From Pyrinomonadales bacterium (lineage in GTDB: Bacteria > Acidobacteriota > Blastocatellia > Pyrinomonadales > Pyrinomonadaceae), in the NCBI GenBank assembly GCA_038232235.1, contig JBBSIE010000002.1, positions 24,572 through 88,571 on the forward strand: DNA of 64,000 nucleotides. Direction: 5' to 3'. Shown in pieces: positions 1 to 64,000 of this stretch. Made by a program: the position numbers and the translations under genes. The notes beneath the pieces are model-generated. The model ran no database searches. It saw only the letters and a list, made by a program, of their open reading frames with translations, and was not told the origin of the DNA. Numbering within the stretch: position 1 is the first letter of the stretch; each line of letters opens with the position of its first letter.

Positions 1-1
1 T

Positions 2-736
2 GACGAATCGCTCGACGACAGCCGACTTAACGGAAGCCGCGCCGAAGACAATTACACCGATCTTGCCAAAAATTTGGAGAACCAAACCGACGAATTGCGG
101 CGCGAATTTAATCGCAATGATTCTTATGCGGAAAATACGCCGAACGTGCGAAGCGTGGTAAATGCCGCGACCGATGTTGACCGCATTATGAAAAGACGAA
201 ATTTCGGCAGACAAACCGAGAATTTGTGGCTCGGACTTCGCGCCGATATTAATTCGCTGGCGAGAATTTATCGTGTGCCGGCGATTAGTTCGAGTTCTTA
301 TCGCGTTGTTTCGCGCGGAAATGCCGGTACTGTTCAAAGAAATCCGCGCGGACGAGCTTTTTCAAAACAGCAAGTCAAAGAATTAATCAAAAAAATCGAA
401 GAAGGAACGGACGCTTTTACCAAACGCTTTGACGAAACTCTGGACGACAGCCGTTTGAACGGAAGCCGCGCCGAAGACAATTACACCGACCGCGCCAGAG
501 ATTTGGAACACGCGGCGGACGAATTGCGGCGCGAATTTGATCAAAACGATCCGGGCGGTGAAAACAGAGAAAATGCCATCAAAGTTTTGACCGCGGCGAC
601 AGTTGTTGACCGCATAATGAAAAGCCGAAACTACGGCAATCAAACCGAAGCGGCGTGGCTCGGACTTCGCGCCGATATTAATTTGCTGGCTGGAATTTAC
701 CAAATTCCGGCAATCGGTTCTAAAAATTATCGCTAA
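2..736 (+). CDS. Hypothetical repeat protein, 5' partial (runs off the left edge)
   Basis: The frame of ORF 74..736 stays open back to nt 2. Nt 2-61 (DESLDDSRLNGSRAEDNYTD) repeats nt 431-490 (DETLDDSRLNGSRAEDNYTD), and the repeat continues as ELRREF..AATxVDRIMKxRNxGxQTExxWLGLRADINxLAxIYxxPAI. No family recognised. Confidence 0.6.
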   Translation, partial: DESLDDSRLNGSRAEDNYTDLAKNLENQTDELRREFNRNDSYAENTPNVRSVVNAATDVDRIMKRRNFGRQTENLWLGLRADINSLARIYRVPAISSSSYRVVSRGNAGTVQRNPRGRAFSKQQVKELIKKIEEGTDAFTKRFDETLDDSRLNGSRAEDNYTDRARDLEHAADELRREFDQNDPGGENRENAIKVLTAATVVDRIMKSRNYGNQTEAAWLGLRADINLLAGIYQIPAIGSKNYR

Positions 737-760
737 TTTCATCACAGTTTTTGAGTCAAA

Positions 761-792
761 AAAGACAGACAGTGAAAGACGTCTGTCTTTTT
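761..792 (+). terminator. Rho-independent terminator
   Basis: aaagacagac (761-770) pairs with gtctgtcttt (781-790) and is followed by T residues, 25 nt after the stop at 736. Confidence 0.7.
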
Positions 793-855
793 ATCATTTA
801 AACTCGCCTTTTAACTTTTTACATTCCACTTGATTTTGCCTAACATTAAATATAT

Positions 856-3285
856 ATGGACGAAACAGAAGATTTTTCCGCGAAATTGAACGAAGCCGAC
901 TTAAGCGACCCGCAAGTTCAAATTCCTTCGCAACTGCCCGTTTTGCCTCTGCGCGACATCGTGATTTACCCGTTTATGATTGTGCCGCTGTTCGTTTCGC
1001 GCGACCGTTCGATCAAAGCCGTTGACGAAGCATTGGGGCAAAATCGAATGATTATGCTCGTGTCGCAGAAAGACGTTGACAAGGAAGAACCCGAACAGGA
1101 AGATTTGTACGCGGTCGGCACAGTCGCCGTCATTATGCGAATGCTGAAACTTCCCGACGGACGAATTCGCATTTTAATTCAGGGACTTTCACGCGCCCGC
1201 GTTGATTCGATTTCGGCGAAGGGCGATTACGTCAAAGCGGATATCACGCCGCTTGCCGAACCGCTCGCGCCGACGAATTCGCTCGAAGTCGAAGCTCTCG
1301 TCCGCAATGTGCGCGGCTCGATGGAACGCGCTTCAAACTTGGGCAAAAACATCTCGCCCGAAGTTTTGGCGATTATTGCAAATTTGGATGAAGCCGGCAG
1401 ATTAGCCGATTTGTCCGCGTCAAATCTCGAATTAAAAGTCGAAAACGCGCAGAGCGTTTTAGATATTTCCGATCCGGTCAAACGTCTGCGGCGCGTCAAT
1501 GATTTACTGAGCAAAGAGATTGATGTTCTGACCGTTCAGCAGGAAATCAACACGCAGGCTCGGGGCGAAATTGACCGCTCGCAGCGCGAATATTTTTTGC
1601 GTCAGCAGTTAAAAGCGATTCAAGCCGAACTCGGCGAAGGCAACGAACTTTACGAGGAAATCGAGCAATACCGCGACAAAATTCTCAAAGTAAAAATGCC
1701 GCAGCACGCCGAAGAAGAAGCGTTGCGCCAACTGAAAAAACTCGAAAGAATGCACCCGGACACGGCGGAAACGGCGACTTTGCGAAACTGGCTCGACATT
1801 ATGACCGAACTGCCGTGGTCGAACGCTTCAAAAGATAATTTGAATTTGAAAAAAGCCGAGAAAATTCTCGACGAAGATCATTACGGATTGGAAAGAGTCA
1901 AAGAAAGAATGATCGAAGCGTTGGCGGTTCGCAAATTAAAGGAAAAACCGAAAGGTTCGATTTTGTGTCTCGTCGGACCTCCGGGAGTCGGAAAAACCTC
2001 GCTCGGACGCTCGATTGCGCGGGCTTTAAATCGGAAATTTTTCCGTCTTTCGCTTGGCGGACTGCACGACGAAGCCGAAATTCGCGGACACCGCCGCACC
2101 TACGTCGGCGCGATGCCGGGCAGAATTTTGCAGGCGATTCAGCAAGTCGGAACGAATAACCCGCTGATTATGCTCGACGAAATTGATAAAGTCGGCGCGG
2201 ATTTTCGCGGCGATCCGTCGTCGGCACTGCTCGAAGTTCTCGACCCCGAACAAAATTCGACGTTCCGCGACAATTATCTCGGCGTGACCTTCGATCTGTC
2301 GAACGTGATGTTTATGACGACGGCGAATGTGCTGGACACGATTCAACCGGCACTGCGCGACCGAATGGAGATTATTTCGCTGTCCGGCTACACGGAAGAA
2401 GAAAAGCTCGAAATCGCCAAACGCCATCTGCTGCCGAAACAAATCGAAGAAAACGGACTCGAAAAAGGAGACATCAAGTTTGACCGCAAAGCGTTGATGC
2501 AGATTATCAGCCAATACACGCAGGAAGCCGGTCTGCGCCATTTGGAACGCGAAATCGGCAAAGTCTGCCGCAAAGTGGCACGGCAAAAAGCCGAACTCGA
2601 AGACGAGTTCAAACCTGTCAGAATCACTGAAAACAACGTCAAAGATTTCCTTCGCGCGCCGCGAATTTTCCCCGAACAAGCGTTGAAAAAGGACGAAATC
2701 GGCATTGCGACGGGTTTGGCATGGACGGCGGTCGGCGGCGATATTTTGTTTATCGAAGCGATCAAAACTCGCGGCAAAGGCAAACTTCTTCTAACCGGAC
2801 AACTCGGTGAAGTGATGCAGGAATCGGCGCAAGCGGCGTTTTCATATGCCAAAGCGCGGGCTGAAGAACTCGATATTGACCAAGACCTTTTTGACCAATA
2901 CGATATTCACGTTCACCTGCCCGAAGGCGCGATTCCGAAAGACGGACCGAGCGCGGGAATTACGATGGCGACGGCGATTGTTTCCGTTTTATCGCAGCGT
3001 CCGATCAAAAAAGATTTGGCGATGACGGGTGAAATCACTTTAAGAGGCAACGTCCTACCTGTCGGCGGAGTCAAAGAAAAACTGTTGGCGGCAAGACGGG
3101 CGCACATTAAGACGGTAATTTTACCCGCGCCGAACGAGCGTGATCTTGAAGATTTATCTCAGGAAGTTTTGAACGATTTGACATTTATATTTGTAGAGAA
3201 CGTGCGCGAAGTTTTCAGCAAGGCACTTCTTGATAAAATTTCTCCAGCTGAGAAGTCCAGAAAAGCATCTGCCATGAATGTATGA
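856..3285 (+). CDS. lon: ATP-dependent Lon protease
   Basis: 809 aa with Walker A GPPGVGKTS, AAA+ core and the Lon catalytic Ser motif PKDGPSAGITMATAIVS. The N-terminal LON substrate domain reads LPVLPLRDIVIYPFMIVPLFV. Confidence 0.97.
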   Translation: MDETEDFSAKLNEADLSDPQVQIPSQLPVLPLRDIVIYPFMIVPLFVSRDRSIKAVDEALGQNRMIMLVSQKDVDKEEPEQEDLYAVGTVAVIMRMLKLPDGRIRILIQGLSRARVDSISAKGDYVKADITPLAEPLAPTNSLEVEALVRNVRGSMERASNLGKNISPEVLAIIANLDEAGRLADLSASNLELKVENAQSVLDISDPVKRLRRVNDLLSKEIDVLTVQQEINTQARGEIDRSQREYFLRQQLKAIQAELGEGNELYEEIEQYRDKILKVKMPQHAEEEALRQLKKLERMHPDTAETATLRNWLDIMTELPWSNASKDNLNLKKAEKILDEDHYGLERVKERMIEALAVRKLKEKPKGSILCLVGPPGVGKTSLGRSIARALNRKFFRLSLGGLHDEAEIRGHRRTYVGAMPGRILQAIQQVGTNNPLIMLDEIDKVGADFRGDPSSALLEVLDPEQNSTFRDNYLGVTFDLSNVMFMTTANVLDTIQPALRDRMEIISLSGYTEEEKLEIAKRHLLPKQIEENGLEKGDIKFDRKALMQIISQYTQEAGLRHLEREIGKVCRKVARQKAELEDEFKPVRITENNVKDFLRAPRIFPEQALKKDEIGIATGLAWTAVGGDILFIEAIKTRGKGKLLLTGQLGEVMQESAQAAFSYAKARAEELDIDQDLFDQYDIHVHLPEGAIPKDGPSAGITMATAIVSVLSQRPIKKDLAMTGEITLRGNVLPVGGVKEKLLAARRAHIKTVILPAPNERDLEDLSQEVLNDLTFIFVENVREVFSKALLDKISPAEKSRKASAMNV

Positions 3286-3549
3286 TAAACAAAACCGATA
3301 GAAACCATTACAATTCTAAATGATGAAGATATTTGCTAGGTTATATCGGGTTTCTATACGTTGACACCATATTTTTCGTGTGATATTTTGAAGAGGTTTT
3401 TGTCATTATAAATAATTGTTCAAGACAAATTAAAGAAACTTTTTTATACAATCGGCGTTAGATATTGCTAACGCTAACATTACTATTTAGGTCGTTTTAA
3501 CGATTCGCCCTAACCCTGAAAATTCATCAAAGGAGTATAGACGAACTCA

Positions 3550-5352
3550 ATGAAAACATACCTTTACAAGGTTTTTAATATAACCGCATTATTAATTTTT
3601 ATATCAGCATCATTTGCCGACGGACAAATTACCAGTTCGAGTTCGAGCGGAAGAAACGATTCCAAAACCAAGGAAGTTATACAAGCCGAAAAAGATATCA
3701 ATGATTTGATTGATAAATCCGGCGGGCATTTTAAAGCAGGTTTGGAAGCGTTTAGCCATAATCGCCGCTCAAAAGCTCGTGAAAATTTTGATAACTCAAT
3801 TGAAGAATTTCTAAAGTCACCCGTTGATGTCCAGAGAAATCAGAAATTGCGCGAATGTTACAATCAATTAATTGAAACTGTTTACCGCATCGAGTTTCCA
3901 GCCGACAACCAGCTTCCGCAAGTCCGCAGTCTTTCGGCAACCTGCAGTTGGGATATCAAAAACGAAACCGCCGACAATATTGCCAAATTCGTCAGAACAC
4001 AGCCAAATCAACCGGCAAGTAATGAATCTGTTGTTGCGACTGCCGGAAACGCAAATCAACCTGTCGAAACTCAAGTCGGATTTAACGAACAAAAATTCGA
4101 AGCGTCGCCGCTCGATGATCTGGCAAAACTCGAATTGACTCAGGACGAAGTAAATGTTGACACGCCCGAAGCGCAACAGCAGTATCAATACGCCGTTTAT
4201 GCGGTTGCCAACAAATCGCTCGGATTCAGCTTTCAAATGAGTCCGATGGTTCAGCAGTTCGTCAATTATTATCGCGGACGCGGACGCGCGACGATGGAAA
4301 CGGGACTTTATCGTTCTGGAATGTTTATGCGAATGGCGCGGCGCATTTTCCGCGAAGAAGGCGTTCCCGAAAACGTCGCGTGGCTCGCGCAGGTTGAAAG
4401 CGCGTGGAAACCGTCGGCTCTGTCGTGGGCGGCGGCTTCCGGTTTGTGGCAGTTTATTCCCGGAACGGGCGCGCGTTTCGGTCTTCGCCGCACGGCTTAC
4501 GTTGACGAAAGAAACAGTTTTGAAGAAGCAACGCGGGCTTCCGCCAAATATTTAAAGTTTTTGGCAAATCGCTACGGCGGAAATTGGGAATTGGCAATGG
4601 CGGCTTATAATTCCGGCGAAGGTAATGTTGACCGCGCTATCCGCCGCGCCGGAGTCGCAAATTTCTGGATCGCGTATCCGTATTTGCCGCAAGAAACACG
4701 CAATTATGTGCCGAATATTTTGGCGACGATTTTGATTGCCAACAGCCCCAACCAATATGGCTTTGGACATATCCGTCCCGCGCCGCAATTGACTTATGAT
4801 CGAATTCGCGTACCGCCTTCGACCAGTTTGAATTTAATGGCGCAGGCTTCGGACACGACGGTTGAGTACTTGCGTTATTTAAATCCGCATCTGCGAACAA
4901 ATATGACACCGCCCGAACCGTATATCATCAATGTTCCAGCCGGCAAAGCCAACGGAGTGGTCGCTTTGTTCAAAAGACTTCCGGCGGCAAGCCGAAATAC
5001 GGCGGTGGTCGCAAAAACCGTAACGGGTGAAAGCTGGCAGAATATTTCTAATAGAACCGGCATCAGCGTCGAAGATTTAATGGCGGCAAATCCCAAAATG
5101 CCCGTGCCGCGCGGCAAAGTCTTCGTTCCGCAAAAAGGCAACGGCGTAAATACTATAGTTTATTCGCGTCCGACCAATAATGTTCCGGTGCAAATCTCAA
5201 GCGTGCGCGTCGTCAAAGCCAAATCAGGCGATTCATTGACAAAGATTGCCGAACGCGAAGGCGTTTCGCTGGCTGAACTTGCCAAATTTAACGGTTTGTT
5301 GACCACATCTGCTTTACCGATTGGACGTGAAATCAAAATTCCGTCGAAATAA
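3550..5352 (+). CDS. Lytic murein transglycosylase (MltD-like) with C-terminal LysM repeats
   Basis: Signal peptide; SLT motifs ESAWKPSALSWAAASGLWQFIPGTG and AYNSGEGNV; LysM-like repeats at the C-terminus (VKAKSGDSLTKIAEREGVSLAELAKFNGL). Confidence 0.85.
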   Translation: MKTYLYKVFNITALLIFISASFADGQITSSSSSGRNDSKTKEVIQAEKDINDLIDKSGGHFKAGLEAFSHNRRSKARENFDNSIEEFLKSPVDVQRNQKLRECYNQLIETVYRIEFPADNQLPQVRSLSATCSWDIKNETADNIAKFVRTQPNQPASNESVVATAGNANQPVETQVGFNEQKFEASPLDDLAKLELTQDEVNVDTPEAQQQYQYAVYAVANKSLGFSFQMSPMVQQFVNYYRGRGRATMETGLYRSGMFMRMARRIFREEGVPENVAWLAQVESAWKPSALSWAAASGLWQFIPGTGARFGLRRTAYVDERNSFEEATRASAKYLKFLANRYGGNWELAMAAYNSGEGNVDRAIRRAGVANFWIAYPYLPQETRNYVPNILATILIANSPNQYGFGHIRPAPQLTYDRIRVPPSTSLNLMAQASDTTVEYLRYLNPHLRTNMTPPEPYIINVPAGKANGVVALFKRLPAASRNTAVVAKTVTGESWQNISNRTGISVEDLMAANPKMPVPRGKVFVPQKGNGVNTIVYSRPTNNVPVQISSVRVVKAKSGDSLTKIAEREGVSLAELAKFNGLLTTSALPIGREIKIPSK

Positions 5353-5373
5353 AATGATAATCAATTGAAAATT

Positions 5374-5416
5374 AAAAGGCGAGAAGTTTTGTAAAACTTC
5401 TCGCCTTTTAATTTTT
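5374..5416. terminator. Bidirectional intrinsic terminator
   Basis: ggcgagaag (5378-5386) pairs with cttctcgcc (5397-5405), flanked by an A-run and a T-run. It lies between convergent genes ending at 5352 (+) and 5467 (-). Confidence 0.8.
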
Positions 5417-5466
5417 GTAAATTTCCTATATGAATATTTCTTTTTACCGTTCACGATTTACGAACT

Positions 5467-5994
5467 TTATTTGCTTAATTCAACGCCGGATGCTTCAAAC
5501 GAAATCTCCGTTACAGTTCCGTCCTTGTTGATATTGTTGAACTTTGCGCCGTCTTCGTTCATCAGATGATTGACTTCCGCTTTGCTCAAAGTTTTTATGC
5601 TGAAAATGCCTTCGGCTTTCGCTTTCATTCCTGCCGAATCGAGCGGAATAAAAAAAGCGTGATCTTTAAACTTCACACGCACCGATTGCGAGTCTTTTGA
5701 CGGCGCGAGTTCCATCCAACAGCCTTCCATTTTGCAGGAACGAACAATTACACCTTCGACAGCAACGGTTTTGCCTTCGTATTTGTTCGGACTTTTCAAA
5801 ACCTCAGCCAGCGAAACCTTTTTCGCATTGCCGATTGCCGCGCCGCGTTTCATCATTCCGTTTTTGTCAAAACTGGCAACTTTGTCAGCTTCGGTCGGTT
5901 TCATCTCTTTTGACATTTTGTCCATTTTTTCCTGAGCGGAAACCGCGCCCGTTAAAGCTAAACTTAAAATCATTAAACTTAAATATTTTTTCAT
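5467..5994 (-). CDS. DUF4920-like secreted protein
   Basis: Signal peptide MKKYLSLMILSLALTGAVSAQ. The core GKTVAVEGVIVRSCKMEGCWMEL..VRVKFKDHAFFIP matches the DUF4920 pattern as I remember it. Confidence 0.7.
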   Translation of the reverse strand: MKKYLSLMILSLALTGAVSAQEKMDKMSKEMKPTEADKVASFDKNGMMKRGAAIGNAKKVSLAEVLKSPNKYEGKTVAVEGVIVRSCKMEGCWMELAPSKDSQSVRVKFKDHAFFIPLDSAGMKAKAEGIFSIKTLSKAEVNHLMNEDGAKFNNINKDGTVTEISFEASGVELSK

Positions 5995-6060
5995 AAAATT
6001 CCTCCAAATCTCAAATTTTCAAAATTATACCAGATAAATCTATCACAAACGGACTGCGAA

Positions 6061-7035
6061 TCAATAAATATCAAAACTGTATTCGACAACATTTGTGTTG
6101 CTGACAAGTTCATTATCTTTCTCTTGCGGAATAAATTTAATCCGCAAAGCCGAAAAAACCGCGTTTCGCAACAAGCCGTTCGGCAGACTTGAAAGAACAC
6201 CTATTTTAGAAATTCCACCATTCTCTGAAAACTTCAGACGAAGCCGGATAATGCCTTTGTCGCCTGCTTTTCGTGCTGCCTCAGTATAACTCGCTTTGGG
6301 TTTTGACAGAAAAAGAATGGGATTTTCAATTTTTTCTATCGGCTTGTTCGGTACGGCTGAGGGCTTATTGTCTTTGTTCGGTTCAATGACTTCGCCCATT
6401 TGCTCGATTGTAATCGGAGTCAATGAAGAAATATCAACAATTTTCGCACTGTTTGCTGAATTTGTCTGTGCCGAATTTAAACTGACCGATGAGAAAAACC
6501 GTTTAAAAGCTTCGGTTTTCGCACCGCGATTAGCTGCCGTCAGAACATAGAGATATTTTTTCGTAGTGATAAATTTTGTAATGTGGCTGATTTCTACATC
6601 TTTTTTATTTCTAAAGTCTTCAACCTTTTGCTGTTCTAATTGTTCGACCTTAAAACCCGCCATTGATTCGGAAGTTTCGGAAATTTCGGAATTTCTCGGT
6701 TTTTGGTCTTCGATCAATTCATTTACATATTTTTTGGGCGAATCAACTTCATAAATTTCAACTCTCATTACGGTTTTTTCCGCAGAAGCGTTGAACATTC
6801 GCATCTGTTCGTATTGATAAGCTTGGCTGCTGAAACCCGAACTGTGGGTCAGACGAAAACCGTCTTTATCATAAAAATAAAAAAAGTTTGAAGGCATTTC
6901 AAACGAAAATTCACCGTTGTCAAAACTTAGTCGAACCCATTCATCTGTCTGATTTGAAGTGTTTTTAATTTCCTGAGTGAAAGCCGAAACACAGAAAAAT
7001 ATAAGCAGAAACAATGTACTAAAAATCTTTTTCAT
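6061..7035 (-). CDS. Secreted protein with TonB-C-like C-terminal domain
   Basis: Signal peptide. The C-terminal roughly 80 aa (PKASYTEAARKAGDKGIIRLRLKFSENGGISKIGVLSSLPNGLLRNAVFSALRIKFIP) resemble an energy-transducer TonB C-terminal fold. Confidence 0.55.
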   Translation of the reverse strand: MKKIFSTLFLLIFFCVSAFTQEIKNTSNQTDEWVRLSFDNGEFSFEMPSNFFYFYDKDGFRLTHSSGFSSQAYQYEQMRMFNASAEKTVMRVEIYEVDSPKKYVNELIEDQKPRNSEISETSESMAGFKVEQLEQQKVEDFRNKKDVEISHITKFITTKKYLYVLTAANRGAKTEAFKRFFSSVSLNSAQTNSANSAKIVDISSLTPITIEQMGEVIEPNKDNKPSAVPNKPIEKIENPILFLSKPKASYTEAARKAGDKGIIRLRLKFSENGGISKIGVLSSLPNGLLRNAVFSALRIKFIPQEKDNELVSNTNVVEYSFDIY

Positions 7036-7086
7036 AATATTTTCCTCACAAATCGTGTATCCTTAAAGACGGGAACAATTATAGCA

Positions 7087-7614
7087 ATGAAGGAAAAATA
7101 TATCCACATTTTAAGTATTCTGCTCGCCGGATTTTATTTTGTACTTATTGCGTGGATTTATCTTGTCGAGCCAAAATCTTTGAGCGAAGTGCCGACCAAA
7201 GCGCAGACGACAGTCGAAAACGTAACAACCAAAGCACAGGTTATTACGAACACTTACGAAGTTGATAAAGCAAAATTTGACGGTGGTTTAAAGGCATTTC
7301 GCGCCGATAATTTTGTCGCGGCGCGTGATTATTTCGAACGTGCCGATCCCGAAGGGCGCGATGCGGAAACGCAGTTTTACATCGCTTACAGCTATTACAG
7401 ACAAGGTTTCGGCAAAGTTTATAATGACGATGAACTTTTCAAACAAGGTTTGGAAGAAGCAAATAAAGTTATTGCGATTGATAAAAATTTCGAAAGCGAC
7501 GACGCGAATTTGCAGATGAAAACGCCCGTCGAATTGAAAAACGAATTTGAAGAAGGCTTGAAAGTTACGACGGGCGATTTTAATCCGTTCAAAGTTTTGC
7601 GCGAGAGAAAATAA
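7087..7614 (+). CDS. Membrane-anchored hypothetical protein (TPR-like)
   Basis: One N-terminal TM helix (ILSILLAGFYFVLIAWIYLV) followed by a helical-repeat-like region. Clean ORF with no family motif. Confidence 0.5.
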   Translation: MKEKYIHILSILLAGFYFVLIAWIYLVEPKSLSEVPTKAQTTVENVTTKAQVITNTYEVDKAKFDGGLKAFRADNFVAARDYFERADPEGRDAETQFYIAYSYYRQGFGKVYNDDELFKQGLEEANKVIAIDKNFESDDANLQMKTPVELKNEFEEGLKVTTGDFNPFKVLRERK

Positions 7615-7634
7615 AGTAAAAAGTAAAAAGTAAG
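7614..7634. repeat. Tandem heptamer (aagtaaa x2 + aagtaag)
   Basis: Read directly. It fills the gap between the stop at 7614 and the ATG at 7635. Confidence 0.85.
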
Positions 7635-8435
7635 ATGGGAGAAGTAAAAATAGAAGAAAGAGAATCGGTGCAGTTGGATGGAGAAATCGAGGCGAAAAAT
7701 CTGCTGATTATTGAAGGCGAACTGCTCGAAATTCCAGCCGACGAAGAAATCGCAGTCAAGCGTCGCGCCGATTTAGCAAAGGATAAAGACCAAAGACCAA
7801 AAATCAAAAACCAAAAACTTCACCTGCAATACATCTTTTTGCCTTTGATTTTTTTAACCGTCGCGCTGCTCGGCGGCTTGCGCCTGAACGCGGCGGATGA
7901 TGCGTTGATTTTTTTGAAACCGCCGCTCGTTTGTTTGATTTTTGCCGTGATTTTGCTTGTTTTGTTTTTTCGTTCTGGCTTATTGAAACTCGAAGGTTGG
8001 TTTTCTGAGAGCTTTTCGACATTAAAAAACGTCGCCAACGGAACGCTTTTGCTGACTTTGTTTTTCGCTTCGACTCAGATTTTCAACTCGCTTTTGCCGG
8101 AAAAAGGCTTGCCGTTCTGGATTTTCGCATTCTGTTTTTTTTGGACGCTCTGGAACAATTTGTTTGTTGAATTTCAAGGCAAAAAACTCTTGCAAAGTTT
8201 GGGCAGCGTTTTCGGATTGGCGTTTGTCGCCAAATATTTAATTTTGGCTTATATGACTGCGCCAACGAGCGAAAACTGGTGGCGCGGAATCCTGGAAAAT
8301 CCGACGCAGGAATTTTTTACATATCTGTTTGATTTGCCAAGATTTGCCGCCGGAACAGGTTACATTCAATTTTTCGCCGTCATTTTTTATTTGCTCGGAT
8401 TATTTTTGCTTCCGCCAATTTCGGCAAAAAACTAA
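7635..8435 (+). CDS. Polytopic membrane protein, hypothetical
   Basis: 266 aa with an acidic N-terminal tail and at least 6 hydrophobic segments. Confidence 0.5.
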   Translation: MGEVKIEERESVQLDGEIEAKNLLIIEGELLEIPADEEIAVKRRADLAKDKDQRPKIKNQKLHLQYIFLPLIFLTVALLGGLRLNAADDALIFLKPPLVCLIFAVILLVLFFRSGLLKLEGWFSESFSTLKNVANGTLLLTLFFASTQIFNSLLPEKGLPFWIFAFCFFWTLWNNLFVEFQGKKLLQSLGSVFGLAFVAKYLILAYMTAPTSENWWRGILENPTQEFFTYLFDLPRFAAGTGYIQFFAVIFYLLGLFLLPPISAKN

Positions 8436-8651
8436 TTTTAAATCTGATATTAAAAACAAATTTTATCTGTTAGCAAAAAACTTTTTATTCGTTTTCAAAC
8501 CGAATTTCTTTTATCCGAGCTTCATTGCAATTTTTTACTGAATTAAGTGAGATTTTTCTAAGTTATTTTTTGTCACAAATCTTTATTCTGCGGTGTTTAT
8601 TTACTTGAAAGAAGCAAATTTCAAATAAAAATAAAAAATTGGGAGTAAATT

Positions 8652-9470
8652 ATGATTTGGAGAAATATATTTTTTTGTGCGGCGGTTTTATTTACCGTTT
8701 TGACTTTATCGGCTTTCAGCATTTCGGCGCAGGGAAAGCCGGATAGAGGAAGTAATTTTTGCTCGGACAACTGGAACTGGAACGGCAAAATTCCCGCCCG
8801 CGAATTGCGGAACATTGTTTTGCCGCTTCGAAACAGCCTCGAAGTTGACGGAAAAGGAAACGGCGCAATCTCGGTACGCGGTGAAAACCGCAATGATATT
8901 TTGATTCGCGCTTGTGTTATGGTGTGGAGCGAGTCAAAAGCGGAGTCGGAAAACGCCGTCCGGCAAATCAAAATTAAAACGGATTCGGTCGTTGAATTTG
9001 ACGATGTTTCAAACGAAGCGGTGGCAGTTTCGTATCAAATTTTCGTGCCGCTCAATATAAATTTGAAACTGACGGCGAACAACGGCGGTATTTTAGTCAG
9101 TTCGATTAACGGAACGATGGAGTTATCTACAACGAACGGCGGCTTAGATTTACGAGATTTAGCCGGAAGCGTTACCGTCAAAACTCTAAACGGCGGCGTT
9201 TCCATCGAACTTTCGGGCAATACATGGAACGGAAACGGACTGGATGTTGAAACGAGAAACGGCGGCATAAAACTCTTGATGTCCGAAAATTTTGCCGCCA
9301 CTATTGAAACCGGAACACGTAACGGCGAATTCAAAAGCAAAATTAACGGATTACAGATCGAAGGCAAAAGCAGATGGAGCAACAACCGGATCAGTAGAAA
9401 TTTCAACGGCGGCGGTGCGCCCGTCCGCTTATTTACAAGCAACGGCGAAATCAAAATTGTTGCGCGTTAA
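8652..9470 (+). CDS. DUF4097-like beta-strand repeat protein (putative adhesin fold)
   Basis: GGGAG RBS; signal peptide; repeated NGG(I/V/L) strands (TANNGGILVSSINGTMELSTTNGGLDLRDLAGSVTVKTLNGGVSIEL..TRNGGIKL..TSNGEIKI). Confidence 0.7.
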   Translation: MIWRNIFFCAAVLFTVLTLSAFSISAQGKPDRGSNFCSDNWNWNGKIPARELRNIVLPLRNSLEVDGKGNGAISVRGENRNDILIRACVMVWSESKAESENAVRQIKIKTDSVVEFDDVSNEAVAVSYQIFVPLNINLKLTANNGGILVSSINGTMELSTTNGGLDLRDLAGSVTVKTLNGGVSIELSGNTWNGNGLDVETRNGGIKLLMSENFAATIETGTRNGEFKSKINGLQIEGKSRWSNNRISRNFNGGGAPVRLFTSNGEIKIVAR

Positions 9471-9493
9471 ACTAACCGCCGATTTTAAGGTGA

Positions 9494-9549
9494 AAAAAGA
9501 GTTTGACGCTTGCTTTTATAATAACCGAGCAAGCGTCAAACTCTTTTTT
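9494..9549. terminator. Bidirectional intrinsic terminator
   Basis: The 20-nt arm aaaaagagtttgacgcttgc (9494-9513) is the exact complement of 9529-9548. A-run and T-run flanks. Confidence 0.85.
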
Positions 9550-9582
9550 AATGAATACACGAATAAATCCGAGTTATGTTTT

Positions 9583-9729
9583 TTAATCGAACCATTCGCT
9601 TCTGTAAGCGAGCCACCAACATAATAATAAAACAGGAATCGTTGCGATAATTGCCCAGAATAAAGGCAATATTAAATCGGCACCCGTTCCTAACAAAAAG
9701 AAACTTATCCAAAATACTTTTCGCTGCAT
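9583..9729 (-). CDS. Small (48 aa) two-TM membrane protein, not in the ORF track
   Basis: My translation: MQRKVFWISFFLLGTGADLILPLFWAIIATIPVLLLCWWLAYRSEWFD. GAGGAG lies 4 nt upstream of the ATG at 9729, and the terminator at 9494-9549 is downstream. Confidence 0.45.
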   Translation of the reverse strand: MQRKVFWISFFLLGTGADLILPLFWAIIATIPVLLLCWWLAYRSEWFD

Positions 9730-9773
9730 AAAACTCCTCGCTCAAGCATTTCAATTATGACACACAGGAAAGA

Positions 9774-10070
9774 TTAATCGGCAAGATTTATTTCAAAAGG
9801 TGTTTCTTCTTCCAAAATCTTTTCGGAAACTACTTGATAAAGTTTGTCGGCATCTTGCCGGGAAACTTGTTTTTTGGCGGGAATTTCCAAAACTTTTACT
9901 TTCGTCAAACGATTGTGCCGCTTGATTTCGATTTCATCATTCGTCTTTATTTCGCGCGAAGATTTTGCCGTCAGATTATTGACTTTAACCAATCTGGCAT
10001 CACAAAACTTTTGCGCCAAAGTCCGGCGCAAAATCAAACGGCTGGCTTTTAGAAAAAGGTCGAGACGCAT
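9774..10070 (-). CDS. S4-domain RNA-binding protein (Hsp15/YlmH-like)
   Basis: MRLDLFLKASRLILRRTLAQKFCDARLVKVNN..K.S.EIK..DEIEI is a typical S4 fold signature. Confidence 0.8.
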   Translation of the reverse strand: MRLDLFLKASRLILRRTLAQKFCDARLVKVNNLTAKSSREIKTNDEIEIKRHNRLTKVKVLEIPAKKQVSRQDADKLYQVVSEKILEEETPFEINLAD

Positions 10071-10076
10071 ATTCTT

Positions 10077-10168
10077 AAAGGCGAAAGGCGAATGTAAAAA
10101 AATTTTAAAAACGTAAATGTATGTTTTAATCGAATACTTTTTACCTTTGCCTTTTTACTTTTTACCTT
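10077..10168. repeat. Short-unit inverted repeat (aaaggcg/gtaaaaa units)
   Basis: aaaggcgaaaggcgaatgtaaaaaaa (10077-10102) lies opposite ctttttacctttgcctttttactttttacctt (10137-10168). It sits between the surA-like stop (10169) and the S4 gene start (10070). Confidence 0.7.
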
Positions 10169-11227
10169 CTATTTTTCACTTTTTTTAGCTTCGGCTTTCT
10201 TTTCGACGGATAAAAACGGCTCGACCGACGATTGATAATCCTTGTTGATTTTTATGTACGCTTCATTACGCAAAGTTGATAAATATTTTTTTCGTTCATC
10301 GGGAAGTTTTTCGTAAGTCATCGCTTTCCGCACTTCGGATTCATCAAAATATGATTCGCTGCTGGCGTTCGTTCGCTCGTCAACGCGCAAAACTTCCATA
10401 CCTTCGGTAACTTCAATCGGATCGGTTATGCCGCCGGCTTTGACACTTTGCAAAGGTTTGGCAAATCGCGGATCCATTTCTTTGACATTAATCGCTGTTC
10501 CGACTTTTCCCTTGTTCGCTGCGACATCGGGGCGCTCCGAATTTTCCACCGCGAGTTTGCCAAAATCAACACCGCTTCGCGCCTGAGCGACAATATCTTT
10601 AGCTTTTTCTCTAACCGCTTTTTCATCGCGTCCGGCGAAACTCAGGAAAATTTCACTGATCGAAATGGTTTCAGGTTTGGTGAACTGCGCTTTGTGCGCT
10701 TCGTAATAACTTTTGATTTCTTTTGATGTCCAACCGAAGTAGATTTTCGAATCAACTTCCTTTTGCAAAACCAAATCTTTGGTAAATTGTCTGCGCCGAT
10801 TTTCGCGGAATTCTTGCGGATCAATCCCGCTTTTTTCCATTTCTTTATACAAAACATCGAGCGTTTTGATGTTTTGCTGTTTCATAATCTCGGCGAGTGA
10901 TTCATTAACACGAGAGTCAACTTCGGAATCCAGTCCGAGGTCTTTGCCTTTTTGCAGAAGAAGTTCTTCGTTGATAATACTGGCGATAAGTTCGCCTTGC
11001 TTACCTTCGACTTCCGCCTGCGCCTGTTCGCGGGTTTTGCCTTCCAAAACGGACGTTTCGACAATTCCCTTTATTTCGCGTTTGACGCGCGAAAGCGTAA
11101 TTACGCCGTCGTTGACCTGCGCGATTACTTCGTCAACCACCTTCATTTCGGTTTCTTGCGCGGATACTGCGAAATTTGTTAAAAATAAAACTGCAATTAA
11201 AAAAATTGCTGAGTTGATATATCTCAT
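10169..11227 (-). CDS. SurA-like periplasmic chaperone / parvulin PPIase
   Basis: Signal peptide, SurA N-terminal-like region (VDEVIAQVNDGVITLSRVKRE) and a PpiC-type rotamase region (ISEIFLSF..AKDIVAQARSGVDFGKLAVENSE). Confidence 0.8.
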   Translation of the reverse strand: MRYINSAIFLIAVLFLTNFAVSAQETEMKVVDEVIAQVNDGVITLSRVKREIKGIVETSVLEGKTREQAQAEVEGKQGELIASIINEELLLQKGKDLGLDSEVDSRVNESLAEIMKQQNIKTLDVLYKEMEKSGIDPQEFRENRRRQFTKDLVLQKEVDSKIYFGWTSKEIKSYYEAHKAQFTKPETISISEIFLSFAGRDEKAVREKAKDIVAQARSGVDFGKLAVENSERPDVAANKGKVGTAINVKEMDPRFAKPLQSVKAGGITDPIEVTEGMEVLRVDERTNASSESYFDESEVRKAMTYEKLPDERKKYLSTLRNEAYIKINKDYQSSVEPFLSVEKKAEAKKSEK

Positions 11228-11431
11228 TTTATATTCCTTTTGATAAAAAAGCTTGATTGAAAATCTTAATCTTCTATAATGTGTTTGGCAACTTGAAAGT
11301 TTGATGCAAAAAAAGTTTTTTGAGTTTCTTGCCGCGTTAAAAATAAATTTTGGAAAGGAAAATTATTTACACTTTTCTTTAAACAGTGGTTCATTCCGCC
11401 GAAACATCGTCTCAAAATCAATGAAAAAAAG

Positions 11432-11629
11432 ATGCCCGAAATGTCAGTTGTTCGCGGTAATGACAACTGGCTCAACGCTTCGACAAAGTATGAAAACGCA
11501 TACGCGGCGACGAATTTCCCGATTGAAATAATGACAATTTACCCGGAATTTTTTACCGACACGCTTGACGACACCGAACGCGCCGCTATTCTTTTGCACG
11601 AAGCGCAGCACTTAAAAGGCGCAGAATGA
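11432..11629 (+). CDS. Hypothetical small protein with HExxH motif; possibly a gene remnant
   Basis: Ends in ...ERAAILLHEAQHLKGAE. The overlapping ORF 11301..11531 is in another frame across an A7 run, so a disrupted larger gene is possible. Confidence 0.25.
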   Translation: MPEMSVVRGNDNWLNASTKYENAYAATNFPIEIMTIYPEFFTDTLDDTERAAILLHEAQHLKGAE

Positions 11630-11630
11630 T

Positions 11631-11714
11631 ATAAAGGATGAAGGCGAAAGGATGAAGGATAAAGTAAAAGCTATTTCTTGTCCTTTATCCTTTCGCCTTC
11701 ATCCTTTCGCCTTT
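11631..11714. repeat. Heptamer-repeat hairpin (aagg-a/c-t/g-g/a units)
   Basis: 11633-11653 aaaggatgaaggcgaaaggat is the exact reverse complement of 11687-11707. The right arm lies inside the last 14 codons of lpxK. Confidence 0.9.
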
Positions 11715-12750
11715 CGGACGTGCGGGCTTCTGCCATATTTCTTAATAAATTACGAAATCCGCTTTCATTATCAAAAATCATTTCATTTTCAACTACAAAA
11801 CACGGCAAACCGAATTGTAAATCTTTCAATTTAACGGCATCTTTCGCCGTCGTCAGCAAAATTTCCGCACCGCTTTCACGAGCCTTTTTTTCAATTTTTG
11901 CGATGTCTTCTTTTTTGTAAAAATAATGATCGGGAAATTTTTGTGTTGCAGCTAAATCAAAATTTTCCAGTTTTAACTGTTCAAAAAAATTATTCGGATT
12001 GCCCAACGCACAAAACGACAAGACTTTTGTCCTTTGTTTTTCTTTCGTAATTAGCGGACTCTGCGCTTTTGCGTGAAAATCTTCTAAATTTATCAAACCG
12101 GAAATTTTGTTTTCCGCAATGAAAATCGGACAATCCAAATTATATTTCTTGACTTGAATTTTCAAATTTGAAACGTCTTCGCTCAAATTTGCCCGTGTAA
12201 CAAGAACCGCGTCGGCGCGTTCGAGATTTTTTAACGGTTCGCGCAAAATTCCCGACGGAAGTATTTTTTTATTGCCAAACGGGTTTGCCGCGTCAATCGT
12301 TACAATGTCCAAATCACGCTTAACTTTGCGATGCTGAAAAGCGTCATCAAGCACAAATGCCGTAATTCCAAATTTTTCACGCGCCCAACTTCCTGCCGAA
12401 ACACGATTTGCGTCGGCGACGACAATCGCTTTTCCCAAAAGTTTTCGGGCGAGTTCAAAAGGTTCATCGCCCGCTTGTTTCGCATCCGCCAAAATATTTT
12501 CGCCGTCGGACACCAGAACGCGGTTTTTCGGATTTTTCCGTCCGTAACCGCGCGAAATCACACAGACTTTTTCGCCCGATTCAGCCAAAACTTGCGCGAC
12601 AAAGGCAACTAGCGGAGTTTTTCCCGTTCCGCCAACCGTGATATTTCCCACGCTGACAACCGGAACGCCAAGCGAAAAAGATTTGAAAACACCTTTTTCA
12701 TACAGCGAATTACGCACTTCGATAATTGTTCCGTAAAACCGACTAAACAT
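11671..12750 (-). CDS. lpxK: Tetraacyldisaccharide 4'-kinase
   Basis: P-loop VGNITVGGTGKTP, ISRGYGRK, and LDDAFQH motifs are typical of LpxK. 359 aa including a repeat-encoded tail. Confidence 0.93.
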   Translation of the reverse strand: MFSRFYGTIIEVRNSLYEKGVFKSFSLGVPVVSVGNITVGGTGKTPLVAFVAQVLAESGEKVCVISRGYGRKNPKNRVLVSDGENILADAKQAGDEPFELARKLLGKAIVVADANRVSAGSWAREKFGITAFVLDDAFQHRKVKRDLDIVTIDAANPFGNKKILPSGILREPLKNLERADAVLVTRANLSEDVSNLKIQVKKYNLDCPIFIAENKISGLINLEDFHAKAQSPLITKEKQRTKVLSFCALGNPNNFFEQLKLENFDLAATQKFPDHYFYKKEDIAKIEKKARESGAEILLTTAKDAVKLKDLQFGLPCFVVENEMIFDNESGFRNLLRNMAEARTSERRKDEGERIKDKK

Positions 12751-12756
12751 ATTTTT

Positions 12757-12878
12757 CGTAAATCGTAATAAGAATTTTTCAAAATATTATTTTATAACTA
12801 ATTTAAGTCATAATTTACGCTCAAAATTCTATATCAAAAATCTATTTACGATTTACGATTTACGATTTACGATTTGTA
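12757..12878. repeat. (atttacg)x4 tandem heptamer with a distal inverted partner
   Basis: Four perfect atttacg units at 12844-12871, then atttgta. The inverted copy cgtaaatcgtaat is at 12757-12769, just upstream of the lpxK start. Confidence 0.9.
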
Positions 12879-13026
12879 GTTTGAATCAATCTTTCCAATT
12901 TAACCTGCGCCGAATGGCTGTCAATGCTTTGTTCGGCGAGGCGGGCAGCCAGCCTGTTTTCGGCATAAATATATCATATGCGCGGCATTTGGCGTTAAAC
13001 AAAATTGTCCGCTAAAATTTTAATTT

Positions 13027-13656
13027 TCAAAATTTCTTAAACGTATAACCGACGTAAATCAGATTATTATCAATTCCCGGATTTTGAACGCCGCGATTTC
13101 CGTTTGAAAGATGGAAATATTTGTAGCCGACTGTTACCGAACGGGCATTTTTTAACAGAAATTCCGCGCCCGCGCCGACATCCGCCGTGAAAGTAAAATG
13201 TGTTCCCAATTCATTCGGAATACGCTTGTCAAAATAAATAAAACCGCCTGAACCGTCAATGAACGGCTGAACTTTTTTGCGCGGGCGAAAATTTATCTGC
13301 AAGCCGACCGGAATAATGCCGAAAGCGTAAGAAGTACGCCGAAATTCGTCAATCCGAAAAGTATTTGCGTTTGTTTGTAAAAAACGAAAATCAGGATTTG
13401 ACAAAATTGCCGCCGGAACTAAATCGAGCGTATATTTCAAATTTACTTTGTTGTTATTGTTAAACCGCCGCGCGTAACGCACGGCGAGAAGTCCGAGACG
13501 CGCATCTTTGGTGCGTCCCGTTCCCGTGATAATTGTTGACGAATCAGGCGAAAAACCGCCCCACACGCTCAACTCGTTTTTTCCCGCTTCATCAGTTTGC
13601 GCCGCAGCCGACAATGCCAGAAACAAAACAATTAAACCCGAAATTATAATTTTCAT
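13027..13656 (-). CDS. Acyloxyacyl hydrolase / PagL-like outer-membrane lipid A deacylase
   Basis: Signal peptide and beta-barrel periodicity. The C-terminal YKYFHLSNGNRGVQNPGIDNNLIYVGYTF carries the HxSNG signature. Confidence 0.75.
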   Translation of the reverse strand: MKIIISGLIVLFLALSAAAQTDEAGKNELSVWGGFSPDSSTIITGTGRTKDARLGLLAVRYARRFNNNNKVNLKYTLDLVPAAILSNPDFRFLQTNANTFRIDEFRRTSYAFGIIPVGLQINFRPRKKVQPFIDGSGGFIYFDKRIPNELGTHFTFTADVGAGAEFLLKNARSVTVGYKYFHLSNGNRGVQNPGIDNNLIYVGYTFKKF

Positions 13657-13790
13657 AAATTAAGTGCGGAAATTTCAAAACGAATCCGAATTTTTACATA
13701 GTAATTTTTATTCACAGAAAAACAAATGTTCAAAACGAAAATATTCGAGTTGCCGGAGTAAATTTTTGTTGATAAAAGTTTTGAAAAATT

Positions 13791-14306
13791 CTATCGAAGC
13801 TGATTTTTATAAATTCGACTCAGCGATACATAATTTTGCCAAAACTTTTCCAGATTCTTTATTTCATCTTCGCCGAGTTTGCGTTTGACTTTTGCCGGAC
13901 TGCCCATCACAAGTGAACGCGGCGGAATTTGTGTATTCGGCGTGAGCAAACTTCCAGCCGCGACGAGCGAATTTCTGCCGACGCGAACTCCGTCCAATAA
14001 AATCGCGCCGATTCCGATTAAACAACCCGTTTCGACGTAGCAGCCGTGCAGAGTTACGCGATGTCCGAGCGTGATTTCGTCTTCCAAAACCGTCGGATGA
14101 GTTTTTGAAGAAACGTGAATGACGCTCGCGTCCTGAATATTTGTTCGTGCGCCGATGCGAATATAATTAACGTCGCCGCGCAGAATCGAACCGAACCAAA
14201 TGCTCGATTCCGCGCCGATTTCGACATCGCCGATGACGACGGCGTTTTCGGCGATAAATGCGGTTTCGTGAATTTTCGGAGCGAGATTTTCAAAAGATTT
14301 AATCAT
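13791..14306 (-). CDS. Gamma-class carbonic anhydrase-like hexapeptide-repeat protein
   Basis: Start taken at M32 (MIKSFENLAPKIH). Left-handed beta-helix repeats (AENAVVIGDVEIGAESSIWFGSILRGDVNYIRIGARTNIQD). Confidence 0.85.
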   Translation of the reverse strand: MIKSFENLAPKIHETAFIAENAVVIGDVEIGAESSIWFGSILRGDVNYIRIGARTNIQDASVIHVSSKTHPTVLEDEITLGHRVTLHGCYVETGCLIGIGAILLDGVRVGRNSLVAAGSLLTPNTQIPPRSLVMGSPAKVKRKLGEDEIKNLEKFWQNYVSLSRIYKNQLR

Positions 14307-14469
14307 TTTTGAATTATTATTTAACGCAAAGGCGCAAGGATGCAAAGGCGCAAAGTTTTTTATAAATCTATTGCGAATTTTAAATAAGTAAAAAGCCATA
14401 ATTGAAAGTTTCGTCCGGTTCGTGGCAAACTCAAAACATATTTAGATTTTACGATTGTGGAATAGTATT

Positions 14470-15046
14470 ATGGCAAAAAACCCAAAATTCTGGCTTTCGC
14501 GGGAAGTCTGCGAGAAAATTCATACAACAAACGAGTTGTCAAAACGGCAATCGAAGGCGCGAAAAAGGCGGGCGCGGAAGTTACATACGTTGATTTGAAA
14601 GATTATCCGATGCCGATTTACGACGCGGACGATCACGAAAAAAACGGTTTTGACGAAAACGCGCTGGCGTTTCAAAAACTTTTGGGCGAACACAACGGAT
14701 TTTTAATCGCGTCGCCCGAATATAACGGTTCGATTCCGGGCGGTTTGAAAAATGCGATTGACTGGGCTTCGCGCAAAAGCAAAAATTACGGAATGATCGA
14801 AGTTTTCAAAGGTAAAGTCGCGGCGGTCATGACGGCTTCGCCCGGCGCGTTCGCACGATTATGCTCGTTAATGTTCTGCCGTCGGAAATCGCGGTCGCCA
14901 ATGTCGGCAAAATGTTCGACGGCGAAGGCGAGACGATGACTGATGAAAAGATGAAAAAGATTCTCGAAGATTTGGGCGCGTCGCTTTCAGATATGCTCAA
15001 GAAAACTCACGGCGAAATCGAAGTCGTTGAAGAACCGGAACAGTAA
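14470..15046 (+). pseudogene. NAD(P)H-dependent FMN reductase, disrupted by two frameshifts
   Basis: The homologous sequence is spread over three frames. The ATG at 14470 is out of frame with KILAFAGSLRENSYNKR.. across the A6 run 14475-14480. ..LIASPEYNGSIPGGLKNAIDWASR..ASPGAF then shifts again at about 14845-14860 into ..MLVNVLPSEIAVANVGKMFDGEGETMTDE. Confidence 0.75.
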
Positions 15047-15054
15047 TTTTAAAA

Positions 15055-16512
15055 TCATCGCCAAATTTTCAAATATCGTCCGAACCATCTTTGGACGAAC
15101 GGCGATTTCAGCGTTTCGAGCGTTTTTTCCGTCGCCACGGCTTGCGTGATTTTCGATAAAGTCGGGTAAACGTGAATCGCTTTGTTCAAATCGTCGAGCG
15201 ATAAATTCAGCTTCATCGCCAGCACGAATTCGTGAATCAATTCTCCGGCGCGAAGTCCGACGATGTGTGCGCCGACAATTTTTTTGCCGTTTAAAATTAT
15301 CTTGGCAAATCCTGCGGTTTCGCCTTCGGCGTGGGCGCGGTCGTTGTCTTCAAACTGAACTTTTATCACATTTATCCCGTCTAATTTCTTTTTCGCTTCG
15401 ATTTGCGTCATTCCGACACGCGCAACTTCCGGTTCGGTAAAAGTCGTCCACGGCACGACTCTGAAATCGGTTTTTTTTGTAAAAGGATAAAACAAAAAAG
15501 CGTTTTGCAAAACAATTTGCGCTTCATAATCCGCCGTGTGCGTAAATTGAAAATGTCCGGTTACGTCGCCCGCCGCGTAGATATTTTTTTGCGACGTGCG
15601 AAGATATTCGTCCGTTTCGATTCGCTTTTTGTCATATTTCACATTTGCTTTTTCAAGGTCCAAATTTTCAATAGTTGGCTTTCTGCCAACCGCCGCGAGA
15701 ATTTCGTTTCCCACGATTTCATCGGTTTTTCCGTTTTTTTCGATTGTTACAATTTTTTCGCCTCTATTCTTTTTGCGAACTTTGACGGCTTTCGATTCGG
15801 TAAGAATTTCAACACCTTCTTTTTGCAGAAGATTTTCCATGAACTTGGAAACTTCCACATCTTCTTTCGACAAAATATGTTCCGCCATTTCGATAATTGA
15901 AACTTTCGCGCCTAATCGTTGAAAAGCCTGCGCCATTTCAACGCCGATTGCGCCGCCGCCAAGCACAATCAATCTTTCGGGCAAATCTTTTAAGTGAAAA
16001 ATTTCTTCGTTGGTAATAAATCCGGCTTCTTTTAAACCTTCAATCGGCGGAATTAACGGCGATGAACCTGTCGAAATACAAAAACGCTTGGCTTTTAATT
16101 TTTTAATCTCGCCGGAATCTTTCAGATTTATTTCGATTTCATTTTTATTAAGAAATTTTGCGTTGCCGAAAATAATTTCAACGCCCATTTTATCAAACAC
16201 TTCAGGCGCGTCGTGCGGTTCAATTTCTTTAATGACGTTTTGTACGCGATTTGAAATTGAAGCAAAATCGTTATCTTTGAATTTGAAATTCGGAACTTGA
16301 AAGCCGAAATCTCCGGCGCGTTTCATATCGTTTGCCAATTTCGCCGAGCGAATCAAAGATTTCGACGGCACACAACCAGTGTAAAGACAATCGCCGCCGA
16401 GTTTGTTTTTTTCAATCAAAGCGACTTTCGCGCCCAAAATTCCCGCGCCGCCCGCCGCAACCAAACCTGCCGAACCGCCGCCGATTACGATGAAATCGTA
16501 ATTTGTTTCCAT
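15055..16512 (-). CDS. Pyridine nucleotide-disulfide oxidoreductase (dihydrolipoamide dehydrogenase / mercuric reductase family)
   Basis: Start at M10 (METNYDFIVIGGGSAG); redox-active GGDCLYTGCVPSK; second Rossmann motif LGGGAIGVE; C-terminal dimerisation domain. Confidence 0.85.
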   Translation of the reverse strand: METNYDFIVIGGGSAGLVAAGGAGILGAKVALIEKNKLGGDCLYTGCVPSKSLIRSAKLANDMKRAGDFGFQVPNFKFKDNDFASISNRVQNVIKEIEPHDAPEVFDKMGVEIIFGNAKFLNKNEIEINLKDSGEIKKLKAKRFCISTGSSPLIPPIEGLKEAGFITNEEIFHLKDLPERLIVLGGGAIGVEMAQAFQRLGAKVSIIEMAEHILSKEDVEVSKFMENLLQKEGVEILTESKAVKVRKKNRGEKIVTIEKNGKTDEIVGNEILAAVGRKPTIENLDLEKANVKYDKKRIETDEYLRTSQKNIYAAGDVTGHFQFTHTADYEAQIVLQNAFLFYPFTKKTDFRVVPWTTFTEPEVARVGMTQIEAKKKLDGINVIKVQFEDNDRAHAEGETAGFAKIILNGKKIVGAHIVGLRAGELIHEFVLAMKLNLSLDDLNKAIHVYPTLSKITQAVATEKTLETLKSPFVQRWFGRYLKIWR

Positions 16513-16665
16513 AATTCCCAAGTTTATCTCACAACCCAAAACCCTGCTTGATTTTACTCAAAGCATTATTGCATAATCTAATTGACAAACATTTTTTGTT
16601 AGTTTGTTAAATGTTTTATACCGCGCTCTGGTTATTTTCTTTCCTTCCAATCTGAAAATTAGTGG

Positions 16666-17697
16666 ATGATTGACTCGGAATTGACGGAGAAGTTAGTTGC
16701 GTTGGCTTCGACGGGACATCTGCTTGAAGGCAAATCTGCCGATTTACGAATCGAAAGTGGTTTGAAATTGCTCGAAGTTGTTTTGCCGCTTTCCGAAGTA
16801 ATAGTTTTTCGCTTTACGCCAAACGGTGAATTTAATCCCATCGGACGAATGCAGAACGGAAATTTCAAAGACTGCGCCGTTTTGCGTCAATCTTCGTGGC
16901 GTGAAAACATCGGACTTTGCGAAGAATCTTTGCGTGAACGTCAAACGAAAGTTCAAACTGATGCGGACAATAAAGGCGCGGCGCAAATCGCCATTCCGCT
17001 GATTGACGAAGATTTGGCAGTCGGCGTTTTATTTGTCAAAATTCATCAACACTTTCAACCCGGCGATCAATATATTTTGGAAGCGTTCAGCGGACAATTG
17101 GCGCGAAATTTTCAACGCAAAGAACTGCGCGAAAAAAGTCTGCCGCACACTTCTTGGTGGAGTCCTTTTTGGACTCAATCGGCGGAAAATCGTCTGGATA
17201 TTATCAGCCTTATCAACGGTATTATTAAAGAACAATCCTTCAGCGCAATTGCCAGTTCCAATCTCAAAGAAGCCCACGCCATCGCTTATCTGGACGGAAC
17301 TCTGGCATATATGAACGGGAAAATGCGTCAATTCGCCAACCCGAATTCGCAAAAGTTTAATGAAACAGACCTTTTCAGTTTTTTGAATCGGTTCAAAACC
17401 GACGTTTTCAACGAACCGAACCTTGCTATTCGGCGCGTTTTGCAAACTGGCGAAACTTACAAAAGCGAGCTTTATTATCCTGAAAACAACAAAACTTTGG
17501 ATATGCAAATCTCTCTGGTAAAAGTTCCGTCCGACAACGCATCTATTCACGAAACAAGTATTGCGATGATACCGGCTTGTTTTTTAATCACATTTTCTGA
17601 CATTTCCGCCGTCAAGGAAAACGAAAAACTTCGCAGCGTCCGCCATAATCACGACGCAACCTGTTTAAATCTTGAACCGAAAAACGTCGTGCAATGA
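16666..17697 (+). CDS. GAF/PAS-like sensory protein with no output domain (possibly a truncated signalling protein)
   Basis: 343 aa. It ends ..DISAVKENEKLRSVRHNHDATCLNLEPKNVVQ, right where a kinase H-box or a GGDEF domain would normally begin. A convergent gene follows. Confidence 0.4.
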   Translation: MIDSELTEKLVALASTGHLLEGKSADLRIESGLKLLEVVLPLSEVIVFRFTPNGEFNPIGRMQNGNFKDCAVLRQSSWRENIGLCEESLRERQTKVQTDADNKGAAQIAIPLIDEDLAVGVLFVKIHQHFQPGDQYILEAFSGQLARNFQRKELREKSLPHTSWWSPFWTQSAENRLDIISLINGIIKEQSFSAIASSNLKEAHAIAYLDGTLAYMNGKMRQFANPNSQKFNETDLFSFLNRFKTDVFNEPNLAIRRVLQTGETYKSELYYPENNKTLDMQISLVKVPSDNASIHETSIAMIPACFLITFSDISAVKENEKLRSVRHNHDATCLNLEPKNVVQ

Positions 17698-17775
17698 CTT
17701 CTATGTCTATTATCAGCGGAAAATATCGCTTAAAGTCAATCATAATGAAAAATGGTTGTTAGATCAATAATTATT

Positions 17776-18558
17776 TCAATTCTCAAATTTTTTCAATCCC
17801 AAAAATTGAAGCATTACCAACCAAACAAAGCGCGGATTCAGAATCAAATATCTGCGCCAGAGCCTTTTCGGTTCTTGAAGCAGACGATAAAACCATTCGA
17901 GTCCGAATTTGCTCATCCATTCCGGCGATTCACTTGCATTTCCGGCGTAAAAATCAAATGCCGCGCCGACACCGAGCATCACCGACGACAATTTATTTTT
18001 GTGCTGTGCCATCCAACGCTCCTGTTTCGGACAACCCAAACCGACGAATAAAATATCCGTGCCTGAATTTTTTATATTTTCCGTAATTTCCGCGTCTTCC
18101 GCGTTTGTTAAAGGGTTAAAAGGCGGTGAAAATGAATAGCTGATTTTCAGTTTCGGATAATCTTTCACCAAACGCGCGGAAATTTCATCGAGAACTTTCT
18201 GCTGTCCGCCGTAAAATCCGACGGTCAAATTACTGCTTTCGGCAAAGGCAAAAAGTTTCATCATCAAGGTTGTGCCGCGCACCTGCGAGGCTTGTTTGCT
18301 GCCTTGCAGTTTCTGCATCCAAACAAGCGGCATTCCGTCGGGCGTAATTAAATCAGCCGCGTTGACCTGCGCGGCATAATTTGCGTTATCATAACTTTCC
18401 ATCACCATATGAACGGTTGAAACACAGACGTAACCGCCGTTTTTTCGCCGCGTTAATTCGGCAACACGCGCGATTGCCGAATCGTAATTGCAGACATTGA
18501 CGCGCAGCGCGACAATCTGAACGCGATCTTGATTTTTTATCAAATCAGCAGTTTTCAT
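17776..18558 (-). CDS. WecB/TagA/CpsF-family glycosyltransferase
   Basis: TPDGMPLVWMQK, FYGG, ILFVGLGCPKQERW and FGLEWFYRL motifs. Confidence 0.85.
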   Translation of the reverse strand: MKTADLIKNQDRVQIVALRVNVCNYDSAIARVAELTRRKNGGYVCVSTVHMVMESYDNANYAAQVNAADLITPDGMPLVWMQKLQGSKQASQVRGTTLMMKLFAFAESSNLTVGFYGGQQKVLDEISARLVKDYPKLKISYSFSPPFNPLTNAEDAEITENIKNSGTDILFVGLGCPKQERWMAQHKNKLSSVMLGVGAAFDFYAGNASESPEWMSKFGLEWFYRLLQEPKRLWRRYLILNPRFVWLVMLQFLGLKKFEN

Positions 18559-18585
18559 TTAATTTTTGACCGCCAAACTTTTCGT

Positions 18586-19650
18586 TTAAATGATTTCCGA
18601 GTATATTTTCTCAAGTTTTTTGATGTAATCGTCCAAATTAAAATTCTTTTTAATCGTTTCGCGGGCATTTCGGCGCAGACTTTCCCAATCTTTTTCGCCC
18701 GACAGCAAAGATTTTAGTTTTCCGACGAGCTGCGAAATATTTTTTGGCTCAATCAAGAAACCGTTCACTCCGTCATCAATAACCGCGCCGATTGAAGCCA
18801 TTTCGGACACGACGACGACGCAATCTGCCGCCATCGCTTCGAGCATCGCCATCGGCAAACCTTCGCCGTAGCGCGACGGAAGCAGAAAAATATCCGCTTC
18901 ATTTAACGCTTTTTCTTTTTGCTCGCCCGAAATAACGCCGCCGTAATAAAATTTTTCGTCGAGAATTTCAATCATTTTCGCTACAAAAAAATCTTTCAAA
19001 TCGCCCGCGCCGAAACAATTGAAACGGAACTCGAAATTTTCATTTTTCAAAGTACGGCACATTTGAATAATTTCATTCAAGCCTTTTGATTCGTGCAGTC
19101 TGCCGAGAAAAATAAGTGTTTTTTCGCCGGATTTGCGTTTTTGAGATTGTGTTTCGCTAACTTGAACGGCGTTTTCCAAAACTTTTACATTCAAATTTCG
19201 CCAACGCTTTTCGATAATTTCTTTTTCGAGTTCGCTTAAAACAACCACCACTCTTGCCGCTTTCAGCATTTTCTCTGAAATTCGTGCGAGAAATTTATTA
19301 TCAAACTCCCGCGCCAGAAATTTTCCGCCGTGCAGATGGAGCAAAACCGGACGTTTTGCCAGCCGCGCCATTTTTACCAAAGCCGCGTCGCGCATAATCG
19401 AAAGCGGATTGAGCGCGGTGTTGATATGAACAATGTCAATTTTTTCGCTGATGATCTTGCGGTAAAATCGCGGAATGCTCAAAATCTGTCTGAAAATCCA
19501 ACTGCTGTTCGCCTTTTCACCGTCTCGTCTGCCGGCGTGAAAATGATGAAATTCAAAACGGCTGTTTTCGATTATCTGGCGCACAACGGAAGAAATTCCG
19601 CTGACGTTTTCAATTATTTCAAGACTCGGCGCGGTTATCAAAATCTTCAT
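18586..19650 (-). CDS. GT4-family glycosyltransferase
   Basis: GT-B fold; C-terminal LLPSRYGEGLPMAMLEAMAADCVVVVS (E-x7-E). Confidence 0.85.
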   Translation of the reverse strand: MKILITAPSLEIIENVSGISSVVRQIIENSRFEFHHFHAGRRDGEKANSSWIFRQILSIPRFYRKIISEKIDIVHINTALNPLSIMRDAALVKMARLAKRPVLLHLHGGKFLAREFDNKFLARISEKMLKAARVVVVLSELEKEIIEKRWRNLNVKVLENAVQVSETQSQKRKSGEKTLIFLGRLHESKGLNEIIQMCRTLKNENFEFRFNCFGAGDLKDFFVAKMIEILDEKFYYGGVISGEQKEKALNEADIFLLPSRYGEGLPMAMLEAMAADCVVVVSEMASIGAVIDDGVNGFLIEPKNISQLVGKLKSLLSGEKDWESLRRNARETIKKNFNLDDYIKKLEKIYSEII

Positions 19651-19853
19651 TTAATTTTAGTTTAAAGCAGTGGAAAAAAAGTAAAAATTTATCCGATGTT
19701 TTTTTACAAATCGCATTGGAAAGAAATGCCGATCTTATACTAAACTAATTATTATTTGCCAAAGCAAAGCGAAACAATATAATTTTTTGTCCTATTCCAA
19801 AAATTATATAAATCAGAAAATGTAAAAACTTGTGGTTTCGCTTGAATTTACTG

Positions 19854-19883
19854 TTGACGAGTTAAAGTAACTTCTGATATTAT
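19854..19883 (+). promoter_or_regulatory. Candidate sigma-70-type promoter
   Basis: TTGACG (19854-19859), an 18-nt spacer, then TATTAT (19878-19883), about 75 nt upstream of the ATG at 19959. Confidence 0.3.
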
Positions 19884-19958
19884 CCTTTCAGTTTTGGTAA
19901 ATCGCAAATTTTTCCTGATCCTACAGAAACACTTTTCTGATTTTATTAGTTCAAAACT

Positions 19959-21260
19959 ATGAATTGTACCGTTTGTAATCGAACCAATTCCGTAATTTTA
20001 TCAGTTTGCCCGACCTGCGGAGCAATGTTAAATGACTCTGTTCGTAAAGAGTTAAATCCTAAAATTTCTCCCGCTGCAAAACAAATAAATTTTGAAATGA
20101 AAGAAAAATCGTCCGTGTCGAACAAATTAAATCATCAAATTGCAGTTTCTAATTCGTCTGAACCGAAACAACACACGACGGAAATCACGGTCAAAATGAC
20201 CAGTCCGACATTGGTTGATTTTCAAAATAAAGACGCGACCATTCCAGAATGGCGCTTAAAGGTGCAGAACGCCGTGCGAAAGCGGCAGGGACAGAGCGAA
20301 TTGGCGACGGAAATGGCGGTTTTGCCGTCCGTCCGTCAATCGGAAAATTCAAATTTACAGCCTGCCCTTCAAAAAAGATTGGCGATTAGCGGCGCAAACG
20401 CGCTGAAAGCCGAAATTGTTGCAGAAGAAATTCCGATTGAACAACAAAATGCGACTTTAAGCAGTGCGTTGCAGCGCATCGAAGAATCGCGCCGGAAATT
20501 TTTGGAGGAAGAAAAAAAGGAAGTTTCAGCGACAGTATTGACACCGCCGACAAACAATAAACATCCGTTTTATATTGCAACAAAGCAGGCGGAAGTTACG
20601 CCGACAGTCGTCAAAGCCTCGATAAATCCGCCGATCAAGCCGAAACTCGCGCCGCCGTTAAAATTAGACAGCGAACCGCTTGATACAAATAAACTGCCGC
20701 CTTTGCCGCAGGAAGTGAAATCCGCCTTTGGTTTTGCTCAACGTCTTATAAGTACTTTCGTCGGTGAAGTAAAAATTGGAAAAACTGAAGAAAAAACGAA
20801 AAACACAGACGCGGAAATTGTCGAATCTGAAGAAATCATTGAGGAAATAGATGATTGTGCGCCATTGGCAATGCGCTTTAACGCCGGACTTTTCGATTTA
20901 ATCATCGGTTCGTTTTTAAGTATGATTTTGATTGCGCCGTTTGTGATTTCCGGTAGAAGTTGGTTCACTTTTGAAGGCTTTCTCGCATTTTTGGCAATCA
21001 CCGCAATCGTAATGTTCATTTATCTGACGACTACCATCGGCTTCTATGGCAGAACTTTCGGAATGCGGCTTTTTTCGCTGGAAGTCGTTGACATCGAAGG
21101 CGAAAATTATCCGACGATGCACCAGGCGGCGGTTAGTTCAGCCGTCTATATTTTGTCTTTGCTTTTTTGCGGAATCGGTTTTTTAACGGTTTTTTTCAAT
21201 GAAGATAACCGCGCCGCGCACGATCTGATTTCAAAAACCATCGTCGTCAAAGAATTTTAA
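19959..21260 (+). CDS. RDD-family membrane protein with N-terminal zinc-ribbon
   Basis: CTVC..x12..CPTCG at the N-terminus. The C-terminal RDD domain reads RFNAGLFDLIIG..GRTFGMRLFSLEVVD..RAAHDLISKTIVV. Confidence 0.75.
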   Translation: MNCTVCNRTNSVILSVCPTCGAMLNDSVRKELNPKISPAAKQINFEMKEKSSVSNKLNHQIAVSNSSEPKQHTTEITVKMTSPTLVDFQNKDATIPEWRLKVQNAVRKRQGQSELATEMAVLPSVRQSENSNLQPALQKRLAISGANALKAEIVAEEIPIEQQNATLSSALQRIEESRRKFLEEEKKEVSATVLTPPTNNKHPFYIATKQAEVTPTVVKASINPPIKPKLAPPLKLDSEPLDTNKLPPLPQEVKSAFGFAQRLISTFVGEVKIGKTEEKTKNTDAEIVESEEIIEEIDDCAPLAMRFNAGLFDLIIGSFLSMILIAPFVISGRSWFTFEGFLAFLAITAIVMFIYLTTTIGFYGRTFGMRLFSLEVVDIEGENYPTMHQAAVSSAVYILSLLFCGIGFLTVFFNEDNRAAHDLISKTIVVKEF

Positions 21261-21261
21261 T

Positions 21262-21310
21262 TCGTCAATCGCACTTTTTTCTATTTACGATTTACGATTG
21301 ACGATTTACA
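21262..21310. repeat. atttacg-family tandem heptamers with a short inverted partner
   Basis: atttacg atttacg attgacg atttaca at 21283-21310. tcgtcaatcg (21262-21271) is complementary to cgattgacga (21294-21303). The unit is the same as at 12844. Confidence 0.8.
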
Positions 21311-21321
21311 ATTAGAGAACT

Positions 21322-22758
21322 TTGAACGAAAAAACTCTCGAAAAAATCAGTGCCGAACTTGCGCCGCGTTTAACCGGACAAAAGTTCGGCAAAATTTTTG
21401 CGCTCTCGCGTTTTCGGCTGGCGATTGACTTTCGTCTGCGCGATTCAAATTATCTTTACATCAGCGTTGAACCTTCCGCGCCGCGCGTTTATTTGATTAC
21501 CCGGCGTTTGCGCGATCTCGAAAAACAATCGAAAAATTCCACGCCGTTTATAATTTACCTGCGAAGCAAATTAGCCAATTCCGTTTTGCAGACAATCGAA
21601 AAATTAAAAAACGAACGCGTTTTACGTTTCGCTTTTTCGGCGCGAAATGAAATCGGGCAAACGGAAAATTACATTTTGATTCTGCAATTGACCGGACGTT
21701 CGGCGAATCTTTTTCTGCTCGATGCGAACGATTATATTCTCGATGCGATGCGTGAAAATTCGGGCGAAGGTCAGCAGGTCAACGAAAAATACGCGCCGCC
21801 GTTTCGTGATAGCGCGATTATCAGAAAACCGGAAGAAAGTTTTTCGCCGGGAAATTTTGAAAATTTATCCGAAGCGTTGGACGCGCATTATCTGGAAATC
21901 GAAGCGGAAAAGGCGTTTCAGTCAAAAGCGCACGCGGCGCGAAATAAACTCAATCAGGAAATAAAAAAGCGCGAAAAGTTACTGAAAAATCTCAATAAAG
22001 ATTTGGAAAATCACGGCGACGCGGAAAAATGGAAACGCTTCGGCGATTTACTGCTGGCAAATATCGCATTGGCGAAACGCGAAGGCGACGTGGTTTTCGT
22101 CACGGATTTTTACGACGAAAATACGCCGACGGTGGAAGTCGAAGTCGAAGAACATATTTCGCTGACCGAAGCCGCCGAAAGTTTTTTCAAACGCTATACG
22201 AAAGCGCGCAACGCGAAAGAAGAAGTTAGCAAACGTCTGCAAGTCGTCGAAGCGGAATTGAGCGATTTGAACGAGCAGAAACAACGACTCGAAGAAGCAA
22301 TTGACGAAAAAGACGAAAGCGTTTTGGACGAATTTTCAGCCAAAGAACAGGAGAAACCACGCGTCGGAAACAAGGAAAAACAGACGGCTGATTTCAAAGG
22401 CGCGAGACAATATTTTTCTTCCGAAGGTTTTGAAATTCTCGTCGGGAAAAAAGCAAAAGATAACGATTATCTGACTTTCCGCGTCGCCAAATCGCTCGAT
22501 TTATGGCTTCACGCGGCTGATTATCCGGGTTCGCACGTCGTCGTTAAAAATCCGAATCGCGCAGAAATTCCGCCGAAAACTCTGCTCGAAGCCGCGCAAA
22601 TCGCCGCCTTTTTCAGCCAAGCCGGATCGCAATCCAAAGTCGCCGTCCATTACACAAACAAAAAATACGTCGGCAAACCGAAAGGCGCGGCGGCGGGACT
22701 CGTCAGTTTGGCGAGCTTTAAAACGATTCTCGTTGAGCCTAAAATAATCGAACAATGA
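21322..22758 (+). CDS. NFACT-family protein (RqcH/FbpA-like ribosome quality-control factor)
   Basis: TTG start; NFACT-N (GQKFGKIF..RFRLAIDF..YLYISVEPSAPRVYL); coiled coil; NFACT-R/DUF814 (GFEILVGKKAKDNDYLTFRVAKSLDLWLHAADYPGSHVVV). Confidence 0.8.
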   Translation: MNEKTLEKISAELAPRLTGQKFGKIFALSRFRLAIDFRLRDSNYLYISVEPSAPRVYLITRRLRDLEKQSKNSTPFIIYLRSKLANSVLQTIEKLKNERVLRFAFSARNEIGQTENYILILQLTGRSANLFLLDANDYILDAMRENSGEGQQVNEKYAPPFRDSAIIRKPEESFSPGNFENLSEALDAHYLEIEAEKAFQSKAHAARNKLNQEIKKREKLLKNLNKDLENHGDAEKWKRFGDLLLANIALAKREGDVVFVTDFYDENTPTVEVEVEEHISLTEAAESFFKRYTKARNAKEEVSKRLQVVEAELSDLNEQKQRLEEAIDEKDESVLDEFSAKEQEKPRVGNKEKQTADFKGARQYFSSEGFEILVGKKAKDNDYLTFRVAKSLDLWLHAADYPGSHVVVKNPNRAEIPPKTLLEAAQIAAFFSQAGSQSKVAVHYTNKKYVGKPKGAAAGLVSLASFKTILVEPKIIEQ

Positions 22759-23507
22759 AAATTAATCTGAAACAAATTCTCGTCATCATCGCCACATTCG
22801 GCGTAATCGCCGTCAATTATTTCGCCGCGCAGGGTTACATCAACAACATCACGCCCGCCGCGATTTCCGACAAATATCCGACATTGATTACGCCCGCCGG
22901 TTACGCTTTTTCGATTTGGAGCTTGATTTATTTGGGTTTGATCGCTTTCAGCATTTATCAGGCACTGCCTTCAAACACGGAAAATCCGCTTTTCAAACGT
23001 ATTCGTTCGCTGTATATCGCCAACTGCGCGGCGAATTGTTTGTGGATTTATCTGTGGCATTACGACCAGATTACAGCGGCTCTCGGCGTGATGTTTATCA
23101 TTCTCGGAACGCTCGTTTTAATCAATCTTAATTTGCGAAATGTTGAAACAATGAATGAAACTTGGCTGGCGCGTGTTCCGTTCAGTCTTTATTTCGGCTG
23201 GATTACGGTGGCGACGATTTTAAATTTTTCCGTCGCGCTGGTTTTTCTCGGCGTGAACACGAGCGAAGGAAATTCGGTAATTTTAAGTTCAGTTTTAATC
23301 GTCGTCGCGGTTATTTTAGGAGTTTTGATTCATTTCAAACTTTCAATTTTCGCGTATCCGCTGGCAATCGCGTGGGCTTTAACGGCAATCGCTGTCAAAC
23401 AAAGCGGCAAAACTTCAATCGTCGTCTGCGCCGCGTTCGGCGTGATTGCGCTTTTAATTGCGGCGTTAACTGCATTTTTGAATTTGGGTAAAAAAAGCAA
23501 TGAATAA
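22755..23507 (+). CDS. TspO/MBR-related tryptophan-rich membrane protein
   Basis: ATGA overlap with the upstream stop. ISDKYPTLITPAGYAFSIWSLIYLGL plus a Trp-rich polytopic profile. Confidence 0.5.
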   Translation: MKINLKQILVIIATFGVIAVNYFAAQGYINNITPAAISDKYPTLITPAGYAFSIWSLIYLGLIAFSIYQALPSNTENPLFKRIRSLYIANCAANCLWIYLWHYDQITAALGVMFIILGTLVLINLNLRNVETMNETWLARVPFSLYFGWITVATILNFSVALVFLGVNTSEGNSVILSSVLIVVAVILGVLIHFKLSIFAYPLAIAWALTAIAVKQSGKTSIVVCAAFGVIALLIAALTAFLNLGKKSNE

Positions 23508-25005
23508 GGGAAAAATCTGCGTTTCGGTTTGCGCTGAAACTGCAAATGAAATGCTTGAACAAATTAAACGCGCCGAAGATTTAGCGGACGTTATCGAAAT
23601 TCGTTTTGATTGTTTGGATGAAATTGAAATTGAAAAATTTTACACAACACTTGACCGCAATTGGGAAATTTCAGATGTTCCGTTTATCTCAACATTTCGA
23701 CCAAAACTACAAGGCGGAAAACGCGAATTAACTTGGAAAGAACGTCAGGATTTCTGGAATAGCGGCAATGAAATTGGTTGGATTGATTGTGAAGAAGATT
23801 TTATCGAAGATTCTTTTTCGTGGCTTTGGGAAGAAAGAATTTGTTCTTATCACGATTTTGAAACAACACCGGAAAATCTTTCTACAATTTATCGCAGACT
23901 TAAAGGGACTGAGACTGACATCATAAAAATCGCCGTTCAAGCTGATGATATTACCAACACGATTCCAATCTGGAAACTTCTCGAACGTGCAAAGTCAGAA
24001 AACAAACAAATTATCCCAATCGCAATGGGCGAAGCCGGAAAATGGACGCGGATTTTGGGTTTGGCGCACGGCGCATTTATGACTTACGCTTCGCTCGAAT
24101 CAGGAAGTGAAACCGCGCCCGGACAAGTTTCAGCGGTAGATTTAATCGAAGTTTACCGCGCCAAAGAACTTGACGAACAAACCGCAATTTATGGAATAAT
24201 CGGCGGAAATACAAGTTATTCGATGTCGCCTTATATGCACAACACGGCTTTCAAATCTGCCGGATTAAATGCGGTTTTCGTGCCGCTTCAAGTCAATAAT
24301 TTAGACGAATTTATTGCGCGAATGGTCAAACCCGCGACGCGCGAAATCGAACTTAATTTCAGAGGTTTTTCGGTGACGAACCCGCACAAACAAAACATTA
24401 TCAAACATCTCGACGACATTGACGAAACGGCGCAAAAAATCGGCGCAGTCAACACGGTCAAAATTATTGACGGCAAACTTTACGGTTACAACACCGACGC
24501 GGGCGGCTTTATCGAACCGTTGAAAAACGCTTACGGCGATTTAAACGGCGCGAAAGTCGCCGTTTTTGGCGCGGGCGGCGCGTCGCGGGCTTGTGTTTAC
24601 GCGCTTACACAGGAAAATGCGGACGTGACGATTTTCGCGCGTGATATTGAAAAGTCGAAAAATTTAGCGGATGAGTTCACAGTAAAAAGTAAACAGTTCA
24701 AAGTTCAAGATAAAAACTACGGCGAATTTGATATTTTGGTGAATGCAATGCCGCTGGGAACAAAAGGTAAATTGGAAAATCTTTCGATTGCCGTCGCCGA
24801 ACAAATAAAAGACGTAAACTTAATTTACGATTTGATTTACAATCCTTTTCAAACGCGCCTGATGACGGAAGCCGACCGCGTTCACGTTCCGAAAATCGGC
24901 GGAATGGCGATGCTCGTCGCGCAGGGCGCGGAGCAATTTAGAATTTGGACGGGAAAAGACGCACCGCTCAAAGAAATGAGCGCGGCTGCGCTTCGCAGAC
25001 TTTAG
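23500..25005 (+). CDS. Bifunctional 3-dehydroquinate dehydratase (type I) / shikimate dehydrogenase
   Basis: The N-terminal half is AroD-like (ICVSVCA..IEIRFD..IKIAV). The C-terminal half is AroE-like (YGIIGGNTSYSMSPYMHNTAF, FSVTNPHKQ, GAVNT, NTDAGGF, GAGGASRA). Confidence 0.9.
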   Translation: MNKGKICVSVCAETANEMLEQIKRAEDLADVIEIRFDCLDEIEIEKFYTTLDRNWEISDVPFISTFRPKLQGGKRELTWKERQDFWNSGNEIGWIDCEEDFIEDSFSWLWEERICSYHDFETTPENLSTIYRRLKGTETDIIKIAVQADDITNTIPIWKLLERAKSENKQIIPIAMGEAGKWTRILGLAHGAFMTYASLESGSETAPGQVSAVDLIEVYRAKELDEQTAIYGIIGGNTSYSMSPYMHNTAFKSAGLNAVFVPLQVNNLDEFIARMVKPATREIELNFRGFSVTNPHKQNIIKHLDDIDETAQKIGAVNTVKIIDGKLYGYNTDAGGFIEPLKNAYGDLNGAKVAVFGAGGASRACVYALTQENADVTIFARDIEKSKNLADEFTVKSKQFKVQDKNYGEFDILVNAMPLGTKGKLENLSIAVAEQIKDVNLIYDLIYNPFQTRLMTEADRVHVPKIGGMAMLVAQGAEQFRIWTGKDAPLKEMSAAALRRL

Positions 25006-25087
25006 AATTGAAACAATAGAAGTTTTGAAGGAGTTCGCAAATAGAATCTTATTTGTTGAAAATAACAACGGCGCGTTGAATTATGAA

Positions 25088-25660
25088 CTATTTAGTCGTA
25101 TCAATTTCCGCATATTCCAGTTTCAAAAGATTGTTCTGACGTTTAAACAGCCAACTGTGATGATTCGGGTCTTTGCCCGCCGCTTTATTTTTGCTCGACG
25201 ACCCGTAGCTGTAACTTTTGACTAAACGATTATTCGCTTTCGCATCAGGAGTTGGAATAATCGTTAAATCAAACACAACGGCGGAAGTGTTCATTTCAGG
25301 AACAGTCAAACGTAAGATATTTTGAACTTCTTCAGGTAATTCGGCAAACTTTATGTTCGAACCTTCGATAATTGAACTCTGCGGCGAATTTCCCGTTTTC
25401 GCATTGCTTTTCTCTTTCGCACCAACAGGTTTTGAGTCGTCGAAGCATAATTCCTGCGGAATATTTACGCCCAACGGTAAACCGATTGCGCGTTTTTGTG
25501 AACATTCCGAAAGTTTCTTTTGAACGGGCGGTGTCGGCGCGGACTCCACGCTATTTTTATTGGAGTTATTGGAAACACTCGCCGACATTGACTGCATATT
25601 GAAATTAAAACAAGCCGATAAGATTAATCCGATCAAAATGAAAAGCAGTCTAAAAATCAT
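25088..25660 (-). CDS. Hypothetical lipoprotein
   Basis: Start at M26 with a GAGGGA RBS; lipobox-like LILSAC; no family motif. Confidence 0.45.
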   Translation of the reverse strand: MIFRLLFILIGLILSACFNFNMQSMSASVSNNSNKNSVESAPTPPVQKKLSECSQKRAIGLPLGVNIPQELCFDDSKPVGAKEKSNAKTGNSPQSSIIEGSNIKFAELPEEVQNILRLTVPEMNTSAVVFDLTIIPTPDAKANNRLVKSYSYGSSSKNKAAGKDPNHHSWLFKRQNNLLKLEYAEIDTTK

Positions 25661-26071
25661 AATTTCCCTCAATTCTCGGCATACCAACGCGACTGCACCA
25701 ACGTAATATTGGCGCGGTCGTGTTCGATTGTGCAAGACCCGCGCCTCAGGATATGTAAACGCTTACTAACAACATTTTTAATTTATTTTCTCCGTCTATG
25801 GATAATAAGTTCGTCTGTCGCACCAGTCAATGATTATTTTCGTTGTAAAGAGACTATAATTATTGCAGGTTTTTCCTTCGCATTTATCTTTTTCAAACCA
25901 TTATCTTCATCAACTCAGAAGCAACAATAGACTGTATGACTCACTGTGAGCTAATTGGCTTACTTTTTACAATTGAGTTAGTATTTTTTTAATAAGAATT
26001 TCCTTGATTGATGCGAATAACTTAAATAAAATATCGCCGAAATTCAGTAATCAAAAAGTTTAACCAAATAT

Positions 26072-26857
26072 ATGATTGAATACGGAAAAAATCCACAGCT
26101 TTCTTACAACGAATATCTAAAAGTTCCCGAATTGGTAAATTTACAGGAAACTTTGAGCGAGCCGGTCAGCCACGACGAACTGCTTTTCATCGTCATTCAT
26201 CAAACTTATGAACTTTGGTTCAAGCAGATTCTGCACGAAATTGACGCGACGATTGACTGGATGAACGAAAAACGAATGTTTCGCGCCAATCATTCGCTGA
26301 AATCGATCACGGCGATTGAACGGGTTATTATCACGCAGATTCACATTTTGGAAACGATGGCGCAGATCGGATTTTTAGAATTTCGGGATAAACTCAATCC
26401 GGCGAGCGGTTTCCAGTCAACGCAGTTCCGCGAACTCGAATTCGTTTCGGGCGCGAAGGACGAGAAAATTCTCAACTTTTTCAAGTTCGACGAATTCGCT
26501 TTCCAGCGTCTGACCGAAAGATACAACGCGCCGAGTTTGGCGGATACGTTTTGGAATTTGCTGAAAAGCGAAGATTTTAATGTTGAAAATACGGATGCAA
26601 AGGTCAAATCAATCGTCGAAATTTTGACGCATCCTGAAAAATACGCCGAGCTTTTTATAATGCAGGATTTGCTCATCGAACACGACGAAAACATCGCGCT
26701 CTGGCGTTATCATCACGTTTTAATGGTCGAACGAATGCTCGGAATGAAACGCGGCACGGGTGGTTCGGAAGGCGCGGGTTATCTGCGAACGACTTTGGAT
26801 AAGAAATTTTTCCCCGAATTGTGGGAAGCACGAACGCATCTTCAAGTAAAAAAGTAA
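26072..26857 (+). CDS. kynA: Tryptophan 2,3-dioxygenase
   Basis: YNEYLKVPELVNLQ..SHDELLFIVIHQTYELWFKQILHE and ..GTGGSEGAGYLR are typical of bacterial TDO. Confidence 0.88.
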   Translation: MIEYGKNPQLSYNEYLKVPELVNLQETLSEPVSHDELLFIVIHQTYELWFKQILHEIDATIDWMNEKRMFRANHSLKSITAIERVIITQIHILETMAQIGFLEFRDKLNPASGFQSTQFRELEFVSGAKDEKILNFFKFDEFAFQRLTERYNAPSLADTFWNLLKSEDFNVENTDAKVKSIVEILTHPEKYAELFIMQDLLIEHDENIALWRYHHVLMVERMLGMKRGTGGSEGAGYLRTTLDKKFFPELWEARTHLQVKK

Positions 26858-26861
26858 TGTT

Positions 26862-27491
26862 TTACGGTGCTTTTCGCGCAACTTCTCGAAAACTTTCGCC
26901 CGCGAAAATAGCGCGAATCGCATTAAAAATCCGTTTTAATGCGCGAATAACCTTCGGCGCGAACCAGATAAAGAAAATTCCGAACATTACTAAAACAAAC
27001 GCAATTAAAATCGGAGCAAAAACCGCTAAAAGCGTGCCGACAAATGCGATAATGTCTTCGGCAATTGATAAAACCCAATTGGAAAAAGGTTCGGGCGAAA
27101 GATTTGCGGTCGCCCGAACCGCCGCTTTAGTGCCGTGCGAAGAAAGCGCGAGTCCGCCGCCGAGCAATGTAGCAATCGTCATCACCGAAGTGTCGGTCTG
27201 ATTGGTCGCCGCGTAAGCCATCAACGCGCCAGCCGGAACGCGGATAAAAGTGTGGATCACATCCCAAACCGAATCAACGTAAGGAATTTTGTCGGCGAAA
27301 AACTCGATTGCATAAAGAAATCCGGCGATTCCGATAATCCACCAATTATCGAGAACGTCCAAACCGCCGGGCAAATGAGTCAGATTAAATTTCTGCAAAA
27401 GTCCCAAAACAGTCACGGTTGCATAAAGATTTATTCCCGAAGTCCACGCCGTGCCGAGTGCCAAACTCAATGTTGAAAACCATTCCATCAC
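26862..27491 (-). CDS. DUF4126-family membrane protein
   Basis: LALGTAWTSGINLYATVTVLG..FFADKIPYVDSVWDVIHTFIRVPAGA. Confidence 0.7.
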   Translation of the reverse strand: MMEWFSTLSLALGTAWTSGINLYATVTVLGLLQKFNLTHLPGGLDVLDNWWIIGIAGFLYAIEFFADKIPYVDSVWDVIHTFIRVPAGALMAYAATNQTDTSVMTIATLLGGGLALSSHGTKAAVRATANLSPEPFSNWVLSIAEDIIAFVGTLLAVFAPILIAFVLVMFGIFFIWFAPKVIRALKRIFNAIRAIFAGESFREVARKAP

Positions 27492-27527
27492 ATTTCCTCC
27501 GCAGTAAAAACTTTATTGCCTTTTTTA

Positions 27528-28874
27528 TTACGATTCTTCCTCTTCTTCAGTTCCGTCGCGTTTGATACCGAATTTTTCTAATCTGTATTGCAAAGTTCGG
27601 AAAGTCAAACCGAGCATTTTCGCTGATTTCGTGATGTTATTGTCGGTGCGTTCCATCGCCTGCATTATCAAACTGCGCTCGACATCTTCAAAATTTACGC
27701 CTTCGGGCGGCAGTTTGAAAAGTTCGTCGGCTGAAATGGGTTTTGATTCCTGTGTCATTTCCGGCGGCAAATCTTCAATCGTAATCGTGTCGTTTTCACA
27801 TAACAGCGTGGCGCGTTCGATTGCCGATTCTAGTTGGCGGACATTGCCCGGATAACTGTAATTTTCCAACAGACGCTTGGCTTCGGTGTTGATTTTTATG
27901 TCGCGTTTCGTGTCGCGTGTGTGTTTTTTGAGAAAATATTCCATCAAAACCGGAATATCCGAACGACGCTCACGAAGCGGCGGGATTTCGATGCTCAAAA
28001 CATTCAGGCGATAATATAAATCTTCGCGGAAACGTCCTTCCTGCGACATCTTTAACAAATCGCGGTTGGTCGCAGCGACGACGCGCACGTCAACATTTAA
28101 TTCCTTCGTGCCGCCGACGCGACGGATTTGTTTTTCCTGTAAAGCGCGGAGAATTTTCGCCTGCAAAGCGATGTCGAGTTCGCCGATTTCATCCAAAAAA
28201 AGCGTTCCGCGGTCGGCGACTTCAAAAAGACCTTTCTTTTCGCCGACCGCGCCGGTGAAACTCCCTTTTTCGTGTCCGAAAAGTTCGCTTTCAAGCAGAT
28301 TTTCGTTAATCGCCGCACAGTTGACGGCTTGAAAAACTTCATCTGTTCGCAGTGAATTATTGTGAATCGCCCGCGCAATCAATTCCTTTCCCGTTCCCGA
28401 TTCGCCGCGAATCAGCACCGTCGAACTGGATTTGGCGACCTTCAAAATCAGCTTTTTCACCTTGTCCATTTCCGGCGAATCGGAAATAATCTCCGCGTCG
28501 AGCGTCGTCAATTTATTCAAAGCGCGTGAAATCGTATCGAGCAGTTTTTCCGCATCGTATGGTTTTTGCAGATAATCAAACGCACCCAAACGCAAAGCGT
28601 CAACCGCCGAATCAACTGTTCCGTGCGCCGTTAAAAGCAGGACAATAATAGATTTATCAAAATCGGTTAATTCCTTCAACAAATCCAAACCGCTCATTCC
28701 CGTCATTTTAAAATCGGTCAAAACGAGATCAAAATGCCGGTCGGCGACAAATTTCATCGCCGCTTCGCCCGAACTCGCCGTCGTTACGTCATAACCTTCG
28801 CCCGACAAAATCATCTCCAAAATCTCGCGCTGAGATTTCTCGTCGTCCACTACTAATATGCTTTTCCTTGCCAT
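27528..28874 (-). CDS. Sigma-54-dependent response regulator (NtrC family)
   Basis: REC domain (ILVVDDE..DLVLTDFKMTGMSG), AAA+ (GESGTGKE, GAFTGA-like GSFTGA, ESELFGHEKG) and a C-terminal Fis-type HTH. Confidence 0.93.
   Translation of the reverse strand: MARKSILVVDDEKSQREILEMILSGEGYDVTTASSGEAAMKFVADRHFDLVLTDFKMTGMSGLDLLKELTDFDKSIIVLLLTAHGTVDSAVDALRLGAFDYLQKPYDAEKLLDTISRALNKLTTLDAEIISDSPEMDKVKKLILKVAKSSSTVLIRGESGTGKELIARAIHNNSLRTDEVFQAVNCAAINENLLESELFGHEKGSFTGAVGEKKGLFEVADRGTLFLDEIGELDIALQAKILRALQEKQIRRVGGTKELNVDVRVVAATNRDLLKMSQEGRFREDLYYRLNVLSIEIPPLRERRSDIPVLMEYFLKKHTRDTKRDIKINTEAKRLLENYSYPGNVRQLESAIERATLLCENDTITIEDLPPEMTQESKPISADELFKLPPEGVNFEDVERSLIMQAMERTDNNITKSAKMLGLTFRTLQYRLEKFGIKRDGTEEEEES
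28781..28874. repeat. Direct repeat copy A (5' end of the response-regulator gene)
   Basis: Aligns with 30985-31078 at a fixed offset of 2204 nt. The 68-nt core (28792-28859) has a single mismatch; both flanks are more divergent. Confidence 0.9.
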
Positions 28875-29055
28875 AAATTTTTCTTATAAATTTTTCTTTG
28901 CTTTTACAGTCAAATAAGAGTATAAACCAAATTATAAATAAATTCCGTGAAAATTCGTAAGTCCTCGAAAGTTTCCGCTTCTCAAGCTTGAGGCATTCAC
29001 AAAATCTTTTTATTTATCTTGAGAATCAAATCTAAACTTATTGGAGGTGAGTTAA

Positions 29056-30064
29056 ATGAGGAAAAAAAAACAACTTAGCGTTTTATACGCTTCTAATCGC
29101 AGGGCTTTTCAGCCTATTTACAATTAACATTTCGGCGCAAAACAAAGTTTTACCAAAAACTGACACTACAATTAAACCGTGTTCAGGTGAAAAGTTTGTA
29201 ATGCCCGCTTCAATAGCTCTCGGAAATGAAATCTTTTTCGATTATCTTAAAGTCGCAACTTTGACGAAAGATAAAAGAGGAGAAGTTTTTGAGAAATTTT
29301 CAAATGAACAAAAAGCCAATTTTATCAAAGTTAATTTAGCTTTACAGTTCATCAAGCATCCAGATATGACAAATGATCAAAAAGAGTTTGTTATGGATGC
29401 AATTTCAAAAGTTTCTACTGATTTATATGACAAATCTGATCCCGAAAAAGTAAGCCGTAGCGAACAAAGCGGTTTAGAGATAGAAAGTAGGGCTTTAGGG
29501 CTGTTTACGCAGAAGGATTTAGGCGATTTTGTTGAGCCTTTAATGACAAACAAAAATGAAGAGGTTGCACTCTTGCAAAAGTATGAAGATTTACTCAAGA
29601 ACGGGATGAAAGCAAGAAAGAAACTTGTTAAAGAAATGCCTGTAAATGACAGAGTAAATATCTGGAAGACTCAACTCGTCTACCATTTGATAACGGCAGA
29701 TTTATCACAGCCACAGAGAGAATTAATTCTGGGATTTCTGACGACGTTATCGCCCGACACTTTTATAAATTCTGCAAAGCAAACTAAAGAAGAATCGGCA
29801 AAAGCCACTGAAATACTTGACAAGAAAATTCGGTCGGTTTTTTCAAAGGAAGAGGAATTTGCAATTTTTGAAGCACTCGGTATTCAGAAAGTTGTAACCG
29901 ATCCTCCAAGAGAAATGAATAATCTACCATCACCATGGACATTTTGTGATTGCCGTTGGTATTGCGGCAGTACTGTAGGTACATGTGGTGGTGGTAGTTG
30001 CGATGTAGAGCCTCACGGCTGCGGTCCGTTCGGAGGATCGTATTGTACTAGCAAGTGCGGATGA
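29056..30064 (+). CDS. Secreted Cys-rich protein with fulvocin-C-like C-terminal module; start and signal peptide out of frame across an A9 tract
   Basis: GGAGGT RBS plus ATG at 29056, then A9 (29062-29070). The +1 frame encodes KKNNLAFYTLLIAGLFSLFTINISA|QNK.. and continues into ORF 29201..30064. The C-terminus is WTFCDCRWYCGSTVGTCGGGSCDVEPHGCGPFGGSYCTSKCG (8 Cys). Confidence 0.55.
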
Positions 30065-30125
30065 TAAAATCAATTTTCCTTGGTAACCGAGTAGGACATT
30101 CTAGCCTACTCGGTTACCTTTCCAT

Positions 30126-30983
30126 ATGAACTTCGGATCAGTTCTTACAGCTTATCTTACTTTACATATAGTTCTGATAATTATCGGACAGGTATCGCCG
30201 AACCGTAATTTTACTTTTATTTCTGGGATTCTTTTATTTTTTTGCTTTACAATTTATTACATTGGGCAATTCAATGAGAATGATGCGACTTGGGAAATAT
30301 TGTTCGTGCTTATTATGCTTCGCTTGCTGCTTTTAGGCGGTTATGATTTATACCAAGCAATTACTGAACTAAGTAATTTACCTGATTTAATACTCAACTT
30401 ACTCAGTATTATTTCGGGCTTTTTATATCTTCGCTTAGAAAACTCATTGAGATTACTGCCTTTTCTGATTAGCCTTATTTTCGCGTCGTTGTTTATATTT
30501 TTTAAAGGTTGGGATTATTTAGCTCATTATTATAATTTCGGCACGTTTACAGGTAAAACAAACGCTTATGGATTATCGCAAAAAGTTGAAGGAACTGACC
30601 AACAAAATACTAAAATAACTAATCAACTATTCGAGAATAAAATAGTTTTACTTGATTTTTGGATAAAAACTTGCGGATTGTGTTTCAAAAAATTTCCGCA
30701 AGTCCAAGCTGCTTACGACAAATACAAAAACGATCCATCCGTTGCAATTTATACAATTAATAAATCTGTTAAAGAAAACAAACCGAATCAAGTATTTGAA
30801 ATAATGAAAGAAGAAGGCTTTTCATTTCCCGTTGTGATTCCGACGGATGAAGAATTGCCCGAAAAGTTTGGAGTAAAAGGCTATCCGACAACTTTTGTCA
30901 TCAATCAAACCGGACAAATTGTTTATAAAGGCAACATCGAAGGCGCAGTTAAAATGGTTGACGAGTTGAAGAAAAATGATTAA
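30126..30983 (+). CDS. Polytopic membrane protein with C-terminal TlpA-like thioredoxin domain (CGLC)
   Basis: About 5 hydrophobic helices, then LLDFWIKTCGLCFKKFPQVQ..GFSFPVV..FGVKGYPTTFVINQTGQIVYKG. Confidence 0.75.
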   Translation: MNFGSVLTAYLTLHIVLIIIGQVSPNRNFTFISGILLFFCFTIYYIGQFNENDATWEILFVLIMLRLLLLGGYDLYQAITELSNLPDLILNLLSIISGFLYLRLENSLRLLPFLISLIFASLFIFFKGWDYLAHYYNFGTFTGKTNAYGLSQKVEGTDQQNTKITNQLFENKIVLLDFWIKTCGLCFKKFPQVQAAYDKYKNDPSVAIYTINKSVKENKPNQVFEIMKEEGFSFPVVIPTDEELPEKFGVKGYPTTFVINQTGQIVYKGNIEGAVKMVDELKKND

Positions 30984-31078
30984 GTTGTTATATCGTAACC
31001 TTCGCCCGACAAAATCATCTCCAAAATCTCGCGCTGAGATTTCTCATCGTCCACTACTAATATTGATTTTCGTGCCAT
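30980..31078 (-). pseudogene. 32-codon remnant of a response-regulator 5' end (direct repeat copy B)
   Basis: Translates to MARKSILVVDDEKSQREILEMILSGEGYDITT*, against MARKSILVVDDEKSQREILEMILSGEGYDVTT.. in the full gene at 28874. Confidence 0.85.
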
Positions 31079-31106
31079 ATTCTTATTTCGCCACAGAAAA
31101 AGATTA

Positions 31107-31180
31107 GCCACGAACAAACACGAACAAACACGAATAGAATTTAGTTAAATTTTCGTGAAATTTCGTGTTTGTTCGCGGCT
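31107..31180. repeat. Decamer-repeat hairpin (cgaacaaaca x2)
   Basis: gccacgaacaaacacgaa (31107-31124) pairs with ttcgtgtttgttcgcggc (31162-31179), 17 of 18. It lies immediately 3' of the kinase stop. Confidence 0.85.
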
Positions 31181-32681
31181 AAATTTCTTTTGCTTGCGGC
31201 AACTTCACCGTAAACAATGTTCCTTCATTCAAATTAGACGCGACTTCAATTGAGCCGTTGTGATCTTCGACGATTTTTTGCACAATCGCCAAACCCAAAC
31301 CCGTTCCGGTTTCTTTAGTGGAAAAATACGGCTCGAATATTTTCGACAAATGCTCCTCCGAAATTCCCACGCCTTTGTCGGCGACTTCGATTTTAACAAA
31401 ATTTTCGTCCGGCGAGATTGTCATATTGATATTTCCGCCGTTTTTTTCCATCGCCTGCATCGCGTTGGTCAGCAAATTATTAAATACCGAGCGCAAAACT
31501 GTCGCGTCGCCGAGAATTTGCGGGACGTTTTCGCGCTCAACGAGATTGATTTTTATATTCAATTCTTCGGCTTGCGGTTCGATGATGCGGCGCGAATCTT
31601 TGATGACTTCTCTGATGTCGAGCGGCTGTAAATCCAGTTTTGTCGGGCGCGAATAGCCGAGAAAATCAGTAACCTGCTGATTTATTCTGCCGACTTCGGT
31701 TTTTAATTGCGCGGTTAATTTTTCAAAGGTCGCGTGTTTTTCCGCGTCTTCAGGCGCAAATTTTCGGCGCAGATGGTCGAGCGTTAAGTTAATGTAATTT
31801 AACGGGTTGCGGATTTCGTGCGCGATTGCTGAAGCGAGTCTGCCAACGACCGCGCTTTTTTCCGTTTCCTGTAATTTAGCTTCAAGTTGGCGCGTTTTTT
31901 CCAGTTCAGCGGTCATTTCATTAAATTGATTGGTCAGTTTGCCGATTTCGTCGCTCCGTTTTGCGCCTTCGACGCGAACTCTTAAATCACCGGCGGCAAC
32001 GCGCTGCGCCGCATCGGAAAGATTGGCAATCGGGCGCGTAAAACGCCACACCAAAAAAATTGTGATAATTGTTGAAAGAAGTAATACTAAAAGTGTATAA
32101 ATAAGTGGCTTAGCAGCCTTAGCAGTAGCAGCTTTTTTGTCGGACTCAAGGATAATCATCACATACCAGCGTCCTTTTGAGGTTTGAACCGGAATTGCGT
32201 GGGCTTCGCCGTCGGCTTCGTTATTCAAGTCAGGATTCGCGTTCGGGAAATTTTTGATGTCTGCGCCGAGTTTTTTTTCGTCTTCGACAAGCGGCGGCAA
32301 ATCGGTCAATTCGCTTAACTTATGATATTTTGATGCGCCGTTTTCAGTTGTCGGCAAATAATCCGGTGAATTCAGAATGTCCCAAATTTGCCATTCGTTA
32401 TCAATAATTATGACATCTTTGATGCGCTGTGCGGTTTTTTCGTCATAAAACGGCTGTTTCCCGCCGTCCACCAAATCTTTCAAATATTCTCCCGAAGAAA
32501 CACCGCTAACGCCGAGAACCGTTCCCGCCACCAACGCCTGTTCCTGTATCGAGCGCAGTTCATTGTTTTCCCGCTGCGTTTTGAGATTAAGATAATACTG
32601 CACGCCGAGCGTCGTGACCAGGAGAAACGCTAAAATTATTAAAAGTCTGCCGCGAAATGTGTTGAAGAAATTCTCTCTCAT
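31179..32681 (-). CDS. Sensor histidine kinase (periplasmic loop, HAMP, HisKA, HATPase_c)
   Basis: Two TM segments, HAMP (RPIANLSDAAQRVAAGDLRVRV), H-box SAIAHEIRNPLN, and N/G boxes (NLLTNAMQAM, DKGVGI, GTGLGLAIV). Confidence 0.92.
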   Translation of the reverse strand: MRENFFNTFRGRLLIILAFLLVTTLGVQYYLNLKTQRENNELRSIQEQALVAGTVLGVSGVSSGEYLKDLVDGGKQPFYDEKTAQRIKDVIIIDNEWQIWDILNSPDYLPTTENGASKYHKLSELTDLPPLVEDEKKLGADIKNFPNANPDLNNEADGEAHAIPVQTSKGRWYVMIILESDKKAATAKAAKPLIYTLLVLLLSTIITIFLVWRFTRPIANLSDAAQRVAAGDLRVRVEGAKRSDEIGKLTNQFNEMTAELEKTRQLEAKLQETEKSAVVGRLASAIAHEIRNPLNYINLTLDHLRRKFAPEDAEKHATFEKLTAQLKTEVGRINQQVTDFLGYSRPTKLDLQPLDIREVIKDSRRIIEPQAEELNIKINLVERENVPQILGDATVLRSVFNNLLTNAMQAMEKNGGNINMTISPDENFVKIEVADKGVGISEEHLSKIFEPYFSTKETGTGLGLAIVQKIVEDHNGSIEVASNLNEGTLFTVKLPQAKEI

Positions 32682-32855
32682 TTTTTATTTTACTTTTTCC
32701 GGGAATTTTTCTTGGAGATTTTCCGCTGTCAATGTTATATTCTTATTTAGCTTTTGAAGCAAAGTTTGTGAGCATTTCAATCTTTTTTGATTTTGCGAGC
32801 ATTTCGATTTTCTCAAAAATCACTCTCCAAATTATATAATTCAGAGGTTTTTACG

Positions 32856-34427
32856 ATGTCAGTTTCCGCCGAAAAGTGTCTTATAAAATTCGCTGCCTTG
32901 TTTTTATTCGTTATTGCTTTGCTGTCCGTTAATGTTCCGGCGCAAAAGAAAAAACCAGCTGCCAAATCAAATAATAAATCAAGTCAAACCGTTTCTAAAA
33001 ATAAAGCTGACAAAACCGTTGATAAAAAATCAGCGGCAACTGACAAGAAAACTTCTCAGGCAAAAGGAAAAACGGCGAAAAGCAAAGCCGATTTTCAAAA
33101 GGAAGCGGAAGCCGAACGGCAGGCAAAAATAGAAGAAGCGAAGCAACGCGCCGCGCAGGAAGCGCGTCGGCAAGCGGCTTTGGAAGAACAACGCCGCAGG
33201 CAGCAGGCAATTCGTGAAGCTAGAGAGCGAAAACTCGCTTTTGAACGCGGTCTTCGCATTACAACTGTCGAAAACATCACCAACGACGACACCGAAGGCG
33301 AAGATTTGGAAGTGCGCCGTGCCGCCGTCAACGCTCTCGGAACACGCGCCGGAACGGTTGTCGTGCTTGAACCGCAGACGGGCAAAGTTTTGACGATTGT
33401 TAATCAGGATTGGGCGATTCGCAAAAGTTTCAAACCGTGTTCGACCATCAAACTCGTTACGGCGATTGCCGGAATTAACGAAAATGTCATTGACAAAGAC
33501 GGCAATATTTCAACACGCCGGTTTCCGATGAATCTCGACGACGCGCTTGCCTATTCAAATAACAGCTATTTTCAAAATGTCGGCGCGGGGTTAGGAAACG
33601 ATAAAATGATTTCCTACGCGCAAAAACTCGGTTTAGGACAACCTACGGGCATCAATGCCGAAGGCGAAACAAGCGGAAAACTTCCCTTTGGCAATAATAA
33701 CGCGAGAATTTATTCGCACGGCGACGATTTTGAAGTTACGCCTTTGCAGCTTGCGGTTCTTGTTTCAGCGATTTCCAACGGCGGAAAAGTCATTGTGCCG
33801 AAAATTCCGCGCACAAAAATCGAACAGGCGAATTTTCGCGGTCAAATGCGAAGGACAATCAATCTTCCGCAGGAAAATATTAGAGAAGTCATTCCCGGAA
33901 TGATCGGCGCAGCGACTTATGGCACGGCGCGCCGCGGCGTTGATTCTGCAATGGAAGTTGCGGGGAAAACCGGCTCGTGCATCGCGCAGGGTTCGTGGGT
34001 CGGACTTTTCGCGTCGGTTGCGCCGATTGAAAATCCGAAATTCGCCGTCATCGTCATCACGCGCGGCGAAGGCGAACGCGGAAAATATGCGGCGGCAGTT
34101 GCCGGAAAAGTTTATGCTTCATTACGAAACCGTTTTGACGTAAAAGATAATAAAAATCTCGCCCAAATTCCTCTCGAACTAAAACCGCAATCAAAAGTCA
34201 ACGCTAACGCCTCAGCTCAAATAGATACGGCTGAAGGTGAAGATTCAGACGAAGGCGACACCTTGACGGCGAAAGGCAAAAAAGGCGGCGCGGATAAAAT
34301 TTCAAGCCCGAAATCGGACGTTAAAAAAGCCGAAAAGCCGGAATCTCTGTTTCCGCCCGTAATTGTCGAGGTCAAAAAAAGGTCAACAAATGAAATATCG
34401 CGTCCGCGAATCGTATCTAATAATTGA
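32856..34427 (+). CDS. Penicillin-binding transpeptidase-domain protein with a long Lys/Ala/Glu/Arg-rich N-terminal region
   Basis: Start at M24 (AGAGG RBS); signal anchor; SxxK (CSTIK), SxN (YSNNS), KTG (GKTGS). Low-complexity charged segments at both ends. Confidence 0.75.
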   Translation: MSVSAEKCLIKFAALFLFVIALLSVNVPAQKKKPAAKSNNKSSQTVSKNKADKTVDKKSAATDKKTSQAKGKTAKSKADFQKEAEAERQAKIEEAKQRAAQEARRQAALEEQRRRQQAIREARERKLAFERGLRITTVENITNDDTEGEDLEVRRAAVNALGTRAGTVVVLEPQTGKVLTIVNQDWAIRKSFKPCSTIKLVTAIAGINENVIDKDGNISTRRFPMNLDDALAYSNNSYFQNVGAGLGNDKMISYAQKLGLGQPTGINAEGETSGKLPFGNNNARIYSHGDDFEVTPLQLAVLVSAISNGGKVIVPKIPRTKIEQANFRGQMRRTINLPQENIREVIPGMIGAATYGTARRGVDSAMEVAGKTGSCIAQGSWVGLFASVAPIENPKFAVIVITRGEGERGKYAAAVAGKVYASLRNRFDVKDNKNLAQIPLELKPQSKVNANASAQIDTAEGEDSDEGDTLTAKGKKGGADKISSPKSDVKKAEKPESLFPPVIVEVKKRSTNEISRPRIVSNN

Positions 34428-34553
34428 TTTTTTGCAAACTTCCGTTTTGGAAAAGTCTAAAATAGAACCTCACAAATTCAAAAAACAGAGCATCTTGACG
34501 AATTTCAACAAAAAAGTCCGGCGAACAAAAATTCGCGGCTCGCTATGTAATGT

Positions 34554-34742
34554 TCAACTAAGAAACTTCGCCTTCCTGACCAAAAGCTGCTCTGTTTCGG
34601 TAGCTAACGATTTTTTTAGCGGAAAATTAAAAGAAGTCGAGAAAAAGATTTTTGAGTTTTCAGGCAGTTTCTTAGGTACAGCAAACAAAACTTTGATATG
34701 ATTCCATTGGCTGTCGGTTAAATCGGCTGGATATTTTTTCAC
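34554..34742 (-). pseudogene. Remnant of an IS5/IS4-superfamily (DUF4096-type) transposase N-terminus
   Basis: MKKYPADLTDSQWNHIKVLF matches the conserved YPSDLTDxQWxxIxPL opening of these transposases. The similarity is lost after about 25 aa, and no intact tnp ORF is nearby. Confidence 0.45.
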
Positions 34743-34908
34743 AAAAATAATTTACCAAAACTGATCGCCTGATAATGAAAACTCCTTTATCTTGAGTTTT
34801 CAAGCAGCTTCTAAATGGAAAGCAAATCTCGCAAATTCTACGCTGATTGGTGGAACATTAAAAAAACTACGGTTTACGTTATCATTGCCGGAATTGTGTT
34901 TTTGTGAA

Positions 34909-35005
34909 TTAGATATTAGATGTTAGATTGAAGAGTTATGAGTTAAATTTATCATTTATCAATTCAGTTTGAAATCCGAAAACTGACATCTAAAATCTGA
35001 CATCC
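34909..35005. repeat. Heptamer repeats (ttagat-n x3) with an imperfect inverted partner
   Basis: ttagata ttagatg ttagatt at 34909-34929. gacatctaaaatctgacatc at about 34985-35004 is a near-complement. Confidence 0.7.
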
Positions 35006-35016
35006 ACACATAAAAA

Positions 35017-35991
35017 TTGAGCCATCAACACACACATACACACGAAAGACGCTCGGCACAGAGTTTAACAAAACTAAAATTCGCGCTCGGCTTAACATTT
35101 GTTTATATGCTGGCGGAAGCCGTCGGCGGCTGGCTGGCGAATTCGCTCGCGCTGCTTGCCGATGCCGGACATATGTTGACGGACGTTGCCGCTTTGTGTC
35201 TAACTCTGGCGGCAATTTGGTTTGCGGCGCGTCCGGCAACCGATAAGAAAACATTCGGCTATTATCGCTACGAAATTCTCGCCGCCTTTGTCAACGGAAT
35301 CGCGCTGGTTTTGATTTCTTTATGGGTGATTTACGAAGCGTTTGCGCGTTGGCAAACGCCGCAAAATGTCAAAGGTTTCGAGATGACAGCGGTCGCCGTC
35401 GGCGGTTTAGTCGTCAATATCATCGCTGCTTTTCTACTGCACGGCGGACACGAACACGATTTGAATATGCGCGGCGCATGGCTTCACGTGATGGGCGATT
35501 TGCTCGGTTCAATAGCAGCAATTATCGCCGGCGCGTTGATTCTCGCGTTCGGCTGGACTTGGGCTGATGCCGCCTCCAGCGTTTTGATAAGTTTAATTAT
35601 AATTTTCGGCGCGTGGAATCTTATCAAAGAATCGGTCAATGTTCTGCTCGAAGGCACACCCGCGCATATTAATTTAACGGCGGTTGAACAAACGATTTTG
35701 CAGACGGAAAACGTCGCAAACGTCCACGATCTTCACGTTTGGACGATAACTTCGGGAATGGAAGCCTTGAGCGTTCACATCGTTCATCAGGAAAATGTTT
35801 TGCAAGCCGACCTTTTACAAAAAATCAGAGAAAAACTGCACGACGAATTCGGCATTGACCATTTGACGATTCAGATGGAAACATTCGCCGAAGAAATGAT
35901 AGACGCGCATCAATGTTTTTCGGGCGCAAACTGTTTCGCACCGGCGGAGATTTCTAAAGTCCAAAGTCCAAAGTCCAAAGCCCAAAGTTAA
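35017..35991 (+). CDS. Cation diffusion facilitator (CzcD/ZitB-like) efflux transporter
   Basis: His-rich N-terminus; TM motifs LADAGHMLTD and HVMGDLLGS; C-terminal cytoplasmic domain VHDLHVW. Confidence 0.88.
   Translation: MSHQHTHTHERRSAQSLTKLKFALGLTFVYMLAEAVGGWLANSLALLADAGHMLTDVAALCLTLAAIWFAARPATDKKTFGYYRYEILAAFVNGIALVLISLWVIYEAFARWQTPQNVKGFEMTAVAVGGLVVNIIAAFLLHGGHEHDLNMRGAWLHVMGDLLGSIAAIIAGALILAFGWTWADAASSVLISLIIIFGAWNLIKESVNVLLEGTPAHINLTAVEQTILQTENVANVHDLHVWTITSGMEALSVHIVHQENVLQADLLQKIREKLHDEFGIDHLTIQMETFAEEMIDAHQCFSGANCFAPAEISKVQSPKSKAQS
35954..35988. repeat. (ccaaagt)-family tandem heptamer x5 inside the 3' end of a CDS
   Basis: ctaaagt ccaaagt ccaaagt ccaaagc ccaaagt, then TAA. It encodes the tail ..SKVQSPKSKAQS. 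Confidence 0.9.
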
Positions 35992-36043
35992 GATTGCAAT
36001 TTTGATTAACTTGTCGTCAACCGAATTTTTCCGCATAAAATAA

Positions 36044-37300
36044 ATGTCTGAAATCAAATTAGCTTACGGAAAAACCTTCATCAGCTTTGCCTTTGATGAA
36101 AATAAATTCGGTATTTTAGGTAGAACAGAATCTGAATTTGCGTTGACGGACGCAGAAATCGGCGCGAAACTCGACAGTCCGATTGATTCGCCGAAAATTG
36201 AAGAAATTGTCGGTCAAGGCGAAAGCGTTTTAATCGTCGTGCCGGACGCGACGCGCCAAACGGCAAGCGGTCAAATCGCTAATTTGTTAATTCGCCTCCT
36301 GATTGCAAACGGCACGATGCCTTTTGATATTCGCATAATTTTCGCAACCGGCATTCACCGCAAAGTTACCGAAGCCGAAAAGCAAATTCTGCTCACGCCG
36401 TTTATCAATCAACGCATCAAAACACTCGACCATAATCCGCGCGATTTGGCGCAAATTGTCAATTTCGGCGAAACTTCCGGCGGCATTCCGATTCAGCTTA
36501 ATCGCGCTTTGACCGAACACGATCACGTTATTATTATCGGCGGCATTTCGTTTCATTATTTCGCCGGATTTACAGGCGGCAGAAAGTTGATTTGTCCCGG
36601 ACTCGCTTCGACGCGGACGATTTCCGCGACACATAAATTAGCTTTTGACTGCGAAATAAGATCGCGGCGCGAAGGCGTTGATACGGGAATTCTTGACGGA
36701 AACGCCGTTCACGAAGCGTTTGTGGAAGTCGTTAAAAAAATTCCGCCGTCTTTTTCGATAAATACAGTCGTCAATGAAAACGGCGAAGCGGTAGATTTAT
36801 TTTGCGGCGACTGGATTTCATCGCATAAAAAAGCGTGTGAATTTTACGCTTCGAAGCACACGGTTGAAATTGCCGAAAAACGCGATTATGTAATAGTTTC
36901 CTGCGGCGGATTTCCGCACGATATAAATATGATTCAGGCGCACAAATCTCTTGATATGGCTTCACGCGCCTGTAACGAGGGCGGAACGATTATTCTTCTT
37001 GCCGAATGCGCCGACGGTTTGGGGAGAAACGATTTTTTATCGTGGTTTGAAGCGGAAAATTCAAACGCTTTAGCCGAAAAACTTTGCGAAAGTTATCAGG
37101 TTAACGGTCAAACGGCGTGGAATTTGTTACGCAAAGCCGAAAAATTCCACGTCCGAATCATCACTTCCTTATCTGAAAACGAAACGCGCCTGATGCGCCT
37201 TCAAAAAGCACGTTCCTTGGATGAAATTTTGACGGAAATTGATAAAACCTCAAATGGTTATATTCTGCCTTTCGGCGCGAAATTCTTGGTAAAAAAATAA
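36044..37300 (+). CDS. LarA-like (DUF2088) lactate-racemase-family protein
   Basis: VPDATRQTA, FATGIHR, GGISFHYFAGFTGGRK and the 418-aa length fit the nickel-pincer racemase/epimerase family. Confidence 0.7.
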   Translation: MSEIKLAYGKTFISFAFDENKFGILGRTESEFALTDAEIGAKLDSPIDSPKIEEIVGQGESVLIVVPDATRQTASGQIANLLIRLLIANGTMPFDIRIIFATGIHRKVTEAEKQILLTPFINQRIKTLDHNPRDLAQIVNFGETSGGIPIQLNRALTEHDHVIIIGGISFHYFAGFTGGRKLICPGLASTRTISATHKLAFDCEIRSRREGVDTGILDGNAVHEAFVEVVKKIPPSFSINTVVNENGEAVDLFCGDWISSHKKACEFYASKHTVEIAEKRDYVIVSCGGFPHDINMIQAHKSLDMASRACNEGGTIILLAECADGLGRNDFLSWFEAENSNALAEKLCESYQVNGQTAWNLLRKAEKFHVRIITSLSENETRLMRLQKARSLDEILTEIDKTSNGYILPFGAKFLVKK

Positions 37301-37323
37301 TATCGCTTACCGTTTTCACCACG

Positions 37324-38358
37324 TTATTCGGCTTTTTTGGCGGGCGGAAAAATAAGTGAAAGTATTATCGAAAGCAAGATTGTGCCAACGACGATTCCAA
37401 GCGAAATATTGATGACGATTTGCTCAAAGTCGTGATGCACGTATTTTTGCAGAAACACGCTGACAGCCGAATCGCTTTCGCCCGTCGCCATCAGCAAACC
37501 TTCCGCAATCAGCGGCAAAAGCATTTTGAAGCCGATAAAACTCAAAACAAAAGCCAGTCCGTATTTGAGAAAATGAAATTTGTCCGCCATTTCGACCAAC
37601 AGAAAAAAGAACGTCCGCAAACCCAAAATTGCGAATATATTTGAAGTGTAAACGATAAATCTGTCGGTCGTAATTCCGAAAATCGCCGGTATCGAATCAA
37701 CGGCGAAAACCAAATCGGCGACATTTATCACGACTAAAACAAGCAGAAGCATCGTTCCGAGACGCTTTCCGTCTTTGACGACCAAAAACTTTTCGCCCTC
37801 GAAGGTTTTCGTGATCGGAATAAATCGCGTCGTCAGCCGAACTATCAGGCTTTCTTCAGGATTAAAATCTTCGTCGTCGCTGAACATTTTAATTCCCGTA
37901 TAAACAAGAAACGCGCCGAAGAAATAAAGAATCCAGTGGAATCTTTCGACCATCTCCGCGCCCGCAAAAATCATTATCATTCGCAGCACGAGTGCCATAA
38001 AAATTCCCCAAAACAGTGCGCGATGCTGATATTTTTTGGGAACTTTGAAGTAATTGAAAATCAGCAGAAAGACAAATAAATTATCAATCGAAAGTGAAAG
38101 TTCGATCAAATATCCGGTGAAAAATTCTTTAGCTTTGTGCGAAGCCAAAGCCCAATCCTGATTGTGTGTGCCGACGTGCCAGTAAATAAAACCGTTAAAA
38201 GCGAGCGCGAGCGAAATCCAAACGATGCTCCAGCCGATTGTTTCCCGGCGCGTCGGCGTATGCGCGTGCCGGTTGACGATGCCGATGTCAACAAACAGCG
38301 CGATCAGAACGACGGCAAAGAAAAAAATCCAAACCCACATCGGGTAATCAATATTCAT
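37324..38358 (-). CDS. TerC-family integral membrane protein
   Basis: SLSIDNLFVFLLIF and AVDSIPAIFGIT repeats; about 9 TM segments. Confidence 0.85.
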   Translation of the reverse strand: MNIDYPMWVWIFFFAVVLIALFVDIGIVNRHAHTPTRRETIGWSIVWISLALAFNGFIYWHVGTHNQDWALASHKAKEFFTGYLIELSLSIDNLFVFLLIFNYFKVPKKYQHRALFWGIFMALVLRMIMIFAGAEMVERFHWILYFFGAFLVYTGIKMFSDDEDFNPEESLIVRLTTRFIPITKTFEGEKFLVVKDGKRLGTMLLLVLVVINVADLVFAVDSIPAIFGITTDRFIVYTSNIFAILGLRTFFFLLVEMADKFHFLKYGLAFVLSFIGFKMLLPLIAEGLLMATGESDSAVSVFLQKYVHHDFEQIVINISLGIVVGTILLSIILSLIFPPAKKAE

Positions 38359-38390
38359 ACTAAATTAAAATATAGGGTTTGAGGCTCAAA

Positions 38391-38458
38391 AGTCCAAAGT
38401 CCAAAGTCCAAAGTTCAAAATTGGTTTGTCTTAAACATTGGACTTTGGACTTTGGACT
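38391..38458. repeat. Heptamer-repeat hairpin (agtccaa x3), perfect 21-bp stem
   Basis: 38391-38411 agtccaaagtccaaagtccaa is the exact reverse complement of 38438-38458, with a 26-nt loop. It lies between the FHA-gene stop (38465) and the TerC-gene start (38358). Confidence 0.95.
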
Positions 38459-38464
38459 CGCAAT

Positions 38465-39412
38465 TTACATCGGCTGAATTCTGAGCAAATAGCTGCAAAC
38501 GGCAATCGGAACGCCGGGAGAAACCGAAATTCGCTGCCCGACGGGAAGTTCGTAATTATTGATCATCGCCGGGTTGCGCCCTTCGTTGAGAAGCGAGAAA
38601 TTTCCCTGTGAGTCGTATATCAAACTCAAATGACGGCGGCTGATTTCAGGATCGCCGGTTAGTGCAACGTCAACCGGCTTTGATTTTGAACCGCGCCCGA
38701 TGCTGATTTCGTTTTGATAAATTGGTAAAACCGTCTGACGTACGCCGTCGCGCCAAATTTCCAATTTATAAAGTTCTTTCGCCGGACGCTTCTGAACGTG
38801 CGTCAGTTCTTCAGCATCGCCGGTTTGATATTGGGAAACTTGCGGCACGTTTGTCTGCGGAATTGTCGGCAAAGGTTGATTTGAACGAGTCGTTTGATGC
38901 TGCACAAAATTCGGCGATTGCAAAACCGGAGCATTTTCTTTCGGCGGCGCAACGGATAGAGTTTTCGGGCGCGCCAGAATGCTTGTTTTATTGCTTGAAG
39001 CGTCGTCCCAACTGTGCTGAACGCGCACATCGCCTTGTTCGAGCGTCCCGTCAACACGCAATTCGACGGCGAAAGACTGCGTTTCCAGTTTTCTTTTGCC
39101 CGCAATTTCCTTCGCCCGTTCCGCCAGAATGTGATAAAGCCCTTGTTCCAAACCTTTACGTTTCACGCCCTGCCAATCTTTATCGTCGGCTTCGCTCAAA
39201 AAAATTATGTATTCGGTCGGAATAATCGTCGTGCCTTGCGGTAGCGGAACGAGTTCGCGCTGCATAACTTCTTCGACGGCTTTGGCAATTTTCACGATAA
39301 ATTCTTCCGCCTGACTGCGCGGTTTAACCTGCGCGTCGCGGGCGGCTTCTTCCAAAACGAGTTCCGCCGATTCGCCGTCTATCCAATGTCTTACTTTATC
39401 CAATACGCTCAC
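38465..39412 (-). CDS. FhaA-like protein (DUF3662-like N-terminus + C-terminal FHA domain)
   Basis: C-terminal ISIGRGSKSKPVDVALTGDPEISRRHLSLIYDSQGNFSLLNEGRNPAMINN is an FHA signature. Confidence 0.8.
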   Translation of the reverse strand: MSVLDKVRHWIDGESAELVLEEAARDAQVKPRSQAEEFIVKIAKAVEEVMQRELVPLPQGTTIIPTEYIIFLSEADDKDWQGVKRKGLEQGLYHILAERAKEIAGKRKLETQSFAVELRVDGTLEQGDVRVQHSWDDASSNKTSILARPKTLSVAPPKENAPVLQSPNFVQHQTTRSNQPLPTIPQTNVPQVSQYQTGDAEELTHVQKRPAKELYKLEIWRDGVRQTVLPIYQNEISIGRGSKSKPVDVALTGDPEISRRHLSLIYDSQGNFSLLNEGRNPAMINNYELPVGQRISVSPGVPIAVCSYLLRIQPM

Positions 39413-39419
39413 TGATTTT

Positions 39420-40943
39420 TCACCTCGAAATTTTTATTGTATCGTCGCCCGCTCTGGCTTTGCCGCTGATCCAGCCGCGCGACGGTGCGTTATTATTCTC
39501 CGGTATGATGCGACCTTGTTCGATTATATCAACTTCATACCAATTGCCGTCGGTATTGACGATTCTCAATTTTGAGTCCTGCGTTACAACGCCGAGCCGG
39601 TCATTATTCGTGCTTGAATCGGAACGTAAATTTATATCCGTCAGCGCGACGGCTTCCGGTTTTGAAAACGGACTCGAAAAATCAGGCAAAACGCCGCGTC
39701 CACGCAAGTAATTATGCGTCCCGTAAAGAATTCCCGCGAATAATCCGATAAAAATTACAAAAATTGCGAACCGGCGCGGAAAATTCCACTGTCGCTTTTG
39801 TTTCGGCTGAACAAATATTTCTTGTTCTTGAACAGGCTTGTATTCGATAACCGGCGGTTGTTTAATCGGAGTTTGATAATTATTGTCCAATTTAACAACC
39901 AACGGCAGACGATTAGCCGCAGATAGATTCGGATTTACTTTGAAATCTTTGGAAGTGCTAAACTGCGGAAGCTGCGGCGCGAGCGGCGTGTAACCTTTTG
40001 AAATATGCGGCTGCGGAATTGTGTGCGGAGAAATTTCAGTCAAATTTTCGCCGTCTTCGGCTTCGGCGAGAAGTTTGATGCGCGATAAATCCTGCCAGAA
40101 TTCGGTTACGTTTTGATGTCGTTCCTTCGGATTGTTTTGTGTCGCTTTGTTCAAAACTTTAACTAATTCGTTCGCCCAAGGCTTTTGCCGCATATCGAAC
40201 GGCAATTCGGTAATCGGATTATTTGTAAAAAATCGCGGCGATTCGCAGGTTATCAAAACATACGCCGATTTCGCCAGCGAATAAATATCGGCGGCGGGCG
40301 TAAGTTCCGCAACGGTCAAAGTTCCCGTATTTCCGCTAAACATCGGACTGTGTTCGGGCGGCGCGAACATATTCGTGCCGACGCGCGTGATCGGCGAATC
40401 CGACTGCGACATTCGCGCCACGCCGAAATCGGCGATTTTCACCGTTTGCCGATCTTCGGTAAGCAGCAGATTTTGCGGCTTTATATCGCGGTGAATAACG
40501 CCCATTTTGTGCGCGTGTCCTAATCCGGCGCAAACTTGTTCGAGATAAAACAGAGCCTTCGACAAATTCAAACTTTTTTCACGACACGCCCGCGCCAAAT
40601 CGCCGCCGGGAAGATATTCAAGCACGAGATAATGAAAAATCGTATTCCGCAAATCACGCGCAGTGCCGTGTCCCAGACGGCTGATGACGTTCGGATGCCG
40701 CACGCGGTCAAGCGCAATCGCTTCGTTTTGAAAATTTTCAACTAACGTGCGCTCTAAATCAAGGTCTAAATCGTTCTGCATAAAGACGTTGAGAGCTTTG
40801 ATAACAACCAGACTATGCGGCGATTGCGGCGAAGCCGGCAAATCTTTGGCGACATAAATCTCGGCATAACTTCCGCGCCCCAAAAGCGATTGGATGTCAT
40901 AGCGTCCGTCGAGCCGTGTGTTATTTAACGAGAGTTCTTTCAT
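39420..40943 (-). CDS. Ser/Thr protein kinase with TM segment and SH3b-like extracytoplasmic domain
   Basis: Hanks motifs (GRGSYAEIY, VVIK, HRDIKPQNLL, DFG, APE); TM FAIFVIFIGLFAGILYG; C-terminal LRSDSS..GVVTQDSKLRIVNTDGNWYEVDI..RGWISG. Confidence 0.9.
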   Translation of the reverse strand: MKELSLNNTRLDGRYDIQSLLGRGSYAEIYVAKDLPASPQSPHSLVVIKALNVFMQNDLDLDLERTLVENFQNEAIALDRVRHPNVISRLGHGTARDLRNTIFHYLVLEYLPGGDLARACREKSLNLSKALFYLEQVCAGLGHAHKMGVIHRDIKPQNLLLTEDRQTVKIADFGVARMSQSDSPITRVGTNMFAPPEHSPMFSGNTGTLTVAELTPAADIYSLAKSAYVLITCESPRFFTNNPITELPFDMRQKPWANELVKVLNKATQNNPKERHQNVTEFWQDLSRIKLLAEAEDGENLTEISPHTIPQPHISKGYTPLAPQLPQFSTSKDFKVNPNLSAANRLPLVVKLDNNYQTPIKQPPVIEYKPVQEQEIFVQPKQKRQWNFPRRFAIFVIFIGLFAGILYGTHNYLRGRGVLPDFSSPFSKPEAVALTDINLRSDSSTNNDRLGVVTQDSKLRIVNTDGNWYEVDIIEQGRIIPENNNAPSRGWISGKARAGDDTIKISR

Positions 40944-41093
40944 TTTTTGGAAATAGAATGAAAATTGTCATCAAAAAAGAACATACGAAACCGAAATGTT
41001 CAATGTTCTGTGATAAATAATATATGATAATGCGGAAATGTTGAAAGATTGGCGCGGTTTATTCTTTCAATTGCAGTTCTTTTCAGCTAAAAT

Positions 41094-42071
41094 ATGGCAA
41101 AAATGTCTGAAATAAACAACACGACGACAAAAAAAACACCATCGCCCGACTGGTTTGTGCGCGGAATTTTGACCAAACTCGGCGAAATGTTCGACCAATT
41201 TACGGGCAGAAACTGGAAACCGTCGAGCAGTTTGGCGACCAGCGAATTGATTGAAAAATTAAAAAAACTCCTCGACGCGGAAGCCAGAGACGAAGGCGCG
41301 CGCGGCAAATTCGTGCCGCACAACATCAAACTTTTAATGCAGTGGGATAAATTTTCGACGGATTCGGAGAATGCGATGAAAAAACTCGAAGACGAATTAT
41401 TAATCGCCGCGATTGACCACATCAACGACAGGCGTTATCACACTTTCGCGCCGATGAAACTGGAAATAAAAAACGATTATTTCACCGAAGGTGTGAAACT
41501 TCAGGCGAGTTTCGGCGGCTTTGCCGAAAATAACGAGCGCGATGTTGCCGTCAATGTAACCGTTCCCGATTTGAAAAATGTGATTCTTAATCCGGTTGCG
41601 GAAGAAATCGTCGAACCGGAAAAGGAAATCTTCGTTGCGGAATTCGCTCTCAACGGCGCGGCGAAAAAAGTAAAATTGACGTTTGATGAAAAAGAGAGAA
41701 AAAGTGTCGGCAGAACAAAGGAAAATGATTTGGCGATTGACGACGCGAGCGTTTCAAAAATACACGCCGCGCTCGTTTTGAATTCCGACCGGCAATTAAT
41801 GGTCGCCGACACGGGTTCGACCAACGGAACATTTATCAACGGCGAACGTATCGCTTACGGCAGAGCATTTGTAATAAAAGACGGCGATAAATTGAAATTC
41901 GGCACGGTTGAAGTCGCGCTCGGACACATCGCAGCCGAAGCCGCTGAATCAATCGCCGCCGAAGATTTTTCGACTAATGACGATGTGCAAATTCCTGAAA
42001 ATTCTGCGGCGGAAAGCGATTTAAATTTAACGAAACGGATTGTCGTATCGAACTTCGACGACGGCAAATAA
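41094..42071 (+). CDS. FhaA-like protein (DUF3662 + FHA)
   Basis: The N-terminal FVRGILTKLGEMFD..FVPHNIKLLMQWDKF is DUF3662-like. The C-terminal FHA domain reads SVGRTKENDLAIDDASVSKIHAALVLNSDRQLMVADTGSTNGTFING. Confidence 0.85.
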   Translation: MAKMSEINNTTTKKTPSPDWFVRGILTKLGEMFDQFTGRNWKPSSSLATSELIEKLKKLLDAEARDEGARGKFVPHNIKLLMQWDKFSTDSENAMKKLEDELLIAAIDHINDRRYHTFAPMKLEIKNDYFTEGVKLQASFGGFAENNERDVAVNVTVPDLKNVILNPVAEEIVEPEKEIFVAEFALNGAAKKVKLTFDEKERKSVGRTKENDLAIDDASVSKIHAALVLNSDRQLMVADTGSTNGTFINGERIAYGRAFVIKDGDKLKFGTVEVALGHIAAEAAESIAAEDFSTNDDVQIPENSAAESDLNLTKRIVVSNFDDGK

Positions 42072-42080
42072 TTCAATTGA

Positions 42081-43979
42081 ATGAAAATTCTACTTTTTTT
42101 ATTACAATTCGACTGGGAGAAACTTCGTCCCGAAAACCTTTTCGGCAGACAGGTTTTGGAACGAACTCCGGCGGGTTTGAGTGTTTTTTATCTGATCGGA
42201 ATCGCCGTTTTGCTTGTGTTTCTGCTCATTTCCTTTTTCGACAATTTTCGCCGCCCGAAATTCAATTTTGAAAAAGATTTGCCGCGCGAAGTCAAAAGCA
42301 AATTAACCAAAACCGTGACAAATCGCAGTTTGCGCGTCTGGCAGTTTGTTTTTATCGCGCTGGCATTTTTCGTCTACGGTTTTCACGTTTACTGGAGTTA
42401 TTACGCCGACGATTACAACGACCAGTTTCAGGCGTTGAGTTACAAAGATTTGCGAAATCGCCGCGCGACGGCGGCGCGGCTGCGCGGTTGGATGCTGGAT
42501 CGTTCGGGAAATTTGGGCAGTGCGCTGGCTTATTATAAATTGGACAAAGACGGCGATATTACGCGCACTTTTGCTTTCGATAAGGAAATGTCGCACTTGC
42601 TCGGAACCGAGCGCGGAACGCCCGGACTCGAACGTACACTTTACAAAACGGGCGACGATCCGACACCCGAAGCGTGGGAAATTTTGACGAAAATAAAACG
42701 CCCGGAAGAAGAACAGCGCGATGTTCGCATCACTATTGACCGCGATTTGCAGGCGTTCGCCGCGCAGCAGTTGAAAGATAAAAAAGGCGCGATTGTCGTT
42801 TTAAATCCGCAAACCGGCGACGTTTTGGCGATATATTCAAATCCGTCATTTAACATTTCGGAAGCGCAGACGCTCGACGGTTATTTGAAACTAGAAGGAA
42901 ATTCACGCGACAAACCGCTTTTGAATCGGGCGACGCGCGAATATTATGTTCCCGGCTCGACCTTTAAAACTTTTACGATGCTTTCGGCATTTCGCGCCGG
43001 AAAACAAAACACGACTTTTACGAGTTTGCCCGGCGGTTTCGTCCCGTTTCGCGGTTCGCGCGCAATTTCGGATGCCAACGGCGGCTGCGAATCGCCCTAC
43101 GGCTGCACGACTTTAAATATCGCGCAGGCTTACGAGGCTTCGAGCAATCAATATTTCGCGCAGATGGCGGTCGAACTCGGACGCGAAAGAATCCGCGAAA
43201 CTGCCGGAGCAGTCGGCATTTTGGCGGTTGACACGCCGGAAGACGCTTTGCAGAACAATTTTTTCTCCGACATCTGGAATATGAGCAACAATCGCATCGC
43301 CAACGCGCTCGCGCCGGAACAGTCAACAATTGTAACGGGCAAACAAATTTCGGCGTATGATTTAGGTTTAGAAGGAATGGGACAAGGTTACGCCGGACAA
43401 ATGACACCATTTCAGATGGCTTTAATCGCGTCCGCGCCCGCCAATTTACAGGGAAATTTGATGAAACCGAAAATCGAAGCCGACCAATCGCCGCAAATCT
43501 TTTCTCCGGTCGTTTCACCACCGCAAGCCGCTCAAATCCGCGAAATTATGGGACTTGTCACTGAAGGCAGCGGCGGCACGGCGACCAGAGTTTTCGCCAA
43601 CGTCCGCGCCGCCGGAATTCGTTCGGGCGGAAAAACCGGCACGGCGGAAAAACTCGCGCCCGTTTACGACGAAAAAACAGGAAAACTGAAAACTATCACA
43701 AAAAAACGCAAAAACGACGCGGGCGAAATGGAAGAATACAAAGTTCCGCAAATGTATGAACGCACGGACAGTTGGTATATTTCGATTGCGCCGCTCGAAA
43801 AACCGCAACTGGCGATTGCCGTCGTCGTCGAAGCCGGCGGTTACGGCGCGGCGGTTTCCGCGCCGATTGCCGCCAACATCATCCTAAAAGCGCGTGATTT
43901 GGGACTTTTGGGCGATCAGTACAAACCGAGAACGCAGATTCCGACACCAACAAAGAAAAACAACAAAACTAAAAAATGA
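42081..43979 (+). CDS. Class B penicillin-binding protein (PbpA/PBP2-like transpeptidase)
   Basis: N-terminal TM; SxxK (GSTFKTFT), SxN (ASSNQY), KTG (GGKTGTAE). Confidence 0.88.
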   Translation: MKILLFLLQFDWEKLRPENLFGRQVLERTPAGLSVFYLIGIAVLLVFLLISFFDNFRRPKFNFEKDLPREVKSKLTKTVTNRSLRVWQFVFIALAFFVYGFHVYWSYYADDYNDQFQALSYKDLRNRRATAARLRGWMLDRSGNLGSALAYYKLDKDGDITRTFAFDKEMSHLLGTERGTPGLERTLYKTGDDPTPEAWEILTKIKRPEEEQRDVRITIDRDLQAFAAQQLKDKKGAIVVLNPQTGDVLAIYSNPSFNISEAQTLDGYLKLEGNSRDKPLLNRATREYYVPGSTFKTFTMLSAFRAGKQNTTFTSLPGGFVPFRGSRAISDANGGCESPYGCTTLNIAQAYEASSNQYFAQMAVELGRERIRETAGAVGILAVDTPEDALQNNFFSDIWNMSNNRIANALAPEQSTIVTGKQISAYDLGLEGMGQGYAGQMTPFQMALIASAPANLQGNLMKPKIEADQSPQIFSPVVSPPQAAQIREIMGLVTEGSGGTATRVFANVRAAGIRSGGKTGTAEKLAPVYDEKTGKLKTITKKRKNDAGEMEEYKVPQMYERTDSWYISIAPLEKPQLAIAVVVEAGGYGAAVSAPIAANIILKARDLGLLGDQYKPRTQIPTPTKKNNKTKK

Positions 43980-45643
43980 AAAATCGCACTTCATCGCACG
44001 TTTTTATACTTCTTTTAATTGTCGCGCTGACGGCAATCGCGCATTATTCGATTCATTACGGCGCGTTGATTCGCGGTTATGAAACTTCATATTTAACGGC
44101 GGAAAGAAATCTTTTTTTGCTTTTTATACTCGCCGTTTTGCCGATTTTTCTTAAAAGGTTCGCAAAATTTCAGGGAAACTGGACGCTTTACACTTCCGCT
44201 GTTTTGCTGTTTTCAATCGGTTTGACCGTGCAGTATCGCCTGTTTTCCGATCCCGAATATATTTCCAAAAAAGATAAAGCCGAAGCGCGGCAGGCAAAGA
44301 TCAAAACTTTGCAGATGCACTATATTCAGGAAAATTATTCGGCGGAAAAGAAACAAATGATGGGACTTCCCGCCACGCCGCCGTCGCCGGTTGATTTGGA
44401 CAAAGAAACGCCGCGTCCGGCAAATGAAGATTTGAGCGACGTTTTTTTGTCGGGCAAAACAATGATTCCGCTGTTTGCAATTGCCTGTTTTGTCGGCGTG
44501 TTTATTTTATTTAAGCGCGACGATGTTCTGGAAATTTTGCAGAGAAACGGCTTTTTGATTGTTTTACTGACGCTTGTGCCGTTGCTTTTGGCGGCGATTA
44601 CGTCAAAGGCAGGAAAATCAATCGGCAATATGACACCTTGGGAGCCGTCGAAAATTCCTTTTTTAATCGGCTTCGCGGCTATTTTGTCGGTTTTATATAA
44701 AAATCTGGCGCGGACTTATTGGGGCGTGCCGCGTGCAAAAGATGTTATTCCGCTGGTCTTTATGGCGATTCTGCCGTTTGTGCCGTTTTTCGTTTTGAAG
44801 GATTTCGGGCAAATGATGGTTTTCAGTTCGGTTTACGCGACGCTTTATCTGATCGCCGTGCGCCGCTTGCCACAGAGAATCGTTCTGGTCGGAAGCGTTG
44901 CATTGCTCATCAGCATTTTAGTTGTCGGCGCATTGCCGGATAAAACACAGGAAAAAATTCCGCTGCTTCCGACGCTGGCAAGTCCGGTCAAAAAAGTTTT
45001 GCCTGATAGAATTCAGCAGCGTTTTCATCTGTGGCTCGACGGTTTCAATCCTCCTTCTCCTGATACGAGTTGGTGGAAGGAAGATTACGACGATTATTAT
45101 GCCGATTTGGTTAAGCGCGACCCGAATCTGCCGCAGATGCTGGAAGAAGAACCGAATTTGCAGAAATCAATCAATGTTGATGCGTGGTTTGACGTTCTGG
45201 CGTTTCAACCGGCGCAGGCGACGTTCGGCGTGGCTTCCGGCGGCACGACCGGACGCGGTTTGGGTTTGGGTTACGTCGAACTGATTCCGGTTTCCGATTC
45301 CGATTATATTTACGCCGCGATTGCCGAAGAACTTGGACTTTTCGGCGGTTTATTGCTAATCTTTGCGCTGATAACTTTTGTCAGCGCGGGAGTTCGCACG
45401 GCTCTGGATGCCAGAGATATGTTCAGCAAACTTTGCGCGATTGGGTTGACGGCGTTTATCGGTTTTCAAGCCCTGGTCAATATGGGCGGCATCACGCGGG
45501 CGTTGCCGATGACCGGAATTACGCTGCCGTTTGTCAGCCACGGCGGTTTCAGTTTAATCACGAGTTTCGTTATGCTCGGAATGCTGATGGCTTTTTCGCA
45601 TCGCAACGCGGTTGATATTCTTCAAGTTCAAAGTTCAAAGTAA
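43976..45643 (+). CDS. FtsW/RodA/SpoVE-family (SEDS) peptidoglycan polymerase
   Basis: ATGA overlap with the PBP gene; polytopic; SDSDYIYAAIAEELGLFGG and GITLPFVSHGGFSL motifs. Confidence 0.88.
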   Translation: MKNRTSSHVFILLLIVALTAIAHYSIHYGALIRGYETSYLTAERNLFLLFILAVLPIFLKRFAKFQGNWTLYTSAVLLFSIGLTVQYRLFSDPEYISKKDKAEARQAKIKTLQMHYIQENYSAEKKQMMGLPATPPSPVDLDKETPRPANEDLSDVFLSGKTMIPLFAIACFVGVFILFKRDDVLEILQRNGFLIVLLTLVPLLLAAITSKAGKSIGNMTPWEPSKIPFLIGFAAILSVLYKNLARTYWGVPRAKDVIPLVFMAILPFVPFFVLKDFGQMMVFSSVYATLYLIAVRRLPQRIVLVGSVALLISILVVGALPDKTQEKIPLLPTLASPVKKVLPDRIQQRFHLWLDGFNPPSPDTSWWKEDYDDYYADLVKRDPNLPQMLEEEPNLQKSINVDAWFDVLAFQPAQATFGVASGGTTGRGLGLGYVELIPVSDSDYIYAAIAEELGLFGGLLLIFALITFVSAGVRTALDARDMFSKLCAIGLTAFIGFQALVNMGGITRALPMTGITLPFVSHGGFSLITSFVMLGMLMAFSHRNAVDILQVQSSK

Positions 45644-45674
45644 GATTTGAATTTTGAACTTTAAACTTTGAACT
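45623..45674. repeat. Heptamer-repeat hairpin (gttcaaa units) spanning the ftsW-like stop and the PP2C start
   Basis: agttcaaagttcaaagt (45625-45641) pairs with the right arm within gaactttaaactttgaact (45656-45674), 16 of 17. The ATG of the next gene is at 45675. Confidence 0.85.
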
Positions 45675-47272
45675 ATGGAAAATAACTTTCAAATTGATTC
45701 GGCTTCGGTTTCGGACAGAGGTTTAAGCAAAAAACGTCCTCAGAATGAAGATTCGTTTTTAGAAATGAATTCACGCGGTCTTTTTGCGGTTGCCGACGGC
45801 GTTGGCGGAGCGCAAGCCGGCGATGTCGCCTCGCAGATGGCGATGGAAATTCTCGGTGAAGCCTTTGTCAATTTGCAGGAAAACGGCGATGTCGAAGAAT
45901 TGATGAAAGTTGCGATTAAACGCGCTAACGAAGCGATTTATCAAATGTCGCACGACATGAAACAGCTTTCGACAATGGCAACAACGATTGTCGCGCTTCA
46001 CATCGCGGGCAATATTGCAACCATTGGTCACGTCGGCGATTCACGTCTTTACCGGCTCGACCCGAATGGAAGACTTTATCGTGAAACGCAGGATCATTCG
46101 GTGGTCGAGGAAGAAGTTCGTGCCGGACGAATGACTGCCGCGCAAGCCGCGACGCATCCGAGCCGCAACGTCATCAGCCGTGCGCTCGGCGCAGATTATG
46201 CGGTTGAAATTGATATGAAAACGATTATGTTCGAGCCACACACGACATTTTTTCTCTGCTCGGACGGCATCACGCGCCATATTGACGATTTTGAACTGCG
46301 CGACCTTTTACTCTCCGGCGATAAACCCGCGAATATCGTGCAAAAAATGAAAGATATTTGCTATCAACGCGGCGCGGAAGACAATTTGACCGCCGTTGTC
46401 GCCAAAGTAACAGATGTCGCTGCAGAAAAGTTTAACGGCGCGAAAAACGAAATTCCCGCCGAATATGAAGAAGCGACGATTGCAACAGCGCGTCCTCCGG
46501 CAGTTGTTGAAGATGCAGTTTTTGCCGAACAATCTTTGCCGGACGAAGAAGTGCCGACTCAAAATCTTCAATCGCCGATGTCTGAAGAACTACAAACGCG
46601 TGAAGTTGTTCAGACAAACCAAAATGAAAATCCCGAAACCGAAAAAAATCGAAATATATTTTCTTTTCCGGCTGAAAGTGCGGATAATAAGCCGATTCAA
46701 AGAAACGAAATTGTCAGAGAGGACAAAACTTATTTTGCAGAAGAAAAAGCCGAAAGCAGTATTCTCGGCAAAATAATAACGCCTTTGCTGACATTTTTTT
46801 TGGGCGGAATTTTATTTGCGGGAATCTATCATTTGTGGGCGCAAAACAATGTCGAACCGCAAGTTCCACAATTAGTTCAGCAATCGCCCGACATTCCGTT
46901 TAAAGCTTTTGAAGACAATCGGCGCAATGTTGACGGAAATCCGCGGCAATATATTGCAACCAATTTAACTTCAACACCGGAAGATGCCGAAGATTTTTAT
47001 CTGATGGGACGTGCTTATCTGCTGATCGGTAAATTTCCCGAAGCTAAAGAGATGTTTTTACAGGCAAAAGACCGCCTTGCACAGACGAGCGAAGTAAATA
47101 ACAGAGTTTTGGCAAATGATATTATTTTGAGTCTGGCTGTTATCAATGACGAATTTGCCAAAAGAGAAGTTGCAAAAGAATTAAATTTGAATATATCCAA
47201 CACAAATACGCAAACTAATTCTAATAATAGCGCAAATTCTCTTCGCGGAACTCAAAATTTTAACGGAAGGTA

Positions 47273-47273
<1 letters not shown>
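45675..47273 (+). CDS. PP2C-family Ser/Thr phosphatase with TM segment and C-terminal TPR-like region
   Basis: NEDSF, FAVADGVGG, GDSRLY and CSDGIT motifs; TM IITPLLTFFLGGILFAGIYHLW. Confidence 0.9.
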
Positions 47274-48181
<908 letters not shown>

Positions 48182-48318
48182 TTTTGATGTCTTTACAAAT
48201 AAACGAATAGCCGATTATAAAGCAAAGGTTTAAAATCAGGAATAGTCTAAATAAAAAGTTTGCCAAACAATGAAATCCGTAATTTGTATTACAGCCAAAA
48301 AGTGATAAATTTTACAGA

Positions 48319-49767
48319 ATGCGAAGAGCAAAAATTTTAGCCACACTCGGACCCGCTTCAACCACATCTGAAATAATCGAACAACTTATCAACGCCGGAA
48401 TGAATGCCGTGCGGATAAATATGTCGCACGGAACTCAGGAAGAACACGCCGAAACCATAAAAATTGTGCGAATTGTTTCGGGAAAATTGGACAAGCCGCT
48501 TTCTGTTCTGGTTGATTTGTCAGGACCGAAAATCCGCACGGGTTTATTGCAAAATGCCGCGCCCGTTGTGCTTGAAATGAATGCTGAATTTATCATAACT
48601 TCTCGCGACATCAGCGGAAATTTGAATGAAGTTTCGACAAATTTTAAGGAACTGCCGAAACTCGTCGAAAAGGGCGCGAGAATTTTGCTCGACGACGGCG
48701 CGATTGAACTGAAAGTCAAAAAAGTTACAAAAACCGATGTTGTTACAACCGTCGTCAACGGCGGCGTTTTGTCGGAGCGCAAAGGCATCAATCTGCCGAA
48801 TACAAAACTTCCGATTCCTTCTTTGACCAAAAAAGACCGCGAAGATTTGGAATGGGCGATGACACAGGACGTTGATTACATCGCGCTTTCTTTTGTCAGA
48901 CGCGCCGAAGATTGCACGGAAGTTAAAGAAATCATTAAAAAGCTGAACAAACGCAAAATGGGCAGACCGCTTCTCGTCGCCAAAATCGAAAAGGCGGAAG
49001 CGATTGAAAATCTGGACGAAATTATCAAAGCAACCGACGGTTTGATGGTCGCCCGCGGAGATTTAGGCGTGGAAACCAGTCCCGAACTCGTTCCGGTTTA
49101 TCAAAAACAAATCATCGAAAAATCGGTTTTGAACGATAAATTCGTGATTACGGCAACGCAAATGCTGCAATCAATGGTTGATAATCCGCGCCCGACACGA
49201 GCCGAAGCGTCCGACGTTGCCAACGCGGTTTGGGACGGAACGGATGCCGTAATGCTTTCGGCGGAAACGGCGGCGGGCAAATATCCGGTCGAATCGGTGG
49301 CAACAATGAAACGAATTATTGATTCGGCGGAAACGGTCAAGACAATGAAATTGAAACGTCCGGTCAAATTCAGCGAAGAACCGACGGGCAGAACTTCGCA
49401 GGCACTTTGCAAAGCCACCGCCATTTGCGCCCGCGAAATATTAACCGATAAAGTTGCGGTTTTCACCGAATCCGGCGTGATGGCGCGTCGTTTGTCGAGC
49501 GTTCGGTCAGGTTTGCAGACTTTTGCATTGACTTCGACAAACGATGTCCGCAATCAATTGGCTTTAATTTGGGGCGTTGAACCGCTTTGCCATAAAAGCG
49601 CGGAAACCACCGAAGCGATGCTCAAAGACGGAGAAAAAACTTTGCTCGATGCGAAAGTCGTAGAAAAAGGAGAAACGATGGTGATGATGGCTGGTCGCCT
49701 GTCCGGTCTCGGACTTTCAAGTTCGATTGTCGTCTGGACGGTTGGTGAAAATGTGCCGCGACGATAG
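48319..49767 (+). CDS. pyk: Pyruvate kinase
   Basis: RRAKILATLGPAS, GMNAVRINMSHG, MVARGDLGVE and MLSAETAAGKYP motifs. Confidence 0.96.
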   Translation: MRRAKILATLGPASTTSEIIEQLINAGMNAVRINMSHGTQEEHAETIKIVRIVSGKLDKPLSVLVDLSGPKIRTGLLQNAAPVVLEMNAEFIITSRDISGNLNEVSTNFKELPKLVEKGARILLDDGAIELKVKKVTKTDVVTTVVNGGVLSERKGINLPNTKLPIPSLTKKDREDLEWAMTQDVDYIALSFVRRAEDCTEVKEIIKKLNKRKMGRPLLVAKIEKAEAIENLDEIIKATDGLMVARGDLGVETSPELVPVYQKQIIEKSVLNDKFVITATQMLQSMVDNPRPTRAEASDVANAVWDGTDAVMLSAETAAGKYPVESVATMKRIIDSAETVKTMKLKRPVKFSEEPTGRTSQALCKATAICAREILTDKVAVFTESGVMARRLSSVRSGLQTFALTSTNDVRNQLALIWGVEPLCHKSAETTEAMLKDGEKTLLDAKVVEKGETMVMMAGRLSGLGLSSSIVVWTVGENVPRR

Positions 49768-49814
49768 AAAGTTAAAATTTAAAAGTTTGATTTTCTTTAA
49801 CTTTGAACTTTGAG
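49768..49814. repeat. aactttg-family short repeat with a 9-bp inverted partner
   Basis: aaagttaaa (49768-49776) pairs with tttaacttt (49796-49804); aactttg aactttg at 49799-49812. It lies directly after the pyk stop. Confidence 0.6.
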
Positions 49815-50101
49815 AATTATTGACATATTTTGATTAGTATTTTGTCTTGCACAAGCTGTTAAAAGCATTGCAACAGACAAAAAAGCGGCAGCGTAAAATT
49901 TTTCACCATAAATTCCTCTGCCGCATTTGTTAAAAAGAAAAGTTCTAAATCCAAACTTTGCAGCGAAAACAACATAACGCATATGTTATATTATTTTCTT
50001 AAAAAATCTAAAACTCTTCATATACTTTCGTTGAGTTTTATTTTCAAACAAAAAGCTCCGCAAAATTTTGCAGAGCTTTTTGTTTAATTAGTTTTTGATG
50101 A

Positions 50102-52135
50102 CTAAACCGAAGCGGTTTTCGAGTCATCTTTTTTACTGCGTTTTAGTCCACCGATTTGCACCAAATTTTCACCTTTGATTTCATTTTTCTCTAACACCAT
50201 CTGCTGATAAAGTTTACGCATCATCTGCATTTCTTCAGCGGCGGTTTTCGGTCCTTCCATATCCGGCTTGTTCGGGCGTTCCAAATCAATCGGATTCAAT
50301 TTCAAACCGTGATCGGTGTTGTCGAGTTCGACTTCCTTACCGCGCGCGAAAATTTCGTGGCGACCATTGTCTTTATACCATTGTGCAACCGTCGCGTTTT
50401 GGTGCATATGTTCGATAATGTTTCTCCAACCGATTCCCGTATTATAAGCACAAAAGGAAATTTCACCTTCCTGTGTTCCGTAAGGAATGATGCACATTTC
50501 GGTGCGCCGGAAATCATAATTGAACAAATCCTGAAACCACATTCCCGCAATAAACAAGAAATTCCAAGGGTCTTGACGGCGTTTTTCAATATCTTCAATC
50601 GTCCGCGTTCCATCAACTTTTCCGTAATCTTTACCCGACAAGCCGAACGATTTATCGAACTTTTTCAAGATTCCGCCCAAAGTCAAACTTTTCGGTGCGC
50701 CATACGGATTATAATTTTTAAGCAGTGCCATTCCCATCATAAAATTGGAAAACCATTTTCCGCGAGCCGTGTCGGTGATGTGTTTCATATCTTCGACCAG
50801 TCCGGGAATGCTCAAAAATTCGGGAACGGGAGCCATTTCCTTTGTTTCTTTATTAATCATCACGGCGGTTCCGACACCGCAGTTCGGATGACAGCCGCAG
50901 GAAACTTGTCCCCAATCAGCTTCCGGTCCGTGAACCAAATCGGCAAAATCGGCGAACGCGCCCATCAATGAAAGCGGAAACCAATCACGCAGCGGCTCGG
51001 TAATACCGACCTGTTTCTGAACGTCTTGAGCCAGATGCGAAAGCGTATAACGCTGCTGCAAACGTCTTTGTTCTGTAATATGCTCGTCGCGTCCGGTGAA
51101 AGAAACGGGTTGAAATGACACAAATGAAACTTTTTTTGGATTTTCCAATGCGAAACGGACAATTGAGCCGACTTGATCGTTATTTACTCCATTAACTAAT
51201 GTTGTCACGAGAACAATATCAACTCCGGCTTCGTGCAAGTTGTTGATCGCGCGTAATTTAACATCAAAAAGATTGCCGACTTGTCTGTGCGAGTTAGCAT
51301 CGTTGCCAACGCCGTCGAATTGCAGGTAAACAAATCTCAAACCGGCTTCAGCGGCTTCGCGGCAAAATTCTTTTGATTTTGCAAACTCGATTCCGTTAGT
51401 TGCGGCTTGCACCGAATTGTAGCCGACTTCGCGCGAATAACGCACAGCTTCGAGAAAATAAGGTGAAAGCGTCGGTTCGCCGCCCGAAAACTGCACCGAC
51501 ATCTGACGACGCGGTTTGATCGAAATCGCGTTGTCGAGAATTTCCTTGACATCTTCCATCGAAAGTTCGTGAACAAAACCGACTTGATTCGCGTCCATAA
51601 AACACGGGTCGCACATCATATTGCAGCGATTTGTCAGATCAACCGTCAGAACCGCGCCGCGTCCGTATTTAATAGTTGATGAGCCGTGATTGTGCAGTTT
51701 TTCGTCGTTGTGCGATTGAATGTCGCGTCCGGGAAAATTGGCTTCGATGTGCTGCAAAAACTTTGAATCAATCGCCATTAAATCTTCAAAATGTCCGTGA
51801 TCGGGACAATCTTTAATCATCCAGATTTCACCGTCGCGTTCAATAATTTGTGCTTTGATCTCGCCGACTTTTTCATTAACTAATATGCCGACTTCTTTTT
51901 TGCCGGCTAAAATATCTTCACGCGCTTCAATTACACAGTTTGGGCAGAGCGAATCGGTCGTGCGCGGAAAACCGAGCGTTGGTTTGGTCTTCTGCCAAGA
52001 TTTAAGCAATGGCTTATCCGACCATTTCGGCGTAAAAGACGGATTCGGTTTGTATTTATTAACGGCTTTGACAGCGTTGAAAACACCGCCGGCAATATAC
52101 GTCAAGCCTTTTTCAAAATGTTTAACAGGTGTCAT
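50102..52135 (-). CDS. Large radical SAM enzyme (COG1964 / MJ0619-type); candidate membrane-spanning-lipid synthase (Tes/Mss) homologue
   Basis: 677 aa; N-terminal CPNC..x~50..CPDHGH metal site; radical SAM CNMMCDPC; SVQFSGGEPTL; a long Cys-containing C-terminal extension (GQVSCGCHPNCG). Confidence 0.6.
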   Translation of the reverse strand: MTPVKHFEKGLTYIAGGVFNAVKAVNKYKPNPSFTPKWSDKPLLKSWQKTKPTLGFPRTTDSLCPNCVIEAREDILAGKKEVGILVNEKVGEIKAQIIERDGEIWMIKDCPDHGHFEDLMAIDSKFLQHIEANFPGRDIQSHNDEKLHNHGSSTIKYGRGAVLTVDLTNRCNMMCDPCFMDANQVGFVHELSMEDVKEILDNAISIKPRRQMSVQFSGGEPTLSPYFLEAVRYSREVGYNSVQAATNGIEFAKSKEFCREAAEAGLRFVYLQFDGVGNDANSHRQVGNLFDVKLRAINNLHEAGVDIVLVTTLVNGVNNDQVGSIVRFALENPKKVSFVSFQPVSFTGRDEHITEQRRLQQRYTLSHLAQDVQKQVGITEPLRDWFPLSLMGAFADFADLVHGPEADWGQVSCGCHPNCGVGTAVMINKETKEMAPVPEFLSIPGLVEDMKHITDTARGKWFSNFMMGMALLKNYNPYGAPKSLTLGGILKKFDKSFGLSGKDYGKVDGTRTIEDIEKRRQDPWNFLFIAGMWFQDLFNYDFRRTEMCIIPYGTQEGEISFCAYNTGIGWRNIIEHMHQNATVAQWYKDNGRHEIFARGKEVELDNTDHGLKLNPIDLERPNKPDMEGPKTAAEEMQMMRKLYQQMVLEKNEIKGENLVQIGGLKRSKKDDSKTASV

Positions 52136-52296
52136 AATTATATTTTCTCCAAATAAACTTCAATGTTGTACTGTTAGAGTTTCATCTCCGCTTGAAGTTA
52201 AGCAATAAAAAAGTAAAATTTATGCAATTAAAATAGCTTTTGATAAAATAGCATCAGTTTGGCAAAAACGAAACTCTATCATTAGTTTTTAAAGTA

Positions 52297-52312
52297 TGCA
52301 AAAATTGTGCCG
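52297..52312 (-). promoter_or_regulatory. Sigma-54 (-24/-12) promoter facing the radical SAM gene
   Basis: The minus strand reads cGGCAC-AATTT-TTGCA, against the consensus TGGCAC-N5-TTGCW. It lies about 160 nt upstream of the ATG at 52135. Confidence 0.6.
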
Positions 52313-52871
52313 TTGGGTAAATGCTGGTTATCTTATTTATTATCAACTAATTATGGGAATCTCATATTTATAAATAGGTTGAAAACTTGGGGCAAATTGA
52401 CACAACTAATTAGACAATCATTGTAAAACGACATTATGACACAACAATAATATTGTATCGAACTTGATTTTAGGTTTTTTTGAAAATTGAAACTTAAAAA
52501 TTAAACTCCTGTTTAAAAAACACTTCTAAAAATATATAAATTATGTATTGAAATTTTTCATTACTGCCTTAAAAAACAAAGCTCAAAGGAAATTTTGCAC
52601 AGGTTCGTGGATTTTCGTTCTCTTTTTGTTCACCTTTAAGCACTTAGCTTAACGAACACTTTAAGGAAACCTCATAACTCATTGCCAACAAAGAGTTTTC
52701 TATTATTAAAATAATACTTTACATCTATTTTTCTTTGTGATAAATTTGCATTCACCTTACGAGAGAATTTACGGACGGAAAAATTTTATTCTCTCGTTTC
52801 AAGAATCACAAAAGACAATTCGGTTTTTATTTTGGAGGTTAGTGATAATAAAAACTACTTCTAAATGATTT

Positions 52872-54263
52872 ATGGATATACGCTTCGGAACATCGGGTTG
52901 GAGGGCAATCATTGCCGACGATTTCACATTTACAAATGTGCGGCTTGTAACCGAAGCAATTTGCAGATATTTGACAAAAAATTCAAGTGAAAGTCAAAAA
53001 ACTTTGATAATCGGACACGATTCGCGCTTTATGGGTGAAAAGTTTTCCGAAGTTGCCGCTGAAATTTCTAAACAAAAAGGTTTTTGGGTTTTGCTTTGCA
53101 ATCATCCGACACCGACACCGACGATTTCGTTTGCCATCAGAAATGAAAAAGCAGTTGGCGCGATGAATTTTACGGCTTCACATAATCCGCCGGAATATCA
53201 GGGAATTAAATTTTCGACATCCGACGGCGCACCGGCTTTGCCTGAAGTTACGAAGCAAATTGAAGAAAATATTAAAAATGATGTTCAGGCTGAAGATAAA
53301 GACGGCGGAACAATTGAAAATTATGATGCGCGTCCGGCTTATCTGGAAGATTTGAAAACTAAAGTTCGATTTGACCAAATTGCTAAAGCCAACGGCAAGT
53401 ATGCTTACGACGCACTTTGGGGAACAGGACGCGGATATTTGGACAAGATTCTGCGCGACAATGGTTTGGAAGTTGAAACAATTCACGATTGGCGCGATGT
53501 AACATTCGGCGGACAAGCACCTGAACCGGGCGCGGAACATCTTGACGAACTTCGTCAAACTGTCAAAACAAAAAATTTGACGCTCGGACTTGCCACGGAT
53601 GGCGACGGCGACAGATTTGGAGTAATTGACAGTAATGGCGAATTTATCACGCCGAACGAATTAATTCCACTTTTATCGGATTATCTGGCGGAAAGCCGCG
53701 GTTGGACGGAAGGTTTGGCGAGAAGTGTCGCAACGACACACTTAGTTGACAGGGTTGCCGAAAATCGCGGATTGAAATTATACGAAACGCCGGTTGGATT
53801 CAAATTTATCGGCGAATTGATAAACGAAGACAAGATTATTTTGGGCGGAGAAGAATCCGCAGGTCTCTCAATCAAAGGACATTATCCCGAAAAAGACGGC
53901 ATCATCGCTTGTTTATTGGCGGCTGAAGCAGTCGCCGTGCGCGGAAAGAGTTTGACCGAACAGTTAAACGAACTTTACAGCCGCATCGGAAAGCTCGAAT
54001 CAGGCAGAATCGGAGTGAAATTGACCGATGAAATTGCCAAAAGTTTGAAAGAAAAATTGTCGCAGGAACCGTCGGAAATCGGCGGGAAAAAGATTGAAAA
54101 AATAAACAGATTAGACGGCGTGAAATTTGTTTTCACAGACGGAAGCTGGATGCTGATGCGCCCGTCGGGGACGGAGCCGTTAGTCAGAATTTACGCCGAA
54201 ACTGAAAAGTTACAAGATTTGGAGGTGTTACTTGAACAAGGTCGTAACTACTTATTGGGATAA
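52872..54263 (+). CDS. Alpha-D-phosphohexomutase (phosphoglucomutase/phosphomannomutase family)
   Basis: FGTSGWR; catalytic TASHNPPEYQGIK; Mg site ATDGDGDRFG; GEESAG; RPSGTEP. Confidence 0.92.
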   Translation: MDIRFGTSGWRAIIADDFTFTNVRLVTEAICRYLTKNSSESQKTLIIGHDSRFMGEKFSEVAAEISKQKGFWVLLCNHPTPTPTISFAIRNEKAVGAMNFTASHNPPEYQGIKFSTSDGAPALPEVTKQIEENIKNDVQAEDKDGGTIENYDARPAYLEDLKTKVRFDQIAKANGKYAYDALWGTGRGYLDKILRDNGLEVETIHDWRDVTFGGQAPEPGAEHLDELRQTVKTKNLTLGLATDGDGDRFGVIDSNGEFITPNELIPLLSDYLAESRGWTEGLARSVATTHLVDRVAENRGLKLYETPVGFKFIGELINEDKIILGGEESAGLSIKGHYPEKDGIIACLLAAEAVAVRGKSLTEQLNELYSRIGKLESGRIGVKLTDEIAKSLKEKLSQEPSEIGGKKIEKINRLDGVKFVFTDGSWMLMRPSGTEPLVRIYAETEKLQDLEVLLEQGRNYLLG

Positions 54264-54279
54264 TAATTCGGTGGTTTTA

Positions 54280-54594
54280 ATGCCAGCCGGAAACCGCGCG
54301 AAAGCTGCGGAACGCACTGAAACCGCCACTTCACAGTGGTTTGTTTTCGCCATCATTACATCAGTTACTTTTATGCTCTGTTTAGCGATAAACTTACGCG
54401 CTTTTTCGGAAATGAACGCAGAAATGCAACAAAATCAGGTTTTAAGCGTTCAACTTGAACAATTGAGTAATGGAAACCTGACTATTCAAGAAGAAATTCA
54501 TAATTTGAAAACTGACTCGCGCGCGATTGAACGCGAAGCCCGAAAAATCGGGATGAGTCGTCCGAACGAAAAGATTTTAGTGCCGGTTAATTAA
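54280..54594 (+). CDS. ftsB: Septum formation initiator (FtsB/DivIC family)
   Basis: Start moved to M17, after the upstream stop. TM plus coiled coil, then ..AIEREARKIGMSRPNEKILV. Confidence 0.75.
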   Translation: MPAGNRAKAAERTETATSQWFVFAIITSVTFMLCLAINLRAFSEMNAEMQQNQVLSVQLEQLSNGNLTIQEEIHNLKTDSRAIEREARKIGMSRPNEKILVPVN

Positions 54595-54697
54595 CTTACG
54601 GAGAGTTTTTTTATCAGCACATTATGCCTGCCCGCTAATTATCTGCCTTTTGCCTATCAACTCCGTATTTGCCTACAGATAAAACCATCCGAAAATC

Positions 54698-54726
54698 GCG
54701 GCTTATGTTTCCCGAACGTAAGCCGC
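54698..54726. terminator. Hairpin between convergent genes (possible bidirectional terminator)
   Basis: gcggctta (54698-54705) pairs with taagccgc (54719-54726). The T-tracts on both sides are weak. Confidence 0.4.
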
Positions 54727-54799
54727 ACTTCCCTTTTTAATAGTCGTTTTACAGGAGCGAAACTTTCCGTGTTGATGTTTTTCGCACTTTGTAATTACT

Positions 54800-55171
54800 T
54801 TACTCATTCAAACGAGCCACAACTTTTCCCTTGATATATTCTCTTGTAACTGCTCCGAAATGGCGGCTGTCGTTGCTGTCTGCTAAATTATCGCCGACTA
54901 AAAAATAATATCCGCGTTCGTTGATTCGCCCGACTCTTTTAACGACTTCGCTATTTTGTTCAACCGGATGCTTGGCAACCACGATGTCGCCGACATTGAT
55001 TTCGGAATTTCGATTAACCAAAACTATTTCACCATCTTTTAACGTCGGATTCATTGATTTGCCTTCGCAAATATATTTATGCCGATAGCCCAAGAAAATT
55101 AAGGCGATTTCGTAAAAATTTGCTTTGGGTAAGTCCTTCACTGTATTTTTTGGAGCAAGACTCTTTCTCAA
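54800..55171 (-). CDS. Short S26-family signal-peptidase-like serine protease
   Basis: GKSMNPTLKDGEIVLV, GDIVV, VKRV, GDN..S.DSR motifs; 123 aa. Confidence 0.7.
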   Translation of the reverse strand: MRKSLAPKNTVKDLPKANFYEIALIFLGYRHKYICEGKSMNPTLKDGEIVLVNRNSEINVGDIVVAKHPVEQNSEVVKRVGRINERGYYFLVGDNLADSNDSRHFGAVTREYIKGKVVARLNE

Positions 55172-55217
55172 TCAAAAATTATGAAAACATTTTATCATTC
55201 GCAAGCCAAATTATCGT

Positions 55218-55246
55218 TTGACAAATCTTTTTCAATTCTCTAAGTT
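55218..55246 (+). promoter_or_regulatory. Candidate sigma-70-type promoter for the cysM leader
   Basis: TTGACA (55218-55223), a 17-nt spacer, then TAAGTT (55241-55246). This would give a leader of about 200 nt. Confidence 0.3.
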
Positions 55247-55392
55247 CAGAATATAGACTTTTATGTAAAGATTCAAAATATGAGTAAATTTCAGCCGAAA
55301 AAGAAAAATTGTCGTTGCTGCAAAACACATCGGGTGAGATCCGGCGTAAAATTTCAGTGAAATGAAAACGCTAAAGTTTTAAAAAATCTCGC

Positions 55393-55439
55393 CGGTCGTG
55401 AAAGCTGGAAATATAAACTTCACGACCGACTTTCTTTTT
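55393..55439 (+). promoter_or_regulatory. Terminator-like hairpin inside the cysM 5' leader (candidate attenuator or riboswitch expression platform)
   Basis: cggtcgtgaa (55393-55402) pairs with ttcacgaccg (55419-55428), followed by actttcttttt. The upstream ccggcg (55342-55347) can instead pair with cgccgg (55390-55395). Confidence 0.45.
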
Positions 55440-55458
55440 GACGAACAAGGGAAACAAA

Positions 55459-56403
55459 ATGCAAACGGCAGTATTAGAAGCAAATACACCAACGAAAGAT
55501 CATTCACTCGAGGCAAACATCGGCAACACGCCTTTGATTCGTCTGCGAAGCGTAACGAAAGATTTGCCTGCAAATATTGAGATTTATGCAAAGGCAGAAT
55601 TTATGAATCCGGGCGGTTCGGTCAAAGACCGCGCAGCTTTGGCGATGATTTTGGCGGGCGAAAAATCTGGCGAACTCAACAAAAATAAAACGATTTTGGA
55701 CGCGACGAGCGGAAATACGGGAATTGCCTACGCGATGATCGGCGCGGCGCGCGGTTATAAAGTTTGTCTGACTTTGCCGAAAAATGCGGGCGCGGAGCGC
55801 AAACAGATTTTGAAACTCTACGGCGCGGAAATCATCGAAACCGACCGGATGAACGGAACGGACGGCGCACAAATTAAAGCGAAAGAATTGGTCGCCGAAT
55901 TTCCCGACAAATATTTTTATCCCGATCAATACAACAACGAAAATAACTGGAAAGCGCATTACAATACGACTGCGCCGGAAATTTGGGAACAGACAAACGG
56001 ACGCATCACGCATTTTCTCGCCGGACTCGGAACGACGGGAACTTTCGTCGGAACTTCGCGCCGTTTGAAAAAATTCAACCCGAAAATTCAAGCGATTTCG
56101 ATGCAGCCCGCGTCGCCTCTGCACGGTTTGGAGGGAATGAAACATCTTGCAACGGCGATTGTGCCGGGAATTTATGACGCGAATATTGCCAATCAAAACG
56201 TCGAAGTTACAACTGAAGACGCGCAGAAAATGACGCGGCGTTTGGCGCGTGAAGAAGGTTTATTCGTCGGTGTCAGCGCGGGCGCAAATGTTTTCGCCGC
56301 GCTTCTTCTGGCGCGTGAATTAAAAGAAAATGCCGTCATTATCACGATTCTGTGCGACGGCGGCGGCAAATATCTGAGCGAAGATTTTTGGGACGAAGCG
56401 TAA
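55459..56403 (+). CDS. cysM: Cysteine synthase, CysM-like (PLP-dependent)
   Basis: Start at M8 (AAGGGA RBS). NPGGSVKDR (PLP Lys), TSGNTGIA, and GTTGT motifs. Confidence 0.85.
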   Translation: MQTAVLEANTPTKDHSLEANIGNTPLIRLRSVTKDLPANIEIYAKAEFMNPGGSVKDRAALAMILAGEKSGELNKNKTILDATSGNTGIAYAMIGAARGYKVCLTLPKNAGAERKQILKLYGAEIIETDRMNGTDGAQIKAKELVAEFPDKYFYPDQYNNENNWKAHYNTTAPEIWEQTNGRITHFLAGLGTTGTFVGTSRRLKKFNPKIQAISMQPASPLHGLEGMKHLATAIVPGIYDANIANQNVEVTTEDAQKMTRRLAREEGLFVGVSAGANVFAALLLARELKENAVIITILCDGGGKYLSEDFWDEA

Positions 56404-56431
56404 ATCAGATTTTAGTAATTCTTTTTGTAAA

Positions 56432-56728
56432 ATGATTTATTCAGCGGGTTGGTGTTCAATATACGGAGATGGAGGGGATTTATTTTTCTTGAAAAATATT
56501 CGCTCTGGTAAAATTTTTTTCGCTTGTGATGCTTGTGGTTGCGCTTGGAAAGATTCGCCTGATATTGAAGAAAATTGGGAAATTTTGCAACCTATTGATC
56601 TTGCGCCTAATGGTTTTTCATTAGCTACAAAGCCCGATATTGAAATTGTCAGTCTTGCTCATCTTATTTTTAGAAACTATTCTGATTATAATTTTTTATT
56701 TAACGATAAAGATGGTTTTATTCCATAA
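56432..56728 (+). CDS. Hypothetical small protein
   Basis: 98 aa, AT-rich codon usage, with a CDACGC motif. No family recognised. Confidence 0.35.
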   Translation: MIYSAGWCSIYGDGGDLFFLKNIRSGKIFFACDACGCAWKDSPDIEENWEILQPIDLAPNGFSLATKPDIEIVSLAHLIFRNYSDYNFLFNDKDGFIP

Positions 56729-56782
56729 ATTACAAATCTTTGAAGCATAAAGCTAAATAATTGCCTCCGACATTAATTACAT

Positions 56783-56815
56783 TTGACACATTTCGATTTT
56801 ATCCTGTAAATTGCG
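56783..56815 (+). repeat. Promoter-like direct repeat, copy 1 (upstream of the antitoxin)
   Basis: ttgacacatttcgattttatcctgtaaattgcg is 29/33 identical to 57505-57537. It contains TTGACA-N17-GTAAAT. Confidence 0.8.
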
Positions 56816-56849
56816 CGACGTGCTATACTGCTAAAGAAAGTAAATAATT

Positions 56850-57089
56850 ATGCCGACACAAACAATAAATCTCGATAAAGTTGAAAAGCAGTTAGCTGAA
56901 TTGTTGGCGATTGTTGAAGATAATGGCGAAATCATGATTGCTCAAAACGGCAAACCTCTGGCGCGTTTAGAACTTGTTGCACAGCCGAAGAAAAAGAAGC
57001 GCATTGCCGGTCTGAATCGCGGGATGATTTGGACGAGCGAGGATTTTGACGCGCCCTTGCCGGATGAGTTTTGGCTTGGAAAAGAATGA
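56850..57089 (+). CDS. Type II antitoxin (Phd/YefM-like)
   Basis: 79 aa. The stop overlaps the toxin start (ATGA). The C-terminal GLNRGMIWTSEDFDAPLPDEFW is typical of VapC-partner antitoxins. Confidence 0.7.
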   Translation: MPTQTINLDKVEKQLAELLAIVEDNGEIMIAQNGKPLARLELVAQPKKKKRIAGLNRGMIWTSEDFDAPLPDEFWLGKE

Positions 57090-57478
57090 ATTCGGATTTG
57101 CTTTTCGATACGCACAGCTTTATTTAGTGGGCGGACGCTTCCAAAAAACTTTCGCCTGACGCATTAGCCGCGCTCGAAGATGAAAACAATCGTTTATTTT
57201 TGAGCGATGTCAGCATTTGGGAAATGCAAATCAAGGTTCAACTTGGCAAGATGAAGTTAAAACTGCCGTTGCCGGATTTGATCGAAAGCCAGAAAACCAA
57301 CAACGACTTAGAAATTCTGCACATTACAACCGAACATATTTTGGAGTTGGATAAATTGCCTTTTCATCACAGAGACCCGTTTGACCGTTTATTGATAGCA
57401 CAAAGTATTTTTGAAAATTATGCAATCGTAACTGTAGATTCAGAGTTTACCGCTTATCCGGCAAAGTTACTTTGGTAA
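57086..57478 (+). pseudogene. vapC: PIN-domain VapC toxin interrupted by an in-frame amber codon
   Basis: MNSDLLFDTHSFI*WADASKKLS..LFLSDVSIWEMQIKVQLGKMKL..LPFHHRDPFDRLLIAQS. TAG at 57125-57127 sits where the family has the conserved Trp (TGG). Confidence 0.8.
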
Positions 57479-57504
57479 CGAATAACCATTAAAATCACTT
57501 CGAC

Positions 57505-57537
57505 TTGACACACTTTGAGTTTATCCTGTAAATTTCG
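57505..57537 (+). repeat. Promoter-like direct repeat, copy 2 (downstream of vapC, upstream of the metY-like gene)
   Basis: ttgacacactttgagtttatcctgtaaatttcg, 722 nt from copy 1. Confidence 0.8.
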
Positions 57538-57647
57538 TTCTAGTTCTTTAAGTAACTTTCAAAATTTTGAAAGCTTAAAAAGTGGCGATTTAAGGTAACT
57601 TGCTCCACTTCAAAAAACTGCTAAACGCCGCAAAGAGAATTTTTCAA

Positions 57648-57690
57648 AAACTCTCGTGCTACAAGGTTTAGCACGAGAGTTTCTTATTTT
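57648..57690 (+). promoter_or_regulatory. Intrinsic-terminator-like hairpin 14 nt upstream of the metY-like ATG (attenuator, or terminator of the TA module)
   Basis: aaactctcgtgct (57648-57660) pairs with agcacgagagttt (57670-57682), followed by cttatttt. Confidence 0.5.
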
Positions 57691-57703
57691 GTAAAATAAT
57701 GTT

Positions 57704-58888
57704 ATGATCGATTTTTCGATAAACACAAAACTCGTCCACGCGGGCGAACGTCGGACACAGCCGACTGGAAAGCCGGTTGCCACGCCGCTTTATGCGACGG
57801 CGACTTATACTTACGATTCGATGGCGGAAATGGACGCGGCTTTTGCGGGCGAAGGCGGCGATTATATTTATTCGCGTTACGGAAATCCGACGGTTGCGGC
57901 ACTTGAAGACGCGCTCGCGGCGATTGAAAACGGTAAGGTTGCGGTGGCTTTCGGTTCGGGAATGGCGGCGATTCACGCGGCTTTGTTTGCCTGCGAAATC
58001 ACGAACGGTTCGATTGTGCTTGCGTCGCAGGATTTATACGGCGCGTCGTATGATTTGCTGAATAAAATTTTCGGCGTTTACGGCGTGAAAACGAAAACTG
58101 CCGATTTTAATAATTTGGATGAATTGAAAAATAAAGTTTTAGAATTGAAACCGCGTGTTTTGTTGGCGGAAACGATTTCAAATCCGCTTTTGAAGATTTG
58201 CGATATTGAAAAAGTCGCGGAAATCGCACACGACGTGGGCGCGAAATTGATTGTTGACAATACTTTCGCATCGCCTTTTTTATGTCAGCCGCTGACGTTG
58301 GGCGCAGATTTTTCGGTTCATTCGGCGACGAAATATCTAAGCGGACACGCCGACGCAACCGGCGGAATTGTCGTTTCAAACGATGAATTTGACCGTCCGA
58401 TGCTCGACGGAATAAAGAAACTCGTCGGCGGCATTTTGAGTGTTTGGGAAGCGCATCAGATTTTGCGCGGCGTGAAAACGCTCGGTTTGCGGCAGGAAAA
58501 ACAATGTCGAAACGCCGAAATATTGGTGAAAACGCTGGCGAAAAATGAATTTATAAAAAAGGTTTATTATCCGCTCACTGACGATAAAGAATTGACAAAA
58601 AAAGTTTTGCGCGACGATTTCGGCGGCGCGTTGGTTTCGATAAAATTGAAAAACGAGACCAGAGAAGCGGCTTGGAAATTTATGGATTCGTTAAAACTAT
58701 GCGTTCGCGCCACGAGTTTGGGCGATGTCTATACGCTCGTTTCGCATTCGGCTTCGTCGTCGCACCGCGAACTTTCGCCGAAACGCCGCGCCGATCTTGG
58801 GATTTCCGACGGACTCGTGCGAATTTCGGTTGGGATTGAAGACTTGAAAGATATTATTGAAGACATTGAGCAGGCTTTAAGAAAATAA
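57704..58888 (+). CDS. Cys/Met-metabolism PLP enzyme (O-acetyl/succinyl-homoserine sulfhydrylase or cystathionine gamma-synthase-like)
   Basis: PVATPLYATATY, YSRYGNPT and HSATKYLSGHAD (PLP Lys). 394 aa. Confidence 0.85.
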   Translation: MIDFSINTKLVHAGERRTQPTGKPVATPLYATATYTYDSMAEMDAAFAGEGGDYIYSRYGNPTVAALEDALAAIENGKVAVAFGSGMAAIHAALFACEITNGSIVLASQDLYGASYDLLNKIFGVYGVKTKTADFNNLDELKNKVLELKPRVLLAETISNPLLKICDIEKVAEIAHDVGAKLIVDNTFASPFLCQPLTLGADFSVHSATKYLSGHADATGGIVVSNDEFDRPMLDGIKKLVGGILSVWEAHQILRGVKTLGLRQEKQCRNAEILVKTLAKNEFIKKVYYPLTDDKELTKKVLRDDFGGALVSIKLKNETREAAWKFMDSLKLCVRATSLGDVYTLVSHSASSSHRELSPKRRADLGISDGLVRISVGIEDLKDIIEDIEQALRK

Positions 58889-58891
58889 TTA

Positions 58892-58977
58892 TCCACAGAT
58901 AAACACAGATGAAGTCAGATATTTTGAAAAATTTTATCAAATAAAAATTATTTTTCTTATCTGTGTTTATCTGTGGA
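58892..58977. repeat. cagataaac-family hairpin, perfect 19-bp stem
   Basis: 58892-58910 tccacagataaacacagat is the exact reverse complement of 58959-58977, with a 48-nt AT-rich loop. Confidence 0.95.
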
Positions 58978-58991
58978 CAAAAAATAATATT

Positions 58992-59423
58992 ATGATTTCG
59001 ATCAGTGAAGAATTAATCGAGCAAATCAAAAAGCACGGCGAAAAGACTTATCCGCACGAGTGCGGCGGAATGTTAATCGGACATTTTGATGCTGAGAAAG
59101 GCAAACAAATCGTCGAACTTTTGCCGATGGAAAATGCGATGGACAAAGCCGAACAGCATAATCGCGTTTTGATTTTGCCGAAAGACGTGCTTCGCGCCGA
59201 ACGGCAAGCGCGTGAAAAAAAACTCGATGTCGTCGGTTATTATCATTCGCACCCGGACGATAAAGCTGTGCCGTCGCAGTTTGATTTAGAACATGCGCTT
59301 CCGGTTTGGTCATATATTATTGTGTCGGTTTTACAAGGCAAAGCGGTTGATGTGCGCTCGTGGCAAATGGAAAATGACCGCTCGAAATTTAATGAAGAAG
59401 AAATAAAAAGGGAAGAAATTTAG
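58992..59423 (+). CDS. JAMM/MPN+ metalloprotease (Mec/HcyD/QbsD-like)
   Basis: YPHECGG (Glu) and the YYHSHPDDKAVPSQFD JAMM motif. 143 aa. Confidence 0.88.
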   Translation: MISISEELIEQIKKHGEKTYPHECGGMLIGHFDAEKGKQIVELLPMENAMDKAEQHNRVLILPKDVLRAERQAREKKLDVVGYYHSHPDDKAVPSQFDLEHALPVWSYIIVSVLQGKAVDVRSWQMENDRSKFNEEEIKREEI

Positions 59424-59510
59424 CCGCAGATAAACGCAGATAATTTAAGAAAGATAAATCAAATGCGAAGCAATCTATAAATTGGAATAAAATCTGCATT
59501 TATCTGCGGC
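59423..59510. repeat. cagataaac-family hairpin, 18/19-bp stem
   Basis: gccgcagataaacgcagat (59423-59441) pairs with atctgcatttatctgcggc (59492-59510), with a 50-nt loop. Confidence 0.92.
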
Positions 59511-59537
59511 TATTAAATGGTTTAAGGAGTAAATTTT

Positions 59538-60986
59538 ATGGCAGTGACAATAGTAATTCCGACACCTTTGCGACAGTTCGCTGGCGGAAAATCCGAAATT
59601 GAGGTCGAAGCGACAACGGCGGGCGAAGCGTTGGAAAAATTGACAACGAAACACGCCGAGTTAAAAAAACATCTTTATAACGACGGCGGAAATTTGCGAA
59701 ATTTCGTTAATGTCTATGTCGGCGATGAAGATATTCGTGATTTGGACGGACTTGAAACGCAAGTTAAAAGCGGCGGCGAAATTTTGATTGTGCCTTCGAT
59801 TGCGGGCGGAAATCTCGCGGCACAACCTAAAACATCGGAAGAATTGCCGACGCTTTCGACTGAAGAATACGCCAGATATTCGCGGCATTTGATTTTGCCC
59901 GAAGTCGGTATGGAAGGACAGAGAAAATTAAAAGCGGCGCGTGTTTTGATGATCGGTACGGGCGGTTTGGGTTCGCCTTTGGGCTTATATTTGGCGGCGG
60001 CGGGCATCGGCACAATCGGTTTGGTTGATTTCGATGTCGTTGACGAGTCGAATCTCCAACGCCAAATTATTCACGGCACAAAAGATGTCGGACGACCAAA
60101 AATCGAATCGGCGCAAGACCGTTTGAAAGATATCAATCCGAATACAAAAATCGAAGCACACGAAACTCGTCTGACGAGCGGAAATGCGCTTGAATTGTTT
60201 AAAGATTTTGATGTCGTCGTTGACGGAACGGACAACTTTCCGACGCGCTATTTGGTTAATGACGCTTGTGTTTTGACCGGAAAGCCGAATGTTTACGGTT
60301 CTATTTTCCGTTTTGAAGGACAGGCGAGTGTTTTTTGGGCGGAAAAAGGCGCGTGTTACAGATGTTTGTATCCTGAACCGCCGCCGCCGGGACTTGTTCC
60401 GAGCTGCGCGGAAGGCGGAGTTTTGGGCGTTTTGCCCGGAATTGTCGGCACGATTCAGGCGAATGAAGTCTTAAAAGTTATTTTGGGCGCGGAAGGAATT
60501 TTATTAAATCGGCTTTTGCTTTTCGATGCGTGGAAAATGAAATTCCGCGAATTGAAACTCAAGAAAAATCCCGATTGCCCGATTTGCGGCGACAATCCGA
60601 CGATCAAGGAATTGATTGATTATGAAGCATTTTGCGGTTTAAATTTGCCGACTGAAACTCCCGTTTTAGAAGAAATTACAGTAACGGAATTAAACGATTT
60701 GATAAAAAATAACAGCGAAGTTCAGATTATTGATGTGCGCGAACCGCACGAATTTGAAATTGCCAAAATTCCGAATACAAAACTTATTCCGCTCGCGCAA
60801 GTTGTCAATCGCGCTAAGGAAATTGACCAATCGCGTACGGCAATTATTCACTGCAAAGCCGGCGGACGCAGCGCGAAAGCAATTCAAGCGTTGCAGGAAA
60901 ACGGTTATAAAGGCAAATTATTGAATTTGAAAGGTGGAATTACGGCTTGGTCGGACGAAATTGATTCGAGCGTTCCCAAATATTAA
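59538..60986 (+). CDS. Fusion: CysO/ThiS/MoaD-like beta-grasp (ending GG at aa 90-91) + MoeB/ThiF-type E1 adenylyltransferase + rhodanese (MoeZ-like)
   Basis: Aa 1-91 read MAVTIVIPTPLRQFAGGK...GGEILIVPSIAGG. Then YSRHLILPEVG, GTGGLGSP and CxxC pairs (CYRC, CPIC). The rhodanese active site is HCKAGGRS. Confidence 0.85.
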   Translation: MAVTIVIPTPLRQFAGGKSEIEVEATTAGEALEKLTTKHAELKKHLYNDGGNLRNFVNVYVGDEDIRDLDGLETQVKSGGEILIVPSIAGGNLAAQPKTSEELPTLSTEEYARYSRHLILPEVGMEGQRKLKAARVLMIGTGGLGSPLGLYLAAAGIGTIGLVDFDVVDESNLQRQIIHGTKDVGRPKIESAQDRLKDINPNTKIEAHETRLTSGNALELFKDFDVVVDGTDNFPTRYLVNDACVLTGKPNVYGSIFRFEGQASVFWAEKGACYRCLYPEPPPPGLVPSCAEGGVLGVLPGIVGTIQANEVLKVILGAEGILLNRLLLFDAWKMKFRELKLKKNPDCPICGDNPTIKELIDYEAFCGLNLPTETPVLEEITVTELNDLIKNNSEVQIIDVREPHEFEIAKIPNTKLIPLAQVVNRAKEIDQSRTAIIHCKAGGRSAKAIQALQENGYKGKLLNLKGGITAWSDEIDSSVPKY

Positions 60987-61014
60987 TTTAACGAACAGTA
61001 TAAAATATAAATTT

Positions 61015-61049
61015 CCGCTCTCAAATTACGAATGAGAGCGGATTTTTTT
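61015..61049 (+). terminator. Rho-independent terminator
   Basis: ccgctctca (61015-61023) pairs with tgagagcgg (61033-61041), followed by T7. Confidence 0.85.
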
Positions 61050-61103
61050 CATACTCAAATCCGAATTCACATAATCCGCTGCAAATGGCATAATTTATTA
61101 GCG

Positions 61104-62036
61104 ATGAACGATTACCGAATTTTTTATTCACCTTATTATTATGCCGAAATCGGCGAAAATCACGTTTTTCCGATAAAGAAATTTGAACTTGTGCGCGATA
61201 AACTTCTCGCCGAAGGAACTTTGCGAGAAAATGAAATTATTGAGCCGCAACCGGCGAAAATCGAAGATTTGTTGCTCGTTCACACGGAAGATTACATAAC
61301 GCATCTGCGCGCCGGAACGCTTGATAAAAAAGAAGTTCGACGGCTCGGTTTGCCTTGGTCTGAATCGCTCGTTCGGCGAACATTTCTTGCAGTTTCGGGA
61401 ACGATCAACGCTTCACTTCACGCGCTCGAAACCGGAATTGCGTCAAACCTCGCGGGCGGAACGCATCATTCTTTTCCTGATCGCGGCGAAGGTTTTTGCG
61501 TTCTAAATGATGTTGCCGTTGCGATTAGAGTTTTGCAGCGCGAAAATCTGGCAAGCAGATTTTTGATTATTGACTGCGACGTTCATCAAGGCAACGGCAC
61601 GGCGTTTATTTTTCAAAACGAAGAAGAAATTTTTACATTTTCGATGCACGGCGAGAAAAATTATCCGCTGTTTAAGGAAAAATCCAATCTCGACATCGAA
61701 TTGCGCGACGGAACTTCCGACGCGGAATATCTCGAAACCTTGAGCGAAGCACTGCCGCGAATTTTTATGCACGATCCCGATATTGTTTTTTATCTCGGCG
61801 GCGCAGACCCGTTTGAAAAAGACAAACTCGGACGGCTTAAACTTACGATGGAAGGTTTGATGAAACGCGACGAAATGGTCTTGGAATTTGCCAAACAACG
61901 CGAAGTGCCGATTGTTACGGTAATGTCGGGCGGTTATGCGAAAGACATAAACGACACGGTTGAAATCCATTCAAACACAATTCGCGCGGTGAAAAAAGTT
62001 TTCGGTCAATCGCAGAGTCAGAATGCTTTCGCCTAA
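61104..62036 (+). CDS. Histone deacetylase-family (HDAC/AcuC-like) deacetylase
   Basis: Start at M25, after the terminator. GGTHHSFPDRGEGFCVLNDVAVA, IDCDVHQGNGT and GGADPF motifs. Confidence 0.88.
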   Translation: MNDYRIFYSPYYYAEIGENHVFPIKKFELVRDKLLAEGTLRENEIIEPQPAKIEDLLLVHTEDYITHLRAGTLDKKEVRRLGLPWSESLVRRTFLAVSGTINASLHALETGIASNLAGGTHHSFPDRGEGFCVLNDVAVAIRVLQRENLASRFLIIDCDVHQGNGTAFIFQNEEEIFTFSMHGEKNYPLFKEKSNLDIELRDGTSDAEYLETLSEALPRIFMHDPDIVFYLGGADPFEKDKLGRLKLTMEGLMKRDEMVLEFAKQREVPIVTVMSGGYAKDINDTVEIHSNTIRAVKKVFGQSQSQNAFA

Positions 62037-62049
62037 ATGTTTTGCCGGA

Positions 62050-62622
62050 TTATTTTGCATTTGCAGATTCTTCGACGGTTTTGTCCAAACGATTTTTGAC
62101 CGTCAAATCATAGCCGACAAATTTTTGTGTTAACTTGCCGTTGCGGTCAAAAACGGCAGTTTGCGGAATTTCGTCTCGAGTCGCAAAAACAAACTGCATT
62201 AAGGCATCTTCGGGAGTTGCCAAAACGTAATTTATCTTCAATTTTTCGGCAAACGCGGGAATTTTCGGACGATCATCTTCGCCGCCGACATTTAATCCGA
62301 CGATCTGCATATTCTCTGCGCCGTATTTTGCTTGTAGTTCATTCAAATGTGGGATTTCCTCCAAACACGGCGGGCAGTAAGTTGCCCAAAAATCCAACAC
62401 GACGACTTTTCCCTGCAAATCTTTGAGTTTTTGCTCTTTGCCATCGAGCGTCGTCCAACTCATTTCGCCCAACGGTTTCGACGGCGGCAGCGGCACATTT
62501 GTCTGCGGAACGCTGTTAATTGAAACGGGTTTGTTGGAAACGGAAACCGGCGCGGCTGCCGGACGACACGCTAAAGCAAGTAAAAAGTAAAAAGTAAAAA
62601 GTAAAAAGTAAAAATATCTCAT
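62050..62622 (-). CDS. TlpA/ResA-like thiol-disulfide oxidoreductase lipoprotein
   Basis: LALAC lipobox; VLDFWATYCPPCLEEIP; thioredoxin fold. The signal peptide is encoded by the gtaaaaa repeat. Confidence 0.85.
   Translation of the reverse strand: MRYFYFLLFTFYFLLALACRPAAAPVSVSNKPVSINSVPQTNVPLPPSKPLGEMSWTTLDGKEQKLKDLQGKVVVLDFWATYCPPCLEEIPHLNELQAKYGAENMQIVGLNVGGEDDRPKIPAFAEKLKINYVLATPEDALMQFVFATRDEIPQTAVFDRNGKLTQKFVGYDLTVKNRLDKTVEESANAK
62580..62614. repeat. (gtaaaaa)x5 tandem heptamer inside the 5' end of a CDS
   Basis: Read directly. On the coding strand it gives MRYFYFLLFTFYFLL. Confidence 0.95.
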
Positions 62623-62633
62623 AGAAAGTTATT

Positions 62634-62714
62634 GTTAAATGTTAAATCGTAAATTGTAGAATGTAAATCTTTAACCGTTTGTTCTTCATTTACCATTTAC
62701 CATTTACCATTTAC
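62634..62714. repeat. Opposed heptamer arrays (gttaaat-family x5 and catttac x4)
   Basis: gttaaat gttaaat cgtaaat tgtagaa tgtaaat at 62634-62668; catttac x4 at 62687-62714. The two arms are imperfectly complementary. Confidence 0.8.
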
Positions 62715-62724
62715 CATTAAACCT

Positions 62725-63330
62725 GTGAGTTTTTATCCGCCGAAAATTAACGAAAGGTTTCAACATCCGCGAAATGTCGGGAAATTGTCCGATGCAAATG
62801 CTGTCGGAACGAGCGCGAGTTTTATTTGCGGCGCGTTTGTGCGCGTATTTTTGCGGGTTGAATTGAAAACGAAGGAAATTCTCGAAGCAAAATTTAAGTC
62901 AAACGCTTGCGGATTTGCGATCGCGGCGGCGGATGTTTTAACGGAAAAAATCGTCGGAAAACGATTAATTGAAATTCACAAATTAGACAGGAAAATTTTG
63001 CAGTTGCAAGTTGAAGAAGAACTCGGAAAATTTTCGGCGCGTCGCGTGCATTGTCTGCTGTTGTGTTTGGACGCGATGCAAGCGGCGTTTGCTGATTTTC
63101 GCGCTTTTCAGATTGAAGAATTTACGGGCGAAAAAGCTCTGATTTGCACTTGTTTCGGTGTTTCGGAGGAAACTATCGAGAATGTAATTAAGAAAAATTC
63201 GCTTGAAACCGTCGAAGAAGTTTCCGAAATTTGCAGCGCGGGCAGCGGCTGCGGTTCGTGTCAGCCTTTGATTCAGGAAATTCTGGATGTTTTACACGAA
63301 GAAAATTATGTTATAATCGAAAACTATTGA
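62725..63330 (+). CDS. NifU-N/IscU-like domain fused to a BFD-like [2Fe-2S]-binding domain
   Basis: GTG start. FQHPRNVGKL..GTSASFICGAFVRVFL..SNACGFAIAA, then CTCFGVSEETI..CSAGSGCGSC. Confidence 0.7.
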   Translation: MSFYPPKINERFQHPRNVGKLSDANAVGTSASFICGAFVRVFLRVELKTKEILEAKFKSNACGFAIAAADVLTEKIVGKRLIEIHKLDRKILQLQVEEELGKFSARRVHCLLLCLDAMQAAFADFRAFQIEEFTGEKALICTCFGVSEETIENVIKKNSLETVEEVSEICSAGSGCGSCQPLIQEILDVLHEENYVIIENY

Positions 63331-63421
63331 CCGCAACAAAAGCGGCAAAATTAAATTTTTTGGAGAAAATAAGAGCAGTTTTTCAAAAGAAAATCTTTAT
63401 CTGCTAACTAATACTCAAATA

Positions 63422-64000
63422 ATGGACGACCCTGCCAGTAGTTTTTTACTTTTACTTCAAGTCGGCGAAACGACTGCATCAATCTCATTGACTGAAATAT
63501 TTATCGAATTTCTTTTAATTTTTTTTATCGTCGGACTAAACGCATTTTTTGTCGCATCGGAATTTGCGCTGGTTTCCGTGCGTAAACCGCGCGTCGAAAC
63601 ACGCGCCGAAGAAGGCGGCAAAAGCGCAAAAGCGGCGTTGCGTCTTCTCAATAATCCGACGCGATTTATTTCCGCCGTTCAGCTTGGCGTAACACTCGCT
63701 TCGCTCGCTCTCGGTTGGATTGGCGAACCGACAGTTGCCAGAATTCTCGAACCTTTGGCTGAAAGAATTGCCAGCGAAGGCACTGCCGGATACATTGCAC
63801 ACGGGGCGGCGATTGTTATTTCATTCAGTATTATTACTTTTCTGCACGTTGTTTTGGGCGAACTCGTGCCGAAAATGTTCGCGCTCGAAAAAGCGGAAAC
63901 TTTCGCGTTGTTTGCTTCGCGTCCTCTGGAGTTGTTTGCAAAAGTTTTTTCGCCGATACTTTGGGTTTTGAACAAAGCGGGCGGCGCAATCGGTAAGATT
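63422..64000 (+). CDS. CNNM/DUF21-domain (TlyC/CorC-like) membrane protein, 3' partial
   Basis: Open to the window end, so not in the ORF track. My translation: ..LLIFFIVGLNAFFVASEFALVSVRKPRVE..RFISAVQLGVTLASLALGWIGEP..VVLGELVPKMFAL. The start could be the downstream TTG. Confidence 0.8.
   Translation, partial: MDDPASSFLLLLQVGETTASISLTEIFIEFLLIFFIVGLNAFFVASEFALVSVRKPRVETRAEEGGKSAKAALRLLNNPTRFISAVQLGVTLASLALGWIGEPTVARILEPLAERIASEGTAGYIAHGAAIVISFSIITFLHVVLGELVPKMFALEKAETFALFASRPLELFAKVFSPILWVLNKAGGAIGKI

Follow-up and report, generated by a model that had tools for sequence, protein, structure and literature searches.

STRR-like palindromic heptamer repeats in Pyrinomonadaceae and their probable role as gene-end stem-loops

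Introduction

The window considered here, a stretch of 64,000 nucleotides from a soil bacterium of the Pyrinomonadales (family Pyrinomonadaceae), contains short tandem repeats, most of which face an inverted partner with which they could fold into a hairpin. Such elements raise the question of whether they exceed chance, how their two arms come to match, and whether they serve the genes between which they lie. The explanation favoured here, with moderate confidence and from sequence comparison, is that they are STRR-like palindromic heptamer repeats, which would arise by slippage and arm copying and would act as gene-end stem-loops.

Abundance and Distribution of Heptamer Repeats

Tandem repeats were found, by TRF and in the sequence itself, at all 15 loci listed in the initial annotation. 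Perfect repeats of period 7 with 2.5 copies or more number nine in the whole window, where dinucleotide shuffles give 0.1, and five in its intergenic DNA taken separately, against 0.04. In the intergenic DNA of the window and of the loci of 80 Pyrinomonadaceae relatives, 150 kb in all, 88 perfect period-7 repeats were counted where 0.35 were expected, and periods 4-6 were at expectation. No perfect period-7 repeat was returned by the identical code from a 50-kb E. coli control. Among 1196 TRF arrays, 358 have period 7, and crude longest-ORF gene calls place 244 of these in intergenic DNA, 23 at gene boundaries and 91 in coding sequence; they are mostly intergenic even though coding sequence makes up 88% of the scanned DNA. 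The distribution is patchy, since the loci of 16 of the 80 relatives (2.5-21 kb) lack any heptamer array. The heptamer-repeat observation is real and far in excess of chance.

That the elements are an artefact of sequencing or assembling low-complexity DNA has a negligible probability; the repetitive nature of the sequence is the one point in its favour. The same hairpins occur outside the window, at orthologous positions in independent assemblies of four relatives (L001, with 93.9% nucleotide identity, L002, L003 and L005), and hairpins are also present in the complete chromosomes OZ244585.1 and OZ244558.1. With lengths of 15-50 nt, the arrays fit comfortably within a read. An artefact was excluded on the strength of these orthologous hairpins.

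Elements of the Window

The initial annotation had described inverted arms at all 15 loci. This holds for ten hairpins; two loci are solo arrays and three show weak pairing. Its perfect stems of about 21, 21, 19 and 18 bp are approximately correct. It had also treated units of 7 and 10 nt as one family. The heptamer family is real and recurrent, as was claimed, but the three 10-nt loci stand apart from it as a class whose conserved core, CRCRRA, recurs across 31 genomes.

Strong heptamer hairpins are predicted at 38391-38458 (AAAGTCC/GGACTTT; dG -44.2, z -11.2), between the stop of an FhaA-like gene (38465) and the start of TerC (38358), and at 11633-11707 (30-nt arms, 93% complementary; dG -46.1, z -9.4), where both arms carry the units ATAAAGG, ATGAAGG and CGAAAGG in mirrored form. 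The loop of the latter contains the LpxK stop codon (11671-11673), so that one arm encodes the C-terminal tail of LpxK. Between the LpxK start and the stop of a PagL-like gene, an unequal-arm hairpin (12756-12875; z -4.2 for 12756-12858) pairs a CGTAAAT arm at 12756-12778 with an array of 4.6 ATTTACG copies identified by TRF at 12844-12875. The hairpin at 21253-21313 (CGTCAAT/ATTTACG-type units, 19-nt arms, 89% complementary) fills the spacer from the stop of an RDD-family gene (21260) to the start of an NFACT gene (21322), both assigned by Pfam. The AAGTTCA/TGAACTT hairpin at 45625-45674 (z -4.2) belongs to a row of FHA, PBP, RodA and PP2C genes (Pfam); the RodA/FtsW stop (45641-45643) is at the loop edge, and the 3' arm is flush with the PP2C ATG (45675). 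At 47272-47376, an AGTAAAA/AAAAGGC hairpin with 19 perfect base pairs (47272-47290 with 47336-47354; z -5.4) is bounded exactly by the PP2C stop (47271-47273) and the stop of a SpoU-methylase gene (47357-47359), and its array runs on to 47376, into the SpoU tail. A weak AAAGTTA/AACTTTG hairpin (49768-49813; TRF, stem score 10) begins 1 nt past the pyruvate kinase stop (49767; Pfam).

Weaker pairing is found at three loci. At 10077-10184, 2.3 copies of AAAGGCG (10077-10092) accompany seven TACTTTT-type copies (10135-10184, also period 21), with a stem score of 11 and an RNA-fold z of about -0.3; the second array enters the last codons of a SurA-like gene on the minus strand (10169-11227; Pfam and tail translation). 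At 34908-34998, TRF arrays of three ATTAGAT and two ATTTATC copies have a weak partner, ACATCTAAAATCT (stem score 10); they lie upstream of a cation-efflux gene and are 96% identical in L001. The cluster at 62578-62720 (AAGTAAA, 5.3 copies; TGTTAAA/TAAATCG; CATTTAC, 4.6 copies) pairs partially (stem score 15, z -1.6) between divergent redoxin and NifU genes (Pfam).

One solo array, three copies of AAAGTAA at 7613-7633 (TRF), for which a stem search gave no inverted partner, joins the stop codon of the ORF at 7087-7614 to an ATG at 7635. The other (TRF; orthologues compared) consists of 4.7 AAAGTCC copies on the plus strand at 35956-35988; it does not lie after a stop but inside the cation-efflux gene (35017-35991), at its 3' end, and encodes the protein's C-terminal tail SKVQSPKSKAQS.

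The first CRCRRA-class hairpin, at 31104-31182 (2.6 copies of CACGAACAAA, period 10, by TRF; z -9.0), lies between convergent thioredoxin-like and histidine-kinase genes, and its 3' arm touches the kinase stop codon. The second, at 58889-58980 (units CACAGATAAA; 22 nt, 95%; z -8.4), begins 1 nt past the stop of a Cys/Met PLP-enzyme gene and ends 11 nt short of the ATG of a JAB gene (58992). The third, at 59421-59512 (units CGCAGATAAA; 21 nt, 95%; z -6.2), takes the JAB stop codon (59421-59423) as the first 3 nt of its 5' arm; a ThiS-ThiF-rhodanese gene starts at 59538.

Mirrored Arms and Their Evolution

Adjacent heptamer arrays are inverted in 69 cases and direct in one. A stem score of at least 12 is reached by 61% of intergenic period-7 arrays versus 13% of control intergenic segments, and RNA folding predicts strong stems, with z from -4 to -11. 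The arms mirror each other in detail: pairing is retained at 647 of the 766 variant positions within arms, and complementarity is 93% in register versus 67-69% at a 7-nt shift.

The TerC/FhaA spacer shows how such an element changes in place. Its hairpin is conserved in L001, L002, L003 and L005, with species-specific units in both arms (AGAGTC in L001, AAAGACA in L002, AAAGTCT and AAAGCCC in L003), and a 7-nt indel separates the window from L001. At the same site, L081 has one arm only, together with a canonical terminator. Of 37 orthologous comparisons, 6 lack a hairpin, and in sister species heptamer hairpins are swapped for hairpins of other units, for a non-repeat 33-bp stem (L004/L003) or for a canonical A6-stem-T6 terminator (L080/L064).

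Since the arms mirror each other's unit variants, even lineage-specific ones at a single orthologous site, templated copying from arm to arm appears to act on top of 7-nt slippage. Arrays grow and shrink by 7-nt units, and the underlying process would be replication slippage in 7-nt steps. One arm may be copied from the other: a solo array could fold back and be duplicated in inverted orientation, or the template could be switched within the strand (quasi-palindrome correction), or both. Slow compensatory mutation is a less likely source of arm pairing than such copying. Purifying selection would then restrict arrays to spacers and tolerated C-terminal tails.

Unit Diversity and Recurrence

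The 118 hairpins of the window and its relatives comprise 81 different units. The initial annotation rightly held that units recur at distant sites: 12 of 78 window locus pairs share a unit class. Across the genomes, sharing amounts to 5.8% of within-genome locus pairs and 1.4% of pairs between genomes, compared with about 0.2% for random heptamer pairs.

This recurrence within genomes would suit dispersed replicators of the REP/REPIN type, that is, doublets with genome-specific units copied to new intergenic sites by an enzyme such as a RAYT-like transposase; the two-arm hairpin, the extragenic position and the conserved CRCRRA core add to the likeness. Such an origin is nevertheless unlikely. 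The heptamer class has no common consensus, elements with the same unit have unrelated loops and flanks, neither terminal repeats nor target duplications were observed, and no transposase or reverse transcriptase is encoded in the window. Moreover, elements change in place at orthologous sites, and A-rich units may recur simply because they are favoured. The REP-like membership suggested earlier was therefore not upheld.

By analogy, the arrays could be binding sites for a single-strand protein with a 7-nt footprint, e.g., a cold-shock-domain RNA chaperone or antiterminator melting the hairpin. In B. subtilis, according to a review (PMC4679880), T-rich heptamers are bound by CspB, with one protein for every 7 nt. 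For the heptamer repeats of Nostoc, the existence of a binding partner has been postulated (bioRxiv 10.1101/2022.06.06.494920). In the present elements the 3' arms are rich in T, and cores of the CTTT/AAAG type are enriched about 4-fold in the units. However, no motif occurs in more than 26% of units, the diversity of units is far too great for sequence-specific recognition, and no gene linked to the elements offers a candidate. A binding role, argued by analogy only, is very unlikely.

Gene-End Position and Possible Function

Across the relatives, 41 of 62 co-directional hairpins overlap the upstream stop or start at most 11 nt after it, which bears out the earlier remark that elements sit just after stop codons; their placement in operon spacers and between convergent genes was likewise supported. 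Most lack a U-tract, as had been noted: five or more T within the 8 nt that follow the stem occur in 16 of 118. A scan for canonical terminators returned 38 against 37.4 expected, and no repeat hairpin matched. Both results weigh against a gene-end role, as do the patchy presence and the orthologous comparisons that lack a hairpin.

Hairpins in general are concentrated at gene ends in these genomes, a stem score of at least 12 being reached at 20.6% of gene 3' ends versus 0.3% of gene interiors. Hairpins with unique arms occupy 37% of convergent, 23% of co-directional and 11% of divergent spacers; for repeat arms the figures are 14%, 12% and 6%. Both kinds have a purine-rich 5' arm and a pyrimidine-rich 3' arm (19:1 for repeat and 49:7 for unique hairpins in convergent spacers), and both occur together in one co-directional spacer versus about 11.6 expected (Fisher p = 2e-5). 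The shared position, polarity and gene context, the replacement of one kind by the other and their exclusion within spacers make a transcript 3'-end or intercistronic stem-loop the likeliest role.

A serious rival to such a role is that the repeats are a neutral by-product, 7-nt slippage and template-switch repair making palindromic arrays wherever selection permits. The resemblance to gene-end hairpins would then reflect seeding from ordinary hairpins, with spacers as the only tolerated place. This is possible, though less likely. Consistent with it are the extreme unit diversity, the patchy phylogenetic distribution, the arrays that overrun coding tails, the unequal arms of some hairpins and the frequency of solo arrays (39% of intergenic heptamer arrays). 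A comparison of the window with L001 shows faster divergence in the arms than in the loop, and elements are present in all three spacer types, 21 of 118 repeat hairpins lying between divergent genes. The RNA-level signature of unique hairpins, a bias to sense-strand G.U-compatible mismatches (43:25), is missing from repeat hairpins (15:24 and 17:33 in two counts; difference p = 0.016), so that their pairing looks DNA-maintained rather than RNA-selected. Heptamer excess has also been ascribed to polymerase slippage (Mrazek 2007, as relayed in PMC4679880 and PMC4692102). Against neutrality stand the mutual exclusion of the two hairpin kinds, the ordinary hairpins that stand in for repeat ones at orthologous sites, the common polarity with its strongest bias between convergent genes, and the TerC/FhaA hairpin, which five species retain and whose two arms have changed in concert.

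On the gene-end reading, heptamer hairpins probably share the role of ordinary long gene-end hairpins, which would be that of intercistronic stem-loops or of stem-loops at transcript 3' ends. They may serve in bidirectional termination or pausing, or as a barrier against 3' exonucleases. Where the stem or loop contains the upstream stop and the 3' arm adjoins the following start, as between RodA and PP2C, upstream translation would unmask the downstream start. The terminator or RNA-stability role and the slippage or repair origin raised in the initial annotation both seem reasonable in this light.

Comparison with Known Repeats

No paper on such repeats in Acidobacteriota or Pyrinomonadaceae was found. 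The proposed resemblance to STRR repeats was supported, whereas the two-arm form had been read as a sign of a different, possibly undescribed class, and hairpin-forming STRRs have already been described. They are known from Nostoc, Anabaena and Lyngbya, where they lie upstream of hoxW as well as between hupS and hupL, and those at the latter site were proposed to stabilise the transcript or couple translation (PMC2670836). In Xanthomonas, 70-75 convergent pairs of GGGAATC heptamer arrays were noted as potential stem-loops (PMC4692102). The sigma-54 context, also invoked for novelty, amounts to one response-regulator gene (27528-28874) among housekeeping genes and has no bearing on the repeats.

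The Pyrinomonadaceae repeats share with the cyanobacterial and Xanthomonas ones the heptamer period and the capacity to form hairpins, and differ from them in that the inverted form is dominant and the units are diverse. The class itself is known; what is new is its occurrence in an Acidobacteriota lineage, the Pyrinomonadaceae, with this dominance of the inverted form and this diversity of units.

Abundance of Heptamer Arrays

The heptamer repeats of the window belong to a real, lineage-wide family of heptamer palindromes in Pyrinomonadaceae, which resembles the short tandemly repeated repetitive (STRR) heptamers of heterocystous cyanobacteria and is not a new class of element. The initial annotation had placed short tandem arrays at 15 positions; TRF found an array at each of them, and the repeats were also read directly. 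The dominant period is 7, and period 10 is found at three loci (31109, 58894, and 59425). With a threshold of 2.5 copies, the window holds 9 perfect period-7 repeats as compared to 0.1 in dinucleotide shuffles. Intergenic DNA holds 5 such perfect repeats in the window (0.04 expected) and 88 in 150 kb from the window and its relatives (0.35 expected), which is more than chance would give. In the same 150 kb, periods 4, 5, and 6 agree with expectation (40/42.7, 5/6.0, and 3/1.9 observed/expected), and period 8 is slightly over chance (6 versus 0.05). The same code returned zero perfect period-7 repeats in 50 kb of E. coli K-12.

The relatives are 80 loci, complete chromosomes among them, which were retrieved with the LarA-like protein of the window at 65-92% amino-acid identity. 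All are MAGs of Acidobacteriota, Blastocatellia or Pyrinomonadaceae, all were sampled around one syntenic locus, and their genes were called crudely as longest ORFs. Over their 1.38 Mb, 358 of 1196 TRF arrays have period 7, and a further 68 and 51 have periods 14 and 21. By the crude longest-ORF calls, intergenic DNA holds 244 of the 358 period-7 arrays, though about 88% of the DNA is coding. Array density is uneven among these loci, from 0 to ~10 per 10 kb; the window itself contains 13 heptamer loci. The finding of many dispersed copies refers to the 64-kb window and to 21-kb pieces of the relatives. The same elements are present in the related locus L001, which matches 31999-39473 of the window collinearly at 93.9% identity, and an assembly artefact is therefore ruled out.

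Hairpin Architecture

The paired arms described in the initial annotation were recovered by an inverted-repeat search. They lie at 11633/11678 (30 nt, 93% complementary), 38391/38431 (28 nt, 93%), 47272/47327 (containing 19 perfect bp), 58889/58959 (22 nt, 95%), and 59421/59492 (21 nt, 95%), and pairs at 31094/31152, 12756/12836, 45621/45646, and 21253/21295 were recovered as well. The count of 15 inverted-arm loci held in part: 10 are hairpins, two are solo arrays, and three are weak. In a stem search, the partner arm was absent at 7613-7633 and 35956-35988. On RNA folding, 8 of the 10 elements tested were far more stable than shuffles (z −4.2 to −11.2), the exceptions being 62575-62722 (z −1.6) and 10075-10200 (z −0.3).

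Inversion is the rule among neighbouring arrays. Where two heptamer arrays lie at most 150 nt apart (n = 99), 69 pairs are reverse complements of each other, 29 show no relation, and a single pair is direct. Of the intergenic period-7 arrays, 61% lie in a stem with a score of 12 or more, versus 13% of control intergenic segments; for periods 8-10 the share is 38-52%. In the window and relatives, 118 heptamer hairpins were defined, that is, stem-loops whose arms are mirror-image tandem 7-nt arrays, with a median arm of 24 nt and a median loop of 23 nt. Their dominant units fall into 81 classes and share no universal 4-mer core, the best being AAAG in 26% of units. CRISPR arrays, with direct repeats of 23-50 nt and unique spacers of about the same length between them, were rejected as an identity, given contiguous units of 7-10 nt and partner arrays that are inverted and not direct (69:1).

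Nested composite hairpins are found at L034 8332-8511, L018 ~5760-5890, and L029 ~2850-2975 in relatives and at 47272-47354 in the window. Some have a nonrepeat outer stem, or one of the separate CRCRRA repeats described below, around heptamer inner arms; others have heptamer outer arms around a small unique inner stem.

Evolution of the Arms

Unit variants occur within the arms of 98 of the 118 hairpins, and 647 of the 766 variant positions still pair with the other arm. Complementarity is 93% when the arms are in register and falls to 67-69% after a 7-nt shift of one arm against the other. Orthologous hairpins were compared arm by arm in each species, since register ambiguity makes MAFFT alignments unreliable. 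In the spacer between the FhaA-like gene and TerC, an AAAGTCC-type hairpin is kept in five species, each with its own variant units in both arms: AGAGTC in L001, AAAGACA in L002 (30/30 positions paired), and AAAGTCT together with AAAGCCC in L003. One arm of this hairpin differs by a 7-nt indel between the window and L001, and between these two loci arms diverge faster than the loop. A more distant locus (L081), one of three obtained by a metagenome scan with the TerC protein, has the TerC-adjacent arm alone, plus a canonical terminator. In the alignable intergenic DNA of species pairs, from which diverged spacers drop out of blastn, indels of 7, 6, and 8 nt number 12, 10, and 4.

So many matched changes in both arms, at 85-94% overall identity, point to templated copying between arms, which may proceed by inverted duplication or quasi-palindrome correction. 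The heptamer palindromes would most likely originate by 7-nt slippage combined with such copying from arm to arm.

Unit Recurrence and Spread

The same units were said to recur at distant sites, and this recurrence is significant: 12 of the 78 pairs of window loci share a unit class. Over all genomes, a unit is shared by 5.8% of within-genome pairs, 1.4% of pairs between genomes, and ~0.2% of random intergenic heptamers. Local slippage alone does not explain this recurrence. An A-rich unit preference, ectopic templated copying or REPIN-like spread are possible sources. The genome-specific "dialect" of units, taken with the joint change of both arms, also raises the idea that the palindromes are written by a dedicated, genome-specific copying process and not by generic slippage. 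We consider this unlikely; a replicator of the REPIN type or templated repair may be the process by which both arms are seeded and kept up to date and favoured units reach new gene ends. If it were true, Pyrinomonadaceae, whose elements are short and diverse, would offer the first tractable handle on why 7-nt repeats proliferate in cyanobacteria, Xanthomonas, and others.

REP sequences share one consensus throughout a genome and are associated with a RAYT transposase; REP, BIME, and REPIN elements are known for stabilising the mRNA upstream of them and, in some cases, for terminating transcription. The heptamer elements resemble these proteobacterial families as extragenic hairpins that lie just past stop codons, within operons as well as in convergent spacers, with genome-specific sequence families and the doublet hairpin architecture of REPINs. 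Unlike REPs, they are without consensus, and their arms are internally tandem-repeated. The shared consensus that defines REP or REPIN copies is lacking, with 81 units among 118 hairpins, unrelated loops and flanks, and a recurrence that is only partial (12/78). No RAYT (IS200/IS605-like Y1 transposase) was detected by Pfam among the 50 ORFs of the window. MITEs were rejected: the whole element is the inverted repeat, and neither flanking duplications nor shared internal sequence was found.

Genomic Context

Heptamer hairpins occur in co-directional (62), convergent (24), and divergent (21) spacers and within genes (2), which corresponds to 0.77, 0.91, and 0.47 hairpins per kb of spacer for the three spacer types. 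In co-directional spacers, 41 of 62 overlap the upstream stop codon or start at most 11 nt past it, and distances to the next start vary more widely (median 25 nt). The hairpin at 45625-45674 has the RodA/FtsW stop at the edge of its loop, and its 3′ arm runs up to the ATG of PP2C. Several repeat arms code for the C-terminal tail of a protein, namely, a cation-efflux protein, LpxK, a SurA-like protein, and a SpoU methylase; the translated arrays of the window, at 35956-35991, 11671-11716, 10169-10184, and 47357-47376, give short K/E/S/R-rich tails. As arrays lengthen ORFs in this way, they can displace annotated stop codons and lead the annotation of gene ends and starts in these MAGs astray. 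Several species retain the SKVQ-type tail of the efflux protein.

The genes of the window are ordinary housekeeping genes, and no transposase or reverse transcriptase is found among them. Integron attC sites were rejected on account of the housekeeping genes and the lack of R′/R″ cores. Compared with L002-L005, the segment 35017-37300 (cation-efflux/LarA) is inverted relative to 37324-40958 (TerC/FhaA/Ser-Thr-kinase) in the window and L001, and one breakpoint adjoins the repeat-rich spacer 34908-35016. The gene row at 38465-47273 (FhaA-like, Ser/Thr kinase, FHA, PBP transpeptidase, RodA/FtsW, and PP2C phosphatase) resembles, in an acidobacterium, the actinobacterial fhaA-fhaB-pstP-rodA-pbpA-pknAB cell-wall signalling cluster. 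Another row, at 57704-60986, comprises a Cys/Met PLP-dependent enzyme, a JAB/MPN peptidase, and a ThiS-ThiF-rhodanese fusion and resembles a sulfur-carrier-protein pathway that makes thio-amino acids; its cistrons are separated by strong CRCRRA hairpins.

The CRCRRA Repeats

The initial annotation had treated 7- and 10-nt units as one family. This is right for the heptamers; the three 10-nt loci at 31104-31182, 58889-58980, and 59421-59512 have a common core, CRCRRA, with 2-4 variable bases (CACGAACAAA, CACAGATAAA, and CGCAGATAAA), and form a separate class. In relatives the core appears at periods 8-10, for example, as CGCAAAGA, CACAGAGA, and CGCGGA-type units, with examples at L016 7289-7392, L062 7152-7266, L064 4246-4299, and L069 11353-11480. 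Matches are intergenic in 47 cases and coding in 5 and are distributed over 31 of 81 genomes, some of them without heptamer arrays; a mirror-image control pattern gave 3 matches. The repeats mostly take the form of hairpins, and the CRCRRA strand forms the 5′ arm in all seven strictly defined inverted pairs. Sequence is what defines this class, which is to be kept apart from the heptamers, and its conserved core suggests a specific binding or recognition motif.

Long palindromes of GCGGATGAACGC(Y)GAT-type 10-nt units occur at L016 8652-8776, L023 ~1190-1315, L027 ~9890-10000, and L024 18149-18228 and are alike between different genomes and sites. In the window, GCAGATAAACGC at 59426 is two mismatches from this unit. 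Within the CRCRRA class, these palindromes may form a REP-like subfamily that is conserved.

Relation to Gene-End Stem-Loops

A stem scoring at least 12 is present within 140 nt of 20.6% of gene 3′ ends versus 0.3% inside genes, and about a quarter of the 3′-end stems are 7-periodic. By spacer type (convergent, co-directional, and divergent), unique hairpins, whose arms are nonrepeat, occupy 37%, 23%, and 11% of spacers; for repeat-armed hairpins the figures are 14%, 12%, and 6%, in the same ranking. Repeat and unique hairpins are hardly ever found together in one spacer (1 case observed versus ~11.6 expected for co-directional spacers, Fisher p = 2e-5), and both have a purine-rich 5′ arm, at ratios of 19:1 for repeat and 49:7 for unique hairpins in convergent spacers. 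In 37 orthologue comparisons (pairs at 82-94% identity), the partner hairpin was strong in 22, weak in 9, and absent in 6. Partner hairpins are built of the same unit or of another, and the replacement can be a 33-bp nonrepeat stem (L003 versus L004), a palindrome of GCGGATGAACGC-type units (L016) or a canonical A6-stem-T6 terminator (L064 versus L080). The case for repeat-armed hairpins in the ordinary gene-end role rests mainly on shared position, polarity, exclusion, and replacement, and gene-end or intercistronic stem-loops are most likely their putative function. In position the two kinds are interchangeable.

An identity with canonical intrinsic terminators was rejected, as a short GC-rich stem with a loop of 3-8 nt and a T-tract is not the form seen here (median loop 23 nt). 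A T-tract (at least 5 T in 8 nt) follows 16 of the 118 heptamer hairpins, and a canonical terminator scan gave no enrichment and no overlap with any of them. The resemblance to bidirectional intrinsic terminators lies in the A/purine-rich 5′ side, the T/pyrimidine-rich 3′ side, and the preference for convergent and co-directional spacers, whereas heptamer stems are much longer, loops are larger, arms are internally periodic, and the T-tract is usually absent. Perfect 20-23 bp A-tract/stem/T-tract palindromes at 5368-5415, 9493-9549, and 50046-50085 indicate that the genome also uses conventional bidirectional terminators; the one at 50046 shares its convergent spacer with a weak heptamer hairpin at 49768.

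Functional RNA stems are expected to show mismatches that are G.U-compatible on the sense strand. Unique hairpins have this bias among transition mismatches (43:25), and repeat hairpins have a ratio of 15:24 (17:33 in a first count; difference from unique hairpins, p = 0.016), so the wobble test does not support selection of repeat hairpins at the RNA level. In their co-directional spacers, G.U-compatible mismatches favour the antisense strand, contrary to unique hairpins, 33:17 (p = 0.03) or 24:15 on recount; this excess, from small and nonindependent counts, may reflect strand-biased mutation or repair. Given the few T-tracts, the lack of terminator matches, the absent sense-strand bias, and the fast-changing arms, pairing in repeat hairpins looks as if it were kept up in the DNA. 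A serious rival is a purely neutral origin, by which heptamer hairpins would be devoid of function; on the other side stand the mutual exclusion and the orthologous replacements, and a gene-end or intercistronic role is still the preferred reading.

Comparison with Known Heptamer Repeats

STRRs were described in 1990, and heptamer tandem repeats, STRRs and their relatives, have been used for decades as fingerprinting markers. The Pyrinomonadaceae elements share with STRRs the tandem 7-nt units, several per genome, the species-specific unit repertoires, and the intergenic dispersal close to gene ends and starts, and some STRR copies also form hairpins. The likeness to STRRs noted in the initial annotation is therefore sustained by the units and their excess, and the proposal of an undescribed element class is not, since STRR hairpins are already reported in cyanobacteria. 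In Nostoc, Anabaena, and Lyngbya, they lie between hupS and hupL and upstream of hoxW, with proposed roles in transcript stability, translational coupling, and termination (PMC2670836). The unit sequences differ: CCCCAGT (STRR1), TTGGTCA (STRR2), CAACAGT (STRR3), and GGGGAYT have 0 tandem occurrences in the window, and a CAACAGT doublet occurs once in 1.38 Mb. No Rfam match at gathering score and no tRNA or tmRNA (ARAGORN) was found in the window, and a literature search yielded no paper on such repeats in Acidobacteriota.

Other heptamer families are known. As quoted in PMC4679880 and PMC4692102, Mrazek et al. 2007 ascribed the heptamer excess in many bacteria to polymerase slippage. Nostoc TTTTGAA repeats near start codons have possible regulatory effects (bioRxiv 10.1101/2022.06.06.494920). 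TAACTGA repeats of marine Beggiatoaceae, cyanobacteria, and some Bacteroidetes are intergenic and often flush with the start codon (PMC4679880). Unlike the elements described here, that family has a single unit upstream of starts, almost always in direct orientation (1/170 sets inverted); TAACTGA doublets number 6 in 1.38 Mb and 0 in the window.

Xanthomonas genomes each contain 70-75 convergent pairs of GGGAATC arrays, potential stem-loops or cruciforms, whose length and sequence differ among related species at conserved sites (PMC4692102). Both are intergenic heptamer tandem repeats. In Xanthomonas, however, there is a single G-rich unit with G-quadruplex potential, whereas Pyrinomonadaceae have dozens of A/T-rich units without G-runs, on which ground G-quadruplex repeats were rejected; GGGAATC is absent among the window units.

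Paired heptamer repeats were reported as few in Nostoc (PMC4692102), whereas the inverted two-arm form is the majority in Pyrinomonadaceae (61%). The elements also differ from STRRs in their mirrored-variant arms, of which no description was found for STRRs, and in their host phylum, Acidobacteriota (Pyrinomonadaceae) instead of heterocystous cyanobacteria. Pyrinomonadaceae, soil bacteria that are mostly uncultured, are a third and unrelated lineage in which heptamer repeats abound, and there they occur mainly as hairpins with concertedly evolving arms.

Follow-up and report, generated by a model that had tools for sequence, protein, structure and literature searches.

The question raised by this locus is why a sensor histidine kinase gene and the gene for its sigma-54-dependent response regulator are held apart by about 2.2 kb of DNA that carries two genes on the opposite strand. 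The window, which is the whole 64-kb stretch analysed here, comes from a soil Pyrinomonadaceae-type acidobacterium. The intervening DNA was compared with related loci, and its two genes were examined by profile searches, structure models and alignments.

A cassette slot in a two-component operon

The kinase gene (31179–32681, minus strand) encodes 500 aa with HAMP, HisKA and HATPase_c domains (Pfam). The regulator gene (27528–28874, minus strand), which was the target of the insertion, encodes 448 aa with Response_reg, Sigma54_activat, AAA_lid_14 and HTH_8 domains. Positions 28876–31079 between them are a small integrase-less gene cassette inserted in this operon. It opens with a promoter region, continues with gene 1, a hairpin and gene 2, and closes with a 96-nt copy of the regulator 5′ end. 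A repeat search paired this copy (30984–31079, minus strand), an orphan fragment translating to regulator residues 1–32, with the head of the full gene (28780–28875; regulator nt 1–96, codons 1–32). The two copies form a direct repeat of 96 nt, 90% identical and spaced by 2204 nt, which is by far the longest in the region. They differ in eight codons, seven of them synonymously and one conservatively (V30I); the repeat is coding sequence, with an identical core of 50 nt. The GC content of the insert (28876–30983) is 0.35, against 0.47 in the regulator, 0.455 in the kinase and 0.434 in the 64-kb window. Repeat, gene layout and composition agree with the first-pass annotation, which had described a 32-codon regulator copy and about 2.1 kb of AT-rich DNA with two plus-strand genes. 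No integrase or recombinase was found between the repeats, where the two genes are the only ones, and the flanks are the regulator and the kinase.

The divergent intergenic region from the regulator to gene 1 (28876–29055) is borne by the cassette and shows no resemblance to the spacer between kinase and regulator in the empty sites. Alignment of 16 such regions revealed two conserved blocks that loosely resemble −35/−10 elements, TTGCTT (28898–28903) with TATAAA (28921–28926) and TTGAGG (28988–28993) with TATTTA (29011–29016); neither was called by a consensus promoter scan. A Shine-Dalgarno sequence, GGAGG, lies at 29043–29047 before gene 1. The gap between genes 1 and 2 contains a perfect 14-bp inverted repeat (30082–30118, plus strand; −25.9 kcal/mol, z −8.6), a putative terminator or attenuator, and most other cassettes have equally strong, non-homologous, terminator-like hairpins at this position. 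Inverted repeats and folding energy also mark a long hairpin (−42.2 kcal/mol, z −9.8) in the original kinase-regulator spacer (31080–31178). Its stem includes a tandem CGAACAAACA decamer, and a U-rich run follows it on the kinase strand. This spacer is conserved in the empty sites L052 and L054 and in L016.

In L052 and L054, whose kinases are 81–83% identical to that of the window, the sigma-54 regulator (86–91% nt identity) directly follows the kinase. The window is collinear with both over the kinase and on to about nt 86 of the regulator fragment, and again from the start of the full regulator. On direct comparison, repeat copy 2 and its upstream spacer closely resemble the L052 empty site, with few substitutions. 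Because kinase and regulator adjoin in these two loci, the insertion is real, as had been proposed when a search for empty sites was suggested as the check.

About 20 relatives hold very different cassette alleles in the same slot, with gene 1 only 35–64% identical and the regulator 80–98% identical, and empty, single-cassette and multi-cassette states occur at the same spot. Thus, the case named at the outset as refuting the insertion, that all relatives carry the same two genes with native composition, does not hold. In every relative, cassette GC lies 8–13 points under that of the flanks and tracks host GC, so the low GC of the cassette is not evidence of foreign origin. To judge from sequence comparison, the slot is recurrently used and polymorphic, and not the site of a one-off insertion. 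L017 contains an array of cassettes separated by regulator fragments, and in L011, L024 and L041 a fragment follows gene 2. The end point of the fragment, at about nt 96, is common to four loci (the window, L011, L024 and L017). Most occupied loci are without a fragment.

The slot might instead be ancient and vertically inherited, genes 1 and 2 being merely fast-evolving, the fragment a relic of tandem duplication and the cassette immobile. The order regulator-gene 1-gene 2-kinase is indeed kept across kinase divergence down to about 58%, and the GC tracking and the absence of the fragment from most occupied loci also speak for such descent. Four observations make it quite improbable. The closest relative, L016, has a regulator 98% and a kinase 92% identical to those of the window, yet identity drops to 36% in gene 1, and gene 2 is lacking; the difference is a clean swap of 29150–31079 with sharp breakpoints. 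The same cassette (82% nt identity) recurs in another genome outside the slot, which in that genome is occupied by a different cassette. In the kinase tree, the empty sites branch from among occupied loci. Finally, fragment and resident 5′ end differ, over the four loci, in 27 synonymous versus 3 nonsynonymous codons, which indicates that two functional alleles were brought together and not that a duplication decayed in place.

For a mobile cassette, the 96-nt regulator fragment would be the recombination handle. A single homologous crossover in the regulator 5′ end would add the cassette and leave the old 5′ end behind, and a crossover between the repeats would release it and restore the intact operon. 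Plain double-crossover replacement via the regulator and kinase flanks also takes place, and may dominate. A 2211-nt Logan unitig from the locus is what a k-mer graph gives at a repeat, and no circular intermediate was seen.

The fulvocin C-related precursor and its start-codon repeat

Gene 1 (29056–30064, plus strand; 335 aa if its A-run is read as A8) matched the NCBIfam model NF033852, 'bacteriocin fulvocin C-related protein', with 86.9 bits (E 2.4e-24, cutoff 35). The match aligns residues 188–334 to profile positions 2–149 of 150, and a further stretch of gene 1 matches at the first pro-domain. Since the 8-Cys module by itself scored 16.4 bits (E 0.013), the bulk of the score derives from the pro-domain. 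The sequence of fulvocin C was confirmed as UniProt P01547, and it sits at the C-terminus of Myxococcus precursors of 196–202 aa. A profile of 77 gene 1 homologues aligned with the 202-aa Myxococcus precursor (P0242) by hhalign with a probability of 97.4% (E 1e-11). Between the gene 1 module and mature fulvocin C, the C-x-C, the GCG and the terminal cysteines are in register, Cys for Cys. The resemblance proposed in the first-pass annotation is therefore well founded.

In the A8 reading, gene 1 comprises a signal peptide (about residues 1–27), a conserved Cys42, two tandem helical pro-domains (about 61–166 and 174–278), a variable linker and the C-terminal 8-Cys module from C297 to G335 (29945–30061), the predicted mature bacteriocin by alignment with fulvocin C. 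The internal repeat noticed earlier is real: residues 45–170 and 171–292 align with a probability of 98.2% (E 3e-14, hhalign). Likewise, the eight cysteines described for the module are all invariant in a 23-sequence alignment. Across 77 sequences six remain invariant, whereas conservation of C315 and C330 is at least 90%; the loops between the cysteines are hypervariable. Full-length members among the 123 homologues collected begin MNKKNNLA. A ninth cysteine just past the signal peptide is conserved in acidobacterial and Myxococcus precursors alike. The AF2 model of gene 1 (pLDDT 86.9) found no fold match in the PDB.

By its profile matches, and in the A8 reading, gene 1 is classed as a Sec-exported precursor of the fulvocin C family, in which a signal peptide precedes a duplicated helical pro-domain and a module of about 40 aa with eight cysteines. 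Antibacterial activity is on record for M. fulvus fulvocin C only (Hirsch 1977; Tsai & Hirsch 1981, both cited in PMC8708641). Homology to fulvocin C is what suggests that the gene 1 module is antibacterial. The module would have four disulfides and would be freed by proteolysis in the variable linker to act as a bacteriocin like the 45-aa fulvocin C.

Only one ATG of gene 1, at 29056, is preceded by a Shine-Dalgarno sequence, and its frame is not that of the signal peptide and mature protein, because the A-run at 29062–29070 (plus strand, codons 3–5), a candidate phase-variation tract, is A9; A8 or A11 would join the frames. Owing to this frameshift, the mechanical open reading frame begins at Met49 (29201) without a signal peptide, and the public protein record (P0001) follows the same model, of 287 aa. 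The sequence coding for the signal peptide described earlier is there, and it is conserved, but it is out of frame with the ATG, so that the intact reading frame described along with it does not exist in the window.

Between lineages, long A-run alleles are in frame in 9 of 16 cases (A8-type) and out of frame in the other seven (A7, A9, A10), namely the window and six other loci. Alleles with an interrupted run, and hence a short tract, include none that is out of frame at this site. In L017 the run is replaced by (ACAA)15 (15.2 units, 100% perfect). Hence, a mutable repeat within the reading frame and a frame-toggling length polymorphism, here between lineages, are both present, as in simple sequence repeat (SSR) contingency genes. 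Toxin expression would go on and off by changes in the length of the A-run. The A9 copy of the window would currently be off and its bearer an immune non-producer, with gene 2 intact behind its own hairpin.

That there is no phase variation, the window gene being a pseudogene or A9 an assembly error and the broken copies reflecting ordinary decay of a dispensable, costly gene, is unlikely. In its favour, about 18 of 38 gene 1 copies are disrupted, by lesions of several kinds, with SSR frameshifts at the start-codon A-run accounting for seven. L050, the kinase-tree neighbour of the empty site L052, is frameshifted away from the A-run, on a contig whose name suggests a long-read assembly. Furthermore, all sequences are metagenome-assembled genomes (MAGs) or metagenome contigs, and the variation in A-run length has been observed between lineages and not inside a single population. 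Against decay, the frameshifts cluster at one tract of 8–10 nt in seven of 16 long-tract but no short-tract alleles, the remainder of the window reading frame is intact (334 codons), and the perfect (ACAA)15 of L017 is difficult to account for unless the tract is mutable. Against assembly error, an independent Logan unitig also shows A9, homopolymers of at least 8 nt elsewhere on the same contigs keep their frame, and contig names (k141, NODE) point to k-mer assemblers. No homopolymer in the 64-kb window is longer than the A9, and the open reading frames with the eight other A8/T8 runs are intact.

Peptide signal genes commonly lie beside two-component systems, as in the com, blp and agr loci, and gene 1 diverges from the regulator over a shared, conserved intergenic region. 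The gene 1 product could therefore be a secreted peptide signal (pheromone) for the flanking kinase, the cassettes being pherotypes and not toxins. This is very improbable. The periplasmic domain of the kinase follows phylogeny and does not covary with cassette type, being 89% identical between the window and L016 where gene 1 is 36% identical. In addition, the two-component system occurs without any cassette in L052 and L054, no sigma-54 −24/−12 site was found in the intergenic region upstream of gene 1, and the sole characterized homologue is a bacteriocin.

The membrane thioredoxin

Gene 2 (30126–30983, plus strand; 285 aa) encodes five predicted transmembrane (TM) helices (residues 1–125), an amphipathic helix and a thioredoxin domain (about 144–285) with a CGLC motif (30672–30683) and a cis-Pro loop, YPT. 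Pfam matches were AhpC-TSA (48.3 bits), Redoxin (48.0) and Thioredoxin_8 (38.6), each above its cutoff. With the AF2 model (pLDDT 91.3), Foldseek matched the thioredoxin domain only, to ResA, StoA, DsbE and SdbA (E 3e-9, target-normalised TM-score 0.73–0.82), and the N-terminal five-TM domain had no Pfam and no Foldseek structural match. CxxC and YPT are conserved among 60 homologues, and the conserved motif around CxxC reads WxxxCGxCF. These data agree with the first-pass description of about five TM helices and a TlpA-like thioredoxin domain. Judged by these profiles and models, the protein is a member of the TlpA/ResA/DsbE-type superfamily and none of its named enzymes: NCBIfam scores against cutoffs for ResA, StoA, DsbE and TlpA were 59.2 versus 170, 54.9 versus 210, 31.7 versus 123 and 12.9 versus 230 respectively. 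The active site, CG(L/V/I/Y)C, contains no proline; its CGxC dipeptide is as close to that of isomerases and oxidases (DsbC, CGYC) as to that of reductases.

Five TM helices would set the thioredoxin domain opposite the N-terminus, and the loop charges are ambiguous by the positive-inside rule. The domain would face the periplasm and act on disulfides of the gene 1 module. Its most likely role would be protection of the cell by reducing or scrambling incoming toxin, and it may also assist the folding of toxin that the cell itself makes. The TM domain has diverged much more rapidly than the thioredoxin domain and tracks gene 1 type, a correlation confounded by the physical linkage of the two genes; this fast-evolving domain would supply specificity.

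Gene 2 is intact in 20 of 23 copies, and the regulator and kinase are always intact. In particular, an intact gene 2 lies beside gene 1 copies with a nonsense mutation, truncation or start-codon loss (L002a, L009a, L017b and L018) and beside every SSR-frameshifted copy, which favours immunity. In the mapped loci, a census by tblastn and open reading frames counted 22 cassettes in which gene 2 comes after gene 1 (20 intact, 2 truncated), and about 10 gene 1 copies without it; three more cassettes were cut by contig ends or ambiguous. Since gene 1 stands without gene 2 at several loci (L016, the L012 group and the Myxococcus fulvocin locus), gene 2 is not universally needed.

It is possible, although we think it rather doubtful, that gene 2 serves maturation only. 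It would then be a dedicated disulfide oxidase or isomerase of the periplasm whose task is to fold the four-disulfide module, as BdbB does for sublancin and PedC for pediocin. In that case the producer would be protected by something encoded elsewhere, or by the pro-domain, which would hold the toxin inactive until extracellular cleavage. The active site without proline is in keeping with such an enzyme, as in DsbC and PDI (CGHC), and the conserved ninth cysteine after the signal peptide could serve folding chemistry. The Foldseek match SdbA, listed there as a thiol-disulfide reductase, acts as a disulfide oxidase. Dedicated thiol-disulfide oxidoreductases are also well documented for disulfide-rich bacteriocins (PMC4919988, PMC8620827). 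However, if gene 2 served maturation alone, it should be lost along with its substrate, yet it persists beside dead gene 1 copies; it is not obvious what a generic folding enzyme would do with the highly variable five-TM domain; and the Myxococcus fulvocin C locus, like several gene 1 loci, has no adjacent thioredoxin.

Joint reading and comparison with known systems

Taken as a whole, a model of a cassette with a fulvocin-type toxin and an immunity or maturation protein, a homology handle from the regulator 5′ end and a phase-variable toxin gene is considered mildly probable. The narrower joint reading, in which integrase-free cassettes with the 96-nt handle carry a phase-varied, Sec-exported bacteriocin and a five-TM thioredoxin as its immunity protein, is put forward as tentative. 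If it is true, cassettes with the handle need nothing but homologous recombination to enter a two-component operon, to stack there and to leave it precisely, and each insertion replaces the regulator upstream region and so rewires regulator transcription. The five-TM-anchored thioredoxin would represent a novel type of immunity protein, which reduces disulfides of an incoming cysteine-knot toxin and gains allele specificity from its variable membrane domain, and a Sec-exported fulvocin-type bacteriocin would be phase-varied via a start-codon repeat.

In the A8 reading, the gene 1 product shares with the fulvocin C precursor and NF033852 an 8-Cys module at the extreme C-terminus that opens with C-x-C and ends in GCG...C...C, a Sec signal peptide followed by a cysteine, and a helical pro-domain with a WK.Q...L......Q.EFI motif. 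In contrast, the fulvocin C precursor has about 200 aa and gene 1 encodes 335 aa with a duplicated pro-domain, the inter-cysteine loops are unrelated, and the Myxococcus locus is without an adjacent membrane thioredoxin, flanking two-component genes or a start-codon SSR. Contingency loci of Haemophilus, Neisseria and Campylobacter similarly have a homopolymer or tetranucleotide repeat in the first codons of a gene for a surface or secreted protein, with alleles that differ in repeat length and a frame that switches with it (review PMC8355987). Those loci belong to host-adapted pathogens, whereas here the bacteria are free-living soil Acidobacteria, the switched gene encodes a bacteriocin precursor and the length variants lie between lineages.

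Sublancin (sunA with bdbA/bdbB), pediocin (PedC) and glycocin clusters resemble the cassette in placing an exported, disulfide-dependent antimicrobial peptide beside its own thioredoxin-fold enzyme (PMC4919988, PMC8620827, PMC6391423). Of the likeness to sublancin proposed earlier, this pairing stood, as did the lack of a transporter and leader protease, but the further features of a glycocin- or sublancin-type locus were not found. Those loci belong to Firmicutes and combine leader-peptide precursors with an ABC transporter/peptidase and a separate gene for immunity (SunI), in many cases together with a glycosyltransferase; none of these was found in the cassette or its flanks. Instead, a large precursor with a folded pro-domain would be exported by Sec, and the oxidoreductase, unlike theirs, is fused to a hypervariable five-TM domain.

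Integrative elements such as phages and ICEs in tRNA gene 3′ ends, as well as Campbell-type plasmid integration, duplicate the end of the target gene. Like the cassette, such elements carry a copy of the target-gene end that keeps the gene intact, are flanked by direct repeats and have empty sites in relatives. The 2.2-kb cassette differs in having no integrase or recombinase within it or next to it, and homologous recombination fits better than a site-specific mechanism because the repeat consists of 96 coding nt, including the identical 50-nt core.

Polymorphic toxin/immunity loci with displaced 'orphan' modules are known from CDI systems (cdiA-CT/cdiI) and Rhs arrays, and the pneumococcal blp bacteriocin-immunity region beside blpRH is comparable. 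They share with the slot conserved flanks around a hypervariable cassette of toxin and protection gene, tandem arrays with decaying older copies and repeated homology segments between modules, intact protection genes beside dead toxin genes, and 'cheater' non-producers made by a frameshift in a repeat, as in blpA. The cassette described here differs in that it splits a two-component operon and encodes unrelated protein families, and in its proposed handle, which is not the conserved N-terminal region of the toxin itself but the 5′ end of a housekeeping regulator gene unrelated to it.

Fulvocin C-type precursor and its membrane thioredoxin partner

When the adenine run near its start is read as eight residues, gene 1 (29056-30064, plus strand) encodes a 335-aa protein that matches the NCBIfam model NF033852, 'bacteriocin fulvocin C-related protein', in two stretches (86.9 bits, cutoff 35, E 2e-24). 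A Pfam search with gene 1 gave no match. The 45-aa fulvocin C (UniProt P01547, sequence checked directly) clusters in the protein collection with Myxococcus proteins of 196-202 aa, of which it forms the extreme C-terminus. These precursors consist of a signal peptide, a cysteine, a helical region and then fulvocin C, with the junction falling between ...GNK and ANCSC. Fulvocin C is hence the C-terminal end of a secreted precursor of about 200 aa with a folded pro-domain. A profile of 77 gene 1 homologues aligned with the Myxococcus precursor over 154 columns (probability 97.4%, E 1e-11), with the module cysteines in register. These comparisons place gene 1 in NF033852 and show it to be genuinely homologous to the precursor of fulvocin C. 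An alignment of its residues 45-170 with residues 171-292 gave probability 98.2% and E 3e-14; the fulvocin pro-domain is therefore duplicated in the acidobacterial protein. Both the likeness of the C-terminal module to fulvocin C and the internal repeat had been proposed in the first-pass annotation, and these alignments bear them out.

The gene 1 family comprises at least 123 members, nearly all from metagenome-assembled genomes (MAGs) of Pyrinomonadaceae/Acidobacteriota and from soil metagenomes. It is thus a large and diverse sister family of fulvocin C in soil Acidobacteria, whose putative toxins mostly come with a membrane thioredoxin. Conservation extends to the signal peptide (MNKKNNLA...), a cysteine at position 42 and the eight cysteines of the module; in the 77-sequence alignment, six of the module cysteines are invariant and two are present at 90% or more. 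The loops between the cysteines are hypervariable, and such four-disulfide modules may represent a library of compact, Sec-compatible antimicrobial scaffolds. An AlphaFold model built from the in-frame window translation 29060-30064 (pLDDT 86.9, pTM 0.83) is entirely helical between residues 58 and 271; beyond these lie a linker modelled with low confidence and a small knot. Compared with PDB folds it returned no match (best E 0.41, TM-score at most 0.2), and the pro-domain structure gave no functional clue despite the confident model.

Two further features of the precursors were observed. A ninth conserved cysteine lies in the pro-region, at position 42 in the acidobacterial precursors (Cys42 of gene 1, 29179-29181) and directly behind the signal peptide in the Myxococcus precursors (Cys23 of P0243); this odd cysteine might join the disulfide chemistry while the precursor folds. 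In addition, the fulvocin C determined by protein chemistry in 1981 (P0241) ends in ...GWVYCACNGNFY, and the genome-encoded Myxococcus precursors (P0242-P0246) end in ...GWVYACNGDCFY. The last ten residues of the published peptide probably contain errors.

Gene 2 (30126-30983, plus strand) was predicted from the first pass to encode about five transmembrane (TM) helices and a TlpA-like CxxC thioredoxin domain, and the structure model, Pfam and Foldseek agree on this. In the model (pLDDT 91.3), five TM helices and an amphipathic helix precede the thioredoxin domain. Residues 154-270 match Pfam AhpC-TSA, Redoxin and Thioredoxin_8, each above cutoff. Scores against the ResA, StoA, DsbE and TlpA models of NCBIfam fell far short of the cutoffs; gene 2 thus belongs to the TlpA/ResA superfamily but is an orthologue of no named enzyme. 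Foldseek retrieved ResA, StoA, DsbE and SdbA (E 3e-9, TMt about 0.8) through the thioredoxin domain only. The TM domain found no structural match, as all Foldseek hits listed aligned over the roughly 135-155 columns of the thioredoxin domain. The WxxxCGxCF and YPT (cis-Pro) motifs are kept in 60 gene 2 homologues. Across 13 cassettes, each made up of a gene 1 and gene 2 segment, identity is typically about 35% in the TM domain versus about 60% in the thioredoxin domain. The gene 1 module type correlates with TM-domain identity (rho 0.54) but not with thioredoxin-domain identity (rho 0.13), a comparison that is confounded by physical linkage. No thioredoxin partner adjoins the Myxococcus fulvocin locus.

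A variable cassette between a regulator and its kinase

The cassette is flanked by two minus-strand genes, encoding a sigma-54-dependent response regulator (27528-28874; Response_reg, Sigma54_activat, HTH_8) and a sensor histidine kinase (31179-32681; HAMP, HisKA, HATPase_c). A 96-nt direct repeat, 90% identical and 2204 nt apart, brackets it: the copy at 28780-28875 is codons 1-32 of the regulator, and that at 30984-31079 is an orphan fragment of the same codons. The repeat has a 50-nt identical core, and the differences between the copies are confined to both ends. The DNA between the repeats encodes the two plus-strand genes and has a GC content of 0.35, compared with 0.47 in the regulator, 0.455 in the kinase and 0.434 in the window. 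Coordinates, domains, repeat and GC content thus agree with the layout first described, in which the kinase is followed by a regulator fragment, an AT-rich two-gene insert and the full regulator. Low GC was rejected as proof of foreign origin. The cassette lies 8-13 points under its flanks in every locus, and because this deficit is universal and follows host GC, it cannot serve as a sign of recent foreign origin.

Scans with the gene 1 profile yielded 15 genome loci and 30 metagenome loci, all relatives being MAGs or contigs from metagenomes. L006, L007, L009-L011, L015-L019, L021, L023, L030, L038 and L050 share the window's gene order (regulator, intergenic region, gene 1, gene 2, kinase), with identities to the window of 80-98% for the regulator, 35-64% for gene 1 and 34-83% for gene 2. 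The closest relative, L016 (regulator 98%, kinase 92% identical), is collinear with the window up to 29150, a position within the sequence that codes for the signal peptide, and from 31079 onward. Between these points it carries another gene 1 (36% identical), without gene 2 and without the regulator fragment. The window cassette (29035-30970) is 82% identical in nucleotide sequence to one at a different locus in 'Acidobacteria bacterium 5-1', whose own slot is occupied by yet another cassette.

Empty sites, in which the regulator comes straight after the kinase, were found in L052, a 5.3-Mb circular contig with a 99-nt spacer, and in L054 (kinases 81% and 83% identical, respectively). The window is collinear with both from a transpeptidase gene through the kinase and the spacer hairpin to about 86 nt of the regulator fragment, and collinearity resumes where the full regulator starts. 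This comparison upholds the earlier claim of an insertion into a two-component operon. In a quick neighbour-joining tree of the kinases, made without bootstrap, both empty loci lie nested within the occupied loci.

The spacer hairpin (31085-31182; -42 kcal/mol, z -9.8) directly follows the kinase stop codon. The decamer CGAACAAACA occurs in tandem in its stem, and on the kinase strand the hairpin is followed by a U-rich run. Since the hairpin is kept in L052 and L054, the uninterrupted kinase-regulator 'operon' also has a terminator-like element inside. An Rfam search of the window found no RNA family. Elsewhere at these loci, a DUF4126 gene (26862-27491) directly follows the regulator in the window; in L050 (4596-5334) and L052 (9634-10388), the two are separated by a gene for an HNH endonuclease and a small ORF, both absent from the window. 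In L053, a kinase is present and the regulator does not adjoin it. In L024 (6954-9099), the regulator fragment is followed by glmS and a glmU-like gene, not the kinase, which has been lost or moved in that lineage.

Several loci bear on how the cassette may move. L009 and L017 hold two cassettes each, and those of L017 are separated by the first 96 nt of the regulator and the whole intergenic region. A third fragment of 45 nt, 100% identical, follows the second gene 2 of L017 (14042-14086), and fragments after gene 2 also occur in L011, L024 and L041. In the window, L011, L024 and L017 alike, the inner end of the fragment corresponds to about nt 96 of the regulator. Over four loci, 27 synonymous and 3 nonsynonymous codon differences separate the fragment from the 5' end of the resident regulator. 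Divergence of this kind builds up only while a gene is functional, and the copies therefore represent distinct regulator alleles joined by recombination and not a decaying in-place duplication. The window fragment, still joined to its original spacer, closely resembles the empty-site sequence.

We infer that the cassette carries regulator nt 1-96 as a homology handle, which would fit the arrays, the precise empty sites and the lack of a recombinase. Entry would proceed by a single crossover and exit by a crossover between the repeats. Many occupied loci have no fragment, so double-crossover replacement via the conserved flanks must also occur. A 2211-nt Logan contig was rejected as a circular excision product, as it ends inside the shared repeat core in the way a k-mer graph predicts.

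Insertion parts the regulator from the kinase, and the sequence directly upstream of the regulator is then an intergenic region that belongs to the cassette. Sigma-54 control of gene 1 through the neighbouring regulator found no support: 28875-29056 contains no -24/-12 match, and window-wide such matches were fewer than chance. A consensus promoter scan of the intergenic region between the regulator and gene 1 gave nothing, and the conserved blocks in a 16-locus alignment of this region contain only weak hexamer matches, which are not claimed as promoters. The kinase was also rejected as a receptor for the gene 1 peptide, as its sensor domain shows no covariation with the cassette.

Start-codon repeats, toxin decay and the role of gene 2

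Gene 1 is not the intact signal-peptide ORF that the first-pass annotation had described. Its only start with a Shine-Dalgarno sequence, the ATG at 29056, does not share the frame of the signal peptide and the remaining protein because of a run of nine adenines (A9) at 29062-29070; A8 or A11 would join the frames. The A9 recurs in a Logan unitig that matches 28812-31022 with 100% identity. As a consequence of the frame break, the mechanical ORF and the public record (P0001; 29201-30064, 287 aa) begin at Met49 (29201), without the signal peptide. About one quarter of the database homologues are 283-300 aa long at 85% coverage, and a short model was traced to the same upstream frameshift in at least L006 (P0075). 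Judged from the reading frames, the public annotation with its Met49 start is systematically wrong, an error that would extend to about a quarter of the family's database entries.

A long A-run occupies codons 3-5 in 16 alleles. It is in frame in nine of them (L008, L015, L016, L018, L022, L023, L024, L027 and L035) and out of frame in seven, with A9 in the window, L006, L007 and L011, A7 in L010 and A10 in L014 and L021. No allele with an interrupted A-run is frameshifted at the start-codon site. Exactly at the A-run position, the first gene 1 copy of L017 has a perfect (ACAA)15.2 repeat (9963-10023), in frame and encoding MHKQTNKQTN.... The A9 is the longest homopolymer in the window; the other eight A8/T8 runs there, and those in other contigs, lie in intact ORFs, with L014 as the sole exception. 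In L014, a second A9 in mid-gene (10555) coincides with another frameshift, and its gene 1 thus has two homopolymer frameshifts. Since the direction of the shift differs among alleles, one programmed ribosomal frameshift cannot account for the pattern, and length changes of a mutable tract can do so.

Lesions were found in about 18 of the 38 gene 1 copies, and include frameshifts in simple sequence repeats, other frameshifts, nonsense codons (L002a, L009a, L039), truncations (L018, L027) and a start loss (ATT for ATG at 12174-12182 in L017b, the second, kinase-proximal copy). In L002 (5924-6874) a single in-frame TAG replaces a conserved Gln, and in L009 (1747-2751) a single in-frame stop lies within the C-N-C-R-W motif; an intact gene 2 adjoins both. 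Of 23 gene 2 copies, 20 are intact, those beside a dead gene 1 among them, and the regulator and kinase are intact in all cases. Most cassettes have a strong hairpin between gene 1 and gene 2, of unrelated sequence.

Decay of the toxin with retention of its partner is the pattern expected of a toxin and protection gene pair, and for this reason immunity, like every function proposed here a prediction from sequence, is ranked above a role of gene 2 in maturation only. Points on the other side are the presence of gene 1 without gene 2 in L016, the L012 group and Myxococcus, a CGxC active site that resembles an isomerase as much as a reductase, and the ambiguous topology of gene 2. Protection by gene 2 remains the preferred reading, and raises the question of whether a thioredoxin can act as a bacteriocin immunity protein through reduction.

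Comparison with known bacteriocin systems

Fulvocin C was reportedly sequenced as a protein in 1981, with little work since. Soil Acidobacteria are abundant and difficult to culture, and their competitive biology is nearly unexplored. Literature searches on this acidobacterial system (fulvocin, Pyrinomonadaceae/Acidobacteria bacteriocin, phase-variable bacteriocin) found nothing specific, and the fulvocin C bacteriocin received passing mentions only. Three elements are potentially new: a putative homology handle taken from the 5' end of the regulator, a 5-TM thioredoxin that may confer immunity by reduction, and bacteriocin expression that a repeat would switch on and off in soil bacteria. They raise the questions of whether a short copy of the target gene alone can make a cassette mobile, and whether free-living soil bacteria vary toxin output by repeat-based phase variation between producer and cheater states.

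Sublancin with BdbA/B, pediocin with PedC and the glycocins, all from Firmicutes, likewise combine a disulfide-rich bacteriocin with its own oxidoreductase. In contrast to the cassette described here, those systems have leader peptides, ABC exporters and separate immunity genes. The population structure, with swappable cassettes between conserved flanks, orphan copies and non-producers, resembles that of polymorphic toxin loci and of the pneumococcal blp region, and the repeat at the gene 1 start codon resembles the contingency loci of host-adapted pathogens.

Follow-up and report, generated by a model that had tools for sequence, protein, structure and literature searches.

A recurrently expanded poly(A) run at the start of a fulvocin C-related bacteriocin gene, a candidate slipped-strand switch in Pyrinomonadaceae

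Here, we report that a run of nine A residues (A9) in codons 3-5 of a bacteriocin-precursor gene from Pyrinomonadaceae puts the start codon out of frame with the signal peptide and everything that follows, and that this frameshift is real and recurrent in the gene family, always goes toward expansion, and leaves the remainder of the gene intact. The gene was found in the window, by which we mean the whole 64,000-nucleotide stretch of DNA that was analyzed. On comparison of its sequence with those of relatives, the run is probably a hypermutable, insertion-biased slipped-strand switch that has set the strain to OFF or low, with leaky rescue of the precursor likely. Homopolymer switches are textbook features of host-adapted pathogens. 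To our knowledge, reports of them are scarce both for bacteriocin genes and for bacteria that live freely in soil.

Results

The original prediction had described a GGAGGT box, an ATG, an AGG codon, and nine A residues in succession, and all four are present in the sequence as read (AGG at 29059-29061; for the others, see Table 1). Also borne out were a dead end after 23 codons in the ATG frame (MRKKKQLSVLYASNRRAFQPIYN, closed by TAA at 29125-29127) and a signal peptide in the +1 frame (GKKNNLAFYTLLIAGLFSLFTINISA, then the predicted cleavage site and QNKV...), which stays open up to the stop codon at 30062-30064 and, as had been claimed, lacks a start of its own, with zero ATG, GTG, or TTG codons up to the internal Met at 29201. 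A GGAGG-like box at equal spacing is found in all relatives for which upstream DNA was read, shifted and in-frame alike, and ATG or GTG occupies the homologous start position in 24 of 24 aligned relatives. Neither the length nor the sequence of the dead-end frame is conserved among shifted relatives. The internal Met at 29201 was considered as the true start and rejected: several relatives have Leu or Ile there, and a product begun at that codon would have no signal peptide and so could not be exported. An Rfam scan of the entire window returned zero known RNA families.

Table 1. Coordinates of features at and around the bacteriocin locus, numbered from the first base of the window
Feature	Position	Strand	Remarks
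Sigma-54-dependent response regulator gene	27528..28874	-	Divergent from the bacteriocin gene; same neighbor in L028 and L029
Shine-Dalgarno sequence GGAGGT	29043..29048	+	7 nt 5' of the start codon
ATG start of the precursor gene	29056..29058	+	Overlapping TGA (29057-29059) closes the frame of the downstream ORF
Dead-end frame from the ATG in the A9 allele, 23 codons	29056..29127	+	
Whole precursor open frame, 334 codons plus stop	29060..30064	+	Fulvocin C-related bacteriocin protein
Signal-peptide coding part, +1 frame	29060..29137	+	KKNNLAFYTLLIAGLFSLFTINISA; predicted cleavage before QNK
A9 homopolymer	29062..29070	+	Candidate slippage-prone switch; one base over the in-frame AAA AAA AA(C), Lys-Lys-Asn
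Hairpin 1, AGCGT-N5-ACGCT	29077..29091	+	6 nt past the run; 89% paired in 24 sequences
Hairpin 2, GGGCT-N4-AGCCT	29102..29115	+	93-96% paired; modest support
Eight-Cys domain, CDCRWYCG...CTSKCG	29945..30061	+	C-terminal; presumed mature bacteriocin part; inside the NF033852 match
Perfect 14-bp hairpin	30082..30118	+	Inverted repeat between the bacteriocin and thioredoxin genes
Membrane-anchored TlpA/ResA-like thiol-disulfide oxidoreductase gene	30126..30983	+	Pfam AhpC-TSA, Redoxin, and Thioredoxin_8; partner gene
HAMP histidine kinase gene	31179..32681	-	Downstream of the cassette; same neighbor in L027-L030

The +1-frame product scores 86.9 bits (cut-off, 35; E, 2.4e-24) with the NCBIfam model NF033852 (bacteriocin fulvocin C-related protein), by which an early description of the protein as toxin-like can be narrowed to that of a precursor of a fulvocin C-related bacteriocin. 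The precursor is laid out as a Sec-type signal peptide, a helical pro-domain (all helical over residues 50-270 in an AlphaFold model, pLDDT 85-94), and a C-terminal tail with eight Cys residues, whose columns are invariant in the family alignment (8 of 8). Pfam gave no match for the precursor, a PDB fold search with its AlphaFold model returned nothing below an E value of 1, and the papers found with the word "fulvocin" mention it only in passing or in unrelated senses. Homologues of the precursor numbered 140, and by their source names the family was placed in Pyrinomonadaceae, Acidobacteriota.

A thioredoxin gene directly follows the bacteriocin gene in the window and also in L021 and L025-L030 (family loci are denoted by L numbers). 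The order in L027-L030 is DUF4126 and regulator, then bacteriocin and thioredoxin, then kinase, then PBP; the pair in the window likewise lies between regulator and kinase. A sigma-54 promoter, looked for by eye in 28875-29055 with a sigma-54 activator as the neighboring gene, was rejected (in the window this segment is without GG-N10-GC, and a match in L002 is not conserved), and a sigma-70 promoter scan upstream of the bacteriocin gene found none.

The 5' DNA was read for 33 distinct family alleles. A comparison of tract length in relatives, which had been proposed as a check together with the original prediction, gave runs of 8, 9, and 10 A residues at the homologous site. In-frame relatives start with M-x-K-K-N-N-L-A, encoded with A8 in most, and full-length homologues share this leader (M-x-KKNNLA...) with the window; Lys-Lys-Asn is therefore what the A run encodes, and removal of one A would bring the window into frame. 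The statement that A8 or A11 would restore the precursor was right, A8 being the length in most in-frame relatives with the same leader.

An expanded run is carried by 15 of the 33 alleles, 14 of them with one extra base and one (L029, AAC-A10) with two. The +1 alleles read either ATG/GTG-AAC-A9, against A8 in in-frame relatives of the same context (L002, L003, L020, L021, L022, L026, L027, L028, L030, and L111), or ATG-AG(G)/AC with one extra A (the window, L006, L008, and L019). Seventeen alleles are in frame at the run, with A8 in most and a shorter run where Arg, Tyr, or Asp replaces Lys; in two side-branch members (L097 and L126), an A9 is itself in frame. One allele, L039, is ambiguous (AAC-G-A8 plus a second shift) and comes from a complete-chromosome metagenome-assembled genome that may carry long-read errors. 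Contracted runs were found in 0 of the 33 alleles, and the direction count stands at 14 expansions to 0 contractions, with L111 left out because its search required at least A8.

Among the 120 homologues listed, approximately 24 to 33 have their start annotated at or near the internal Met, and so has the window's own protein. Eleven of the 14 truncated database proteins for which DNA was read turned out to be run expansions; of the remaining three, L023 has a nonsense codon, L025 a different frameshift, and L024 a 5' end that has been replaced. When loci were fetched regardless of truncation, 5 of 14 were shifted. Automatic annotation starts such genes at the internal Met, without the signal peptide, so that one in four family members is wrongly recorded as an N-terminally truncated protein.

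For the 12 shifted rows verified among the 89 family members of a protein tree, the minimum is 11 state changes, a number no different from that obtained with shuffled labels (mean, 11.5); 11 is also the number that results when well-supported branches alone are considered. When the tree was built from the 5' DNA, with the run masked, 9 changes were required for 13 shifted rows, and strong branches make at least 4 of these unavoidable. A single ancient programmed frameshift was rejected, the shifted state being scattered on both trees, and recombinational spread of one A9-bearing 5' segment is unsupported, the shifted alleles being unclustered on the 5' DNA tree.

Apart from the run, the shifted alleles are well preserved. 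No second lesion was found over ~1 kb in 14 of the 15, the exception being L006, which has a second A8-to-A9 expansion within the gene. Wherever upstream DNA was read, the shifted alleles retain the Shine-Dalgarno sequence and start codon, and their signal peptide is undamaged in the ORF frame (the L030 contig begins just 4 nt before the ATG). Pairwise dN/dS values are 0.12 to 0.29 for shifted pairs versus 0.24 for in-frame pairs and are not raised in shifted lineages. In two sister pairs, both members are shifted yet well diverged, namely, L020/L022 (dS, 0.47; omega, 0.25) and L027/L030. In most pairs compared, dS in the first 45 codons is below the gene-wide value, often about half of it.

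Two side observations concern alleles with more than one lesion. The second lesion of L006 shows the same insertion bias as the run at the start of the gene, and L006 and L039, with two lesions each, indicate that some copies are truly decaying.

Apart from the A9, no A/T run of at least 9 nt occurs in the window, where 49.9 ± 11 are expected from dinucleotide-preserving shuffles (~50-fold depletion), and just three others occur elsewhere in ~200 kb (the window plus 30 family loci). The window has nine further 8-nt A/T runs, none of them lengthened to 9 nt or more. By counts so far below the shuffle expectation, the genome (43% G+C) purges runs of such length, a purging that Baranov et al. tied to the avoidance of transcriptional slippage (PMC1088944). 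AAG never interrupts the run, although 23% of the Lys codons in the remainder of the gene are AAG. A control A8 run in the kinase gene (32271-32278) gave no comparison, as its protein context was found in none of the relatives.

Two short hairpins follow the run (Table 1), together 92% paired over 24 alleles, with few compensatory changes. Hairpin 1 has changes on both sides in two of its five pairs, which is modest support. Between the two hairpins, compensated stems include GUGU/ACAC in L004 and GUGC/GCAC in L003 and L027, the latter two alleles forming the stem of hairpin 2 with different bases. The minimum free energy fold of 29030-29120 is no better than that of shuffles (z = -0.9). A ribosome decoding the run would meet hairpin 1 at the mRNA entry channel. 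Given the short stems, their presence in in-frame alleles, and a fold no better than shuffles, we regard the hairpins as a lead and not as a frameshift stimulator.

Run-level evidence for the window's locus consists of assembler contigs (16 runs found); two runs hold the locus whole, and both have A9. These are Logan assembler contigs of two soil-metagenome runs from different studies (depths, 25 and 12) in which the A9 is identical. One of the two may be the source of the window. A further run, possibly of RNA, does not extend over 28972-29139, and four others contribute nothing at the site. The L027 contig is identical in four samples. Shifted alleles come from SPAdes and MEGAHIT assemblies, as judged by contig names, as well as from many samples assembled by JGI or by Logan, and A8 alleles at the homologous site and other 8-nt runs were assembled in frame. 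One shifted contig is suspect, that of L028 ("2x" long-read-style, with low coverage and a fragmented neighboring gene).

Discussion

In the proposed mechanism, the ON form would encode Lys-Lys-Asn as AAA AAA AAC and yield the precursor with its signal peptide, helical pro-domain, and eight-Cys tail, which presumably needs export for disulfide formation, perhaps aided by the adjacent thioredoxin-like protein. Slipped-strand mispairing during replication would repeatedly add one A and rarely two; the signal peptide would then be out of frame with the start codon, and translation from the ATG would end after 23 codons. The consensus allele of the window's strain would thereby be the +1 form, OFF or low. 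Runs of at least nine A residues should be slippery for RNA polymerase and for tRNA-Lys, making a small in-frame share likely, through A8/A11 mRNA or a +1 ribosomal slip.

The run lengths of 8, 9, and 10, the changes (at least 9 to 11) that appear independent, and the intact ORFs apparently under purifying selection all point to a switch or slippage site, two of the three options that had been offered in the original prediction. The locus has the comparative features of a contingency locus: a run in the 5' coding region, lengths that toggle the frame, recurrent changes, and OFF alleles that are otherwise intact. The direction of change has a precedent in Campylobacter, where 8-nt homopolymers mutate toward insertion at 11:1 to 24:1 and longer runs alone turn to deletions (PMC3401435), and poly(A) tracts, which have been proposed as switches, are overrepresented at gene 5' ends (PMC2831843).

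With 20 to 35% of alleles shifted and almost none of them further decayed, shifted alleles would either revert, as in true phase variation at the scale of the population, or keep some of their function. The latter is plausible: transcriptional slippage usually sets in at nine A/T, and the A9 of Thermus thermophilus dnaX gives A8, A10, and A11 mRNAs (PMC1088944); an interrupted tssM gene is rescued by poly(A) slippage (PMC4256274); and non-programmed frameshift suppression in Escherichia coli was measured at 1 to 10% (PMC10861913). Reversion from A9 to A8 is suggested by the scatter on the trees and the lack of decay. Since A9 stands in both runs that hold the window's locus whole and L027 is identical in four samples, switching would be too slow to blur the consensus. 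We infer, in sum, that the run may be reversible and open to leaky rescue and may have adaptive value, e.g., by confining a costly bacteriocin to part of the population. As a counterpoint to a switch, A8 could be a mere by-product of the KKN motif and of AAA-rich codon usage at the 5' end.

Programmed recoding would instead make A9 or A10 a stable, selected state, from which full-length precursor would arise in a set, low proportion, through the polymerase (A8/A11 mRNA) or through +1 slipping of the ribosome; the downstream hairpins might assist, and output would be dosed or stochastic without a change in the DNA. We consider this unlikely. All changes do reach at least nine A residues, and the less slippery A7 was never seen, but mutational insertion bias alone accounts for such an asymmetry (PMC3401435), and the second lesion of L006 likewise goes from A8 to A9. 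Intact shifted alleles under purifying selection would be expected of recoding, as would the diverged sister pairs in which both members are shifted and the lower dS of the first 45 codons; the out-of-frame layout, however, is not conserved, 17 of 33 alleles being in frame and the shifted state being scattered as in random labeling. The hairpins, with 92% pairing and some compensatory changes, would fit a stimulatory role, yet they occur in in-frame members too, and a 5-bp stem is weak. An A9 is at the known slippage threshold, A8 transcripts do arise from the dnaX A9 (PMC1088944), and both the poly(A) rescue of tssM (PMC4256274) and the E. coli suppression levels (PMC10861913) lend the idea weight; on the other side, the slippage reported on A runs is mostly by gain of bases, whereas a change of -1 or +2 is what A9 requires. 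Compared with programmed transcriptional slippage, then, the locus has the run of at least nine A residues and is without the out-of-frame layout conserved among orthologues. Nor does it resemble a prfB-type +1 frameshift: the shift site (codons AAA AAA AAA CAA) lacks stop codons and obviously rare ones and has no prfB-like Shine-Dalgarno box 3 nt upstream, the sole Shine-Dalgarno sequence being the initiation box 13 nt 5' of the run.

A related possibility is that A9 and A10 are a selected leaky state, that lineages toggle between "full" (A8) and "trickle" (A9) production, by single-base slippage, and that the polymerase or a hairpin-delayed ribosome slips in a small, fixed share of events. 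We hold this to be doubtful; if true, it would amount to a two-layer control of dosage, by DNA and RNA, in free-living soil Acidobacteria, giving a low dose of a costly bacteriocin or few producing cells.

There is little to make us expect plain recurrent gene loss, in which A8 would be a mutational hot spot, the bacteriocin dispensable in many soils, and the +1 alleles young pseudogenes that are neither switched nor rescued. Bacteriocin genes are commonly lost, and the family does contain other single lesions (L023 is interrupted by a nonsense codon, the 5' end of L024 is replaced, and L016, L025, and L059 are frameshifted in other ways) in addition to the two lesions each of L006 and L039. 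A dead-end state at 20 to 35% of alleles should nonetheless bring many decayed copies, whereas a second lesion over ~1 kb is lacking in 14 of the 15 run-shifted alleles, the dN/dS of shifted lineages is not raised, and neither Shine-Dalgarno sequence, start codon, nor signal peptide is damaged in any shifted allele with upstream DNA read.

A sequencing or assembly error over a true A8, the third option raised at the outset, is very unlikely: homopolymers are error-prone, and L028 and L039 may derive from long-read assemblies with other broken genes, but the A9 is identical in the two runs of separate studies (depths, 25 and 12), the same overlong run (by one base, or two in L029) is seen in 14 other alleles from different groups and across SPAdes, MEGAHIT, JGI, and Logan assemblies of many samples, the window's nine other 8-nt A/T runs stay unlengthened, and A8 was correctly assembled at the homologous site in many relatives.

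Returning to a slipped-strand switch as the preferred reading, the uncultured Pyrinomonadaceae offer a natural experiment, with approximately a third of alleles expanded, in many independent events, and the gene preserved in other respects. Were the switch reversible or leaky, it could account, in simple genetic terms, for uneven production of a costly antimicrobial within soil communities.

With the fulvocin C-related family NF033852, the product shares a hidden Markov model score above the cut-off, the eight-Cys tail, and the signal peptide; it differs in a long helical pro-domain without a structural relative in the PDB, and its role as a bacteriocin is putative. Polymerase-infidelity rescue in Buchnera and Blochmannia (cited in PMC2831843 and PMC3017870) likewise has a poly(A) frameshift in an otherwise conserved gene, tolerated because slippage gives some in-frame mRNA; both, however, are AT-rich endosymbionts that commonly have long runs, whereas the window's genome, at 43% G+C, purges such runs. 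Transcriptional slippage systems (T. thermophilus dnaX, Shigella mxiE, and IS elements, PMC1088944; the Citrobacter rodentium tssM A11, PMC4256274) share with the locus a sense-strand run of at least nine A residues, a non-templated gain or loss of A in the mRNA by which start codon and long ORF would come into one frame, and a strong avoidance of such runs elsewhere in the genome. Their out-of-frame layout is fixed among orthologues, whereas here most orthologues are in frame (A8) and the shift is sporadic.

Homopolymer phase variation (Campylobacter jejuni poly-G, PMC3401435; Listeria inlA poly(A), PMC2831843) also has a mononucleotide run at the 5' end of a gene with an exported product, toggling of the frame by one base, an insertion bias at 8 nt, intact OFF alleles, and recurrent changes across lineages. 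The present case differs from it in a poly(A) of only 8 to 10 nt, in a host that is a free-living soil acidobacterium, in a product that is a bacteriocin precursor and not a surface antigen, and in being known from the contig consensus of alleles, with the OFF state stable as consensus in several samples. The class of mechanism is thus already known, and what sets this example apart is its host among free-living soil Acidobacteria, the bacteriocin-precursor gene in which the run lies, and the breadth of the comparison.

The first 32 codons of the sigma-54 response regulator gene are present in a second copy, between the thioredoxin gene (TlpA/ResA-like) and the HAMP histidine kinase gene (see table). 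In related loci L027-L030, the bacteriocin-thioredoxin pair is likewise flanked by kinase and regulator. Because these relatives have the same flanks, sequence comparison indicates that the placement of the pair between kinase and regulator is of long standing and did not arise by recent insertion in the strain from which the window derives.

The Logan assembler contig covering the cassette in soil-metagenome run X2, which carries the A9 of the window, corresponds to window positions 28812-31022, and the duplicated 5' ends of the regulator gene form its exact boundaries. This contig had a depth of 12.3, against 23 to 33 for the flanking regulator contigs; the flanks are probably common to co-occurring strains in this run.

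Sequence features in and around the bacteriocin-thioredoxin cassette (window coordinates)
Feature	Position	Details
Upstream conserved boxes	about 28985-29025	Also in relatives
Two small hairpins	29077-29091 and 29102-29115	Within signal-peptide coding part
Perfect 14-bp inverted repeat, GGTAACCGAGTAGG / CCTACTCGGTTACC	30082-30118	Between bacteriocin and thioredoxin genes
Direct repeat	30984-31079 vs 28780-28875	96 nt, 90% identity
Inverted repeats	31094-31192	41-nt arms, 78% complementarity; between regulator fragment and kinase gene end

In most alleles, conserved boxes (..CAGGCTTT.. and ..CTTT(A/G)TTTACC..) lie 35 to 75 nt 5' of the bacteriocin start codon. They could serve as a promoter or regulator-binding site; comparison of the boxes with the sigma-54 consensus gave no match. 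The two small hairpins were 92% paired across 24 alleles, with a few compensatory changes, and synonymous divergence was reduced over the first 45 codons of the bacteriocin gene in most pairs compared. The inverted repeat 3' of the gene is likely an attenuator or mRNA-stabilising hairpin, and the longer pair beside the kinase gene has a perfect 14-nt core (CGAACAAACACGAA / TTCGTGTTTGTTCG).

A side branch of the family (loci L097, L126 and L059) is without the CSGEKFVMP segment, whereas its Shine-Dalgarno region and leader are those of the rest of the family. In two members of this branch (L097, L126) the A9 run is in frame, as ATG TT+A9 and ATG AG+A9, and the 5' region of L126 is nearly identical to that of the window.

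Second lesions were found in two other relatives. The same bacteriocin gene at locus L006 has another A8-to-A9 expansion, in the TRKKIAKE region (L006 positions 6555-6563); the L006 copy is thus undergoing decay, through a change that once more shows the insertion bias. At L039, from a complete-chromosome Pyrinomonadaceae metagenome-assembled genome (MAG), the gene 5' end reads AAC-G-A8 at the run, with a second shift about 60 nt downstream, which points either to decay of the leader or to homopolymer errors in long reads.

Owing to the run frameshift, about one-quarter of the family (database homologues) is annotated from an internal start that leaves out the signal peptide. Such internal-start calls are a systematic annotation artefact across the bacteriocin family.
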